Assembly (NCBI RefSeq): GCF_026224925.1
Contig: NZ_JAMFRV010000080.1
Span: 1-46,322, forward strand
From: Pseudomonas sp.
Lineage (GTDB): Bacteria; Pseudomonadota; Gammaproteobacteria; Pseudomonadales; Pseudomonadaceae
Length of the DNA stretch: 46,322 bases
Direction of reading: 5' to 3'
Both the position numbers and the translations under genes were made by a program. Within the stretch, counting starts at the first letter, position 1. Each line of letters starts with the position of its first letter. This document shows positions 1-46,322 of the stretch, in pieces. The notes beneath the pieces are model-generated. The model did not search any database. It saw only the letters and a program-made list of their open reading frames with translations, and was not told the DNA's origin.

Positions 1-2
1 AC

Positions 3-500
3 CTGAAGTCCATGAGCATCGTCACGTCGTTGCCCTGGCTGGCGGGGACCGTGGGCTTTCTGTGTGGTGGCGTGCTGATCGACTACATCTACAAGCGCAC
101 CGGCAAGCAGTTGTTCTCGCGCAAAGTAGTATTGGTGACCTGCCTGCTGATAGCCGCGAGTTGTATCGCACTGACCGGCCAGGTCGAAGACGTGACACAA
201 AGCGTGGTGGTCATGACCGTCGCCATCGGCTTCCTGATGCTGGCTGCTCCCGCCTATTGGTCGTTGATTCAGGAAGCCGTGCCTAGCCATCAAGTCGGTA
301 CCGCCGGGGGCTTCATGCATGGCCTGGCCAACGTGTCGGGAGTCGTCGCACCCACCGCCACCGGGATCATCATCCAGACTTCCGGCACCTATGCCAGCGG
401 CTTCGCCTTGGCTGGTGGCCTGGGTCTTCTCGGAGCGCTGACCGTGGCGCTCTTTGTCAGCCAGCCGAAGTCCATGACCCCATCCCTCTCGCCGGCCTGA
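3..500 (+). CDS. MFS transporter (ACS/hexuronate-glucarate type), C-terminal part, 5' truncated by window
   Basis: Frame is open from the window edge. Multiple TM helices and the 'GTAGGFMHGLANVSGVVAPTATGIII' ACS-type C-terminal motif. Confidence 0.85.
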   Translation: MKSMSIVTSLPWLAGTVGFLCGGVLIDYIYKRTGKQLFSRKVVLVTCLLIAASCIALTGQVEDVTQSVVVMTVAIGFLMLAAPAYWSLIQEAVPSHQVGTAGGFMHGLANVSGVVAPTATGIIIQTSGTYASGFALAGGLGLLGALTVALFVSQPKSMTPSLSPA

Positions 501-543
501 ACCTTCGCTAGAGCAATGCGCAAACATATTTGAGGAGCGAAAT

Positions 544-1353
544 ATGCAAACCATCCTGATTACCGGTGCCGCTGGCATTGTCGGCAAGGCGCTACGCCCC
601 TTGTTGCGCAAGCATTACGCCCTGCGCCTGTTCGATCGCCTGCCAATCACCGACCTGGCGGAAAACGAAAGCGCCTTTTGCGGTGACCTGACCCGCACCG
701 GGGATATTCTCGAAGCGGTTGACGGTGTCGACGGCGTCCTGCACCTGGCTTGCGCATACGGCATCGATATTCGGTTCGAGAGCACACTCAACACCAACTA
801 TAACGCAACCCTGCAGTTGCTCGAGGCCGCGCAAAAGTCCGGTGTGAAACGCTTCATCTTTGCCAGTAGCCACCACGTGCTGGGGCAATATCGGACCGAT
901 GCCGCAGAGTTGTTCGATGAACTGCCCGTGGCACCTGACAGTTACTACGCATTGAGTAAAGTGTTCGGCGAGGCTTCTTGCGCGGTTTTTGCCCAACGCT
1001 ACGACATGGCGATCTGCGCGATTCGCATCGGCAATGCCGACCCACAAGTTAGCGATGCGAGACGCGTGCGTCTCTGGGTCAGCGGCCGTGATCTGGCGCA
1101 GTTGGTGCGTATCGGCATGGAACACTCACAGATTCGCTACGAAATACTTTACGGCGTATCCGACAGCCCCAAACCGTTCTTTAGCAACACCCGGGCCAGG
1201 GAGTTGGGTTATAGCCCTATGGATAACGCCAAGGATTTTATTGCACCTGACTACCTCGACTATGACGCCATGTGCCCACAAACCTCCGGCCGGGACTTCC
1301 TCGGTGGAGCCTATGCCGTCAGCTCACTGGCCAGCTGCCTGGAGTCCGCATGA
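544..1353 (+). CDS. NAD-dependent epimerase/dehydratase family, uronate dehydrogenase (Udh)-like
   Basis: TGAAGIVG Rossmann motif, FASSHH, PDSYYALSK (YxxxK), IRIG, WVSGRDL. GAGGAG RBS upstream. Confidence 0.8.
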   Translation: MQTILITGAAGIVGKALRPLLRKHYALRLFDRLPITDLAENESAFCGDLTRTGDILEAVDGVDGVLHLACAYGIDIRFESTLNTNYNATLQLLEAAQKSGVKRFIFASSHHVLGQYRTDAAELFDELPVAPDSYYALSKVFGEASCAVFAQRYDMAICAIRIGNADPQVSDARRVRLWVSGRDLAQLVRIGMEHSQIRYEILYGVSDSPKPFFSNTRARELGYSPMDNAKDFIAPDYLDYDAMCPQTSGRDFLGGAYAVSSLASCLESA

Positions 1354-2441
1354 TTATTCGTAAGGTCGACACCTTCATTGTCGAAATTCCTTTTCACGAC
1401 GGCGGCAAAGGTCAAGGCATCACGCCCACCGCCTGGCGCACCCTGGAAAACGTGCTGGTGCGCATCGAGGATGATCAGGGGTATGTGGGCTGGGGCGAAG
1501 CGTTCGGTTACTTCACTGCCGATGCGACCAAATCCACCATTGATCGCTTGATCGCGCCAGTGCTGGAGGGCAGCACGGTCGAGGACATTGGCGCCTGGAA
1601 CCTCAAGACCCAACGTCAGTTGCATCTGTTCGGTCGTTATGGCGTGACGATGTTCGCCATTTCCGGCGTGGATATCGCGCTTTGGGATCTGGCAGCCCAG
1701 CGCCGTGGCGTGCCGCTGCACCGCCTCTTTACCGACAAGCTGCGCAGCCATGTGCCGGCCTACGCAAGCCTGGTCCGCTACGCCGATGGCGACGTCGCAC
1801 CGGCCATCTGCAACCAGGCGCTGGAGATGGGCTTCAAGGACATCAAGCTGCATGAGGTGACCCTTGCCGAAATCGCCCAGTGTCGGCAGGCCATCGGCTA
1901 CGAAGTACCACTGTCCACCGACGTAAATTGCGGTTGGTCTATTGCTGATACCCGCGCCTGGCTACCGAAGCTTGCAGAACTGCAACTGGCTTGGCTGGAA
2001 GAGCCGATCTTCCCGCCGGAGGATTTCGCGACCCTGAACAGCCTACGCGGCCAGGGTGTTTCGCTGTCTGCCGGTGAAAACTGGTGTAGCGCCTTCCAGT
2101 TCGAGCAGGCGCTCAAAGCGGGAGCGGTCGATTCGGTGCAACCGAGCGTGACCAAAGTCGGCGGCATCAGCGAATGCTTGCGTATTGCCGAACTCGCACG
2201 GCAGTACGACACCCCAGTCTTGCCACACTGCCCTTACTTTGGCCCCGGTTTCCTTGCTACGTTGCACTTGGCGGTGGCTCAAGAACAGGTTGCACAGATC
2301 GAGTACCTGTTCGTCGAACCAGACGCCTGGCTGTACGACATCCAAGGGATGCGCCAAGGCCATTTGTTTGAGATTCCGCAAGGCGTGGGCCTGGGCCAGC
2401 AGATGGATCAAACCGTCTTCGATCGCTTCCGTCGCGCGTGA
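1350..2441 (+). CDS. Mandelate racemase/muconate lactonizing enzyme (enolase superfamily) acid-sugar enzyme
   Basis: GWGEA, SGVDIALWDL, metal ligands in DVN/WLEEP/GEN, His in PHC. ATG at 1350 overlaps the upstream TGA (ATGA). Confidence 0.9.
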   Translation: MIIRKVDTFIVEIPFHDGGKGQGITPTAWRTLENVLVRIEDDQGYVGWGEAFGYFTADATKSTIDRLIAPVLEGSTVEDIGAWNLKTQRQLHLFGRYGVTMFAISGVDIALWDLAAQRRGVPLHRLFTDKLRSHVPAYASLVRYADGDVAPAICNQALEMGFKDIKLHEVTLAEIAQCRQAIGYEVPLSTDVNCGWSIADTRAWLPKLAELQLAWLEEPIFPPEDFATLNSLRGQGVSLSAGENWCSAFQFEQALKAGAVDSVQPSVTKVGGISECLRIAELARQYDTPVLPHCPYFGPGFLATLHLAVAQEQVAQIEYLFVEPDAWLYDIQGMRQGHLFEIPQGVGLGQQMDQTVFDRFRRA

Positions 2442-2455
2442 ATCAGGAGCAGACG

Positions 2456-3367
2456 ATGTCGATCCGTTTTCAGCAACTGACCCTGCAAAACGCCGAACTG
2501 AGCCTGCAATTGCTCCCCGAGCACGGCGGCCGAATCGGTCGCCTGCAAGTGCGCAAGCATGCTTTGGAAATTTTACAGCCGATTGATGGCACACAGTCTC
2601 TAGACCCACTGAACTGGCCCAAGGGCGGCGCCTATCCGCTGATCCCGTACTCCAATCGAATTGCCAATGCACAGTTGCACTTCGAGGGTCGGGACTATGC
2701 GCTGCCCGCCCATCCGCAGGCCTTGCCACACACGTTGCATGGCATCAGTCATACCCTGGTCTGGCAAGTCGATAGCCAGTCGACGACCCAGGCCAGCCTC
2801 AGCTTGGACTACCGCGGCCCACATTGGCCATGGCAGATTCGAGCCGAGCAGCATTTCGAGCTCAGCGGCGGCAGCTTGCGGATTCGGCTTGCACTGTTCA
2901 ATCAGGGGGAAACGCCGATGCCGGCAGGTCTGGGTCTGCATCCCTATTTCCTCGCTCACCCGCAACTGCAAGCCAGTTTGAGTTGTTCCCGCCAATGGCA
3001 GAGCACAGCGGATTATTTGAGCACCGGGCAGAACATGACGGGAGATGTGGCGATGCGGTTCGACAGTCAGGCCTGGCAAACCGAGACCTGTGTCCACTAC
3101 CTGTCGCAATGGGCCGGCAAGGTCGATCTCGACTACCCCCAGGGCCGCTTATGCCTGACGGCCAGCCCTGAACTGGAGCATCTGGTGGTGTTCGCACCGG
3201 TAGGTTCACCTTATGTGTGCATAGAGCCGGTTTCACACGTGGCGAATGGTTTCAACCTGCAACCGCTGCTAGGAGAACTGAGCGGCACCCAAGTCCTGGC
3301 GCCAGGGGAAAGCTTCTCGGCGGACCTGTGTTTCGAATGGATCGAGCGCTTACAACGCCCCGGATAA
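2456..3367 (+). CDS. Aldose 1-epimerase family protein
   Basis: PYSNRI, LHG, GLHPYF, CIEP motifs. AGGAG RBS before ATG 2456. Confidence 0.88.
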   Translation: MSIRFQQLTLQNAELSLQLLPEHGGRIGRLQVRKHALEILQPIDGTQSLDPLNWPKGGAYPLIPYSNRIANAQLHFEGRDYALPAHPQALPHTLHGISHTLVWQVDSQSTTQASLSLDYRGPHWPWQIRAEQHFELSGGSLRIRLALFNQGETPMPAGLGLHPYFLAHPQLQASLSCSRQWQSTADYLSTGQNMTGDVAMRFDSQAWQTETCVHYLSQWAGKVDLDYPQGRLCLTASPELEHLVVFAPVGSPYVCIEPVSHVANGFNLQPLLGELSGTQVLAPGESFSADLCFEWIERLQRPG

Positions 3368-3461
3368 GCCTCCAGCCTCACCCTCAACATTGAACGGACG
3401 CATACCTGCCCGCCCGAAAATCTCGAGTGGCGAGCCAACTCATCTCTAAAAAGAATAAAAA

Positions 3462-4742
3462 ATGAAAATCAAACATTTTAGCCAACATACATCGCCTCGC
3501 TCTCTGCCCCTCTGCATGACGCTGTGTGCCATGCCATTGGCAGCTCACGCGGACTTCGTCTCCGACAGTAAAGCTACGTTGTTGATGCGCAACTTCTATT
3601 ACAACCACGATCTGCGGGACTCCAAAGCCCCAGCCCAATCGAAGATCGACGAATGGGCACAAGGCTTCATTCTCAAGGCTGAGTCCGGTTACACCGAAGG
3701 CACCGTCGGTTTTGGCTTGGACATGTTCGCCGGACTCGGGCTCAAGCTTGACTCTTCACCAGGCAACAGTGGCTCTGCCCTGCTGCCTGGCGCCTACAAC
3801 CGGGCAGGTGGCCCTCGCAACGCCGATCCCTCATCTGTTGATGAGTTCTCTAAGGCGACCGCCGCACTAAAAATGAAAGTATCCAAAAGCGAACTCAAGG
3901 TCGGCGGCCTGTTCCCGAAAATCCCGTTGGTGTCCGCTGGCGACGCACGTCTGTTACCGCAATTCTTCGAAGGAGCCATGCTCAGCGTCCGTGAGTTCGA
4001 CAACATCGATATCGACCTGGGGCAGATGCGCGCGGTCAGCTATCGTGAGTTCACTGGCAGCCGCAAGATGCAGACCGGTAACTACCTTTCGGTAGAAAGC
4101 GACCGCTTCAACTATCTTGGGGGGACTTGGCGAATTACTCCAAATGCCTCGGTTGGTGTATGGGAAGGCGAACTGAAAGACGTCTATCGCCAAACGCTCT
4201 ACACCACCACCCTCAACAAACCGATAGGCGCCTGGAAGCTCAGCGCCGTGGGGAACTACCTTGCCTCCAGCGAAGCCGGCGCAGAACTCGCAGGCAAACT
4301 CGACAGTCGCATGGCGTCGACCCTGCTTTCCGCCAATCTGGGCCCACAAACATTTCGCTTCGGTTTGCAGTACAACGCCGGCGATAGCGCCTTGCCCTTT
4401 CTTCATGACACCGACCTGCCCGACGTGGCCAACGCAGTCCAGGTACTTCGTTTCGATCGCGCGCAAGAGCGCTCATGGCAAGCACGTTACGACTTCGACT
4501 TTGCAGGCGTCGGTTTGCCAGGCCTGGTGGCTATGGCACGTTATGTTTATGGCGATAACTTCAAGATTAACGGACAAGACGGTCAAGAATGGGAACGTAA
4601 CATCGACCTGACGTACACCATCCAGAGCGGCACCTTCAGAGACCTGTCATTCAGGTTGCGCAACGTCGAACTGATCGGTGCTGCGACGGGACGCCGCGAT
4701 GAAAATCGCTTTATCGTCTCATATCCATTGTCGCTGCTCTGA
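3462..4742 (+). CDS. OprD family outer-membrane porin
   Basis: Signal peptide (AHA), EWAQGF, SGYTEGTVGFGLD, DARLLPQ, ERSWQARYDFDFAGVGLPGL. Confidence 0.95.
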   Translation: MKIKHFSQHTSPRSLPLCMTLCAMPLAAHADFVSDSKATLLMRNFYYNHDLRDSKAPAQSKIDEWAQGFILKAESGYTEGTVGFGLDMFAGLGLKLDSSPGNSGSALLPGAYNRAGGPRNADPSSVDEFSKATAALKMKVSKSELKVGGLFPKIPLVSAGDARLLPQFFEGAMLSVREFDNIDIDLGQMRAVSYREFTGSRKMQTGNYLSVESDRFNYLGGTWRITPNASVGVWEGELKDVYRQTLYTTTLNKPIGAWKLSAVGNYLASSEAGAELAGKLDSRMASTLLSANLGPQTFRFGLQYNAGDSALPFLHDTDLPDVANAVQVLRFDRAQERSWQARYDFDFAGVGLPGLVAMARYVYGDNFKINGQDGQEWERNIDLTYTIQSGTFRDLSFRLRNVELIGAATGRRDENRFIVSYPLSLL

Positions 4743-4846
4743 TCTCGGGTGCGCCCCTAAGGACGATCTGAAATAAGACCTTGCTGGTCTCGATAGGTCC
4801 ATCCGGTGCAGTGTCTACCTGAGGCATTGCAGGACCGCTTAGATCA

Positions 4847-5632
4847 TCAGGAAATCAAGCTATTGACTCGACTGTCTGCCAATTTGAACACCACACGCTG
4901 AGGGTGGTTGATCGAGACCAGATACTCCATCGGCTGCCCTTGGGTATCGAAAATCACGCCCCGATAAACCAGCGCGGCCGTCCCGGGTTCGACTTCCAGC
5001 AGGCGCGCCTCTTGATCATTCATCGTGGCAATGCTTAACGTCCCCTCGTCGCTTTCTATTTCGATCTGATACCGCGCCAACAATAAGGCATACAACGAGG
5101 CCCCCTCGATTAGATCCCCCGCCACCAGATCCGGCACGCGGGCGGCAGGAATGTAACTGGTCTCGATACAGAATGGCTTTTGGTCCACGGTGCGCAGACG
5201 CCTGATGGTCAGCAATACATCCCCCTCCTGAATCTTCAGCAGTTTGGCGACGCGGGCGCTGGCCTGGGTTTGCTCGAAGTAAAGCAACTTGCTGCCGGGC
5301 CTGGCCCCGGCCTGTTCAACCACTTCGGCGATGCCTTTACGCGCCACCGTATTGAGTGGCCGCTCGACGCCCGGAGCAGTCACGAAGGTTCCACGATTGC
5401 CTCGGCGCTCGAGGACCCCACGATCGATCAGTGTTTGCAGAGCCTTTCGCAAGGTCATCCTGCTGATTCCAAGGTGTTCGGCCAGGTCCCTTTCCGCCGG
5501 GATACGTTCAGCCGGTCCGAACTCCGGACGTTCCAGCATTTCAAGCAGTGCCTGGACGGCCTGCCAGGCAACCTGCTTGCGTTGGGGTGCGGGAAACGCC
5601 ACGTCGGAGGGTTTTGCACGGGTAACTTTCAT
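4847..5632 (-). CDS. GntR/HutC (UTRA) transcriptional regulator, FrlR-like
   Basis: IPAERDLAEHLGISRMTLRKAL wHTH and a UTRA C-terminus. Divergent from frlB-like gene. Confidence 0.9.
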   Translation of the reverse strand: MKVTRAKPSDVAFPAPQRKQVAWQAVQALLEMLERPEFGPAERIPAERDLAEHLGISRMTLRKALQTLIDRGVLERRGNRGTFVTAPGVERPLNTVARKGIAEVVEQAGARPGSKLLYFEQTQASARVAKLLKIQEGDVLLTIRRLRTVDQKPFCIETSYIPAARVPDLVAGDLIEGASLYALLLARYQIEIESDEGTLSIATMNDQEARLLEVEPGTAALVYRGVIFDTQGQPMEYLVSINHPQRVVFKLADSRVNSLIS

Positions 5633-5767
5633 GGTCTACATCCTGGATTATTTTTCTGGCGATCCATTGCGACTGTAAAAACCAAAACCCGACGCAAACC
5701 CGCCAACTTAGCAATGACAAAGAAAACCCGGTTCAGGAAAACCCCGAAAACCGCTTATTCGGCCCAT

Positions 5768-5826
5768 TAGACCATGGGGGAAAAGCCTTGTAATGGTATT
5801 TTTCATGGTATAGATTTTGGTCTAAA
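5768..5826. promoter_or_regulatory. Cluster of TGGT(A/C)TA / TAGACCA half-sites, candidate GntR(HutC) operator
   Basis: TAGACCA 5768-5774, ATGGTATAGA 5805-5814, TGGTCTAAA 5818-5826 (also TGGTCTACA 5632-5640). Resembles NagR/DasR-type TGGTCTAGACCA sites. Confidence 0.45.
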
Positions 5827-5880
5827 TGGTGGTCATGAACAGCAACATAAGCCGCCGCAATAAAGTACCAAGGAGCCCAC

Positions 5881-6894
5881 ATGGCGATCCAGTTCAACCG
5901 GGAAGGCTTCATTACTTCCTTGCAGCAATCCGCTCAAAACGTCGACGACGCTCAGCAGTTTGGCCAAGAGTTGGCAACGCGGATTGACCGCATCTATTTC
6001 GTCAGCTGCGGCGCCCCCAACCGCATCATGCTCGGCCTGCAATATTGGCTTGAACACTACAGTCACTCACTGGAAGTCCGTCGTTATTTCCCGGCCGATT
6101 TCATGGATATCGATCCGCCGCGCCTGGATGGGCGCACCTTGGTCGTTCTCGCGTCCAAGTCCGGAACGACCCAGGAAACCATCGCCGCCGCGCGTTTCCT
6201 GCAAGGCAAGCCATGCCTCACTGTGGGTGTGACACAGACCGCCGAGCTGCCGCTGGCCCAAGCCGTTCAACATTGCTTCCTGCTGGGCCGCACGGACGAG
6301 GCGTACTTCGGCTGCTTCATGATCCTTCAAGCGTTGATCGGCGGTATTTTGGCCAAACGCGAAGGCTGGCCACTGCTGGACAAGCTCACTCGCTCACTTA
6401 AAGCGCTGCCGCAAGCACTGGCTGATGCAGCGATCAACAACGACCAACGGGCGACCGAGGAGGCGCGTCTCTATAAAGATGATCGTGTCATGTACTTCCT
6501 CGCGTCGGGCCCGATGTTCACCACTGCCTATGTGTTCGGCGTCTGCGTGGTGATGGAAAGCCAATGGCTGCATTGCCTGCCAGTGGAGGCCGCAGAGTTT
6601 TTCCATGGCCCATTCGAAGCCATCGATGCCTCCACTCCGCTGCTACTGCTGGTCGGCGAAGACCCCAGCCGAGCGCAGATGGAACGGGTCGTGAGCTTCT
6701 GCCAGCGGTATACCGAACGGGTCATGGTCTATGACTCCAAGGACTTCCCGATGGTCGGGATCGACCCGGAGATCCGCGCGATTGTCGCCCCCTACATCGT
6801 TGGCATCGCCGCTGAACGTATCGCTGCCCATCTGGCGGTCTGGCATCAACAACCGCTGACGACTCGCCGCTACATGTGGAAAACGGAGTACTGA
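5881..6894 (+). CDS. frlB: SIS-domain fructosamine (fructoselysine-6-phosphate) deglycase, FrlB-like
   Basis: SKSGTTQET, EFFHGPFE, C-terminal HQQPLTTRRYMWKTEY typical of FrlB. Confidence 0.85.
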   Translation: MAIQFNREGFITSLQQSAQNVDDAQQFGQELATRIDRIYFVSCGAPNRIMLGLQYWLEHYSHSLEVRRYFPADFMDIDPPRLDGRTLVVLASKSGTTQETIAAARFLQGKPCLTVGVTQTAELPLAQAVQHCFLLGRTDEAYFGCFMILQALIGGILAKREGWPLLDKLTRSLKALPQALADAAINNDQRATEEARLYKDDRVMYFLASGPMFTTAYVFGVCVVMESQWLHCLPVEAAEFFHGPFEAIDASTPLLLLVGEDPSRAQMERVVSFCQRYTERVMVYDSKDFPMVGIDPEIRAIVAPYIVGIAAERIAAHLAVWHQQPLTTRRYMWKTEY

Positions 6895-6896
6895 GC

Positions 6897-7751
6897 ATGG
6901 CCAGCCTGATCGCGGTCGGCGATAACACCTTGGATGTGTACCTGGACCGGAACATCGAATATCCAGGCGGGAATGCGCTCAATGTTGCGGTATTCGCTTC
7001 CCGGCTAGGCACTCGCAGCGCCTACCTCGGCTGCGTAGGCGATGATCGGTGCGGCCAGCGTTTGCTCGACTGCCTGCAAAAAGAAGAAGTCGATTCTTCC
7101 CATTGCCGAACGCTGCCGGGGGCCAATGGTTGGGCGTGTGTCGACAGCATCGATGGCGAGCGAGTGTTTCTGGGCAGCGATCCTGGTGTTTGTCGTCAAC
7201 TGCGACTCAATGCCGAGGATTTGGCCTACATCACGAAGTTCTCGCTGGCACACAGCAGCCTCTATAGCGGCCTCGAAAACCAACTGGTGCAAATTCGTCA
7301 TGCCAGCGGCTGCCTGTCCTTCGACTTCTCGGACAACTGGGTCGAATTCGATTGGCCGGCCCTGATCAAGCATGTCGATATCGCCTTCTTCTCGGCTGCC
7401 GACCTGTCCTCGCAGGAGGCGTATGAGCTGGCGCACTCGATGCGGGCCCTGGGCCCGTCGATTGTGGTCATCACTCGCGGTGCTCTGGGAGCCCTCGCGG
7501 TCGATGCCCTGGGAATCCATGAGCAACCCAGTATTCCCTGCACTGTTGTCGACAGCATGGGCGCCGGTGACGGCTTCATCGCGGCGTTTCTGCTGGCATG
7601 GCAAGCCCGGCACAGCCTCGCGGAGTGTCTGTTGCATGGCGTCGATTATGCCGCCCAGGTGTGTGGTTGGACCGGTGGTTTTGGCCATGGTCAATCCCTG
7701 GACCCCGAACGTTCCCTGCAATTGAAACAAGCCTTGAATGCTCAAGGCTGA
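6897..7751 (+). CDS. frlD: PfkB family fructosamine/fructoselysine kinase, FrlD-like
   Basis: VGDNTLDVY, PGGNALNVAV, SFDFSD, VDSMGAGDGF. ATG 3 nt after frlB stop. Confidence 0.82.
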   Translation: MASLIAVGDNTLDVYLDRNIEYPGGNALNVAVFASRLGTRSAYLGCVGDDRCGQRLLDCLQKEEVDSSHCRTLPGANGWACVDSIDGERVFLGSDPGVCRQLRLNAEDLAYITKFSLAHSSLYSGLENQLVQIRHASGCLSFDFSDNWVEFDWPALIKHVDIAFFSAADLSSQEAYELAHSMRALGPSIVVITRGALGALAVDALGIHEQPSIPCTVVDSMGAGDGFIAAFLLAWQARHSLAECLLHGVDYAAQVCGWTGGFGHGQSLDPERSLQLKQALNAQG

Positions 7752-7812
7752 TGCGCGCGGCCCCGGGCTAATCCTGGGGCTGTTCAACCAACCTGTCGTG
7801 GATACCCTGTCG

Positions 7813-8583
7813 ATGAAAAAATGTCTGATCGGTTTGATGCTCGTGGCCAGCCCGCTGATGACCTGGGGCGCCAGCGAAGAGCTGCGTTTCGGGGTCGACC
7901 CCACCTACCCACCCTTTGAGTCCAAGCGACCTGACGGCTCGCTGACAGGTTTCGATATCGAGTTGGGTGAAAGCCTCTGCACCGAATTGAAACGTCGTTG
8001 CGTCTGGGTAGAAAACGCCTTCGACGGGATGGTCTCGTCCCTTAAAGGCAAGAAGTTCGACGGCATCCTTTCTGCCCTGTCGATCACCGAAGAGCGCAAA
8101 ACCGAAATCGCCTTTTCCAACACGCTGTATGACACCCCGGCACGCCTGGTAGCACCGCAAGGCAGTGCCTTGCAACCGACGGCCGAATCCTTGCGTGGCA
8201 AGCGCATCGGCGTGCAGCAAGGTAGCGTGTTCGAAGTCTATGCCAGGCGCATGTGGGGCCAGAAAGGCGTGGAGGTGGTGCCTTATCAAAGCAGTGATTT
8301 GACCTACTCGGACTTGATCAACGGTCGGCTGGATGCAGCATTCGACGATGCCATCGCGGTCTCCGAAGGCCTGCTCAAGAAGCCGATGGGCAAAGGCTTC
8401 GGCTACGCAGGGGAGGTCGTTAAATCACCTGAAATCTTTGGGCCGGGAACCGGGATCGGCTTGCGCAAAAGCGATACCGCGCTAGCCGGCGAAATCAATC
8501 AGGCGCTCCAACGGATCCACCAAAACGGCACCTATGACCGCATCGCCAAAAAATACTTTGATTTCGACATCTCGCCTAAGTAA
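7813..8583 (+). CDS. Amino-acid ABC transporter substrate-binding protein (HisJ/ArgT family)
   Basis: Signal peptide, DPTYPPFES, GFDIELG, SITEER, GVQQGS, KKYFDFDI. Confidence 0.92.
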   Translation: MKKCLIGLMLVASPLMTWGASEELRFGVDPTYPPFESKRPDGSLTGFDIELGESLCTELKRRCVWVENAFDGMVSSLKGKKFDGILSALSITEERKTEIAFSNTLYDTPARLVAPQGSALQPTAESLRGKRIGVQQGSVFEVYARRMWGQKGVEVVPYQSSDLTYSDLINGRLDAAFDDAIAVSEGLLKKPMGKGFGYAGEVVKSPEIFGPGTGIGLRKSDTALAGEINQALQRIHQNGTYDRIAKKYFDFDISPK

Positions 8584-8591
8584 ACCACCAT

Positions 8592-8616
8592 CGCGGACCC
8601 TGGAACCGCGTTTTTT
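8592..8616 (+). terminator. Rho-independent terminator
   Basis: CGCGG-N9-CCGCG followed by TTTTTT, 9 nt after the stop. Confidence 0.6.
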
Positions 8617-8619
8617 GAG

Positions 8620-8780
8620 GGATTGCGAAGGCTGGCGGCGATCTTACCCGCGGACAGGCCAACGTCGAACTTAAGGCGTAGGACCTCTCGGATTTTACGC
8701 ATAGATAAACGCTCCACGACGACCTCTTTACTTCAAAAAAGAGGTCGATGGTCGTGAAAAATCCTGCATTCCGGAAAACC
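8620..8780 (-). mobile_element. istA: IS21-family (IS1162-like) istA 5' remnant
   Basis: MERLSMRKIREVLRLKFDVGLSAGKIAASL from GTG 8717 matches my recollection of Pseudomonas IS21 IstA N-termini. GACCTCTTT..AAAGAGGTC hairpin at 8721-8746. No istB, boundaries approximate. Confidence 0.8.
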
Positions 8781-9021
8781 CTCTCCGCGAGATTCGCCCG
8801 CTGTCTTCCTCGCGATGGCTGAACGCATTCAACAACGGGCATTTGAGTAGTAAACTCCGTTGATTGATGACAGCAACAGAACGTGTATTTTCGCGACCGC
8901 GAAAACAGGGAGCGATAATGTTAGTGAATCTAAATCTGGTGACCCCCTCATGTCCGAACTCAGAGCATGGGTCCCCGTCTGATGGGTGTGAAAAACTGTT
9001 TCACATGGTCGAGGCCGGCCA

Positions 9022-9678
9022 GTGAACCCGCAGATGCTCGAGTCCGGCCCGCGGGGAGCCAAGGTGCTGTCGGTCTTTGACTTTGACGGTACCCTGACCC
9101 GGCACGACAGCTTTGTTCCATTCCTGATGTTTGCTTTTGGGAGGCGAGAGTTCAGCCGGAGAATGCTAAGACTGGCGGTGCCTGGCCTGCGATTCCTCAC
9201 ACGTAGGCTCAACCGTGATGAACTCAAGGCTCAACTGATCAGTACATTCCTGACGGGGGTGGAAAAGGAATGGGTCCAGCAAAAAGCCGAGGATTTCAGT
9301 AAGGCGCTTTGGATTAGGCTGATGCGACCAGCAGGTTTACGATCAGTCGCGACCGAAGTCGAGTCTGGGGCAATAGTAACGCTCTGTTCTGCTTCTCCAG
9401 CTTTGGTACTGCAACCTTTCGCCGATCGCCTCGGCATCAAGCTGATTGGTACCGAGCTGGAAGTCATCGACGGGTTACTGACCGGACATATCACCGGCAA
9501 CAATTGTCGGTGCGAGAATAAAGTTCTTCGCCTTGAGGCTGTCTATGGTCCTCTGAGTCAGTACCGACTCAGAGCTTGGGGCGATACCCGGGGCGATCGA
9601 GAACTGCTGGCCGCCGCACAAGACTCCCATTGGCGGCACTTTCATCCGGTATGGCGCCGTGGACAGCTGCGCCGGTGA
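9022..9678 (+). CDS. HAD-IB family hydrolase
   Basis: FDFDGTLT (DxDxT), CSASP, K, AWGDTRGD. Start codon uncertain. Confidence 0.88.
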   Translation: MNPQMLESGPRGAKVLSVFDFDGTLTRHDSFVPFLMFAFGRREFSRRMLRLAVPGLRFLTRRLNRDELKAQLISTFLTGVEKEWVQQKAEDFSKALWIRLMRPAGLRSVATEVESGAIVTLCSASPALVLQPFADRLGIKLIGTELEVIDGLLTGHITGNNCRCENKVLRLEAVYGPLSQYRLRAWGDTRGDRELLAAAQDSHWRHFHPVWRRGQLRR

Positions 9679-9709
9679 GTGTTCGTCAGTAGGTTTATTC
9701 ATGGGAACC

Positions 9710-9755
9710 AAAAAAACGCGGCAGTAACAGGTTGAGCCCCGCTACTGCCACGTTT
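9710..9755 (-). terminator. Rho-independent terminator for the minus-strand GH3-TIM-GMC unit
   Basis: On the minus strand AAACGTGGCAGTAGC pairs with GTTACTGCCGCGTTT (two G-U wobbles), ending in a U7 run. Confidence 0.7.
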
Positions 9756-9869
9756 GATCAGAACTATCGTAAACACCTTCGCTGAAGCAAAAACCACTAT
9801 TTAATGCGTCAAACTCTGTCGAACAAACAGATGCCGAAATGTCACGATCAGATGTATCAAAATGACAAT

Positions 9870-11456
9870 TTATTGGCAATTTTTGATCAAATCGGCGGCC
9901 TTCTCTCCAATCATGATGCACACCGAATTAGGGTTCCCTGAAATCAGGGTGGGCATGATCGATGCGTCGGCAACGCGCAGCCCTTCAATGCCATGCACCT
10001 TCAGATCCGGACCTACAACCGAGTGGTCGTCTACGCCCATACGGCAGGTACCGGAAGGATGGAGTGCCGCGTGAGCCTCTTCGTGACAGAATTTTTTCAT
10101 GGCCTCTCGCGACCTGACCGTAGCGTCCGGCACATGACGCCTGGCGAGATAGGGTTTGAAAGCGGCCTGGGACATGATTTCCTCGCCCACAAGGCAACCG
10201 TCCACCAGACTTTCAATATCGTAAGGGTCTGAAAAATAGTTGGGCACTATACGCGGAGGCGACATCGGGTCTGCCGAATACAGCTCAACATAGCCTCTGG
10301 ATTTTGGACGTATCTGGCCCAGGTTCAGCGTGCAGCCGTTGCCGCCGGGGACGGAGTCAATGCCCTCTTCGATACCTGCGCCAACGACCATGAAATACTG
10401 GATATCAGGATTGGTTGCCGCCTTGTCTCCCCACCAGAAAGCCCCGCCTTCAATCAAGTTGGACGCAGCAGGGCCTTGCCTGAACAGGGCGTATTGCAAG
10501 GCCGCCATCATTTTCCAGTGCGGTTTTTTGTACTTGTCGTAGCTGTGCGGGCCCGTCAGCTCATAAACGAGCGACACTTCAATATGGTCCTGAAGATTCT
10601 GCCCTACACCGGGCAGGTCCTGGATAACGTTGATGCCATGCTTATCGAGCTGCGCTGCCGGGCCAATGCCGGACAACATCAACAAGCGTGGGGAGTTGAT
10701 AGCGCCGGCGGATAAAACGATTTCCTTTTCGGCGTACATCACTTGACGCACACCGTTCTCGATATATTCAACGCCAATGGCTTTTTTCCCCTGCATCAAG
10801 ATACGGATCACCCGACAACCCGTCTTGACCGCCAGGTTCTTGCGTGACTTCGCGGGCGCCAGGTAGGCCACCGCCGCACTGCTGCGAAAACCATTTTTGG
10901 CCGTGATTTGATAAAGCCCGCAACCTTCAGGTTTGCCGGAGTTGAAATCCTCGTTGTACGGCAAACCGTACTGCTGGCAAGCGCGAAGCCACACCTTGGT
11001 CAGTGGATGGATATTGATAGGGTCAGAAACACCCAACGGTCCACCGACACCATGAACGTCGTTACAGAAGCGCTCGTTGTCTTCGGCTTTTTTGAAGTAA
11101 GGCAATACATCTTTATAGGACCAGCCCGTTGCCCCCTGCTCGACCCAACCATCGTAATCAGCGGGTACGCCGCGAATATAAATCATCGCATTGACCGAAC
11201 TCCCGCCACCCAGCACGCTAGCCTGGACCATGGTCGGCGTTGCAGTCCTGCGTTGATCTTCAGTGGGCTCCCACGCATACCGTTTGAGCAGCGGACCTTG
11301 CGCCGTTTTATAGTAGGCGCCGGGAATATGGATGTAGGGGTTGCGGTCACGAGGCCCCTCTTCAAAAAGGACCACGGACGCAGAAGTATCTTCGCTGAGT
11401 CTCGATGCCACCGTGCAGCCTGTCGAGCCGCCTCCGATTACGATGAAATCCACCAT
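9870..11456 (-). CDS. GMC FAD oxidoreductase (L-sorbose dehydrogenase-like), paralogue A
   Basis: GGGSTG, LGGGSSVNAM, GQNLQDH, HPSGTCRMG, GNPN. Confidence 0.92.
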   Translation of the reverse strand: MVDFIVIGGGSTGCTVASRLSEDTSASVVLFEEGPRDRNPYIHIPGAYYKTAQGPLLKRYAWEPTEDQRRTATPTMVQASVLGGGSSVNAMIYIRGVPADYDGWVEQGATGWSYKDVLPYFKKAEDNERFCNDVHGVGGPLGVSDPINIHPLTKVWLRACQQYGLPYNEDFNSGKPEGCGLYQITAKNGFRSSAAVAYLAPAKSRKNLAVKTGCRVIRILMQGKKAIGVEYIENGVRQVMYAEKEIVLSAGAINSPRLLMLSGIGPAAQLDKHGINVIQDLPGVGQNLQDHIEVSLVYELTGPHSYDKYKKPHWKMMAALQYALFRQGPAASNLIEGGAFWWGDKAATNPDIQYFMVVGAGIEEGIDSVPGGNGCTLNLGQIRPKSRGYVELYSADPMSPPRIVPNYFSDPYDIESLVDGCLVGEEIMSQAAFKPYLARRHVPDATVRSREAMKKFCHEEAHAALHPSGTCRMGVDDHSVVGPDLKVHGIEGLRVADASIMPTLISGNPNSVCIMIGEKAADLIKNCQ

Positions 11457-11525
11457 GACGACCTAATACCTTTTATGAGGTACACATTGTAAGAACGGGA
11501 GTTTTTAATCCGGGTAAGCGGCGCT

Positions 11526-12410
11526 TTATCGCCCAACAAGTCGGGTTAAAAGTGCCTTCAGATCTTTCGCGACCTCATAACTGTTTTGCTGCTGCTGTTT
11601 TTTACAAAACAACTCACAGCTCCACCATCCGTCGTAACCGGTAGCCTTTACCGCGGCAGTCCACTCGGCAAGGTTCAATATCCCGTTCCCCGTCGGTATA
11701 TCTCGGAGTAATTCTTCATTGGGAATACCGCCTTCAAAAGGCAGCGAATCACACACATGCACGCCATAGATAACGTCTTTGTTCATGCGTGCGATTTCTT
11801 CTGGCCTAACGCCGGACGTAAAACAGTGCCAGTAATCGATGACCATCTTGACGTTGTCGCGTTCGGTGCGATCAATCAGCTGTAGTTGGTGCTCCAGCGT
11901 ATTCAATGGCGTCCATGACAAAGCTTCAAGATAGAGAAGAACACCATATTGCTTTGCCAAGTCAGCGAGCAGCGCAAGATTCTTGGCAGTCAACGCATAT
12001 TGTTCGGCATCATCCAAACCCAGCAAACCGGTGTAATGAGCGCTCGTGCCATGCTTCTGGTAATCGATCACCGCTTGAACGTTGATGGGCCCGGTGAGTA
12101 CTTGAACACCTTTGGCGCCGGCCAGGTTGGCCAATTGAAAAAGCCGTTCCGCTTCCTTCAGCAAATCATCGCGTTCGGCGCCTTGGCGTTCGATATCCCT
12201 CAGGTAACCGATCCCTGTGACGGGGATATCCTTCAGCAACGCTTTCAGTTCCGGCTCCGAATAACCGGCCTGCAAATAGGCTTCCAGTTTGCCGCTGTAG
12301 ATCTCCAACGCATCGAAACCGACAGTCTTCGCAATGTCGATGTCTATGGCCAGCGTCGAATGTTTTGCGACTGTGGAATGCAAGGCCAGGATGTTTTTTT
12401 GAGTGTGCAT
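11526..12410 (-). CDS. Sugar-phosphate isomerase/epimerase (xylose isomerase-like TIM barrel)
   Basis: Metal ligands in YLEAL, IDYWH, HVCD, PTGNG, WSCELF. Confidence 0.88.
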   Translation of the reverse strand: MHTQKNILALHSTVAKHSTLAIDIDIAKTVGFDALEIYSGKLEAYLQAGYSEPELKALLKDIPVTGIGYLRDIERQGAERDDLLKEAERLFQLANLAGAKGVQVLTGPINVQAVIDYQKHGTSAHYTGLLGLDDAEQYALTAKNLALLADLAKQYGVLLYLEALSWTPLNTLEHQLQLIDRTERDNVKMVIDYWHCFTSGVRPEEIARMNKDVIYGVHVCDSLPFEGGIPNEELLRDIPTGNGILNLAEWTAAVKATGYDGWWSCELFCKKQQQQNSYEVAKDLKALLTRLVGR

Positions 12411-12491
12411 ATGAGGCTCCTACCGTTGACACCCAGTGTAGAGTGATCGAGTCCCAGTAGTGATTTCGCACTCACAGGAAATGCGGCGCAA

Positions 12492-12514
12492 CCTGACGCA
12501 CTCACTGCGTCAGG
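12492..12514. other. Intergenic hairpin
   Basis: CCTGACGCA-ctcac-TGCGTCAGG perfect 9-bp stem between the GH3 pair and the TIM-barrel gene. Confidence 0.5.
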
Positions 12515-12665
12515 CTTTCGATAATTGGCTAAGACGTCATTCCCCAGCGACCGGGAGGATGGCTACAACCTCAAGCAGTGAGAGATGGCTCGCTCGTGAT
12601 AGCGGTCTGACAATCAACATTGATAGTGACTGATCTATCGCTACCACGAGCCAGCGCCCTCCTGC

Positions 12666-13682
12666 TTAAGCTTCTGCGAGGCGATTGGCCAATGCCGATA
12701 CAGCTAAAGCAGCGGCGTCCAGCCGCTCCTGCGGTAAGGTCCCACGAGCGACAGCTGCGGTAATGGCGCAAACAATCTGCGCAATCTCAGGCATTGCCTT
12801 TGCGGAAATCAGCAATAGATCGGCCCCTGCATTCAGAGCTGCAACCGCCACCTCGCCGAGTGATGAGTTTCTCATCGTGGAGCGGTGGTCCAAGTCAATG
12901 GTCATCACCAATCCCTTGAACCCCAGTTCATCTCGCAGCAAACCAATAAGCTCAGGCGAAACGGATGCCGCAACGGGCGGCTCGCAGGCAGCAAAAATCG
13001 CCGGTCCCATCATCACCGCGTCCGCACCGGCGTCCACCCCGGCTTGAAACGCAGGCCAGTAGGCACGTAGCTGATCCAGTGACTCGGTGACCACCGCCTC
13101 TTCAACAGATGGTTGGCGCAGCAACACCGGATGTCCGGGGAAGTGCTTCAGGGTGCTCGCCATCCCGGCACGTCGTACACCGCGGACATAGGCACCGACC
13201 ATGGCCGCGGCCCGATTTACATCATCGGACAGTGTGCGCCCCTGCAACCATACATTGGTTCCACCGACCACATCAGCTGTCGGCGACAAGAGCAGATTCA
13301 CACCGGCGTCTCGCACTTTCGTCGCAACCTGAAAACAGGCATCTTCGAGCTCAGCAAGATCCATTACCCTGGCCAGATCAAGTTCAGGTAGCGCAGGCGC
13401 TACCCCTTGCAAGCGGTGAACGGCGGATATGTCAGCATCGGCCGCCAGTATCAGCGGCCCGGCAAAGTTTTTTGCAGTGCCGGTGAACCGTTGCCACTTT
13501 TCAAGCGTTTCAGATTCCAGGCGGCTCGCGCCCATTTTACCGCTGACATACTCCTGCGTGGTTTCGCCAAACAGCAGGCTGCGCCCTCCACAGCCCAGAA
13601 ATCTGCGCACGTCCTCATTCATGTCCAGATCGAGCAAAACTGGAAACAGGACGCTGAATGCCTTGCTTTCAATTGAGCTCAT
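12666..13682 (-). CDS. GH3 N-terminal-domain (NagZ-like) protein, degenerate copy 2
   Basis: KHFPGH, LLRDELGFKGLV, ALNAGADLLL. Has ADADIS for DQEGG and TIDL for SDDL. ATG 13682 lies just after the upstream stop. Confidence 0.85.
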   Translation of the reverse strand: MSSIESKAFSVLFPVLLDLDMNEDVRRFLGCGGRSLLFGETTQEYVSGKMGASRLESETLEKWQRFTGTAKNFAGPLILAADADISAVHRLQGVAPALPELDLARVMDLAELEDACFQVATKVRDAGVNLLLSPTADVVGGTNVWLQGRTLSDDVNRAAAMVGAYVRGVRRAGMASTLKHFPGHPVLLRQPSVEEAVVTESLDQLRAYWPAFQAGVDAGADAVMMGPAIFAACEPPVAASVSPELIGLLRDELGFKGLVMTIDLDHRSTMRNSSLGEVAVAALNAGADLLLISAKAMPEIAQIVCAITAAVARGTLPQERLDAAALAVSALANRLAEA

Positions 13683-13684
13683 GA

Positions 13685-14719
13685 TCAATCCCGGTTTGAG
13701 TTGTGCTGGTCATTATTGGCCGCTGCCAGTTCGCGAACCTTGAAGGCCGCGTCTAACAAAATCTGACGGCCCAGAACGCCTTCGTGAACAGCCGCCACAA
13801 TGGATTCGGCAATGGCATCAAGGCCCGACTCACTGGACACGAGCAACAGATGTGCGCCGGCCGCCAGCGAAGCAATAGCAGTGTCCGTGATGGAGTTGCC
13901 CCTGAGGATGGATACCGCATCAAGGTCATCCGAGATGATCAAGCCCTCGAATCCAAGGGTGTCACGCAGAACCCCGATGACTTTGGACGAAGTTGAGGCC
14001 GAATGATCAGAGTCGATTGCAGGAAAAACGGCTGGCCCTGGCATCACCGCTTTCACACCAGTAGCGATGACCTCCTTGAACACTTCGAGGTTGTCATGGA
14101 GCAACTCCAGCGGCCCGAGAACCGTGGCTTCAGCTATTGCCGGGTCCTGCTCGGTGACGTAGTGACCGGGAAAGTGTTTAGCAGTTGCAATGACGCCAGC
14201 GCGTTGAACCCCGCGGATATAGGCACAGGACAACCGACTGACTTCAACGGGGTCGGCGCCCAAATGCCGGTTGTGTAGCCATGGGTTGGCGCCGGTGACC
14301 ACATCGACGATCGGCGCCAGAAACAGATTAACGCCTAGACCGCGCGCCACGTTGGCCATCACAAAGCAGCGTTGCTCGATGTCCTGTGAACTGAGGTCCT
14401 TGAGCTGTTCTCTCGATGCGACTGCCGGGACCAATTGGTGAAGGCGTTGGATACCGCCGAGTTCCTGATCCACCGCGATCAGCACCGGCACACCGGCCAA
14501 TGACGCGGCTTCCCGGGCGATATTGACAAAGTCGGCCTGAGATTCGGCGTCCTTGCGCGCCGGACTCATGTCTCGGCCTACGTACTCATCCCGGGTTTCA
14601 CCCAGCAAAATAGACACGCCACCACGCCTCAAATAACGACGGACATTGTCGTCCAGACTCAAATCGCTGAATGCGGGAAGCAGTACCGAATACGCAGCTC
14701 TATGCAGTTCGCTTGACAT
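13685..14719 (-). CDS. GH3 N-terminal-domain (NagZ-like) protein, copy 1
   Basis: AVDQELGG, APIVDV, AKHFPGH, LRDTLGFEGLIISDDL. Confidence 0.88.
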   Translation of the reverse strand: MSSELHRAAYSVLLPAFSDLSLDDNVRRYLRRGGVSILLGETRDEYVGRDMSPARKDAESQADFVNIAREAASLAGVPVLIAVDQELGGIQRLHQLVPAVASREQLKDLSSQDIEQRCFVMANVARGLGVNLFLAPIVDVVTGANPWLHNRHLGADPVEVSRLSCAYIRGVQRAGVIATAKHFPGHYVTEQDPAIAEATVLGPLELLHDNLEVFKEVIATGVKAVMPGPAVFPAIDSDHSASTSSKVIGVLRDTLGFEGLIISDDLDAVSILRGNSITDTAIASLAAGAHLLLVSSESGLDAIAESIVAAVHEGVLGRQILLDAAFKVRELAAANNDQHNSNRD

Positions 14720-14859
14720 AGCTATTCCTCAACACCGTTATTTTGAGCAGAAAGCTCAACTTTATTGACGCATGACGGGGTGCCACGCATGATATCGATC
14801 AACTTCGAGCACAACACAAGCCATTAATGCTCGTTTATGCAACTTTACACAGGAAACAA

Positions 14860-15639
14860 ATGAAGTCAATGCTCACTCATGAAGCTTTCCCCGGAGAACG
14901 GCAAAACCTGATTGCGGAACGGCTAGCGACCCATGGCCGGGTTTTGGCTGGGGATCTCGCCCAGGAATTCAAAGTTTCGGAGCACTCGATCCGCCGAGAT
15001 CTCGCCGCGCTGGCGGATGCGGGAATCTGCAAGCGCGTGTACGGCGGCGCTATTTCAGTGGCCCCTGCGCGAGGCGATCATGACGCGCAAAATCAACAGG
15101 CTGACCGGAAGAACTCCCTTGGGCTGGCCGCTGCAGCATTGATCAAAGCCGGCCAACATATTTTCATGGATGGAGGTACCACCAATGCATCCATTTCGAG
15201 CGTAATCGATCACAATCTTGCAATTTCAATCACGACCAACTCGCCGGCAATTGCCCTTGAACTGGAAAAGCTGCCATTGGCCGATGTGATCTTGCTTGGG
15301 GGACGCCTGCACAAGGCGACCGGCAGCACCGTCGGCCTGACAGCAATTCAGCAGTTGTCGAATTTCAATTTCGACCTGTGCTTTTTGGGCGCCTGTGCGA
15401 TTGACGCCATCAAGGGCGTGACGGCTTTCGACATGGACGATGCGGAATTCAAGCGCACCGTTGTCTCTCGTAGCGGGCAGATTGTGGTCGCCGCGACCAA
15501 CGAAAAACTGTCGAGTATCGCGCATTACCAGGTCGCGTCATGCGAGGAGCTGGGTATATTGGTGGTAGAAAGAGACGCCCCTGCTGAACGGCTTGCGCCC
15601 ATCCAGGCCAAGGTTTCAAACATTGTGGTCGCCTCTTGA
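14860..15639 (+). CDS. DeoR/GlpR transcriptional regulator
   Basis: VSEHSIRRDL, RVYGGA, FMDGGTT, ITTNS, FDLCFLG. AGGA RBS before ATG 14860. Confidence 0.92.
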   Translation: MKSMLTHEAFPGERQNLIAERLATHGRVLAGDLAQEFKVSEHSIRRDLAALADAGICKRVYGGAISVAPARGDHDAQNQQADRKNSLGLAAAALIKAGQHIFMDGGTTNASISSVIDHNLAISITTNSPAIALELEKLPLADVILLGGRLHKATGSTVGLTAIQQLSNFNFDLCFLGACAIDAIKGVTAFDMDDAEFKRTVVSRSGQIVVAATNEKLSSIAHYQVASCEELGILVVERDAPAERLAPIQAKVSNIVVAS

Positions 15640-15649
15640 ACTACACGAT

Positions 15650-16819
15650 TTACTGTTCTGGAAAAGGCACCCAGGCACGCCGTTGACTCGACTCGACACA
15701 CGCCTGGGACAACACCACTCCACGCACGCCCTCGTGAATATCCGGTAAAGGGACGGTGGTCGCCGTGCGCCAGCCTGTTCCGGCATCGAGTGCTTCGGCG
15801 AAATCGGCATAAAGAACGGCAAGCGCCTCCAGATACCCTTCCGTATTACCCGCCGGCAAACTGGTGAAGGTCAACGTCTGAGCCGCATTGTCGCTCTGGC
15901 CACGGCGGTAGATGCGGTCGGCGCCGTCAAAGGGCGTAAACAGCAGCGTTTCCGGTGATTCTTGACACCATTCTATTGAAGCTTTGCTGCCGACGATCTT
16001 GAAACGCAATCCGTTGCGATGACCCGGCACCGCGAAACTGGCCCATAACAATCCATCTACGCCGCCCTCGAATTCAAGTTGCACCACACAAGTGTCGTCC
16101 AACTCCCAGCCGGGTACGACCGTGCTCAATTTGGCGTTCAGATTCGTGCAGCGCCGTCCGGACAGGAACTCAAGCATGTTGAAGGCGTGTGTCCCGACAT
16201 CGCCCAAAGCGCCGGTCGGGCCGGCCTTTTCAGGGTTGCCACGCCACGCGAGGCTCTTGCTCAATCCGTCGATGCCGGGCGCCAACCATTCCAGAAGGTA
16301 CTCGACATACATGAAGCGAACTTCACCCAGTTCCCCGGCCTGAATACGGCTACGAGCATCCCTGACCATGGGATAGCCTTGATAGGTGTACGTCACCGCG
16401 AAAAAAGTATTGTGCCGGTCGGCAATACTGGCCAACTCGTAGGCCTCTTGCGGACGATTGACCAACGGCTTGTCGCAAATAACCGGGATCCCCGCCCGCA
16501 GAAATAGCTGACACGGTTCAAAATGCAGGTGATTGGGCGTCACGATGACAACTGCATCAATCGGATCTGGCCGACGCGACTCGGCAGCTGCCATGTCCTC
16601 GAATGACAGGTAAATCCGGTCTGCCTCGAGGTTGAATGCCGCCCCGGCCTCACGGCATTTGTCCGCGTCCGAAGAGAAGGCGCCGGCAACAATATCGAAG
16701 CGATTGCACAGGCGCATGGCAGCACGATGATAACTGGCAAAATAAGCCCCTTGCCCACCTCCAACCATGCCTACCTTGAAGCGCCTTTGCCCTGGAATGT
16801 CGCCCGTTAACCTTGCCAT
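15650..16819 (-). CDS. Gfo/Idh/MocA NAD(P)-dependent oxidoreductase
   Basis: GMVGGGQG, VTPNHLH, CDKP, GALGDVGTHA, PAGNTEGYLEA. Confidence 0.92.
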   Translation of the reverse strand: MARLTGDIPGQRRFKVGMVGGGQGAYFASYHRAAMRLCNRFDIVAGAFSSDADKCREAGAAFNLEADRIYLSFEDMAAAESRRPDPIDAVVIVTPNHLHFEPCQLFLRAGIPVICDKPLVNRPQEAYELASIADRHNTFFAVTYTYQGYPMVRDARSRIQAGELGEVRFMYVEYLLEWLAPGIDGLSKSLAWRGNPEKAGPTGALGDVGTHAFNMLEFLSGRRCTNLNAKLSTVVPGWELDDTCVVQLEFEGGVDGLLWASFAVPGHRNGLRFKIVGSKASIEWCQESPETLLFTPFDGADRIYRRGQSDNAAQTLTFTSLPAGNTEGYLEALAVLYADFAEALDAGTGWRTATTVPLPDIHEGVRGVVLSQACVESSQRRAWVPFPEQ

Positions 16820-17357
16820 AGCTTAAAGACTCCAATAGATGGCACGCACTTGTGCATCGCCAGGTATTAGCAACAACGAATGCGCCACAGGGAGTATCAC
16901 TGGCGATTCTTTTTTTCTCCATTTCGCACAACAGCGATACCTGACGCGGACCGCAGCACCCCGCAAATAACGGCCAAGAACGCGTCGAATTGACTCCGTG
17001 AAAAAGGCCCTCTCACACAAACAATCAACAAGGTGTTACTTCGGAAAAATCAATGTGTTACTTACTGTGGTGGCGAGTAACCCTGCATTTTTTGGCAGAC
17101 TGCTTGGGCCACGAGAAGCGACGAATTGCAGAGCGTTTGTCACTGTCGAAAAATGCGAGAAAACGCTTACAATCTGACGCATCGGCCTCTTTGAACGAGC
17201 TGAACTTGAATTCAACAAAACGGCATGGAACATGCTTAATTAAATTGGAATACGTTTAAGTAATTGAGTTTATATGGGTTAAGCAAAAGGTTATTCGATA
17301 ACCAGTATATAACCGCTATAACCCCGCCTTATCCGAACTGACCAGATCGAGATAACA

Positions 17358-18251
17358 ATGCCCAGTCGAGGAGACCCGCCCCCAATGTCTTTAACTGCCG
17401 CCACCTCGCACCCCGAGCGACAACAGGTTCGCAGTGACTTGCAGGCAAACGTGCAAAAGAACCTCAGTACCCTTGTTGAGTCCTGCCGATCGGTTGCAGA
17501 CATGTGCCGCAAGGTCGATGTCAATCGCCAGCAGTTCAACAAGTACTTGGTTGGCCAGCACGTACCTTCACAGAAGATCCTTCAGAAAATCGGCCGTTAC
17601 TTCATGATGGAAGCTGAAGACCTTTTTCGGCCGCCCGCCGAGTTCAAGAAATTCTATGAAGGGTATGAAAACGAATTGCCGACGGACTTGCGTGCCTCGG
17701 CTCAATTCAATCATTTCCTGCCTTTGGCAAAGCAATCTGCCGATTTACTCGAAGACTACCTGGGCGTCTATTACCGATACCACAACTCATCGATCTACAA
17801 AGGCAGAATCCTGCGCTCGGTCACTTGCCTGTATCGAGCCGATTCAATGGTCCAGTACGTCACGGTAGAGCGCTTCCCCTTGCTGGATGGCAGCGGAAAG
17901 ATTGGCTACTCATTCACCTATCACGGTTTTTGCCTGCTCCTTGGGGACCGCCTGTTCCTGGTGGATTTTGAAGGCAAGCAACGTAACGAGATGACGTTTT
18001 CGATTCTGACCCCGCAACATCGCCGACCGATCCGGTTCCTCTATGGATTGGTCACCGGGGTGGCGTCTTCATCATTCCGCCAGCCCTTTTCCACCCGAAT
18101 GGCACTGGGGCTCGTGGACAAAGGCAAGATCCGTAAACATCACCTGCGCAATGCAACTGCGGTGCTTCCTAGCGATCAGTCATTGCCACTGGAGGTGCGT
18201 GAATACATGACCGGCGACAACGCCACTATCGTATGGGGCGGTCAGGACTGA
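17358..18251 (+). CDS. XRE-like HTH transcriptional regulator with uncharacterised C-terminal domain
   Basis: SVADMCRKVDVNRQQFNKYLVGQHVPS HTH. Start may be ATG 17385. Confidence 0.75.
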   Translation: MPSRGDPPPMSLTAATSHPERQQVRSDLQANVQKNLSTLVESCRSVADMCRKVDVNRQQFNKYLVGQHVPSQKILQKIGRYFMMEAEDLFRPPAEFKKFYEGYENELPTDLRASAQFNHFLPLAKQSADLLEDYLGVYYRYHNSSIYKGRILRSVTCLYRADSMVQYVTVERFPLLDGSGKIGYSFTYHGFCLLLGDRLFLVDFEGKQRNEMTFSILTPQHRRPIRFLYGLVTGVASSSFRQPFSTRMALGLVDKGKIRKHHLRNATAVLPSDQSLPLEVREYMTGDNATIVWGGQD

Positions 18252-18279
18252 GACGATTGAAGGATGGCTTCGCCGACAT

Positions 18280-18495
18280 TCAGACCTTGCGATGCTGCGC
18301 GCCAATAGTAGGGTTGTCCTGCTGCGTTGACGCTGGAGGGCACTCGCCCTCCTTCTCATCGTCAGTCATGGCCTTGCGAAATCCCTTTATGGACTCCCCG
18401 ACATCCGTTCCCAGGTTCTTCAGCTTTTTAGTGCCAAAGACGAGCACAACCACCACCAGAATGACGATCCAGTGTTTCAAATCCAGAATGCCCAT
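18280..18495 (-). CDS. tatA: Twin-arginine translocase subunit TatA (stand-alone copy)
   Basis: TM helix followed by [24 protein letters not shown]. Confidence 0.93.
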
Positions 18496-18558
18496 ATTAC
18501 GACTCCTCTCCAGACGTTTTGATTGAGGCGGGTATGCAACATCGCAAACGTTGTTGCA

Positions 18559-20259
18559 CTAAGTTTCGTTGCGCCCACGCGAAACGCGCGCGGTAATCAC
18601 CTCTACTAAAGACGGCCCCTTGCTATTGAGCGCCTTGATAAAAGTGGGATTCAGTTGTGAGGAATGCTCGACCCGCCAGGCATCAAGACCGAAATTTTTG
18701 GCAATGCCGGCAAAATCAGGAGAATAAGGTTTGCCATCCGGCAGGTTGAACTCACCAGCCCGGTACTGCTCGACTAACGGGGTTTGCACATCACTCAATG
18801 AAACATAACCGCTGCTGTTAAACACCAGGAACACGACCGGAATGCTATGCATCACGCAGACCGCCATTTCCTGCATCGACTGCAAAAAATCCCCTTGCCC
18901 CACGGCACAAACCACCTGACGCGCTGGCATGGCGAGCTTCGCTCCGATCGCCGCCGGAATAGCCCAACCCATAGTCCCGACACTTCCTGCGCAGAGATGA
19001 GTTCTTGGACAATAGACAGGAAACATCTGGCTGACCGCCGTCTGAATACTTCCCCCACCGACCACCAGAATCGAATCCCTTTCCAGCACCGCCCGTAGTT
19101 CAGCCAATGGCTTGTGAATAATCAAGGGGGGAACGTCGCTGGCGCTATCTTCGATCAAGCGCGACTCGCGCTCTTTACGCAACACGGCTATTTCCCGGCA
19201 ATAAGTGGTGCGACGAAGTTGTAGCGCCTTGAACGGTGATGAGGAAATCGCACCAACCAAATCGGTCAATGCGCTTTTAATATCGGCGGTGATGCGAATA
19301 CCGGAATCGTGACCTCCCTGACGCTCATGCGGCGCACTGTCTATCGCGATGAATTGCGCATCACCCTGTTCCGCCAACCGAACGCCGTTGCGCGCCTGCG
19401 ACAGTGAGTGGCTTGGCTGACAGCCCAAAACCAGAACGACGTCAGCCGACGCCAGCAAATGATCGCCACCTGAACTTCCCGATTGGTGTATCACCCCAGC
19501 GCTCAACGGATGGTCTTCGGCAAAGGCACCCTTCCCTTGCATGGTCGTCACGACGGGCGCCAGTAGCCGCTCCGCCAACGCCAGCAATTGCGGGCTCGCA
19601 TCGGCGGCGATTATCCCGCCACTCACCAGGATGACCGGGCGAGCGGCACCACAGAGAGCCTTAGCTGCACGCTCGACTAACCAAGGGTCCGCCAACTGCA
19701 ATTCGCTGGTAGCCCGCAAGGTGGCGGGCGACAGGCTGAGTTCGATGGAGGCGCTCTGAACGGCGACCGGAATATCGACATTCACAGGTCCGCCGCAACC
19801 ACTCAGCATCGTATCGAAAGCCTGACGCAGAGCCTGGGGTAACTGCTCAATCGTCGGGACCAGCAAACGCCCTTTGGTAATTCTCGAATCCAACGCGTCA
19901 GGGAGATGGCCGTCGCTGGCGCCCTCCAGCCTGGGCAAATCATCTTCGGCACCGCCAGTGCTGATGACCAGAATCGCGGATGAATCCGCCCATGCGGCCG
20001 CGATCCCGCCCAAGGCTTTCGAAATACCCAAAGGGACAGGAAGCAGGACGGCCATGGGGCGACCGCAGGCGCGGAAATATCCGTCAGCGATATGCACGGA
20101 GCTTTGCTCCTGCATGACTTGAATGAACGGGATTTCAGTACCGGCAGATAACAGTGCCTCCACCAACGCCCATGATCCGTCTCCCGGCGTGCCAGCAACA
20201 TAGTCGACACCGTTCGCCCTTAGCGCTTTTGCAACAATCTGACCACCAGTGAGCTTCAC
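18559..20259 (-). CDS. ThDP-binding (acetolactate synthase/IolD-like) protein with degenerate cofactor motif
   Basis: QEQ..ADGY, GPV, GTMGWAIPAAIGAKLA. Has GQG...NS instead of GDG...NN. GGAG RBS before GTG 20259. Confidence 0.85.
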   Translation of the reverse strand: MKLTGGQIVAKALRANGVDYVAGTPGDGSWALVEALLSAGTEIPFIQVMQEQSSVHIADGYFRACGRPMAVLLPVPLGISKALGGIAAAWADSSAILVISTGGAEDDLPRLEGASDGHLPDALDSRITKGRLLVPTIEQLPQALRQAFDTMLSGCGGPVNVDIPVAVQSASIELSLSPATLRATSELQLADPWLVERAAKALCGAARPVILVSGGIIAADASPQLLALAERLLAPVVTTMQGKGAFAEDHPLSAGVIHQSGSSGGDHLLASADVVLVLGCQPSHSLSQARNGVRLAEQGDAQFIAIDSAPHERQGGHDSGIRITADIKSALTDLVGAISSSPFKALQLRRTTYCREIAVLRKERESRLIEDSASDVPPLIIHKPLAELRAVLERDSILVVGGGSIQTAVSQMFPVYCPRTHLCAGSVGTMGWAIPAAIGAKLAMPARQVVCAVGQGDFLQSMQEMAVCVMHSIPVVFLVFNSSGYVSLSDVQTPLVEQYRAGEFNLPDGKPYSPDFAGIAKNFGLDAWRVEHSSQLNPTFIKALNSKGPSLVEVITARVSRGRNET

Positions 20260-20736
20260 AGGACACTCCAATAGAACACGCCAATCAAACAGACGCAGGC
20301 GTGGGGCCGGATGCTCCTCCCCCGTCTCTGGACCGTCACTGGAGTATTCGCCCGGAGCAAGCACGGCTCAATTTCGCACACTCCGTAAAAGAGACGCACG
20401 TTGACGCAGGTAATTCATCCCATCGCCCGCCAGAGGAGAACTATTGTTATCGGGAGTGTGCTGCGCCGATTAGGTCACTTTGATGCGTCAGAGTGCGTCG
20501 CTTTTAAAGGCGCTGCGAAATTGAGTGCTCTGCCCGCCAAGGCCAATACTCGGCCCATGAAAACAACAAGCCGAGCCTATCAAGCGCTGGGTACGCCACT
20601 TGATAGAAACAATGCTGGCCATAACTCTGCCGATTGACATGACTTATATAAAAATGTGCCCGGCAACATTAGCTGATCCGGAGCCATTGCAAATCGCTGA
20701 TCGTTTGCACACAACCACCCTAGGCAGGAACTCGAA

Positions 20737-21900
20737 ATGAAAAAAGAAACAGCGACGGGTTATGGATCAACCGGCATTGACTTGGACTCGATTAGCTTGA
20801 AACGGCGCACTTTTCTGTTGGGGGCGGCCGCGTCTGCCGCAGGGTTGTACATCGGTTCGTTCGTACCCAGTGCGTTTGCCGCAGCAGCAGGCGGCCACCT
20901 GGAGATTCTTGGCTGGGAGGGTGAAACCGGTGACGCGGAACTAGCTGACTGGCGCAAACAGCGTGGTATTACCGTACGTTCAAGCTATGCCAGTACCCAA
21001 GACGACATTACCGCACGGTTGGCCGGCTCGGATCCCGTGCAGCTTGATTTGACCATGTATGCCTTGGGCTACGAGACCATCTATAAAGAAATGGGTCTGC
21101 TCAAGGAGATCGATACCTCGAAGATTCCTAATTACTCGGCAGACAATACCCTGGCTCTTTTCTACAAAGGCAGCCGCTGGTACTGGGATGGCAAGCAGTG
21201 GGGGATCCCACTTCTGTGGGGAATGAACACCATCATCTACAACCCTAAGAGCGTCAAGAAACCTGCCGAATACAAAGACCTTTTGGACCCGAAACTGAAG
21301 GGCAAACTGACCTTTGTCGATGATGGTCTGTCGACCTGGTCACTCATTGCCATTATTGCTGGCTATGGCAACAAGTTCCCTAACCTGACACGTGCCGAGT
21401 TCGACGACGCGTTCGAGAAGCTCAAGCCGTACCGTGATCAATGCCGAGTCTTTGCAGCCTCCTCGGGAGACGCGGTTTCCCTACTGGTGTCGGGCGAAGT
21501 GGACGCGGTTTTTTCCGCGTCTGCCAACACGCCAAGCGAAACAGCCAAGCGCGGCGTAACAACAGCTCTGTCCGTTCCAAAAGAAGGCGCGGCCGTCTGG
21601 TGCGATGCCTTGTTTATCCCGAAAACGGCAAAGGACATACCGCTTGCGCTGGAGTTCATCAACAAGACGCTTGAGGCTGAAACCCAGGCCAAGATGGCAA
21701 CTACCATGTTCTCCGGGGTCGTCAATCCCAAAGCCGTACCGCTGCTCCCTGCCGAGTTGAGAAACACTTTCGACTACGCGAATCTGGACAGCTTTTTCGA
21801 GAAATCGAAACTCTACAGCCAGCCCCCTCTGAGCTCCGACAAGTACGTGACCTATGCTGAATGGATCGATCAGTGGGCGAACTTCAAAGGCTCGTTCTAG
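20737..21900 (+). CDS. PotD/PotF-like ABC substrate-binding protein with Tat signal
   Basis: LKRRTFLL twin-arginine motif and AFA cleavage site, WGIPLLWG, DLLDPKLKGK, PKEGAAVWCD. Confidence 0.88.
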   Translation: MKKETATGYGSTGIDLDSISLKRRTFLLGAAASAAGLYIGSFVPSAFAAAAGGHLEILGWEGETGDAELADWRKQRGITVRSSYASTQDDITARLAGSDPVQLDLTMYALGYETIYKEMGLLKEIDTSKIPNYSADNTLALFYKGSRWYWDGKQWGIPLLWGMNTIIYNPKSVKKPAEYKDLLDPKLKGKLTFVDDGLSTWSLIAIIAGYGNKFPNLTRAEFDDAFEKLKPYRDQCRVFAASSGDAVSLLVSGEVDAVFSASANTPSETAKRGVTTALSVPKEGAAVWCDALFIPKTAKDIPLALEFINKTLEAETQAKMATTMFSGVVNPKAVPLLPAELRNTFDYANLDSFFEKSKLYSQPPLSSDKYVTYAEWIDQWANFKGSF

Positions 21901-21956
21901 ATCGGCTGGTAGTCGGTTTTTTACAGAAAGGCTTGTTTAAGGGAACTGTACTGGAG

Positions 21957-21980
21957 AGCGCGTGCCTGCGAGCACGCGCT
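21957..21980 (+). other. Hairpin between SBP and permease genes (possible mRNA stabiliser)
   Basis: AGCGCGTGC-ctgcga-GCACGCGCT. Confidence 0.45.
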
Positions 21981-22103
21981 GCTCTGCTCGATGGAGGCGA
22001 TGGAATGGCCTGTCGATGCCATTCGTATGGTTCTGGAAGAGCACACGTCACACGCTCGCCAAAGCACCCTCGTTATCGAACAAAAAGCAAAGGCAAACTA
22101 ATC

Positions 22104-23039
22104 ATGAACGTAGTCAACAACAGCGAGCCCATCATTCTCGACGAAAGGGATTCGAAGGCCGGTAAACAAGTAAGGATCGACAAAAAGACCTTGAGTGGGT
22201 ACTTGCTGGCTTCGCCCCCCCTGTTCTTTCTGGTGGTGTTCTTTCTGATTCCGTCGGTGCTGCTGCTGGTCGCAAGTTTCTGGACCGCCAAGACATTCAG
22301 CATGGAACCTGCCGCTACCGTTGCCAACTATGCGAGGGCCCTGAGTGCCAGCGGGTTCTATGATTCCTTGTGGATCGCTCTGCAAAACGGCTTTTGGACC
22401 GCCGTATTGTCGACGGTCATCAGCGCCCCGGTCGCCTACTATATTGTCTATCGGACGCGCTCCAACGCGGTGCTGTACCTGGCCTTGATCTCGTGGTTCT
22501 CCAGCTATCTGGTGCGGGTCTATGCCTGGCGCTCCATCCTGGGCACCAACGGCGTGATCAACTCCACGCTGTTGCACCTCGGACTGATTGATCAACCACT
22601 GGACTGGCTGGTGTTCAGCAAGTTTTCGGTGGTGTTAACCCTGGTGCACATCATGCTGCCCTTCACCCTGCTGCTGTTGGTGTCTGGCTTACGCGATATC
22701 AAGAAGGATTATCTGGAGGCCGCCGCGGACCTGGGTGCCAGCGGTTTCACCATCTTGTGGCGTGTGATCATGCCAATGGCGCACAAAAGCATTGTCAGCT
22801 CGTTCATGTTCACCTTCGTCCTCGCAGCCAGTGATTACGTCACCCCCCAGATGCTCGGGGGTAGAGATGCCATGACTACTGGCCTGGTGATCGCCAACCA
22901 GTTTCGGTCGGTTGGTAACTGGCCGCTGGGTGCGGCAATGGCCTACCTGCTGCTGCTTGTATTCATGCTGGTCTATGCGCTGCTGCTGGGCGTATTGCGG
23001 GCTGCGAACCTGGCACCCGGCAAACGTTACCACGACTGA
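22104..23039 (+). CDS. ABC permease, PotB-like
   Basis: SYLVRVYAW, GVINSTL, EAAADLGA, DYVTPQMLGG, NWPLGAA. Confidence 0.92.
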   Translation: MNVVNNSEPIILDERDSKAGKQVRIDKKTLSGYLLASPPLFFLVVFFLIPSVLLLVASFWTAKTFSMEPAATVANYARALSASGFYDSLWIALQNGFWTAVLSTVISAPVAYYIVYRTRSNAVLYLALISWFSSYLVRVYAWRSILGTNGVINSTLLHLGLIDQPLDWLVFSKFSVVLTLVHIMLPFTLLLLVSGLRDIKKDYLEAAADLGASGFTILWRVIMPMAHKSIVSSFMFTFVLAASDYVTPQMLGGRDAMTTGLVIANQFRSVGNWPLGAAMAYLLLLVFMLVYALLLGVLRAANLAPGKRYHD

Positions 23040-23067
23040 ATACCGCCCATAAAAAAGGTAACTCGCC

Positions 23068-23859
23068 ATGATCAGGCTATTCACTTACGTTTACATGCTC
23101 TTCCTTTATGCGCCCATCGCGATCATCACGCTGTTCAGCTTTCATTCGTCAGCCTCGTTGTCGTTCCCCTTCGAAGGTTTCTCTACCAAATGGTACGAGG
23201 CACTGTTCAGCAGTTCGGACTTCATGACGGCATTGGCCAACAGTGCCATCGTCGCCGCGGGTTCGGCCACTCTCACCACGGTGCTGGGCACGTTCTCGGC
23301 ACTGGCGCTGATGCGCATGAAAGGTCGAGTCAAAGCCGTCTTTGCATTCATGAACTTCGCCCCTATCGCCTTGCCCGGATTATTCCTGGGGATCGCGCTG
23401 GTGATTTTCTTTTCGGTGATAGGCCTACCCCGCTCGCTGCTGACCGTGGTCATCGGCCATACGCTGTTCACCTTTCCGTTTTTCGTCGAGTCCGTGCGTT
23501 CACGACTGGAGTACTTTGACCTTTCGTTCGAAGAGGCGGCTCGTGATCTTGGCGCCTCACCGCTCAAGGCCTTCTGGCTGGTGACGCTGCCAATCATTGG
23601 CCCGACGATTGCCGGTGCCGCGATCCTGGCGGTAGCGCTTTCCATGGACGAATTCCTGATCACGGTATTCGTCACCGGCAGCAACACCACGCTGCCACTG
23701 ATGATTCTTTCAATGATGCGCCGCGCTGTCAGCCCAACCATCAATGCCGCCTCGGTATTCATGCTGGTCGTGACCATCGCCATCATCGTCATTGCCGGCC
23801 TGGTCATGACCTTGCGCCGTCGTCGTCTCGAACTTGAACGTGCTGAAACTGCAGAGTAA
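23068..23859 (+). CDS. ABC permease, PotC-like
   Basis: FLYAPI, GFSTKWY, EEAARDLGASP, SMDEF, TLPL, PTINAA. Confidence 0.92.
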   Translation: MIRLFTYVYMLFLYAPIAIITLFSFHSSASLSFPFEGFSTKWYEALFSSSDFMTALANSAIVAAGSATLTTVLGTFSALALMRMKGRVKAVFAFMNFAPIALPGLFLGIALVIFFSVIGLPRSLLTVVIGHTLFTFPFFVESVRSRLEYFDLSFEEAARDLGASPLKAFWLVTLPIIGPTIAGAAILAVALSMDEFLITVFVTGSNTTLPLMILSMMRRAVSPTINAASVFMLVVTIAIIVIAGLVMTLRRRRLELERAETAE

Positions 23860-23864
23860 TCACC

Positions 23865-24944
23865 ATGACCAACAGTATTGAACTGACCGGAATATCCAAG
23901 AGTTACGGCAACCTGACCGCCCTTGGCAAAGTCGACCTGATCGTCAAGCGCAACGAAATCCTGACCTTGCTCGGCCCAAGCGGCTGCGGCAAAACCACAT
24001 TGATGCGCATCATTGCCGGCTTCGAAGAGCCCACCACCGGCAAGGTTGTGATTGACGGCAAGGACTCCACGTCCCTCGCGCCTGAACACCGCCCGGTCAA
24101 CATGGTGTTTCAAAAATATGCCCTGTTCCCTCACCTTGATGTGTTCGACAACGTGGCTTTCGGGCTGCGCCTGAAGAAGAAACCGAAGGATGAGATTAAA
24201 CGTGAAGTGACCAAGGCACTGGAGCTGGTCCAGCTGGAAAGCTTCAAGAATCGCTGGATCTCCGAGCTCAGCGGTGGGCAGGCACAGCGCGTCGCGTTGG
24301 CGCGGGCCCTGGTGAACCGCCCCGCCGTGCTACTGCTCGACGAACCGCTGGCAGCGCTGGACCTAAAGATTCGCCACCACATGCTCAATGAAATAAAAAG
24401 GATCCACGAAGAAACTTCGACCACGTTCGTTTACGTCACCCATGACCAGGACGAAGCGATGATCCTGTCTGACCGGGTCGTCCTGTTAAACAAGGGTGGC
24501 ATTGAACAAATCGGTGGGCCAGAAGAGATGTATTGGTCGCCACGTACGTTGTTCGCCGCGAAATTTTTCGGCGATACCAACATCGTCAACGGCACTTATG
24601 GGCTGGGCGACACCAGCAACGGCTATGTCGAACTTCCGTTCGGACGCTATGCACACACGGCCAAGAACAGCCTGAGTACCGGGCCGGTCAATGTTTCTAT
24701 CCGTCCCGAAACCATCGTCCTAGAGCCCGCACAAGGCGCGACACTAGCCAACGGGGCATTTGTCGGCAAAGTGAAAGACACTTCGTTCATTGGCAATCGG
24801 GTCATTTACAGGGTGACGGTTGCCGGCGGAACCATCGACCTGAAATGTCAACAACTGCCTACTCCAGGCAGCCACACACTGCCACCCGGATCGGATGTTG
24901 CACTCACCTGCAAACCAGACAGTTTCGTGGTCATACCGGCCTGA
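23865..24944 (+). CDS. ABC ATPase, PotA-like
   Basis: GPSGCGKTT, LSGGQ, LLLDEP, VTHDQ, TOBE-type C-terminus. Confidence 0.95.
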   Translation: MTNSIELTGISKSYGNLTALGKVDLIVKRNEILTLLGPSGCGKTTLMRIIAGFEEPTTGKVVIDGKDSTSLAPEHRPVNMVFQKYALFPHLDVFDNVAFGLRLKKKPKDEIKREVTKALELVQLESFKNRWISELSGGQAQRVALARALVNRPAVLLLDEPLAALDLKIRHHMLNEIKRIHEETSTTFVYVTHDQDEAMILSDRVVLLNKGGIEQIGGPEEMYWSPRTLFAAKFFGDTNIVNGTYGLGDTSNGYVELPFGRYAHTAKNSLSTGPVNVSIRPETIVLEPAQGATLANGAFVGKVKDTSFIGNRVIYRVTVAGGTIDLKCQQLPTPGSHTLPPGSDVALTCKPDSFVVIPA

Positions 24945-25004
24945 ATAGCGGTGGCTTAACGACGGCCCCTGCAGAGTTCAGCATGGGGCTTTACCCGTAA
25001 CTTC

Positions 25005-25054
25005 AACGCTGGATCATCACCTCTTTCACGAGAGCATGATCCGGCGTTTTTTTT
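25005..25054 (+). terminator. Rho-independent terminator after the ABC operon
   Basis: AACGCTGGATCAT...ATGATCCGGCGTT ending in a T8 run. Confidence 0.7.
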
Positions 25055-25074
25055 GACCAGGGCGGTAAACAACA

Positions 25075-26661
25075 GTGGTCCAATACATTGTGATCGGGGG
25101 TGGGTCAGCCGGGTGCGTCATTGCGGCACGTCTTAGCGAAAACACGGAGGCTTCGGTGGTCCTCCTTGAAGAAGGGCCAAAAGACACAAACCTGCTTATC
25201 CATCTCCCGGTCGGTTTCTATAAGACCAGCCAGGGCAATCTGGTAGAACGTTACCCTTGGGAGCCACCAGCAGACTACATCGGCCCTGCCGACCCGACCA
25301 TGGTGCAGGCGCGAGTACTCGGCGGTGGGAGTTCGGTTAACGCCATGGTCTATCTGCGCGGGCAACCCGCCGATTACGACAGCTGGGCGGCTTGCGGTGC
25401 CCAAGGCTGGGCCTACAAGGACGTATTGCCCTTCTTCAAGAAGTGCGAAAGCAATGATCGATTCAGCAACGATGCCCACGGTACCGACGGCCCGCTCGGA
25501 GTATGCGATCAACGTTATACCCACCCCTTGACCAAACTCTGGTTACAAGCCTGCCAACAAGCAGGATTAGCCTACAACGCCGACTTCAATTCGGGGGTTC
25601 AGGACGGTTGCGGGCTTTATCAAATCAACGCCAGGAACGGTCTGAGATCGAGCACCTCGGTCGCGTACCTGAAGCCCGCCCGGCGGCGACCTAATCTGAC
25701 GGTTAAAACCAATTGCCGGGTCTTGCGAATCCTGATTGAGGATGGACGCGCAACGGGTGTTGAATACCTTGAAAAAAACCAGTGCCACGTACTCAGGGCC
25801 GAACGCGAAGTCATTGTCAGTGCCGGGGCGATCAATACCCCGAAACTGTTGATGCTGTCGGGCATTGGCCCAGCCAGTCACCTACACGCCAAAGGCGTCA
25901 AAGTGATGCATGACCTGCCTGGGGTCGGACAGAACCTGCAAGATCACATCGAAGTATCCTTGATCAATGAACTGCGTCGCCCATTGAGTTACGACAAGTA
26001 CAAAAAACCGCACTGGAAAATCGCTGCCGGTTTGCAGTACGCACTGTTTCGAGAAGGCCCCGTGACCTCCAACGTGGTAGAAGGTGGTGCGTTCTGGCGT
26101 ACGTCCCTGGCCGAAAACCGCGCGGACGCTCAGTACTGTTTCATGGCCGGTGCCGGTGTAGAGGCTGGCGTGGGGTCCGTCCCTGGTGGCAACGGCTGCA
26201 CCTTGAACGTGTGCCAGACCCGACCTCGCTCGACAGGTTCTGTGCGACTGAGGAGCGCTGACCCGATGGAGTTTCCTTCCATTAAACCCAACTACCTGAC
26301 CGATCCGTTCGACGTAGAGTGCATGGTTCAAGCGACCGAGTTCGGTCGACACATTATGTCCCAGAGCGCGATGGCCGGGCATATTCTGCGCGAGCACATA
26401 CCCGCCGAGCCATTGCGCACCCGTGACGATTATCTAAAGTTTGTGCGTCAACAGGCGCACGCTGCGCTGCACCCGGTAGGCACCTGTAAGATGGGCACGG
26501 ACGAGATGGCGGTGGTGGACAATGAGTTACGCGTACATGGAATCGGTGGCCTGCGTATCGCCGACAACTCCATCGCACCGAGTTTGTGTTCCAGCAATAC
26601 CAACGCGCTGGCGATTATGATTGGCGAGAAAGCGGCTGATCACATTCAACGCGCTCACTAG
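25075..26661 (+). CDS. GMC FAD oxidoreductase (L-sorbose dehydrogenase-like), paralogue B
   Basis: GGGSAG, LGGGSSVNAM, GQNLQDH, HPVGTCKMG, SNTN. Collinear with 9870-11456. Confidence 0.92.
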   Translation: MVQYIVIGGGSAGCVIAARLSENTEASVVLLEEGPKDTNLLIHLPVGFYKTSQGNLVERYPWEPPADYIGPADPTMVQARVLGGGSSVNAMVYLRGQPADYDSWAACGAQGWAYKDVLPFFKKCESNDRFSNDAHGTDGPLGVCDQRYTHPLTKLWLQACQQAGLAYNADFNSGVQDGCGLYQINARNGLRSSTSVAYLKPARRRPNLTVKTNCRVLRILIEDGRATGVEYLEKNQCHVLRAEREVIVSAGAINTPKLLMLSGIGPASHLHAKGVKVMHDLPGVGQNLQDHIEVSLINELRRPLSYDKYKKPHWKIAAGLQYALFREGPVTSNVVEGGAFWRTSLAENRADAQYCFMAGAGVEAGVGSVPGGNGCTLNVCQTRPRSTGSVRLRSADPMEFPSIKPNYLTDPFDVECMVQATEFGRHIMSQSAMAGHILREHIPAEPLRTRDDYLKFVRQQAHAALHPVGTCKMGTDEMAVVDNELRVHGIGGLRIADNSIAPSLCSSNTNALAIMIGEKAADHIQRAH

Positions 26662-26670
26662 CATGGCGCC

Positions 26671-26696
26671 CCTCCTGAGGTTTGCTCCTCAGGAGG
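26671..26696. terminator. Hairpin between convergent genes
   Basis: CCTCCTGAGG-tttgct-CCTCAGGAGG perfect 10-bp stem. A second GC hairpin lies at about 26742-26762. Confidence 0.55.
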
Positions 26697-26774
26697 TCGA
26701 CACCCGCTAGACCCTGAAGTTGTTCATCAGCTCTAATTGCTGGTTCCCCCGAATGGGGAGCCTGAAAGAAGAAA

Positions 26775-28058
26775 TCAGACTGACTTCTTGTAACGACGAA
26801 TCCGGATATCCGCCTGTTCCTTGTGCCCGGCGAAACCTTCCATGCCGCATAAACGGGAACAGTATTCACCGACCAGTACAGACGCCTCATCAGTCAGGAC
26901 ACGTTGATAGGTGCAAGTCTTGATGAACTTGCCGACCCATAGGCCGCCGGTGTAACGCGCCGTGCCCGTGGTGGGTAACGTATGGTTGGTACCAATTACT
27001 TTGTCGCCATAGGAGACGTTGGTCCGCTCACCGAGGAACAGCGCACCGTAGTTGGTCATGTGCTCAAGGAAATAGAGTGGATCCCGAGTCATTACTTGCA
27101 CGTGCTCGGAGGCAATCCGGTCGGCTTCCTGCACCAGTTCGTCCACGGTGTCGCAAAGGATTATCTCGCCGTAATCTCGCCAGGCAACTGAAGCGACTGG
27201 GGCGGTAGAGAGAATGGCCAACTGACGCTCGATTTCCGCTGGCAGGGTGTCTGCCAATTCGGGGCTATTGGTCAAAAACACCGCAGGGGAGTTAACGCCG
27301 TGCTCAGCCTGCCCCAGTAAGTCGGCGGCAATGATTTCAACATCAGAGCTGTCATCGGCAATCACCAGTGTTTCAGTCGGGCCGGCAATCAAGTCGATGC
27401 CGATTTTGCCGAACAGTTGGCGTTTGGCTTCCGCGACAAACGCGTTACCTGGGCCGACAATCATATCGACCGGCTTGAATTCACGGGTACCCAACGCAAG
27501 GGCAGCAATCGCTTGCACCCCGCCGACACAATAGATTTCATCGGCACCGGCCAAATACATGGCCGTCACGATGGCAGGATGGGGCTTGCCATCAAACGGC
27601 GGAGCCGCTGCAACGACACGTTTCACACCCGCCACTTTGGCAGTTAGCACGCTCATATGTGCCGATGCCAGCAGCGGATATTTCCCGCCGGGGATGTAGC
27701 AGCCCACCGAGTTCACTGGAATGTTGCGATGCCCCAGAATCACGCCTGGGAGTGTTTCGACTTCGACATCGTGCATGGATGCTTTTTGCACTTCAGCAAA
27801 ACGGCGTACTTGCGCCTGAGCAAATTTGATGTCACCTATTTCCTGCTCCGAAAGACTGGCGACGCACGCAGCGATTTCGTCATCGGTCAGACGGAAGGTC
27901 ACTGGCTCCCACTTATCAAACCTCTTCGAATACTCCCGAACGGCGGCATCACCGTTCTTGGTTACATTGGCGATGATCTGTTCAACCGTATCGCGGACTT
28001 GAGATGCAATCTCAGCTTGAGCTTCGACGGGCTTACTTTTTTTCAGGTAACGAATCAT
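26775..28058 (-). CDS. Histidinol dehydrogenase-family protein, HpsN-like non-biosynthetic paralogue
   Basis: [52 protein letters not shown] before ATG 28058. No his operon nearby. Confidence 0.88.
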
Positions 28059-28219
28059 CAATTTGCTCCAGATGGTTCTTGATGCAGGCGACATGCATTC
28101 AGCATTGGTCGCCATCTTTTCGTACCCCCCTGCTCTCGGCAATTTCGCAGCCCCCTTATTGATGACGCGATCTGACGCAGCACAGACGCAATGCTGAAGC
28201 ACTGGCGCGGACGAACTTT

Positions 28220-28234
28220 GTTATTCGTATAACC
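28220..28234. promoter_or_regulatory. Operator copy (1 mismatch) GTTATTCGTATAACC
   Basis: Direct match to the palindrome repeated at 28285, 34903 and 35014. Confidence 0.7.
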
Positions 28235-28248
28235 TCATTACAAAGTCA

Positions 28249-28276
28249 TTGACTTAGAGAATCGTAGTGATAGCTT
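28249..28276 (+). promoter_or_regulatory. Putative sigma70 promoter for the thuA-ThDP-GMC operon
   Basis: TTGACT-16 nt-TAGCTT with TGn extended -10. Operator lies immediately downstream. Confidence 0.5.
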
Positions 28277-28284
28277 AAATAAAC

Positions 28285-28300
28285 GGTTATACGTATAACC
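28285..28300. promoter_or_regulatory. Perfect 16-bp palindrome GGTTATACGTATAACC, candidate LacI operator
   Basis: Central CG palindrome in a divergent promoter region, recurring in the island. Confidence 0.8.
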
Positions 28301-28335
28301 TAATCATCACACCCAACTTAAAGAGGTGATCAACC

Positions 28336-29061
28336 GTGAGTCGAGTCTTGTATCTATACGGTGGCTGGCCCGGCCATTTTCCATATGAAATTGCCGCATG
28401 GGCTCGGACCGTTTTCCAGGAGCTGGATTTCGATGTCGAAGAGTCGACCGACATCTTCACACTGGACAGGGACTTGACCGGTTACGACCTGATCGTGATC
28501 GGCTGGAACAACGCGGTCACCACTGAAACACTGACAGCCTCTCAAGAAAACCGCCTGCTCGAAGCGATCGAAAGCGGCACCGGGCTGGTGGGTTGGCACG
28601 GTGCGGGCGCAGCTTTCCGTGCAAGCCTCAAGTATCACTGGGTGCTGGGCGGATCGTTTCTTGAGCATCCGATGGGCGAAGGTTTTCCCCATCCGTACCA
28701 AGTCAACGTCATCGATCACACGCATGAGGTCACTCAAGGCGTCGAGGATTTCGAGGTTCGGTCCGAGCAGTACTACATGCAGGTTGACCCGAACATTCAT
28801 GTGCTGGCCGAAACCACGTTCGATGGCAACCCGTTTCCTTGGATCAAGGGTCACCGCAGCCCGGTCGCGTGGGTTCGTCAATGGGGCCTCGGGCGGGTGT
28901 TCTATCACTCGATCGGGCACGACACCAGCAACCTCGCCGACCCGAATATCCGCCGCCTGACCAAGCAGGGCCTGAACTGGGCGACGCGCGGGCGTGCAAC
29001 GGATATCGGCAAATCCGACGTATCCACTCCACTTTCATCAACCCAAGGAGTCCTGTCATGA
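28336..29061 (+). CDS. ThuA-domain protein (class I glutamine amidotransferase-like fold)
   Basis: GGWPGH, GLVGWHG, EQYYM, WGLGRVFYHSIGH. GAGG RBS. Confidence 0.88.
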   Translation: MSRVLYLYGGWPGHFPYEIAAWARTVFQELDFDVEESTDIFTLDRDLTGYDLIVIGWNNAVTTETLTASQENRLLEAIESGTGLVGWHGAGAAFRASLKYHWVLGGSFLEHPMGEGFPHPYQVNVIDHTHEVTQGVEDFEVRSEQYYMQVDPNIHVLAETTFDGNPFPWIKGHRSPVAWVRQWGLGRVFYHSIGHDTSNLADPNIRRLTKQGLNWATRGRATDIGKSDVSTPLSSTQGVLS

Positions 29062-30845
29062 GCAAATTGACCGGCAGCCAGATCGTGGCTCAAACCCTGA
29101 AAAACTATGGCGTCGAATATGTCGCCGGCATCCCCGGCCACGGTATCTGGACACTCACCGACGCCTTCCTCGAAGAAGACTCGAAGCTTAAGTTCATCCA
29201 GGTCTTCCACGAACAAAGTGCCGTTCACCTGGCAGATGGTTACTACCGGGTTTCCGGTAAGCCCATGGCGGCTGTCACCTCCATCGGTGCAGGCGCCGCC
29301 AACACCGTGATCGGCATGGCAACCGCTTTCACCGACTCCACCAGCCTGATGCTGATCACCGGCGGGCCGCCCACACACATGCGCGGCCACGGTTTGTTGC
29401 AAGAGCTGGAGCGCTACACCGACAACGACTTCCCGAAAATCGCCGAAGCTGTCACCAAGCGTCACTGGGTCGCTACTCGCGTTGAAGAGTTGCCGTTCAT
29501 GATGCATCGGGCCTGGAGCGCGATGGTCACTGGCCGCCCAGGCCCGGTCCATCTTGAAATTCCGATGGACGTTCAGGCTGAGGCGGCCGAAGTCACACTT
29601 CACGCTTTGGAAGAACGCACCCCTATCGGAAAGTGTTTCCCGGATCCGAAGGCCACTGCTCGAGCGGTTGAAGAACTGAAGCTTTGCAAGCGCCCGGTGC
29701 TAGTTATCGGTGGCGGGGTTATCACTGGCGAGGCAAGCGCCGAAGTGCTCGCGCTGGCCGAGTCCTGGAAAATTCCGGTGGTTACCACCTGGAACGGCAA
29801 AAGTGGTTTCCCGGAAGATCATCCGCTGTTCGCTGGCAGCGTCGGCCAGACCGGCACGATGTGCGGTAACAAAGTGGCCTCCACTGCTGACGTCATTATT
29901 GCTGTGGGGTGTCGCTTCACGGACTGGTCGTCGTCCAGTTATGCCAAGGGCGTGACCTTTGCGATTCCGCCATCGAAGCTTATCCACATCGACATCGATC
30001 CGCACGAGATCGGCAAGAACTACCCAGTTACCGTGGGTATTTGTGCAGATGCCAAGCACGCGCTGGCCCATATCGTGGAAGGTTTGAAAGATCAGACTGT
30101 GGATCGCGAAGAGTACTTAAGCGACCTGCGAGGCTATCAGGCCGAATGGGAGTCCAAGCTGGCTGGCCGTCGTGACTCTGATCGCTTTCCTTTCACCTCT
30201 CAACGTCCGTTGGGCGCGCTGCGCAAGATATTCCCGCGCGACACCATCGTAGTCGTCGGGTCCGGCAATACTCAGGGTGCGGTTAAACAAACCTTCCCTG
30301 TTTATACCCCGCGTACACACCTGACTTCTGGCGGATTTTCGTCCATGGGCTGGGCAGTTCCGGCCGCTATCGGGGCCAAGTTGGCCGCGCCAAACCAGCC
30401 GGTGGTGTGCATCCTGGGCGATGGCGATTTCCTGATGACCTCTCAAGAAATTGCTATCTGTGTGACCAACAACATTCCTGTGGTGTTCATGATCCAGAAC
30501 AACGCCGGGTACATGTCGATTCGCGGTGGCCAGCGCAAACAAACCAGCCGCCATATCGGCACCGAGTTCAATCATCCGGACGGCACTCCATATAGCCCAG
30601 ACTTCAAAGCGGTCGGCGAAGCCTTCGGCCTGAAATCCTATCGTGTGGAGCGCCCGGAAGACCTCGAGCCGATCCTGCAAGAAGCCTTGGATCTGAACGT
30701 CCCTGTGTTGATCGAAATCCCGACTGATCGCGACGCCGCTGGCCCTTGGGTACCGGGCTGGTGGGACTTCCCGATCCCTGAGTACATCACTGACGAACGC
30801 CAGGACGAGTACTGGGAATTGCGGAAATCCGAACAACACCTATAA
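29058..30845 (+). CDS. ThDP-dependent enzyme (acetolactate synthase/IolD-like), intact motifs
   Basis: PGHG, HEQ, LQE, GPV, SMGW, GDGDF...NN. ATGA overlap with the thuA-like gene. Confidence 0.92.
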   Translation: MSKLTGSQIVAQTLKNYGVEYVAGIPGHGIWTLTDAFLEEDSKLKFIQVFHEQSAVHLADGYYRVSGKPMAAVTSIGAGAANTVIGMATAFTDSTSLMLITGGPPTHMRGHGLLQELERYTDNDFPKIAEAVTKRHWVATRVEELPFMMHRAWSAMVTGRPGPVHLEIPMDVQAEAAEVTLHALEERTPIGKCFPDPKATARAVEELKLCKRPVLVIGGGVITGEASAEVLALAESWKIPVVTTWNGKSGFPEDHPLFAGSVGQTGTMCGNKVASTADVIIAVGCRFTDWSSSSYAKGVTFAIPPSKLIHIDIDPHEIGKNYPVTVGICADAKHALAHIVEGLKDQTVDREEYLSDLRGYQAEWESKLAGRRDSDRFPFTSQRPLGALRKIFPRDTIVVVGSGNTQGAVKQTFPVYTPRTHLTSGGFSSMGWAVPAAIGAKLAAPNQPVVCILGDGDFLMTSQEIAICVTNNIPVVFMIQNNAGYMSIRGGQRKQTSRHIGTEFNHPDGTPYSPDFKAVGEAFGLKSYRVERPEDLEPILQEALDLNVPVLIEIPTDRDAAGPWVPGWWDFPIPEYITDERQDEYWELRKSEQHL

Positions 30846-30862
30846 GAACTGGAGCGGCTCAA

Positions 30863-32491
30863 ATGAGTGATGCATTGATTTCGCATCATGCAGAGCTGAA
30901 TCCACAACTGGGGGCGCCGCGCGAGCAGCGCGCCCTCGACGTGGTGACACCTGATGCAGATGGCAATATCAACTGTGATGTAGTGATTGTCGGCTCGGGC
31001 ATGGGCGGCTCCACCTTTGCCCATGCTTTACGCGATAGCGGCCTGGACATTGTGATCGTCGAACGGGGTGATTTCCTGCCGCGTGAAATACAGAACTGGA
31101 GCACCGAATCGGTGTTCGCAGAAGGCCGTTATCGAAATGCCGAGCAGTGGCTGGATGAATCCAACCAACCTTTTTCTCCGGGCGTATTTTATTACGTAGG
31201 CGGCAACACCAAGTTTTACGGAGCAATGCTCCCACGGTTTCGTGAAGAGGACTTTGCCGAGATTCAGCACGTCGAGGGCATATCCCCCGCCTGGCCGATC
31301 AGCTACGCGGAATTGGAACCTTGGTACGCCGAGGCCGAAAAACTCTACCGGGTTCATGGCCAGGCGGGCATCGATCCCTGCGAGCCCTGGCGCTCGGGCC
31401 CTTTTCCGCAACCTGCGCTCAACCATGACCCGGCGTTGGCGCCGCTGGAGGCAAGCATGCGCCGTTCCGGGCTCAAACCCTTTGTCATGCCCGCAGCGGT
31501 GGACTATGGCGACGGCGGTGACTGCGTGTTGTGTTCAACCTGTGATGGATACCCCTGTCTTGTGGACGCCAAAGCCGACGCAGAGGTGTCTGCCCTGAGG
31601 CCAGCGCTGCGCAGCGCAACCGTCAGGCTTATGACCCGCACAACGATCAAACAATTGAAAACCGCCGAGGACGGCCGGACCGTCACCGAGGCTCATGGCC
31701 TCTTGAATGGCCGAGACGTAACGCTGCGCGCCAAACGCTTCATACTGGCGTGCGGAGCAGTGAACAGCGCAGCCCTGTTGTTCAAGTCAGCGAACGAACA
31801 GCACCCCGACGGCCTAGGTAATAGCTCAGGGCAACTGGGTCGAAACTACATGGTGCACAACAGCACATTCATGCTCGCCGTCGACCCACGCCGCAAGAAC
31901 AAAGTGATTTTCCAGAAAACCCTGGCCATCAACGATTGGTACAGCGCCAGCGCCCTCAATTCGTTCCCTTTGGGCAACGTGCAGATGCTTGGAAAAATTC
32001 GCGAACCGATGATCACCTCGATGCGCCCCTGGCTTCCAAAGTTCGTATCGCGATACCTCACCGACCACAGCGTCGACCTGTACCTGACATCAGAGGATTT
32101 GCCAACGCAGGAAAACCGAGTCACTTATGACAAGCTGCGCGGGGCGATCAAAGTGCACTGGAAACCAAACAACCTGAAGGCCCATGAAGGCCTAGTGAGC
32201 AAGACCAGTAAAGTCATGCGAGAGGCTGGCTACCCACTGATCCTGAAAGCGCGCATGGGGATTGCCACAAACTCGCACCAGTGTGGCACTGCCGTCATGG
32301 GCAAGGAGCCGACGTCAAGCGTGCTGGATCTGAATTGCAAGATGCATGACCTGGATAACGTCTGGGTGGTCGACAGTTCTTTCTTCCCGTCTTCGGCCGC
32401 TGTTAATCCGGCGCTCACCATCGCGGCCAATGCCTTGCGGGTCGCGGCGAATTTCAAGCGTGGCGAGTTGAACGGCAAAAAGAAAATCTGA
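30863..32491 (+). CDS. GMC FAD oxidoreductase with Cys cluster (glucoside/aminoglycoside oxidase-like type)
   Basis: VGSGMGG, GGNTKFYG, CVLCSTCDGYPC, GRNYMVH, SHQCGT, NPALTIAA. Confidence 0.88.
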   Translation: MSDALISHHAELNPQLGAPREQRALDVVTPDADGNINCDVVIVGSGMGGSTFAHALRDSGLDIVIVERGDFLPREIQNWSTESVFAEGRYRNAEQWLDESNQPFSPGVFYYVGGNTKFYGAMLPRFREEDFAEIQHVEGISPAWPISYAELEPWYAEAEKLYRVHGQAGIDPCEPWRSGPFPQPALNHDPALAPLEASMRRSGLKPFVMPAAVDYGDGGDCVLCSTCDGYPCLVDAKADAEVSALRPALRSATVRLMTRTTIKQLKTAEDGRTVTEAHGLLNGRDVTLRAKRFILACGAVNSAALLFKSANEQHPDGLGNSSGQLGRNYMVHNSTFMLAVDPRRKNKVIFQKTLAINDWYSASALNSFPLGNVQMLGKIREPMITSMRPWLPKFVSRYLTDHSVDLYLTSEDLPTQENRVTYDKLRGAIKVHWKPNNLKAHEGLVSKTSKVMREAGYPLILKARMGIATNSHQCGTAVMGKEPTSSVLDLNCKMHDLDNVWVVDSSFFPSSAAVNPALTIAANALRVAANFKRGELNGKKKI

Positions 32492-32496
32492 AGTAC

Positions 32497-32529
32497 GGCT
32501 GCGGTGTAGTTTTTCACACCGCAGCCTTT
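32497..32529. terminator. Terminator hairpin between convergent genes
   Basis: GGCTGCGGTGT-N8-ACACCGCAGCC (11 bp) followed by TTT. Confidence 0.65.
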
Positions 32530-32544
32530 ACGCCTTGCGCGGTC

Positions 32545-33645
32545 TTAAATGTCCGTTGCCTGAAACTTTGCCGTCGACGTTCGCACAATTAGTTTGGTGG
32601 CGAAAATCTTCTGCTCGGGCTCCAACTCTGTGCCGGCCGGTGCATTCAGCTGATCGGTCAGAAGCCTTGCGGCGTATACGCCCTTTTCCACCATGGGCTG
32701 GGCAATGGTGGTCAAACCGAGCTGCACTGCCTCAGGGATATCGTCAAAACCAATCACCGAAAGGGCTTGCGGGACCTTCCGGTTGAGAGCGTGAGCCGTC
32801 TTCATGCAAGCAATCGCCATCACATCCGAACAGGCAACCACTGCCGTTACATCGCTGGAAGTCAACAGCGTGAACGCGGCTGTCTGCCCGGAAGTCGAAT
32901 CAAGCCCACCGGCTTCGATAATGCTCAGATCCTCGAATGCCAGGCCGGCCGCGCTTGCAGTCTCCACGTATCCGGTGAGCCGCTCTCTGACAATTCGCTC
33001 GCTAGCGCTTTTGAAACGTTGCCGATCAATTGGACCGCGATAACCGTCGGGGTTGAGTCGGTCAATGATAATGCCTATTTTGCGGTGACCCAGATCCAGC
33101 ATGTGTTGCATCTGCGCGCGGGCGGCGCCTCGATCATCAATTCCGACAAAAAAAGAACCGTCCACTAGAGGTGAATCGATCACCACAAACGGGATGTTTT
33201 GTTTCACGACCGCCAACACGGCCGGGTGATCATCGGGAAGGGTCGAGATAATCAGACCGTCAACCAACCCGCGCAGCGCCAGACTGCCGTGACTCGCGGC
33301 CTGGGCACGACCAACAAGCCGGTTGTTATTGAGTGGAAACAACGTCAGCGCGACATTTTCCAGCTCGCCCACTTCACTGATCCCTCGCAACAAGGCAATG
33401 GTGCAAGGGTCGGCAAACGCCAGGGACAATTTGTCCATCATCATCAACCCGATCGCCCCGATCTTGCCCGAGCGCAGGCTTCGCCCAAGGACGTTAGGTC
33501 CCGGGTAGCCCAAGTTAGCGGCAACCTCGAGGATGTGCTCGCGCTGAGCTTGCGATAGTTTGGATGGGCGATTGTAAGCGTAAGACACCGCAGGCTGAGA
33601 CACCCCCGCCGCCAGTGCTACATCTTTCATTGAAACGGATGCCAT
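32545..33645 (-). CDS. LacI family transcriptional regulator
   Basis: SMKDVALAAGVSQPAVSYAYN HTH, SVIGFDD, LTTIAQP, LIVRTST. Confidence 0.95.
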   Translation of the reverse strand: MASVSMKDVALAAGVSQPAVSYAYNRPSKLSQAQREHILEVAANLGYPGPNVLGRSLRSGKIGAIGLMMMDKLSLAFADPCTIALLRGISEVGELENVALTLFPLNNNRLVGRAQAASHGSLALRGLVDGLIISTLPDDHPAVLAVVKQNIPFVVIDSPLVDGSFFVGIDDRGAARAQMQHMLDLGHRKIGIIIDRLNPDGYRGPIDRQRFKSASERIVRERLTGYVETASAAGLAFEDLSIIEAGGLDSTSGQTAAFTLLTSSDVTAVVACSDVMAIACMKTAHALNRKVPQALSVIGFDDIPEAVQLGLTTIAQPMVEKGVYAARLLTDQLNAPAGTELEPEQKIFATKLIVRTSTAKFQATDI

Positions 33646-33705
33646 CGCTTGCTTCCCAACCTTGTTGAAACCTCATCCGAGGCCAGTGAAAAAAAGTCCA
33701 TGCAC

Positions 33706-34875
33706 TCAGTGTAACCGTTGACGGGAAACCTTCGGAACCAGTCGAGTGGCACTGAGCATTATCGCAATCATCAACGAGGCAACGGCGAGTAGCGCCGTAG
33801 ACAGACTGGTCGCTTGGGCGACAAGCCCGATGACTGCCGGGCCCATCAGGATGCCGAGGTAACCCAGACTGGTCGCAGCGGCAATGGCCAATTCACCTGG
33901 CATGGTCCTCTGGGCACCCGCCAGCGATAAATAAACCGGCGCAATGTTCGCCAATCCCGCGCCGATGACCGCAAAACCTACCAGGTTCAACAGCCAGTCA
34001 GTCGCCAGCACCACCGTCATGAATCCCGTTATCACAACAAGACCGCCACCAATCAATACCACGCGCGCGCCCAGCTTCAGCAGAATCCGGTCACCACTCA
34101 AGCGCCCCAAGGCCATCATCACTGCGAACGCTGCGTAGCCCAGGCCGGCAATCGAATGCTGAACGCCTCGTACCTCAGCGAGGAATGCCGCGCTCCAGTC
34201 GAGAATGGCGCCCTCAGCAAGAAAGGCAAACAGGCACAGCAAGCCCAACAGCAGAACTTTGCGGGTGGGTCTGACAAATATCGGGCTGCCTTCGTCACCG
34301 CTGCGCCCCAACATCTGCCGTCCGTATGTCAGTACAAATGCGACCAGTAGCGCCATTACTGCACTGCTTGCCAACAACGGCGTGGCCCCAAGCCATAACA
34401 ATCCGGTGATACCTGCAGCACTGACAATCGCTCCCAGGCTGAACAAGCCATGGAACCCCGACATCAGTGAGCGCCCGGTTGCACGCTCCACCATCACCCC
34501 CTGAACGTTCATCGTCACATCGATCGACCCACACCCTGCGCCAAACACTGTCAGAGCGAACATCAATCCTGAGAAAGAATGGGTCGTCGCCAACATGGGC
34601 AAAGTCAGCAATACCAGAGCGATGCCGACGTGCATGGTAAAGCGACAACCTTTCCTGGCGTTCAGAATGCCTGCGAGCGGCATCATCACCAGTGAACCCA
34701 GGCCAAGGCAGAGCAACAGTAGACCGAGCGCACCATCGTCGACACCTGCCCGGCTACGCGCATAAGGAACCAAGGGAGCCCATGCGCCCATGCACAGGCC
34801 TGACATCAGGAACGTCGCCCGATAGGCCGGCATATGAGGTGTAGAGCACGGCAGTACCAGTTCTTGAGACGACAC
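33706..34875 (-). CDS. MFS transporter (YbjJ-like)
   Basis: AWAPLVP, DVTMNVQG, MSGFHGLFSLG, EGAILDWSA. About 12 TM. Confidence 0.9.
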   Translation of the reverse strand: MSSQELVLPCSTPHMPAYRATFLMSGLCMGAWAPLVPYARSRAGVDDGALGLLLLCLGLGSLVMMPLAGILNARKGCRFTMHVGIALVLLTLPMLATTHSFSGLMFALTVFGAGCGSIDVTMNVQGVMVERATGRSLMSGFHGLFSLGAIVSAAGITGLLWLGATPLLASSAVMALLVAFVLTYGRQMLGRSGDEGSPIFVRPTRKVLLLGLLCLFAFLAEGAILDWSAAFLAEVRGVQHSIAGLGYAAFAVMMALGRLSGDRILLKLGARVVLIGGGLVVITGFMTVVLATDWLLNLVGFAVIGAGLANIAPVYLSLAGAQRTMPGELAIAAATSLGYLGILMGPAVIGLVAQATSLSTALLAVASLMIAIMLSATRLVPKVSRQRLH

Positions 34876-34902
34876 GGAAACCTCTGTGGCCGATCCATGG
34901 AA

Positions 34903-34916
34903 GTTATACGTATAAC
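34903..34916. promoter_or_regulatory. Operator copy GTTATACGTATAAC
   Basis: Perfect 14-bp palindrome upstream of the MFS-lacI unit. Confidence 0.8.
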
Positions 34917-35013
34917 CTAAATTAACCCGTTAGGCCACTGGGGTCAAAAAAGATAGAATGGTACAACCATAAAAATATTGACATAAGCCAGACTTAAAAT
35001 GTTAAGTTTATGA

Positions 35014-35029
35014 AGTTATACGTATAACT
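35014..35029. promoter_or_regulatory. Operator copy AGTTATACGTATAACT
   Basis: Perfect 16-bp palindrome downstream of TTGACA (34978-34983), upstream of the second MFS. Confidence 0.8.
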
Positions 35030-35092
35030 CAAATCAGCATTATCTTCAATTGCATGAACACCCAACAAAAATAAAAGGGACAATGCAGCGCG

Positions 35093-36376
35093 ATGAACAA
35101 CCTTCAAACAACTCAGATCCCCACCCGTATTCGCAAGGCACGTGTCGCGACCTTCTTGGGCTTCATGATGATTGGCGCAATGATGTACATCTGGTCGACG
35201 GGTGTGAGTGTATTCAGAGCGCAGCTGAGTCTTACCGGCGAATTGGGAGATGCGAATTTCGGGTTGATCGCGCTCGGCGTCGGTCTTGGTTCCGCAACAG
35301 GTGCACTGTGTGTGGGCCGCTTGCTGGATACCTTTGGTGCGAAGCCGGTCATCACGGTATGCGCACTGGCCTATCCCCTGTCCATCATTCCGCTGGGCTT
35401 CGTCAGTGGTTTTTGGTTCGCGTTGTGTTTCGGTGTCGTGCTGGGATTGCTGAGAGGGGCGCTGGATACCGCTTTGAATGCGCATGGTGTTCAAGTCGAA
35501 CGTTTCTACCAGCGCTCGATCATGTCCGGCTTCCACGCGTTTTATTCACTGGGAGGCTTTTTGTTAGGGATGGTGTGCAGTTGGCTCACAAGCCTCTACA
35601 CCGACAGCGTTCAACTGCCCTACACCGTACTTGGCGTGGCGCTGTTTATCGTGGGCTGTTTTTTCAGCCGATGGCTGCTGGGCAAGCATGATGTTCCCGA
35701 GTCGTCATCCAACGACTGGCAAGCGCACGCGCAGTTACCTGATGAGGCCATGGGTCCATCGGCAAAAACATTGCTGGTCATGATTGCTCTCGGAGTCCTG
35801 CTGTTAGGCAGCATGATGGGGGAAAATGCGATTGCAGATTGGGGTCAGGAATACATCCGCCGCGAATTTGCAACAACAACCTCGACAGCAGGCATGGCCG
35901 TGTCCATCTTTGTCGGCGCAGCCTTCATCGGGCGTCTTTTCGGTGACCGGTTGGCGGCGGCGTTTGGTAATTCGCAAGTAGTCTTCGGATGCGGAACGCT
36001 GTGCGTCCTCGGCATGACGATTACCATCGTCGGTGGCACCGTAGTGACCGGCATCATCGGCTTTGCTTTGTTCGGCCTCGGCCTTTCCTGCATCGCCCCC
36101 TTGATGATCTCCGCCGCCGGGCGCAGAGATCCGAAACGTGCGGGTCGCAATATCGGCATCGTCAACTCTATCGGTTTCTCCGGGATGCTCGTGGGGCCTG
36201 CCGCGATCACCGTGATCGTCAGCAATTTCGGCCTGAGCACACTGATGTATTTCCCACTGGTTATGCTCGGCCTGCTGGCAACATTTGGCCCACTTCTGAT
36301 GCGAACGCCTAGAACCATTGTCATCGCCGAACTGCCCTCTATTGCCAGGACTGGTTCTGGCTCATCCTTGTCGTAG
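35093..36376 (+). CDS. MFS transporter (YbjJ-like), second copy
   Basis: DTALNAHG, MSGFHAFYSLG, ENAIADW, GRLFGDRL. Confidence 0.9.
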   Translation: MNNLQTTQIPTRIRKARVATFLGFMMIGAMMYIWSTGVSVFRAQLSLTGELGDANFGLIALGVGLGSATGALCVGRLLDTFGAKPVITVCALAYPLSIIPLGFVSGFWFALCFGVVLGLLRGALDTALNAHGVQVERFYQRSIMSGFHAFYSLGGFLLGMVCSWLTSLYTDSVQLPYTVLGVALFIVGCFFSRWLLGKHDVPESSSNDWQAHAQLPDEAMGPSAKTLLVMIALGVLLLGSMMGENAIADWGQEYIRREFATTTSTAGMAVSIFVGAAFIGRLFGDRLAAAFGNSQVVFGCGTLCVLGMTITIVGGTVVTGIIGFALFGLGLSCIAPLMISAAGRRDPKRAGRNIGIVNSIGFSGMLVGPAAITVIVSNFGLSTLMYFPLVMLGLLATFGPLLMRTPRTIVIAELPSIARTGSGSSLS

Positions 36377-36486
36377 ATTGCGAACATCCGAAACTGGCCA
36401 TCATCGTGCAGCCAATAATAAATGACTCGCAAGCCGTCGCCAGCCGTGGCAGTGAAAGTGCCGGTTTGGAAGAGGACTGTTCTCAT
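36361..36486 (-). pseudogene. RelE/HigB-type toxin remnant with internal deletion
   Basis: MRTVLFQTGTFTATAGD joined directly to GLRVIYYWLHDDGQFRMFAIYDKDE. The usual central RKxR..GK.GG segment and the C-terminus are absent, and no antitoxin is present. Confidence 0.7.
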
Positions 36487-36817
36487 TGGGGAAACGTGTA
36501 CGCACATCGCTTATGTTTACGCAGCTTCTGGTTAACATAACAGGCATCGTTTGCTGCTGAAGCGCGTAAAAAGCCCAGCGTGAATGCATGAAGCCTCCAC
36601 GCAAAAGTCACGCAATCCCTTCCACCCCCGGCGTCCTGCCGATCAAACACAATCTCATATCGACAAGCGCTCGTAGCCGACACCAGACCCGCCCATGCTC
36701 AGAAATTGAGATCGTCCTCAAACCTCCTCACACCAAATGAGAAACATTCTGTAACCCTGTCGGACTTGTTCGTGGCGGATGACCATGCAATCAATAGGAT
36801 TTCCATGGAGTATCACT

Positions 36818-36943
36818 ATGCCCACAGCACAAATCATCCTCATGGCTATTTTCGGAGTAGTCATAATTGCCTGGGGTGTCCGCCTGGATATGAAGAACCA
36901 TAAGAAAGAACAAGCTGAACGATCCGCGTCTGACGAAGGTTGA
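36818..36943 (+). CDS. Putative 41-aa single-TM small protein
   Basis: GGAG RBS, then MPTAQIILMAIFGVVIIAWGVRLDMKNHKKEQAERSASDEG*. Below the ORF-track cutoff. Confidence 0.5.
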   Translation: MPTAQIILMAIFGVVIIAWGVRLDMKNHKKEQAERSASDEG

Positions 36944-37345
36944 CAGATCGGCGAATCAGCAATAACGGAGATTTTCTTCGCGAATTCCAGATAACGGAAT
37001 TCGCTCCGAGCAGGCTGCCTCGGCCTCCACCAGCAGCACCAAGCCAATTAGCAATCCCTTCATAATCCCAGCTCATGATCGATGATTGACATGGCAGCCG
37101 TAGCTGGATCGTCCGTTAGCAAAGGGGTGGGTCGAGTAGTCGCTGAACAAATCGAGCTTCCCGCCGATCCCGATCCCGATCCAGGTGACGGTGACGTTAT
37201 AGCCATCATCCAGTACCCGAGAGCATCCAAACGAATGATCAGATCCGCTCCCGGCTATGGATGTAAGCGCTATCGCGAAGCCGATGTAGACTTACAGCCG
37301 CTCTGCCCTACTATCGCTTTGTACGTTCCACTGCTGGAGATCCAC

Positions 37346-38254
37346 ATGCAGCTCAGCCGCGCCAATCTGGCCGACTTCGTTTACTTCCTCGCTATCGCTC
37401 GTAATCAGAGTTTCAGTCGCGCTGGGCTTGAGTTGGATATCAGCGCGTCGGCACTGAGCCATGCCATCAAAGGCCTGGAAGCTAGGCTGGGCGTACGTCT
37501 GCTGAACCGCACCACGCGCAGCGTCACCTTGACCGCCGCTGGCGAGGAACTGCATGCGTTGATCAGTAAACCGATTGAAGAAATCGATCAGGCTATGCAC
37601 GTGCTGAACCGCTTCCGCGATGAACCGACTGGCCGTGTTCGCCTGAATGTCCTCAGTGATGCTGCAGACCTGTTACTTGGCCCTGTCCTGCCAATATTCA
37701 ATGACCGCTATCCAGAAATGGAAATCGATCTTACCGTCACTAACCGTATGATCGATGTCATCGGTGGAGGGCATGATGCCGGCATCCGTTACGGAGGCAC
37801 CGTGCCTGAGGACATGATCGCTCAGCGCCTTTCGCCGGATATCCGGTGGGTGGTTGCTGGTACCGCCGACTACCTGCAGCGTTTTGGTGTACCGCAGCAC
37901 CCTGAGGATTTAATGAGCCACAGGTGTCTGCGTATTCGTCTAGGCAACGATCGCATGTATGAGTGGGAGTTTGAGAAAGGTGATGAGCAACTGGCAATTG
38001 CGGTTCCTGGAGTCATCACGATTGACGAGACACGTATTGGAGTATCGCTGCTGCGCCATGGTGCAGGCTTGATGTACGCCCCTGAACCCGTCCTGAAACC
38101 GCTGATCGAGAGTGGTCAAGTGATTCGTATCTTGGACGATTGGGCGAGTGTGGCACCGGGTTTTCACATGTACTACTCAAGCCATCGACAGCTGCCAATG
38201 GGTCTGCGGTTGCTCATCGATCTGATCCGAGAGCTGCAGCCGATGGGTGAGTAG
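37346..38254 (+). CDS. LysR family transcriptional regulator
   Basis: SFSRAG, SALSHAIKGLEARLGVRLLNRTTRSVTLTAAG. GGAG RBS before ATG 37346. Confidence 0.95.
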   Translation: MQLSRANLADFVYFLAIARNQSFSRAGLELDISASALSHAIKGLEARLGVRLLNRTTRSVTLTAAGEELHALISKPIEEIDQAMHVLNRFRDEPTGRVRLNVLSDAADLLLGPVLPIFNDRYPEMEIDLTVTNRMIDVIGGGHDAGIRYGGTVPEDMIAQRLSPDIRWVVAGTADYLQRFGVPQHPEDLMSHRCLRIRLGNDRMYEWEFEKGDEQLAIAVPGVITIDETRIGVSLLRHGAGLMYAPEPVLKPLIESGQVIRILDDWASVAPGFHMYYSSHRQLPMGLRLLIDLIRELQPMGE

Positions 38255-38264
38255 CCTGTAGGCG

Positions 38265-38289
38265 GCCGTACTGATTCGCCCGGTACGGC
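38265..38289. terminator. Hairpin between convergent genes
   Basis: GCCGTACTG-attcgcc-CGGTACGGC. Confidence 0.5.
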
Positions 38290-38298
38290 TCCCCTATT

Positions 38299-39501
38299 TC
38301 AAGTGCGTTTGCTCGATGCGAAATCGATAACGAAGCGGTAACGCACATCCTTGTCGATTACGCGTTCGTAGGCTTGATCAATCTGCTCAGGTGCGATGAG
38401 CTCAATGTCCGCAGTGATATTGCGTGCGGCACAGTAGTCGATCACCTCCTGAGTTTCGGCGATCCCGCCAATCATCGATCCGGCGAATGTCTTGCGTCCG
38501 AACCCCATGAGCATGCCATTCAAGCCCTGCAAATCGTCAAGTGCACCGACGTTGACGAAGGTCGCATCGAGTTTTAACAGGTTCATGAACGGCTGCATCG
38601 GATAGGCTTGCGGCACCGTGGAAATGATCATGTCGAAATGATTGGCAAGACGCTCCATCGCCGCCTGATCGCTCCACAGCACTGCTTCATGGGCTCCCAT
38701 CCGCTTTGCATCGGCTAGCTTACTGGGCGAAGTGGTAAACACGGTCACTTCCGCTCGACGGGCCACACCGAGCTTGAGCGCAACGTGGCCCAATCCACCC
38801 AAGCCGATAATCCCTACCCGCTGGCCGGGCTTCAGGTTCCAGTGCTGCATCGGCGAAAAAGTCGTAACCCCTGCACATAGCAGCGGTGTCATAGCGGCCA
38901 GATCCGCCCCTGGCGGCATACGAATCGCAAAGCGCTCGGTCACCACGATGCGCTCGGAATAACCGCCATAGGTCATACCGCCCGACACTTTATCGGGCGC
39001 ACAGTAGGTAAAGGTTGTGCCCCGTAGACAGTTCTGTTCCCGGTCGGCCAGGCAGTTTTCGCAAGTGCCGCAGGAGTCCACCATGCACCCGACGCCGGCG
39101 TAATCTCCGACATTGAATTTGGTGACCTGACTGCCGACCGCTGCCACCTTGCCGACGATTTCGTGCCCAAGCACGCAAGGATAAGGTGTTTCAGACCATT
39201 CACTGCGAGCGATGTGAATGTCCGAGTGGCACACACCCGCGTACTCGATGTCGATCAATACATCCTTGGGGCCTACAGCCCTACGTTGAATCTGCATCGG
39301 TGCGAAGCCGGCTTTCGGCCCTTTCGTACCGTATGCTCGAACAGTAAAAGGGCCTTTGAGAGGTGTCGCTTGCGCAGCCTCGGCCGTTGCGCTGCCGACA
39401 CTCGCGAACAGCGGCACAGCAGCCAAGCTGGCACCTGCAATGATCACCTTTCGGCGTCCTATGGTGTTTTGCTCTTCGCCTGTTTCAACGTGGTTATTCA
39501 T
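38299..39501 (-). CDS. Zn-dependent NAD(P) alcohol dehydrogenase (CAD family) with Tat-like leader
   Basis: CHSD, GHE, CGTCENC..C, GLGGLG, YRFVID. N-terminal GRRKVII followed by a hydrophobic stretch. Confidence 0.92.
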   Translation of the reverse strand: MNNHVETGEEQNTIGRRKVIIAGASLAAVPLFASVGSATAEAAQATPLKGPFTVRAYGTKGPKAGFAPMQIQRRAVGPKDVLIDIEYAGVCHSDIHIARSEWSETPYPCVLGHEIVGKVAAVGSQVTKFNVGDYAGVGCMVDSCGTCENCLADREQNCLRGTTFTYCAPDKVSGGMTYGGYSERIVVTERFAIRMPPGADLAAMTPLLCAGVTTFSPMQHWNLKPGQRVGIIGLGGLGHVALKLGVARRAEVTVFTTSPSKLADAKRMGAHEAVLWSDQAAMERLANHFDMIISTVPQAYPMQPFMNLLKLDATFVNVGALDDLQGLNGMLMGFGRKTFAGSMIGGIAETQEVIDYCAARNITADIELIAPEQIDQAYERVIDKDVRYRFVIDFASSKRT

Positions 39502-39515
39502 CAGCTGCTTTCCTC

Positions 39516-40307
39516 TTAAGATTTCTGTCGGCCGGCAAATACTTCGTTAACCACCGGAACCGCTGTAAAGACGTTGGGCCAGCCTGCATAGAACGCCAAC
39601 TGAGTCAGCATTTCCGAGGCTTCACCTTGGGTGAGTCCGTTATCCATTGCGCGATTCAGATGAGCGCCGAGTTGGGCTACTTGGCCGGTGGCGATCAACG
39701 CGCTCACTGTGATCAAGCTGCGGTCGCGGGGTTTAAGGCCTGGGCGCAGCCACAGGTCATGGAATAACGCAGCGCTGGTGTAATGCACCACACCAGGCGA
39801 TACCGGGCCGACTGTCTTGTCGACGAAAACCGTGCGTACCTTTTCGGAGGCTTGATCGATGGGAAGCAGTGCTGGCGAAACCGGTGGAAGTTGATCTGCT
39901 GTGACACCTCGCTTGGCGAACACGTCCTTGGCGATGAGGATGGTCGCGGTCGCGTTGCCCCACCCCGTATAAAAGGCAAGGTGGTTGATAACCTCGGATA
40001 TCTCTGCCGGCGTCACACCGTTGTCCAACGCCAGGTTGAAGTGGTAAGCCATTTCTACGGTTTGTTGTTTGGAGATCAGTACTGCGAGAGTCACAAGGCT
40101 GCGGTCACGCGGCGACAAACCAGGGCGCTTCCAGACTTCGCCAAGAAGAGTGAATTCAGTGCCGTGTGCCAGGGCTGGAGAAACTGCTCGCATGTCCTCC
40201 AGGCTTGGGACTGCCGGCAGGCGTGAGCCGGTGGTACTTTTGTCGGGGGTGGCACAGGCTGCCAGCAACAAGGTCAGACAGGCCAGACCGCCTTTCAGGA
40301 CCCTCAC
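39516..40307 (-). CDS. Two-domain carboxymuconolactone decarboxylase (CMD) family protein, predicted lipoprotein
   Basis: Repeated W.RPGL.PRDRSL and LAFY.GW. LLAAC lipobox. Confidence 0.88.
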
Positions 40308-40795
40308 CGTGATGCCTCGTACTGCGCCTCACTCACCGGCTCCATCCACTCCACATTTTTTCCATCCACGACTTCTTGGATGGCGATGTGCGTCATGCCT
40401 GTGGTGGCTGTAGCACCGTGCCAATGTTTAACGCCTGGTGGTGTCCAGATCACGTCGCCCGGCTTGATGACCACCTTTTCTCCGCCGGCTTGTTGAACCC
40501 AGCCAGTGCCTGCCGTGACCACCAACATCTGGCCCTTGGGATGGGTATGCCACACCGAGCGAGCCCCGGGCTGAAAAGTCACTGCGCCTGCCGAAACAGC
40601 AGAAGGAGCACGCGCCGCAAAAAGTGGATCGATTCGGGCGTTACCTACGAAGTTGCCGGGCGCCCCCATGATGGAGGCCTGCTCGCCGTTCCTGACGATA
40701 TCCATCGCTTTATCCTTGGGTATATCAGTGGCCTGTGCGCAAAAGGATATGAGCCCTGAAGCGATCAGTGCTGATACGGCAATGAGTGTTTTCAT
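40304..40795 (-). CDS. Cupin domain protein with signal peptide
   Basis: [21 protein letters not shown]. Sec signal [13 protein letters not shown]. Confidence 0.88.
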
Positions 40796-41203
40796 AGGTA
40801 ATCTCCTGCTCGATAGGCGGTGGAGCTGCCAACCTAGCCCATGCGCATGAGAGCGACTACCCGACAAAATCCGTATGTAACGATGAGCCACGCTCATCAA
40901 TCAGGATGAGAATTCCCCCTCCCTTCCGCTCATGCTCTACGACGCTCGCTCTAGAGATTGCTGAGCAATACTCATCAGAGCATCCCGTTTCCGCCGGGTA
41001 TTCAGTGAAAGCCGTGATGATTAACTTGATCCCATCTAATCATCCCTGGGCATCCCCAGCTCAAGCTCCACCCGCCAAAGCGAGGCCTGAACATGAATCC
41101 ACGAATACTTTCAAGTTCAGGCCCGGCGTCTCTCAATGGCCTTGCTTCTAACGCAACATGGGCCGCGTCGGAACACCAGGAAAAAGCGAATCACGGTACG
41201 CAC

Positions 41204-41374
41204 ATGAACTGGGAAAAAACTGAACTGGACAAAATCATCAGTGGTGCTTTGAACGACCACATCGACAATGCCTATCGCGCCAAGTACGGCACCAGCAGCT
41301 ATCTTGGGCCGATGATCAGTGAGCACTCTCGTGCTGCGACCGTCCTTGTTCTGCCCAAGGATGGCGCTCAGTGA
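41204..41374 (+). pseudogene. DUF2255-like gene with internal deletion
   Basis: MNWEKTELDKII fused to LNDHIDNAYRAKYGTSSYLGPMI..RAAT. The central TWIW..LYVR..RW part I expect for the family is missing. Confidence 0.6.
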
Positions 41375-42630
41375 GCAAGCTGGACTTGGCCGTTTCCCCG
41401 TCCGTGCCCCAGACCGACACATCGGCAGACACTAATAATCATGGCTTGCTTGTTCTGCTGATCCTTAGTGCCTTGCTGGCATTCGCATCTATTTCTACGG
41501 ATCTCTATTTGCCAGCGATGCCTGTCATGGCAGCGTCCCTGCACGCGGACAGCGGCACGATGGAACTGACCATCAGCGGATATCTGTCTGGCTTCAGCGT
41601 CGGCCAATTATTCTGGGGGCCGTTCAGCGACCGCTTCGGTCGACGCCTCCCGGTAGCGCTGGGCCTGTTGCTGTTCATCATTGGTTCGGCCGGCTGCGCG
41701 CTTGCCACCGACGGCACGGCGTTGATCGCTTGGCGTGTGGTACAGGCGCTTGGCGCTTGCGCCAATGTCGTACTCGCGCGAGCCATGGTGCGTGATCTAT
41801 ATCAAGGACGACAGGCTGCACAAAAGATGTCGACGCTGATGACCATCATGGCCATCGCGCCTCTGGCAGGGCCTACCGTCGGAGGCCAGATTCTTCATTT
41901 ACTGTCGTGGCAAGCAATCTTCTGGACATTGGTGCTAGTGGGCCTGGCGACCTTGGCCAGTCTGTTGCTGTTACCCGAAACACTGCCGCATGGACATAGA
42001 CGCCCCACTTCGCCACGAGCGATTTTGATGCGGTATGGCGCCCTGTTTCGTAATCGCAAATTCCTGGCCTACATCGCCACGGGCGGATTCTTCTATGCCG
42101 GAACCTTTGCCTATATCGCAGGCTCGCCCTTTGCCTATATCGACTATCACCACGTAAGCCCCCAATGGTACGGCGCGCTGTTCGGTGCCGGCATTGTCGG
42201 GCTCATGGTGACCAACCAGGCCAACGCCAAACTGCTCAATCGCTATGACAGCGACACCATGATGGCTATCGGGGGGTTGATCTCCGGCATAGCCGGCATG
42301 GTCATCGCCATCAATACATGGGCGGATTGGGGCGGACTGCCGCTGCTGATTTGCGGATGTTTTCTGTTTGTTTCCGCCACGGGTCTGGTGTTAGCCAACT
42401 CGATCGCAGGCGCCCTGAATTGCCTTCCGGAGTTCGCCGGATCCGCTTCGGCGCTCGCCGGCGCGTTGCAGTATGGCTCGGGAATTTTCGGATCAGCTCT
42501 CGTGGCGATTTTCGCGGACGGCACACCATGGCCTATGGGGCTGGTGGTGGCAATCTGCGGTATCGGATGCGCACTCAGTGCAGCCTGCGTCTTGCGGACA
42601 ACCCCCACATTTAACCAACTTCAAAACTGA
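41371..42630 (+). CDS. Bcr/CflA multidrug efflux MFS transporter
   Basis: STDLYLPA, GPFSDRFGRR, RAMVRDLY, LPETL, AGSASAL. Confidence 0.93.
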   Translation: MSKLDLAVSPSVPQTDTSADTNNHGLLVLLILSALLAFASISTDLYLPAMPVMAASLHADSGTMELTISGYLSGFSVGQLFWGPFSDRFGRRLPVALGLLLFIIGSAGCALATDGTALIAWRVVQALGACANVVLARAMVRDLYQGRQAAQKMSTLMTIMAIAPLAGPTVGGQILHLLSWQAIFWTLVLVGLATLASLLLLPETLPHGHRRPTSPRAILMRYGALFRNRKFLAYIATGGFFYAGTFAYIAGSPFAYIDYHHVSPQWYGALFGAGIVGLMVTNQANAKLLNRYDSDTMMAIGGLISGIAGMVIAINTWADWGGLPLLICGCFLFVSATGLVLANSIAGALNCLPEFAGSASALAGALQYGSGIFGSALVAIFADGTPWPMGLVVAICGIGCALSAACVLRTTPTFNQLQN

Positions 42631-42641
42631 GGAATATATCC

Positions 42642-43406
42642 ATGAGCTTTTCATTTGAGAACAAAGTCGCGCTGGTCACCGGCGCCGCATCCGGTATTGG
42701 ATTGGCGACGGCCAAAGCCTTCGCGCAAGCCGGTGCATCGGTTGCCTTAGCCGACGTAAATAGAGAGGCCGCGCTAGCCGCAGCCCAGACATTAGTTGCT
42801 GCCGGCCACCAGGCAATTGGCATCGGTTGCGATGTTGCCGAGATGGATCAGGTGGAAGCAATGGTGAAAGAAACCGTCGCCACATTCGGTCGCCTAGACG
42901 CCGCATTCAACAATGCAGGCATTCAGAATCTGTTGGCAGAAATAGCCGACGCGACGGTCGAGGATTACGACAGGGTCATGTCGATCAACCTTCGTGGCGT
43001 CTGGAGCTGCATGAAGTTTGAGTTGCAGCACATGCGTAACCAGGGCAGCGGAACGATCGTTAACTGTTCATCGCTGGGGGGCTTGGTCGGCGGTGCCGAG
43101 CGCGCCAACTACCACGCGGCAAAACATGGTGTGATCGGACTGACCAAAAGTGCGGCGCTTGAATACGCAGCTCGCAACATCCGCATCAATGCTGTTTGTC
43201 CTGGGTTGATCTGGACGCCTATGGCCGATCAGATGGTCGCAGCAGGTCAAGGCGAAGCGCTTGCAGGCATGGTCAAGGCCATACCTATGGGACGTCATGG
43301 CAAGCCTGAAGAGATCGCGGACGCTGTCCTTTGGCTCAGCAGCTCCACCTCTAGTTATGTGACGGGCCAATCCATTTCAGTGGATGGTGGATTCGTCATG
43401 CGTTGA
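42642..43406 (+). CDS. Short-chain dehydrogenase/reductase
   Basis: TGAASGIG, NNAG, YHAAK, VCPG, VDGG. Confidence 0.95.
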   Translation: MSFSFENKVALVTGAASGIGLATAKAFAQAGASVALADVNREAALAAAQTLVAAGHQAIGIGCDVAEMDQVEAMVKETVATFGRLDAAFNNAGIQNLLAEIADATVEDYDRVMSINLRGVWSCMKFELQHMRNQGSGTIVNCSSLGGLVGGAERANYHAAKHGVIGLTKSAALEYAARNIRINAVCPGLIWTPMADQMVAAGQGEALAGMVKAIPMGRHGKPEEIADAVLWLSSSTSSYVTGQSISVDGGFVMR

Positions 43407-43536
43407 GTAAGCGCTGGTACTAGATGCGTTTGAGCAATAGCCCCCCCGCTCCTTACCTTACATATACGCCGCCACCGATTCTGCCGGAGTCGCTAGACGC
43501 GGCACCGAGAAAGTCAGCCAAAGGAATAGCCATCTC

Positions 43537-45912
43537 ATGCCGCAATCGAACGCCTCAAAGGCAGGCAACGCATTCATGATCGCATTGGGCGCCATCATTC
43601 TGTTGACGGGGCTGTTCATGCTCGCGGGCGGCAGTTACCTGATCACGCTCGCAGGCTCCTGGTATTTCGCGCTTACAGGCCTCGGCCTAACCTTGGCAGG
43701 CATCCTGATCGTTCGGCGCCGTTTGCTTGGCGCTCTGATTTACCTCGCGGTATTTGTCGCCTCCGTGGGCTGGTCGTTATGGGATGTGGGGCTGGCTTTC
43801 TGGCCGTTGTTTTCACGCCTGTTCGCATTGGCCGTCCTCGCAACGCTGGTGCTGTTGGCGATGCCGAGTTTGCGCAGTACCGGGCGTACTGTATCACCCA
43901 GATTCGCCTACTTTGGAACTGCGGTCTTTGCTGTCGGTCTTGCCGCGACGTTCTATACGGCTTTGCAGCCGCAGCCGATTCAGACTGCAGAGGGTGCACC
44001 GGCTCCTGTACCTGGCAAGGCTGTAGGTACGGTAGAACCCGCTGCTGACTGGCGTTACTTCGGCCACACCCCATCCGGTACGCGGCATGCGGTGCTGGAC
44101 AAGATCACGCCTGAGAATGTGGCCGGTCTTAAGGTCGCCTGGACTTACAGGACGGGAGAAGTCCCTAAGGGAAGCCAAGGACACGTGGTAACGCCGCTGC
44201 ATGTCAACGGTATGCTTTACGGCTGTACGCAGTCGAGTCAGCTGTTTGCATTAGACGCAGACACTGGTAAAGAGATTTGGCACCACGATCCGAAAGTACA
44301 GGCGAACAACGTGTATCCGCGCTGCAGGGGTGTGGGTTATTACGATGCGGCAGAGGTTTCAGCAACCAATACAAGCACGCCTCCAGCGGTATGCACACGC
44401 CGAATTATCGCCACCACTGTCGACGCACGTCTCGTCGCAGTAGATGCGCAAACCGGAGAGGCCTGCACGGATTTCGGCGATGGTGGCAGCGTTAGCCTGC
44501 GCGTCGGGATGGGAGGCACTGACCAAGATCTCTACTTCCCAACCGCAGCGCCCACCATAGTGCGCGACCTGGTAGTTGTTGGCGGTCTCGTCTGGGATAA
44601 CCAGAAAACAGGCGAGCCATCCGGCGTCGTTCGCGCTTTCAATGTTCGTTCCGGCGCGCTTGCCTGGGCTTGGGATTTAGGTAACCCGGCAATCACGCGC
44701 GAGCCGCCAGAGGGGCAAACCTACACCGCCGGCACCCCGAACGTCTGGTCGACCCCTGCTTTTGATGACGCCCTTGGCCTGATTTATTTGCCCACCGGCA
44801 ATGCAACCCCGGACTTTTGGGGTGGTCACCGCACCGAGGCTGATGATATCCACTCATCTTCCATTGTCGCCCTGGACATCGCGACCGGGCGTGAACGTTG
44901 GCGCTTCCAGACTGTGCACCACGATCTTTGGGACTACGACGTACCCTCGCAGCCGGCGCTATATGACGTACCAGATGGTCACGGTGGAACCCTCCCTGCG
45001 CTGATTCAAACCACCAAGCGCGGTCAGATTTTCATGCTGGATCGACGCAACGGCACTCCGATTGCGCAGGTGCAAGAGCAACCAGTCCCCCAGGGTGGAG
45101 TCGTTGATGATCGAACAGCCCCTACTCAACCTTACTCGGTGGGTATGCCCGCAATTGGGACAGAACCACTCAGCGAAAAACGCATGTGGGGTCTTACGCC
45201 GCTGGATCAACTGATCTGTCGAATTGATTTTCGCAAGGCACGTTATGAGGGCGAATTTACCCCGCCGAGCGAGCACCTGACGATTCAGTATCCGAGTTGG
45301 CTCGGAGGAATGAACTGGGGTTCGGTCTCTATCGCAGAGAACCTGGGCTACATGATCGTCAACGACACCCGTGTGGCTATCTGGAACCGGATGATCCCAC
45401 GCGCGGCTTACGATGAGAAAAGCCTCACCGGTGGCGGGCATGAGGGCAATGCTCCACAGGCAGGTACGCCGTGGGGCATTGAGCAGGGACGCTTCCTGTC
45501 GCCTCTGGGTATCCCTTGTCAGGAGCCTCCCTATGGAACGATCAGCGCTATTGATCTGGCAACCCGCAAGGTCGCTTGGTCGATGCCACTGGGTACCACC
45601 GAGCAAACCGGTCCGCTCGGCATCGCCACCCACCTGCCTACGCCCATCGGCATGCCTACTCGCGGCGGCCCGGTGACGACGTCCAGTGGACTGGTGTTTA
45701 TGGCCGGTACACAGGACTTCTATATCCGGGCACTTGATGTGCGCACCGGTAAAGAACTGTGGAAAGGTCGTTTGCCGGTGGGGGCTGAGGCGACGCCGAT
45801 GACCTATGTATCGCCGCGAACCGGCAGGCAGTTTCTGGTCATCAGTGCTGGCGGTAACTCTGCGACCACGCAAAAAGGTGACTACGTAGTGGCGTATGCG
45901 CTGCCTGAGTAA
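43537..45912 (+). CDS. Membrane-bound PQQ-dependent dehydrogenase (glucose/quinate/shikimate family)
   Basis: Five N-terminal TM helices, RCRGV, HHDLWDYD, GGMNWG, PCQEPPYG, ATPMTY. Confidence 0.93.
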   Translation: MPQSNASKAGNAFMIALGAIILLTGLFMLAGGSYLITLAGSWYFALTGLGLTLAGILIVRRRLLGALIYLAVFVASVGWSLWDVGLAFWPLFSRLFALAVLATLVLLAMPSLRSTGRTVSPRFAYFGTAVFAVGLAATFYTALQPQPIQTAEGAPAPVPGKAVGTVEPAADWRYFGHTPSGTRHAVLDKITPENVAGLKVAWTYRTGEVPKGSQGHVVTPLHVNGMLYGCTQSSQLFALDADTGKEIWHHDPKVQANNVYPRCRGVGYYDAAEVSATNTSTPPAVCTRRIIATTVDARLVAVDAQTGEACTDFGDGGSVSLRVGMGGTDQDLYFPTAAPTIVRDLVVVGGLVWDNQKTGEPSGVVRAFNVRSGALAWAWDLGNPAITREPPEGQTYTAGTPNVWSTPAFDDALGLIYLPTGNATPDFWGGHRTEADDIHSSSIVALDIATGRERWRFQTVHHDLWDYDVPSQPALYDVPDGHGGTLPALIQTTKRGQIFMLDRRNGTPIAQVQEQPVPQGGVVDDRTAPTQPYSVGMPAIGTEPLSEKRMWGLTPLDQLICRIDFRKARYEGEFTPPSEHLTIQYPSWLGGMNWGSVSIAENLGYMIVNDTRVAIWNRMIPRAAYDEKSLTGGGHEGNAPQAGTPWGIEQGRFLSPLGIPCQEPPYGTISAIDLATRKVAWSMPLGTTEQTGPLGIATHLPTPIGMPTRGGPVTTSSGLVFMAGTQDFYIRALDVRTGKELWKGRLPVGAEATPMTYVSPRTGRQFLVISAGGNSATTQKGDYVVAYALPE

Positions 45913-45971
45913 GTCGTTCGAACCCGGCCAAGGCATGTCCTTGGCACATTATTTTTTACTGAGGAACAACC

Positions 45972-46259
45972 ATGGAGCTCAAACGTGCAGGCTCTCAACC
46001 CTCCGTCAAAGGCCCAGAAGAGTGGTTCACCGGAACCGTTCGCATCGATCCGTCCATCGTAGAAATCCGTGCTGGCGATGTTATCTGGTGCCCGCCGGGC
46101 CACAAACATTGACACGGTGCGTCGATGACAACTTCGATGACCCACATCGCCGTGCAAGAAGCTCTCAACGGCAAGAATGTCGAATGGCTGGAAAAAGTTA
46201 CTGACGAGCAATATCAGGTTGGGCCAACCGAAGCCGCCTCCCACAAACACAATCGCTGA
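45972..46259 (+). pseudogene. Cupin pseudogene (internal deletion plus nonsense codon)
   Basis: [27 protein letters not shown] jumps to [29 protein letters not shown] at 46110 replaces the conserved Trp, and the WHTH motif is missing relative to the intact cupin at 40304-40795. Confidence 0.85.
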
Positions 46260-46298
46260 TTGAGCATTGCTGCAGTAACCACAAAGGACACGATATCC

Positions 46299-46322
46299 AT
46301 GACCAACCCGACCTATGATTTC
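46299..46322 (+). CDS. Start of next gene (MTNPTYDF..., possibly SDR), truncated by window
   Basis: AAGGA RBS then ATG. Only 8 codons visible. Confidence 0.4.

Follow-up and report, generated by a model that had tools for sequence, protein, structure and literature searches.

The 46,322-nucleotide stretch of Pseudomonas DNA analyzed here (the window) contains a large gene cluster at 9870..36376, and the question it raises is which compound the encoded enzymes consume. An earlier note had proposed a catabolic island for a cyclic polyol or glycoside, probably amine-bearing. On the basis of the analysis described below, the right half of the cluster is probably an orthologous core for 1-deoxynojirimycin (DNJ) and the left half a co-regulated iminosugar add-on.

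Provided in Table 1 is the layout of the cluster. All members of the previously noted gene list were found (three GMC flavoenzymes, the TIM barrel, two GH3 proteins, the regulators, the ABC importer, HisD, ThuA, two MFS transporters and tatA). Two ThDP proteins had also been claimed; both are present, but only one retains intact catalytic motifs. A sugar kinase or aldolase is indeed missing among the scanned ORFs inside 9870..36376. A SIS-PfkB pair at 5881-7751 lies outside this span; that operon and the HAD gene, each found in 0/59 related loci, were ruled out as cluster members. The XRE gene returned no Pfam matches and falls in an Atlas XRE cluster (0.98).

Table 1 Features of the gene cluster, with predicted roles where applicable.
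Feature	Position	Strand	Remarks
GMC1, choline-dehydrogenase-like flavoenzyme	9870..11456	-	61.5% identity with GMC2; accessory module
Metal TIM barrel	11526..12410	-	IolI is nearest solved relative; likely isomerase/epimerase on a keto-iminosugar (predicted)
X box, 1 mismatch	12463..12489	-	5' of TIM-GMC1
GH3b, single-domain GH3	12666..13688	-	Lacks nucleophile Asp; purifying selection, dN/dS 0.12
GH3a, single-domain, NagZ-like	13685..14719	-	Nucleophile retained; His of NagZ Asp-x-His motif substituted
DeoR regulator	14827..15639	+	Not present in most relatives' clusters
Gfo/Idh/MocA NAD(P) oxidoreductase	15650..16819	-	
X box	16921..16947	-	5' of Gfo
XRE-family regulator	17385..18251	+	Predicted activator acting at X boxes
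tatA paralogue	18280..18495	-	Above NCBIfam cut-off
ThDP1, degenerate ThDP2 paralogue (41%)	18559..20259	-	Likely pseudoenzyme
Two X boxes, back-to-back	20371..20521		20371-20397 facing ThDP1, 20495-20521 facing ABC operon
Pot-type ABC importer: SBP, two permeases, ATPase	20737..24944	+	Scores under PotABCD/PotFGHI cut-offs
GMC2, choline-dehydrogenase-like	25075..26661	+	Missing in several relatives' clusters
HisD/HpsN-family Zn/NAD dehydrogenase	26775..28058	-	ZJU1 gene 3036 orthologue by synteny; predicted DNJ C6 dehydrogenase
X box	28142..28168	-	5' of hisD-like
14-bp palindrome, two copies	28220..28299		Between hisD-like and thuA; predicted LacI operators
ThuA-domain protein	28336..29061	+	ZJU1 gene 3032 counterpart; predicted C-N lyase or dehydratase
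ThDP2	29058..30845	+	ZJU1 ilvB (gene 3031) orthologue; predicted C-C cleaving hydrolase
GMC3, FAD-glucose/fructose dehydrogenase class	30863..32491	+	ZJU1 gene 3030 counterpart; predicted ring-hydroxyl dehydrogenase
LacI repressor	32545..33645	-	ZJU1 gene 3033 counterpart
MFS1	33706..34875	-	
Palindrome, two exact copies	34903..35028		Between MFS1 and MFS2
MFS2	35093..36376	+	ZJU1 gene 3029 counterpart by synteny

As judged by published gene data, the right half (26775-36376) is the orthologue of the cluster for growth on DNJ in Pseudomonas fulva ZJU1, a silkworm-gut bacterium able to grow on this mulberry toxin (PMC11494336). The comparison used the ThDP gene length, named residues, a primer match and the order of the genes as published for ZJU1. 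The ThDP2 ORF, at 1,788 bp, is equal in length to the ZJU1 ThDP gene, and all five residues named in that report (E253, F258, Q361, W364 and Q411) are matched. The ThuA-ThDP-GMC order is identical in the two clusters, and HisD-like, LacI, MFS and adjacent HTH regulator genes are likewise common to both. A related locus, L057, is 84% identical to the window and has its genes in the same order as ZJU1, a GABA permease among them; the published reverse primer maps onto the stop of its ThDP orthologue with 2/25 mismatches, and against locus L090 it gave no match at three or fewer mismatches. The species in Fig. S8 of PMC11494336 overlap with the related loci collected here.

In ZJU1, genes 3029-3036 alone are sufficient for growth on DNJ, the core is induced 90-1000-fold by DNJ, and the ThDP gene, ilvB, is essential whereas the GABA permease is dispensable (PMC11494336). 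IlvB figures there as a binding protein, ThuA as a dehydrogenase; operators are not given, and the enzymes are described as restricted to Pseudomonadota. The window differs in having no GABA permease within the span (among the related loci, one was seen only in L057 and L065) and in adding the ABC importer, two GMCs, the TIM barrel, Gfo, two GH3 proteins, DeoR, tatA and the ThDP pseudoenzyme. ZJU1 genes 3038-3043, next to the core, are unrelated (PMC11494336). The expectation of a nitrogenous cyclic substrate, with DNJ among the candidates, is thus borne out by orthology to a genetically proven DNJ cluster. The view that the gene set is not a described pathway is incorrect for the right half, and for that half only. 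The core has already been described, yet without enzymology; what is new are the cis-elements, the link to the left half, ThDP1 and the spread across phyla.

Two cis-elements are candidate regulatory sites, identified from sequence. The 14-bp palindrome, with four sites in the cluster versus 0.43 expected by chance, marks the core promoters. At one mismatch or fewer these are the only sites in the genome, and none lies in the left half of the cluster. The palindrome is present in 40/59 loci. The X box, a tandem-repeat element, has five cluster sites versus 0.16 by chance, each directed into a gene, and the four exact sites in the genome all lie within the cluster. X boxes mark hisD and four left-half promoters, thus tying the left half to the core. 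The element precedes hisD in 32 of 44 scored genes, and in L057 and L065 it lies 5' of both hisD and gabP, the ZJU1 counterparts of which are induced 203- and 92-fold (PMC11494336). It was found in none of the 11 actinobacterial loci, which lack XRE, nor in those enterobacterial or Alcaligenaceae loci that carry an XRE gene (40-54% identical). No gene in the cluster is better conserved than XRE (median identity 99%, dN/dS 0.012). A sigma-70 scan of 28000-28400 revealed no consensus promoter. LacI would repress thuA-ThDP2-GMC3 and both MFS genes, and XRE would activate hisD, the ABC importer, Gfo-(GH3), TIM-GMC1 and the ThDP pseudoenzyme.

Co-occurrence was scored in 400 genomes of the genus, and gene content in 59 related loci. 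Within the latter, ThuA is encoded in 56 (missing from 3), GMC3 in 58 (missing from one), HisD in 52 and LacI in 52. The core extends to Actinomycetota and Bacillota. Left-half genes accompany the core in 20/21 (TIM) and 18/18 (SBP) genomes, counts that overstate the support because the genomes are kin. The exception types are G016, with a TIM homologue (53%) and no core; G302, with the left half ~220 kb away from the core; and G396, in which the left half is missing. The idea of one cluster rather than independent sub-operons is largely upheld, given hisD's X box in the left half and this co-occurrence. The term "island" fits the patchy occurrence (21/400 Pseudomonas genomes) and the flanking DNA, common to 0/89 related loci, but not the ordinary GC content (55.7% versus 56.5% for the genome); base composition gave no sign of recent transfer. 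The IS21 remnant said to bracket the cluster is real (8628-8717, 30 codons, 87% to ISPsy14 IstA) but does not directly border it, a HAD gene intervening. The supposed toxin remnant at 36382-36507 is weak: it resembles plasmid genes that carry the annotation "toxin" with an E of 0.1, and has no Pfam matches.

The left half likely imports related iminosugars and converts them so that they feed into the same core. It is not adjacent to the ZJU1 core and is therefore dispensable for DNJ there. The balance tips slightly toward a role in oxidation-epimerization-reduction of DNJ epimers, deglycosylation of iminosugar glycosides and high-affinity uptake. The importer misses the PotABCD/PotFGHI cut-offs (SBP 65.7 bits versus 582; ATPase 364.5 versus 482); taken earlier as a clue to a nitrogenous substrate, it lies outside the minimal pathway. 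Its SBP has a twin-arginine signal, and a tatA paralogue occurs in the same cluster. The TIM barrel yielded no NCBIfam matches at 1e-15, IolI being its nearest PDB entry, and the Gfo matches are not IolG. The NagZ-type nucleophile Asp is present in GH3a and substituted in GH3b, and the acid/base His of the Asp-x-His motif is missing in 25/25 GH3 alignment rows. ThDP1 is likely a conserved, inactive paralogue, as the His of GHG and the Asp of GDG are both missing from its sequence (the window reads GQG). The middle domain is gone in 14/14 relatives and the catalytic Glu in several. A decaying pseudogene was ruled out by the open frame in 14/14 relatives and a dN/dS of 0.15.

Ring opening of myo-inositol by IolG/IolE/IolD proceeds through oxidation, formation of a dicarbonyl and cleavage by a ThDP enzyme. 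The cluster had been mapped onto this trio, an assignment that does not hold: ThDP2 fails the IolD profile TIGR04377 (313.5 bits, cut-off 715), the TIM barrel is nearest to IolI, and the ZJU1 cluster has neither TIM nor Gfo. Membership in the inositol pathway was ruled out by this profile miss and the lack of IolE/IolG orthologues, kinase and aldolase. The logic of oxidation, dicarbonyl and ThDP cleavage is similar, and the genome's true IolD, encoded elsewhere, has the GHG and C-terminal WW motifs in common with ThDP2 (29% identity), but the cluster lacks IolB, IolC and IolJ, and the core has a flavoenzyme and ThuA in place of IolG and IolE. ThDP2 also fails the acetohydroxyacid synthase (ilvB) profile TIGR00118 (403.9 bits, cut-off 538.35). 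Its top scores are with AHAS-like and 2-oxo-acid decarboxylase families, its structure model (pLDDT 72.6) matches only AHAS-like folds, and its solved relatives, 33% identical or less, do not indicate the reaction. The ThuA-domain protein has a GATase-like fold with a conserved His/Glu set, and its model (pLDDT 95.3) matches only uncharacterized ThuA-like proteins. GMC3, with a Cys cluster motif, groups with sugar hydroxyl dehydrogenases. According to PMC8121099, the 3-keto-glycoside pathways LacABC, ThuAB and BT2157-60 also combine a glucose-dehydrogenase-class GMC with a ThuA-domain protein, a family resemblance; by comparison, the system here is cytoplasmic, with no cytochrome or small subunit seen and a ThDP step added, and the bond broken is likely ring C-N.

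The HisD-like protein passes TIGR00069 (450, cut-off 243.8) as a member of the HisD/HpsN superfamily, and among solved structures HpsN is the closest to it (E 4e-117). The Zn ligands and catalytic Glu-His, found also in HpsN and HisD, are all kept in 56/57 copies. Its G-K/R-Y-P-L motif (GKYPL in 48 copies, GRYPL in 8, GQYPL in 1) differs from both the G-R-Y-A/S-H of HpsN and the G-S-A-P-L of biosynthetic HisD given in PMC11382572. The sulfonate-binding His126 of HpsN is missing in 57/57 copies. A sulfonate (DHPS) substrate, raised by the HpsN match, was ruled out by this motif test. By these motifs the enzyme is assigned to a third subfamily, beside HpsN and HisD.

A four-step conversion of DNJ to acetate and L-aspartate is proposed tentatively. 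The HisD-like enzyme would oxidize the C6 alcohol of the β-amino-alcohol arm to a carboxylate, yielding an L-configured trihydroxypipecolate, and GMC3 would form the 3-ketone. ThuA, or spontaneous chemistry, would break the C1-N bond by β-elimination to a linear 2,3-diketone, which ThDP2 would cleave hydrolytically between C2 and C3. An aspartase would convert the L-aspartate to fumarate and ammonia. The formulas balance, and a route without phosphorylation would explain the missing kinase and aldolase. An aspartase gene lies beside the cluster in 6/59 loci (7 when the threshold is relaxed), and Priestia also has one there; it has been recruited next to the core in three phyla. In ZJU1, thiC rises 6-fold, acs 2.3, actP 2.8 and aspA 1.7, and gcvP is not raised (PMC11494336); the acs, actP and aspA shifts are small and confounded by relief of glucose repression.

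The text of PMC11494336, however, gives L-aspartate semialdehyde, fumarate, and four- and three-carbon products, with a "dehydroxylation" step, and not acetate together with aspartate. The semialdehyde and the dehydroxylation are exactly what would arise if GMC3 formed a 2-ketone, ThuA removed the hydroxyl at C4, leaving a cyclic 2,3-dione, and ThDP2 hydrolyzed the ring as IolD does, with N-carboxymethyl-aspartate semialdehyde split later. This inositol-type course, consistent with the GHG and WW motifs of ThDP2, is somewhat less probable than the acetate route, for it requires an extra C-N cleaving enzyme, none of which is conserved across loci, and ZJU1 shows no induction of glycine-cleavage or glyoxylate genes (PMC11494336). 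The profile scores of ThDP2, and the induction of the GABA permease, kauB and potF in ZJU1 (PMC11494336), would also suit a 2-oxo-acid decarboxylase acting after C6 oxidation, conversion of the ring amine to an imine by GMC3 and hydrolysis to a 6-amino-2-oxo acid, with loss of CO2. That scheme is improbable: GMC3 falls among sugar hydroxyl dehydrogenases, the five-carbon amino-sugar product needs further enzymes, and the recurring aspartase is unaccounted for.

Could the left half serve an unrelated amine (an amino alcohol, for instance, or a polyamine) and simply accompany the DNJ core? The X box common to it and hisD, its near-constant association with the core, and the rearrangement of TIM-GMC1, Gfo and GH3 into the operons of the core, as in P. 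nitroreducens and elsewhere, make this unlikely, despite the Pot-type importer, the choline-dehydrogenase-like GMC1 and GMC2, the absence of the palindrome, and the separation or loss seen in G302 and G396. Least probable of all is that the window variant uses another iminosugar or aminocyclitol instead of DNJ. Window-type and ZJU1-type proteins are ~16% different, and a further paralogous clade, ThDP3 (45%), which is accompanied by a separate GMC and lacks ThuA, shows that the scaffold diversifies; yet ThDP2 and the ZJU1-type L057 protein fall in one clade with full support, and the operator is unchanged.

Returning to the acetate and L-aspartate route, a wider reading is rather doubtful: that four enzymes, including a third HisD subfamily, a ring-opening ThuA C-N lyase and a ThDP diketone hydrolase with phosphoketolase-like internal dehydration, would carry out this route, and that the clusters would form a cross-phylum family destroying glycosidase inhibitors, with the XRE regulon and its conserved ThDP pseudoenzyme sensing iminosugars generally and serving several paralogous cores. 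A literature search, with most subscription journals outside its coverage, turned up no subsequent biochemical work on a DNJ or iminosugar pathway.

Plants and microbes produce iminosugars, which inhibit glycosidases and serve as drug scaffolds; what is known of their destruction by bacteria comes from a single genetic study that made no enzyme assignments (PMC11494336). The locus offers predicted reactions for four enzymes, two candidate operators and a predicted end product, the last supported by genes recruited in three phyla. Its accessory module predicts a broader substrate range. The locus could give ThuA-domain proteins a first reaction and supply a biosensor for iminosugars built on LacI or XRE.

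The core of the cluster, which comprises the genes for the HisD-like protein, ThuA, ThDP2, GMC3, LacI, MFS1 and MFS2, matches the 1-deoxynojirimycin (DNJ) degradation cluster of Pseudomonas fulva ZJU1, a strain from the silkworm gut, as described in its report (PMC11494336). The earlier note had not recognised a described pathway in the gene set, which for the core no longer holds; its gene inventory is correct, with every listed gene confirmed. In ZJU1, according to the same text, DNJ raises expression of gene 3031 (the ThDP protein) about 1,000-fold, 3032 (ThuA) 411-fold, 3036 (HisD-like) 203-fold, 3030 (GMC) 153-fold, 3029 (MFS) 112-fold, 3034 (GABA permease) 92-fold and 3035 12-fold, with no induction of LacI (3033) or an HTH gene (3037), and deletion of 3031 abolishes growth on DNJ. 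The ThDP2 gene of the window, 1,788 bp in length, keeps all five residues named there, with identical numbering. The related locus L057 has the gene order of the ZJU1 cluster as presented, and the published reverse primer matches the stop of its ThDP2 orthologue; that primer has no match in the related locus L090. The core is very probably a further instance of the known DNJ cluster. No later biochemical study of DNJ or iminosugar breakdown was found in the literature searched, in which coverage of searchable papers is limited.

Positions of the cluster, its surroundings and features of related loci
Feature	Location	Content
Cluster	window 9870-36376	
Core	window 26775-36376	
Flanking gene sets	window 12-4742, 37082-45912	sugar-acid set (epimerase, enolase-superfamily, mutarotase, OprD); ADH/CMD/cupin/SDR set with PQQ dehydrogenase
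Truncated operon	window 4847-8583	GntR/UTRA regulator, SIS protein, PfkB kinase, amino-acid SBP
Toxin-like stub	window 36382-36507	resembles C-terminus of a bacterial toxin-antitoxin toxin
ThDP3-type sister clusters	L091-L092 (G383), L097-L098 (G177), L068	
TreS neighbours	L021-L024, L028, L029, L034, L040, L042, L060, L063, L073, L074, L077	
Cache-domain gene	L033:5302-7416 and 9 other loci	
Inositol-monophosphatase-family gene	L066:1025-1834, L112:10231-11016	

Of the 172 confirmed relatives in the genome collection, 80 were retained, yielding 59 loci that carry ThuA (56), GMC3 (58), the HisD-like protein (52) and LacI (52). Eleven belong to Actinomycetota, at 74-76%, and plasmid-borne relatives occur in Priestia (62%), rhizobia (60%) and haloarchaea (45%). 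Since the legend to Fig. S8 of PMC11494336 confines the enzymes to Pseudomonadota, the actinobacterial loci and the plasmid relatives outside that phylum widen their known range. One Pseudomonas contig (L050 and L051) carries two ThDP2 copies ~11 kb apart on opposite strands. In L114, on an Arthrobacter plasmid, and in L069, no GMC3 adjoins hisD-ThDP-ThuA; its position in L114 is taken by a dehydrogenase from another family, possibly as a functional replacement. Trehalose synthase (TreS) adjoins the cluster in 14 of the 59 loci, in three lineages; it may serve as a DNJ target copy or have glucosylated DNJ as its substrate. The Cache-domain chemoreceptor encoded directly downstream of the hisD-like gene in 10 of the 59 is a candidate sensor of iminosugars, and the inositol-monophosphatase-family enzyme encoded next to several clusters may act as an iminosugar-phosphate phosphatase.

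Within the genus, ThDP2 orthologues (at least 84%) occur in 21 of 400 genomes, and two more hold only 45-47% paralogues. Description of the cluster as an island is borne out by this patchiness and by its flanks, whose gene sets are common to none of 89 related loci compared (some of which stop short of the flank), but not by its GC content, which is ordinary. With dS to relatives near 1, the sequences indicate a cluster that is mobile yet long resident. The IS21 remnant proposed as one bracket is real but is separated from the cluster by a HAD gene; at the other end, the toxin stub is present, but its match is weak (E 0.1). In the truncated operon, presumably of the fructosamine-deglycase (frl) type, the ABC system stops short at the IS21 stub.

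The left half is separable from the core, being absent in genome G396 and ~220 kb away in G302. Its TIM barrel is found in 21 of the 400 genomes, 20 of them with the core; its SBP is encoded in 18, each of which has the core as well. Isomers of inositol are brought together by an oxidise-epimerise-reduce funnel, and the TIM barrel, which is IolI-like, would by analogy fit such a funnel for predicted substrates with its Gfo and GMC partners. GH3a keeps the nucleophile and is missing the NagZ histidine, GH3b is without the nucleophile, and both are under purifying selection. In ZJU1 the left half is not adjacent to the core (PMC11494336).

ThDP1 is 41% identical to ThDP2, is missing the histidine of the GHG motif in all six copies examined, and falls in a clade of its own that spans Pseudomonas and Burkholderiaceae (98/98). 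For all 14 of 14 close relatives the alignment covers just 346-399 of 566 codons because the middle domain has been deleted in frame, in differing ways; dN/dS is nevertheless 0.15. By these features ThDP1 appears to be a retained pseudoenzyme. In this enzyme family the two domains that it keeps build the dimer interface, and a heteromeric or regulatory role is thus likely. The motifs are intact in a third clade, ThDP3, which has its own GMC. Its clusters include HisD, XRE and X boxes (described below), with a 230-250 residue protein in place of ThuA that has no Pfam or NCBIfam match and is His/Glu-rich and cupin-like by eye. They likely represent a sister pathway, predicted to act on another iminosugar. 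The G383 copy lies after phage tail and methylase genes.

Two candidate operators were observed. One is a 14-bp palindrome, with two copies in the hisD-thuA intergenic region and two more separating the MFS genes (4 sites versus 0.43 expected); allowing one mismatch, these are the only sites in the 6.9-Mb assembly. It is present in 40 of the 59 loci and is likely read by LacI. The X box, found by aligning left-half intergenic DNA, consists of tandem TGCGTC repeats with TGCGAAAT after them. It precedes TIM-GMC1, Gfo, ThDP1-tatA, the ABC operon and hisD (5 sites versus 0.16 expected), always oriented towards a gene. All four exact matches in the genome lie within the cluster, and 16 of 17 one-mismatch matches lie outside it; the upstream repeat accompanies only 4 of these 21 sites, all in this cluster. 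The box lies upstream of 32 of 44 hisD genes scored, is absent from all 11 actinobacterial loci scanned, which are without XRE, and was not found in several loci whose XRE is divergent. Neither the DeoR gene nor the GH3 pair has its own X box; in loci without DeoR, the GH3 genes directly follow Gfo. In ZJU1-like loci the X box marks hisD and gabP, neither with a palindrome nearby, and their ZJU1 counterparts respond to DNJ in the published data (PMC11494336). We infer an XRE activator regulon, left half included, that would be on during growth on DNJ.

A pathway can be proposed. The HisD-like protein is nearest to HpsN; relative to HpsN and HisD as treated in PMC11382572, it keeps the catalytic set and has the motif of neither. 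DNJ carries a (2R)-hydroxymethyl group (PMC6273535). By the CIP rules its C5-C6 arm then matches L-histidinol in geometry, and an L-amino acid would result from oxidation by this enzyme. GMC3, which groups with FAD glucose/fructose dehydrogenases and in which no twin-arginine signal was found, would produce a 3-ketone. Because the ring nitrogen is then beta to the carbonyl, elimination would give a ring-opened 2,3-diketone. PMC8121099 connects ThuA proteins with routes through 3-keto sugars, and the His/Glu residues of the cluster ThuA are conserved. ThDP2 would cleave the diketone hydrolytically to acetate and a C4 fragment, the formula of which balances as aspartate. An aspartase adjoins the cluster in 6 of the 59 loci (Pantoea and five Actinomycetota) and in Priestia, with a weaker match in one Pseudomonas locus; aspA of the window genome lies outside the cluster.

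Alternatively, ThDP2 might act like IolD in an inositol-type route, hydrolysing a cyclic dione with formation of N-carboxymethyl-aspartate semialdehyde. The products named for ZJU1, aspartate semialdehyde and 3-carbon products (PMC11494336), suit that route better than one to acetate and aspartate, towards which the reported expression data lean weakly. In the same source thiC is up 6-fold, a sign that the ThDP enzyme is catalytic, and the induction of mexEF, dkgB, mdaB and katE together with browning of the cultures fits reactive dicarbonyls. The locus as a whole extends the known cluster to a new variant that carries two candidate regulons and a probable pseudoenzyme and for which a testable pathway can be put forward.

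Follow-up and report, generated by a model that had tools for sequence, protein, structure and literature searches.

Iminosugars such as 1-deoxynojirimycin (DNJ), produced by plants and microbes, poison glycosidases and serve as drug scaffolds. The oxidation-elimination pathways for 3-keto-glycosides combine a Gfo/Idh/MocA or GMC dehydrogenase with a xylose-isomerase-like lyase and, to our knowledge, include no disarmed glycoside hydrolase family 3 (GH3) proteins. Bacterial tolerance to iminosugars and their degradation are barely worked out; the primary account found in the literature searched is that of Pseudomonas fulva ZJU1, which requires the thiamine-dependent IlvB for growth on DNJ and stops growing upon its knockout (PMC11494336). 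The ZJU1 cluster is without GH3, and in the gene table of the strain the sole hexosaminidase is nagZ, which is not induced, while nothing is entered as 'glycoside hydrolase family 3' (PMC11494336). For RmNag, H192A and D268A are each reported to abolish hydrolysis, and the same paper describes phosphorylase activity for a His-type GH3 (PMC4680927).

The window (the whole 46,322-nucleotide stretch of Pseudomonas DNA analysed here) holds a larger cluster, with two GH3 genes placed within it:

9870..11456, minus strand: GMC1, a choline-dehydrogenase-like GMC oxidoreductase by profile match, below the family cut-off
11526..12410, minus strand: xylose-isomerase-like TIM-barrel protein (AP_endonuc_2), nearest solved structure IolI (E 1.5e-11)
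12493..12513: palindrome CTGACGCA-N5-TGCGTCAG ahead of the TIM-barrel gene, which likely serves as a separate operator
12666..13682, minus strand: GH3b, a paralogous barrel of 338 aa (ORF list, alignment, Pfam, model)
13685..14719, minus strand: GH3a, a single-domain NagZ-like barrel of 344 aa (ORF list, alignment, Pfam, model)
14743..14759: TTGAGC-N5-GCTCAA palindrome, some 40 bp ahead of the GH3a ATG, the likely operator of the GH3 pair
14827..15639, plus strand: DeoR-family regulator (Pfam), divergent from GH3a
15650..16819, minus strand: Gfo/Idh/MocA oxidoreductase (Pfam)
17358..18251, plus strand: regulator-like protein with no Pfam match, 97-99% identical in relatives, its homologues annotated as helix-turn-helix regulators
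18559..20364, minus strand: TPP1, a diverged paralogue (41%) of the window's thiamine-dependent IlvB, with GQGD replacing GDGD
20737..24944, plus strand: PotABCD-type ABC transporter (binding protein, two permeases, ATPase)
25075..26661, plus strand: GMC2, a GMC1 paralogue (62%)
26775..28058, minus strand: HisD/HpsN-like dehydrogenase, nearest solved structure sulfopropanediol 3-dehydrogenase, corresponding to ZJU1 gene 3036
28220..28299: palindrome GTTATACGTATAAC, two copies between HisD and ThuA, likely the operator of the core genes
28336..29061, plus strand: ThuA-domain protein, corresponding to ZJU1 gene 3032
29058..30845, plus strand: thiamine-diphosphate enzyme of 595 aa, orthologue of ZJU1 IlvB (gene 3031)
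30863..32491, plus strand: GMC3, similar to FAD glucose/fructose dehydrogenases, corresponding in position to ZJU1 gene 3030
32545..33645, minus strand: LacI regulator, corresponding to ZJU1 gene 3033
33706-34875, minus strand, and 35093-36376, plus strand: two divergent MFS transporters

The window IlvB equals that of ZJU1 in length (1,788 bp) and matches it at 5/5 docking residues (E253/F258/Q361/W364/Q411), the primer-encoded ends reading MPKLTAS and RNKEQHL in ZJU1 against MSKLTGS and RKSEQHL in the window. Common to both clusters are the IlvB orthologue, ThuA, the HisD/HpsN-like dehydrogenase, a GMC, MFS, LacI and a helix-turn-helix regulator, with the same order ThuA-IlvB-GMC; IlvB was compared by residues and the other counterparts by family annotation and order. 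The GH3 pair, DeoR, Gfo, the TIM-barrel protein, two GMCs, the ABC transporter and the second thiamine enzyme are, in contrast, extra in the window. The window cluster is orthologous to the tested DNJ pathway of ZJU1, which does not prove DNJ to be the substrate of the larger cluster. The genes flanking the GH3 pair belong to the same three families as the 3-keto-glycoside pathways, but their similarity to characterised members is weak (97 bits against a cut-off of 650 for levoglucosan dehydrogenase, and the E-value to IolI given above). No RNA holder is listed for the GH3 region, and the phage search yielded one partial match (39%).

The coordinates confirm the two adjacent barrels of about 340 aa reported in the preliminary description, the GH3b ATG lying at 13682, two bases past the GH3a TGA. 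The motifs were also correctly read there: GH3a (KHFPGHYVTEQDPA, AVDQELGG, ISDDLDA) is without the His and keeps SDDL, and GH3b (KHFPGHPVLLRQPS, ADADISAV, MTIDLDH) has Ile in TIDL and a degenerate DQE motif. GH3a retains the nucleophile Asp264 (codon 13930-13928), with Ala194 (codon 14140-14138) in place of the acid/base His; in GH3b the nucleophile position is Ile262 (codon 12899-12897), both members of the catalytic pair are gone and the Asp-His dyad is missing. Alignment to NagZ, suggested earlier as a check, did not restore these residues: Ala194 falls on the mutated residue of P. aeruginosa NagZ H174A (5g5u) and Ile262 on the Asp of TDCL/TDAL. Among a-type homologue rows, Asp264 is found in 121/121 and Ala194 in 119/121, and at position 262 the 120 b-type rows have Ile in 60 cases, Cys in 58 and Asn in 2, with no Asp in any of them. 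The dyad His is missing from all 49 a rows (a set from the residue-conservation table that contains one b row) and all 28 b rows, against its presence in 81/81 canonical rows. As a control, KH[FY]PGHG-x4-D[ST]H was found in 79 of 80 ordinary GH3 frames from metagenomes and the 80th keeps the His, these frames having been chosen by the KHFPG pattern and thus not being a random GH3 sample.

The preliminary description had missed the survival of Asp192, the Asp of the dyad, in GH3a (119/121 a-type rows), as well as further fixed changes common to both copies. The MxAH of canonical NagZ has become MPGP in GH3a (MPGP/MMGP across the pair), the Met after the nucleophile is gone, DLD acids follow the nucleophile position, and an 18-residue GE-x3-EY insertion lies behind strand 2. 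Strand 2 and the post-nucleophile loop of NagZ are what we take to form its N-acetyl pocket. Barley ExoI-type two-domain GH3 beta-glucosidases share the barrel and the nucleophile, but their C-terminal sandwich domain is absent here: PF00933 stands alone in each protein and, as noted before, no GH3 C-terminal domain (which would supply a Glu as acid/base) was found in the 38 window ORFs scanned with Pfam.

The sugar pocket is largely kept. The pocket residues of RmNag include Asp80, Arg149, Lys179 and Met229 (PMC4680927), and at these positions Asp, Arg and Lys are present in 96-100% of a and b rows and Met in 100% of a rows and 82% of b rows; the set retained is Asp84/Arg151/Lys181/His182/Met226. 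Because the sugar-gripping residues are kept, the catalytic ones lost and the cluster of DNJ type, inhibitor binding is likely rather than sugar cutting. We tentatively put first, with somewhat less than even confidence, the reading that GH3a and GH3b are cytoplasmic iminosugar-binding pseudo-glycosidases that buffer the inhibitor. Such NagZ-derived barrels would keep their ring-binding residues without the normal catalytic pair; the retained set would grip a gluco-like ring, Asp264 and the new acids Glu41, Glu45, Asp265 and Asp267 may pair with the protonated nitrogen, and binding of a DNJ-type iminosugar would shield the cell's own glycosidases, the neighbouring cluster likely importing and degrading the inhibitor meanwhile. 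The further altered pocket of GH3b would fit an intermediate or another iminosugar. DNJ inhibits alpha-glucosidases better than beta-glucosidases; therefore, the ligand may be a DNJ relative. Stoichiometric buffering needs high expression. The orthology to the ZJU1 cluster lends contextual support to the part of the preliminary description that proposed binding of an inhibitor-type ligand; its obligate heterodimer fared otherwise, as set out below. Neither a described member of the subfamily nor a decoy role was found in the literature searched.

The retained nucleophile might instead point to a GH3a that works as a glycosidase, transglycosidase or phosphorylase on iminosugar or other activated glycosides, with substrate or phosphate replacing the acid/base and GH3b as a dead partner. 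DNJ glycosides occur in plants, which counts for this unlikely option, and so do the invariance of Asp264 and the near-invariance of Asp192. The phosphorylase activity of a His-type GH3 counts likewise, but in the same paper His-to-Ala abolishes RmNag hydrolysis (PMC4680927), and the change of MxAH to MPGP and the loss of the Met after the nucleophile also argue against it. Moreover, the site appears variable at the edges of the subfamily, where a divergent a-like copy (G1046) has ADDLD as its nucleophile motif and another (G1452) has lost the DLD acids.

PF00933 scores of 149 (GH3a) and 139 bits (GH3b) against a gathering threshold of 27 place both proteins in the GH3 fold family, and their scores with the NagZ profile NF003740 (129 and 93 bits) are below its curated cut-off of 207. 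Full barrels are predicted (pLDDT 88 and 96), with Foldseek TM values of 0.85-0.88 to 6k5j, and similarity to the NagZ type (E about 1e-34) contrasts with that to two-domain GH3 (about 1e-5). The single (beta/alpha)8 barrel, KHFPG, the Asp/Arg/Lys/His/Met pocket and, in GH3a, the nucleophile Asp are shared with NagZ-type enzymes (PDB 6k5j, 3sql, 5g1m, 4gvf); an intact NagZ is encoded separately in the genome, on contig C733. A quick tree was built from 81 of the 158 rows, omitting near-duplicates and three quarters of the canonical sequences, and came with a long-branch warning at the root; in it, the subfamily forms a clade apart from NagZ (SH-aLRT 100). A recent tandem duplication was rejected, as the b-type is a single clade covering three classes in this tree. 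Databases name the subfamily beta-N-acetylhexosaminidase despite the missing catalytic His, and the ESM Atlas gives automatic GH3 names only, for GH3b.

Both genes are under purifying selection, with median dN/dS of 0.076 for 13 a copies (78 pairs) and 0.116 for 12 b copies (66 pairs). These values contradict decay, as do the full predicted barrels and a range covering Alpha-, Beta- and Gammaproteobacteria and Arthrobacter; hence, even though GH3b is often lost and the a-copy is split in G861, functionless relics are hardly credible.

The palindrome ahead of GH3a recurs in 11/13 close relatives, at positions -38 to -40 and with no more than 2 mismatches; it was not found ahead of orphan copies or most alphaproteobacterial copies. 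That of the TIM-barrel gene is in the same place with 0-1 mismatch in 11/13 relatives, and GTTATACGTATAAC has two further copies at 34903 and 35015, its 4 matches (<=1 mismatch) in the 6.88-Mb genome all lying inside the window. The GH3 pair and the GMC1/TIM-barrel genes likely each have their own operator-like site.

A barrel that binds iminosugar and signals via the adjacent DeoR protein, as a ligand-sensing co-regulator, is quite improbable. A DeoR gene does adjoin GH3 in the window, in 3/13 close loci and in most clusters outside Pseudomonas (most alphaproteobacterial ones and those of Arthrobacter), but it is absent in 10/13 close loci, and two of five genomes have GH3a and no DeoR orthologue with the window query (G696, 34% only; G751, none). 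In relatives without the DeoR gene, the Gfo/Idh/MocA gene is directly upstream of GH3a. Several alphaproteobacterial clusters carry the GH3 in a HAD phosphatase-DeoR-GH3a(-MFS) unit, an arrangement that would resemble a sugar-analogue tolerance module. Three genomes with orphan GH3a have their DeoR orthologue at another site, with unrelated neighbours in both loci that were scanned; a HAD-DeoR partner elsewhere for orphan GH3a was accordingly discarded, no HAD or cluster gene being found beside the DeoR orthologue (two loci, ORFs >=150 aa).

The subfamily travels largely with the cluster. An IlvB orthologue is 4.3-19.0 kb from the subfamily gene in 21/22 plasmid records, and within the family of G084 the subfamily occurs in 5/350 genomes, in 5/5 beside cluster GMC genes; in 4 of the 5, the sequence retrieved around it also contains IlvB and HisD. 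It was not seen in G705, G754, G790 or the Priestia cluster. A possible connection with calystegine catabolism (S. meliloti Rm41) was also considered; the Rm41 plasmid is not among the plasmid matches.

The pair is not always co-conserved, contrary to what an obligate heterodimer of barrels complementing each other's missing residues, as first suggested, would entail. The tandem with two-base spacing is kept in 12/13 close loci, and GH3b was never seen without GH3a (0/32 subfamily-bearing Pseudomonas genomes; 11 b-type database proteins share contig size with an a-type protein). Nevertheless, GH3a occurs without GH3b in 18 of these 32 genomes and in 21/22 plasmid records, a-copies are intermingled in the tree whether or not they have a b partner, the two genes may be convergent or divergent outside Pseudomonas (L099, L105, L165), and neither barrel has a dyad His to lend, making such a heterodimer very improbable. 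GH3b may depend on GH3a in one direction, as it has always been found together with it. The prediction of a GH3a+GH3b complex (score 0.00 twice) counts neither for nor against pairing. GH3a appears to be the basic unit and GH3b an old, optional duplicate.

GH3a but no IlvB orthologue (best 32-33%) was found in 12/401 Pseudomonas genomes. These 12 orphan copies sit among unrelated genes, and their median dN/dS of 0.13 (11 of the 12 genomes) indicates that GH3a is useful by itself. Because the ZJU1 table is without such a gene and these 12 genomes keep GH3a without IlvB, the GH3 pair is accessory and not a pathway step. Stand-alone copies (the 12 orphans, those with DeoR elsewhere, and the degenerate a-like copy of G1452, which adjoins a sugar ABC transporter and an epimerase on a 34.6-kb contig without IlvB or HisD) might point to a role that has nothing to do with iminosugars.

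The main rival to inhibitor buffering is that of repurposed enzymes, in which a new acidic cluster would convert an iminosugar variant or intermediate without hydrolysis, by hydrating a cyclic imine, for instance, or by a dehydration or isomerisation. Along with Gfo, the TIM-barrel protein and GMC1, the barrels would thereby broaden the range of substrates. Action on products of the co-oriented GMC, also proposed in the preliminary description, is likewise conceivable. At least eight new invariant polar residues are common to a and b at 39% identity (Glu41, Glu45, Tyr46, Arg55, Glu59, Trp147, Asp265 and Asp267) and fit a new catalytic site equally well; the near-invariant Asp-x-Asp-His of GH3b with its new His266 (119/120 b-type rows) and the position of the GH3 genes between Gfo and TIM-barrel/GMC1 in 11/13 close Pseudomonas loci also favour it. 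The retention of GH3a without the pathway in 12 genomes, the presence of TIM-barrel and GMC1 genes without GH3 in G705 and G754, and the pair's own operator-like site speak against it, leaving this rival possible but doubtful.

On the preferred reading of inhibitor buffering, a peptidoglycan-recycling glycosidase would have become a decoy that soaks up iminosugar inhibitors and travels with the DNJ-type cluster (in Pseudomonas, alphaproteobacterial plasmids and Arthrobacter), kept alone in some Pseudomonas as a resistance gene after loss of the catabolic genes; we regard this history as conceivable, at well under an even chance. The range of the DNJ-type cluster is extended to rhizobia, Paracoccus, Thalassospira, Arthrobacter and Priestia, and the cluster gains a glycosidase-derived subfamily, mislabelled as beta-N-acetylhexosaminidase, that is without the catalytic His. 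Whether binder or new enzyme, either would be new for GH3 within the literature searched.

The GH3 pair and the two thiamine enzymes of the cluster are placed in the window as follows.

14719-13685, minus strand: GH3a, a NagZ-like GH3 barrel
13682-12666, minus strand: GH3b, a NagZ-like GH3 barrel
18559-20364, minus strand: TPP1, a second thiamine enzyme
29058-30845, plus strand: IlvB, a thiamine-diphosphate enzyme orthologous to IlvB of Pseudomonas fulva ZJU1

GH3a (344 aa) and GH3b (338 aa) share 39% identity, and 2 bases separate the stop of the former from the start of the latter; both reading frames of the preliminary description and every motif quoted there were found in the sequence. PF00933 is the sole Pfam domain of each protein, NagZ-type enzymes are the closest solved structures by sequence as well as by fold, and the AlphaFold models are full barrels (pLDDT 88 for GH3a and 96 for GH3b). 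As neither N-terminus carries a signal-like segment and the models open with the first helix of the barrel, both proteins are predicted to be cytoplasmic. The pair is additional, since the genome also encodes an intact NagZ elsewhere and, as a weak match, one more GH3 that is unrelated.

Across 13 Pseudomonas loci, a conserved order was observed: ABC transporter, thiamine enzyme, regulator, Gfo/Idh/MocA oxidoreductase (in 11/13), GH3a, GH3b (in 12/13), TIM barrel and GMC oxidoreductase. The wider core on plasmid records (rhizobia, Shinella, Paracoccus, Thalassospira, Arthrobacter) comprises a HisD-like dehydrogenase, thiamine enzyme, GMCs and regulator, with aspartate ammonia-lyase, HAD and DeoR as frequent additions. 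This plasmid gene set raised the suspicion of iminosugar breakdown, and a search then yielded a study of P. fulva ZJU1 (PMC11494336). According to that study, 1-deoxynojirimycin (DNJ) supports growth of ZJU1, genes for MFS, GMC, IlvB, ThuA, a permease and HisD/HpsN are induced ~90- to 1,000-fold, and deletion of ilvB abolishes growth on DNJ. The window gene equals ZJU1 ilvB in length (1,788 bp), and its product has near-identical ends and, at identical numbers, the five residues named in that study; the flanking ThuA, GMC3, LacI, MFS and HisD genes are likened to those of ZJU1 by family and order only. The window core is very probably a DNJ-type catabolic cluster. The proposed route would proceed by ring oxidation, dehydration and thiamine-dependent ring cleavage, followed by HisD-type oxidation of the hydroxymethyl group and release of an aspartate unit, and would be compatible with the aspartate semialdehyde and fumarate of PMC11494336.

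Other members of the neighbourhood deserve mention. TPP1 is diverged and full length, with GQGD replacing GDGD, while in related loci (L001, L002, L004-L013, L143, L146, L147) its frame is ~370-435 aa, most of the middle domain is missing and GDGD occurs in some; it is a candidate second pseudoenzyme of the cluster. The regulator-like protein at 17358-18251 (plus strand) matches nothing in Pfam or NCBIfam, is 97-99% identical among relatives against 80-95% for its neighbours, and has ~40% homologues marking the cluster in alphaproteobacteria. A ~230-aa protein devoid of a family match recurs adjoining the regulator (L101:7042-7737; L141:6191-6892; L155:35036-35731) in clusters that showed no ThuA homologue, and is possibly a stand-in. 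The genes at 4847-8583, for a GntR/UTRA regulator, an SIS-domain protein, a PfkB kinase and an amino-acid binding protein, resemble a unit for the use of fructose-amino acids (Amadori compounds).

Among 72,556 plasmid records, the GH3 subfamily occurs in 22 and the IlvB orthologue in 22, with both in 21 at a distance of 4.3-19.0 kb, counts that include many close kin (9 Shinella) and are hence not independent. The GH3-only exception is rich in broken genes and carries the GH3 pair with GMCs; the IlvB-only exception is a Priestia cluster. The latter (Priestia megaterium plasmid CP109764, 59498-72591) is a Firmicute core cluster with IlvB (62%), ThuA, MFS, aspartate ammonia-lyase, HisD-like and GMC3 genes, whereas PMC11494336 reports these enzymes from Pseudomonadota only. 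In 401 Pseudomonas genomes, IlvB was found in 22 and the subfamily in 32 (both in 19, IlvB alone in 3, GH3 alone in 13); the two lie 218 kb apart in G696 and on separate contigs in G684 and G743. Two adjacent copies are present in 14/32 subfamily-bearing genomes (called from motifs in G000 and G622, from coordinates in the rest) and a single copy, always a-type (a GH3a homologue), in 18/32, so that constant co-conservation of the pair, raised in the preliminary description, does not hold; an obligate heterodimer is highly improbable.

One GH3-only genome, G777, has a variant cluster (L141, L157) in which two thiamine enzymes 45-47% like IlvB accompany HisD-like, GMC, Gfo, TIM-barrel, DeoR and GH3a genes; some of its downstream genes also occur at the site of the orphan GH3a copies, and the cluster may serve another iminosugar. 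The best IlvB matches of the other 12 are just 32-33%, and four of these (G486, G505, G543, G723) have a HisD/HpsN-like paralogue elsewhere (65-66%). Their orphan GH3a genes have unrelated neighbours and occupy mostly one conserved site. In the family of genome G084, the subfamily occurs in 5/350 scored genomes, with cluster GMC genes adjoining in 5/5; the phylum and class samples gave 1/400 each. The class-sample match (G1452), a degenerate a-like gene with neither IlvB nor HisD on its contig, is a counter-example to linkage. Protein-search matches included Burkholderia-type pairs. Locus L169 (G1046) holds two a-like copies in opposite orientation 8 kb apart, one with an ADDLD nucleophile motif, and no b-type, and an unannotated 9.7-kb phage record (MT836558.1, 3464-4249) gives a partial GH3a match (39%).

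Both types form a single clade separate from canonical GH3 (SH-aLRT 100). The b-type (GH3b homologues) is monophyletic (support 100) across Alpha-, Beta- and Gammaproteobacteria; therefore, the a/b duplication is old. Median dN/dS among close Pseudomonas loci is 0.076 (13 a genes) and 0.116 (12 b genes), and the orphan genes, one clade, give 0.13 (11/12 used). GH3a and GH3b are maintained proteins, and their decay is extremely improbable.

Three palindromes partition the cluster: GTTATACGTATAAC, with 4 copies genome-wide, every one adjoining core genes; CTGACGCA-N5-TGCGTCAG, upstream of the TIM-barrel gene in 11/13 relatives; and TTGAGC-N5-GCTCAA, ~40 bp upstream of GH3a in 11/13 relatives. 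The GH3 pair is therefore likely under separate control; that the proteins act as co-sensors for DeoR is quite improbable.

The residue comparison took in 81 rows of canonical GH3, 49 of the a-type and 28 of the b-type, one b row being counted among the a rows. Both types keep Asp84, Arg151, Lys181, His182, Phe-Pro-Gly and Met226 (82% in b), corresponding to the sugar pocket of the GH3 enzyme RmNag as listed in PMC4680927, where H192A or D268A each abolishes hydrolysis. Alignment with the canonical rows bears out the earlier claim that NagZ catalytic residues are missing: both types have lost the dyad His (now Ala or Ser/Gly), the Gly following KHFPGH, the MxAH His (replaced by GP) and the Met at +4 from the nucleophile. 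The b-type alone has lost the dyad Asp and the nucleophile, whose position holds Ile, Cys or Asn in 120/120 rows; a glycosidase working with the nucleophile only, which GH3a retains, is improbable. GH3a and GH3b are GH3 by fold, belonging with neither NagZ nor the two-domain GH3 enzymes, and the literature searched (most subscription journals lying outside its coverage) gave no account of this subfamily.

Both types have gained an insertion that follows strand 2 and carries the invariant residues Glu41, Glu45, Tyr46, Arg55 and Glu59, along with Trp147, Pro193, Asp265 and Asp267, and the b-type additionally His266. In NagZ, strand 2 and the loop following the nucleophile form the greasy N-acetyl pocket; if this assignment holds, the acids gained there would have turned the pocket acidic, suiting a cationic ligand. 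Given the number of invariant polar residues gained, an enzyme repurposed for iminosugar variants, though itself doubtful, comes close behind a binding role.

The GH3 pair, absent from ZJU1 as judged by annotation, is dispensable for growth of that strain on DNJ; the ZJU1 gene table (PMC11494336) lists nagZ alone, uninduced. GH3a is cluster-linked in most lineages and retained alone in one. With the ring pocket kept, catalysis lost, acids gained and usefulness in the absence of the pathway, the simplest reading, held tentatively, is that GH3a and GH3b are binders, which would lower the level of free iminosugar inhibitor.
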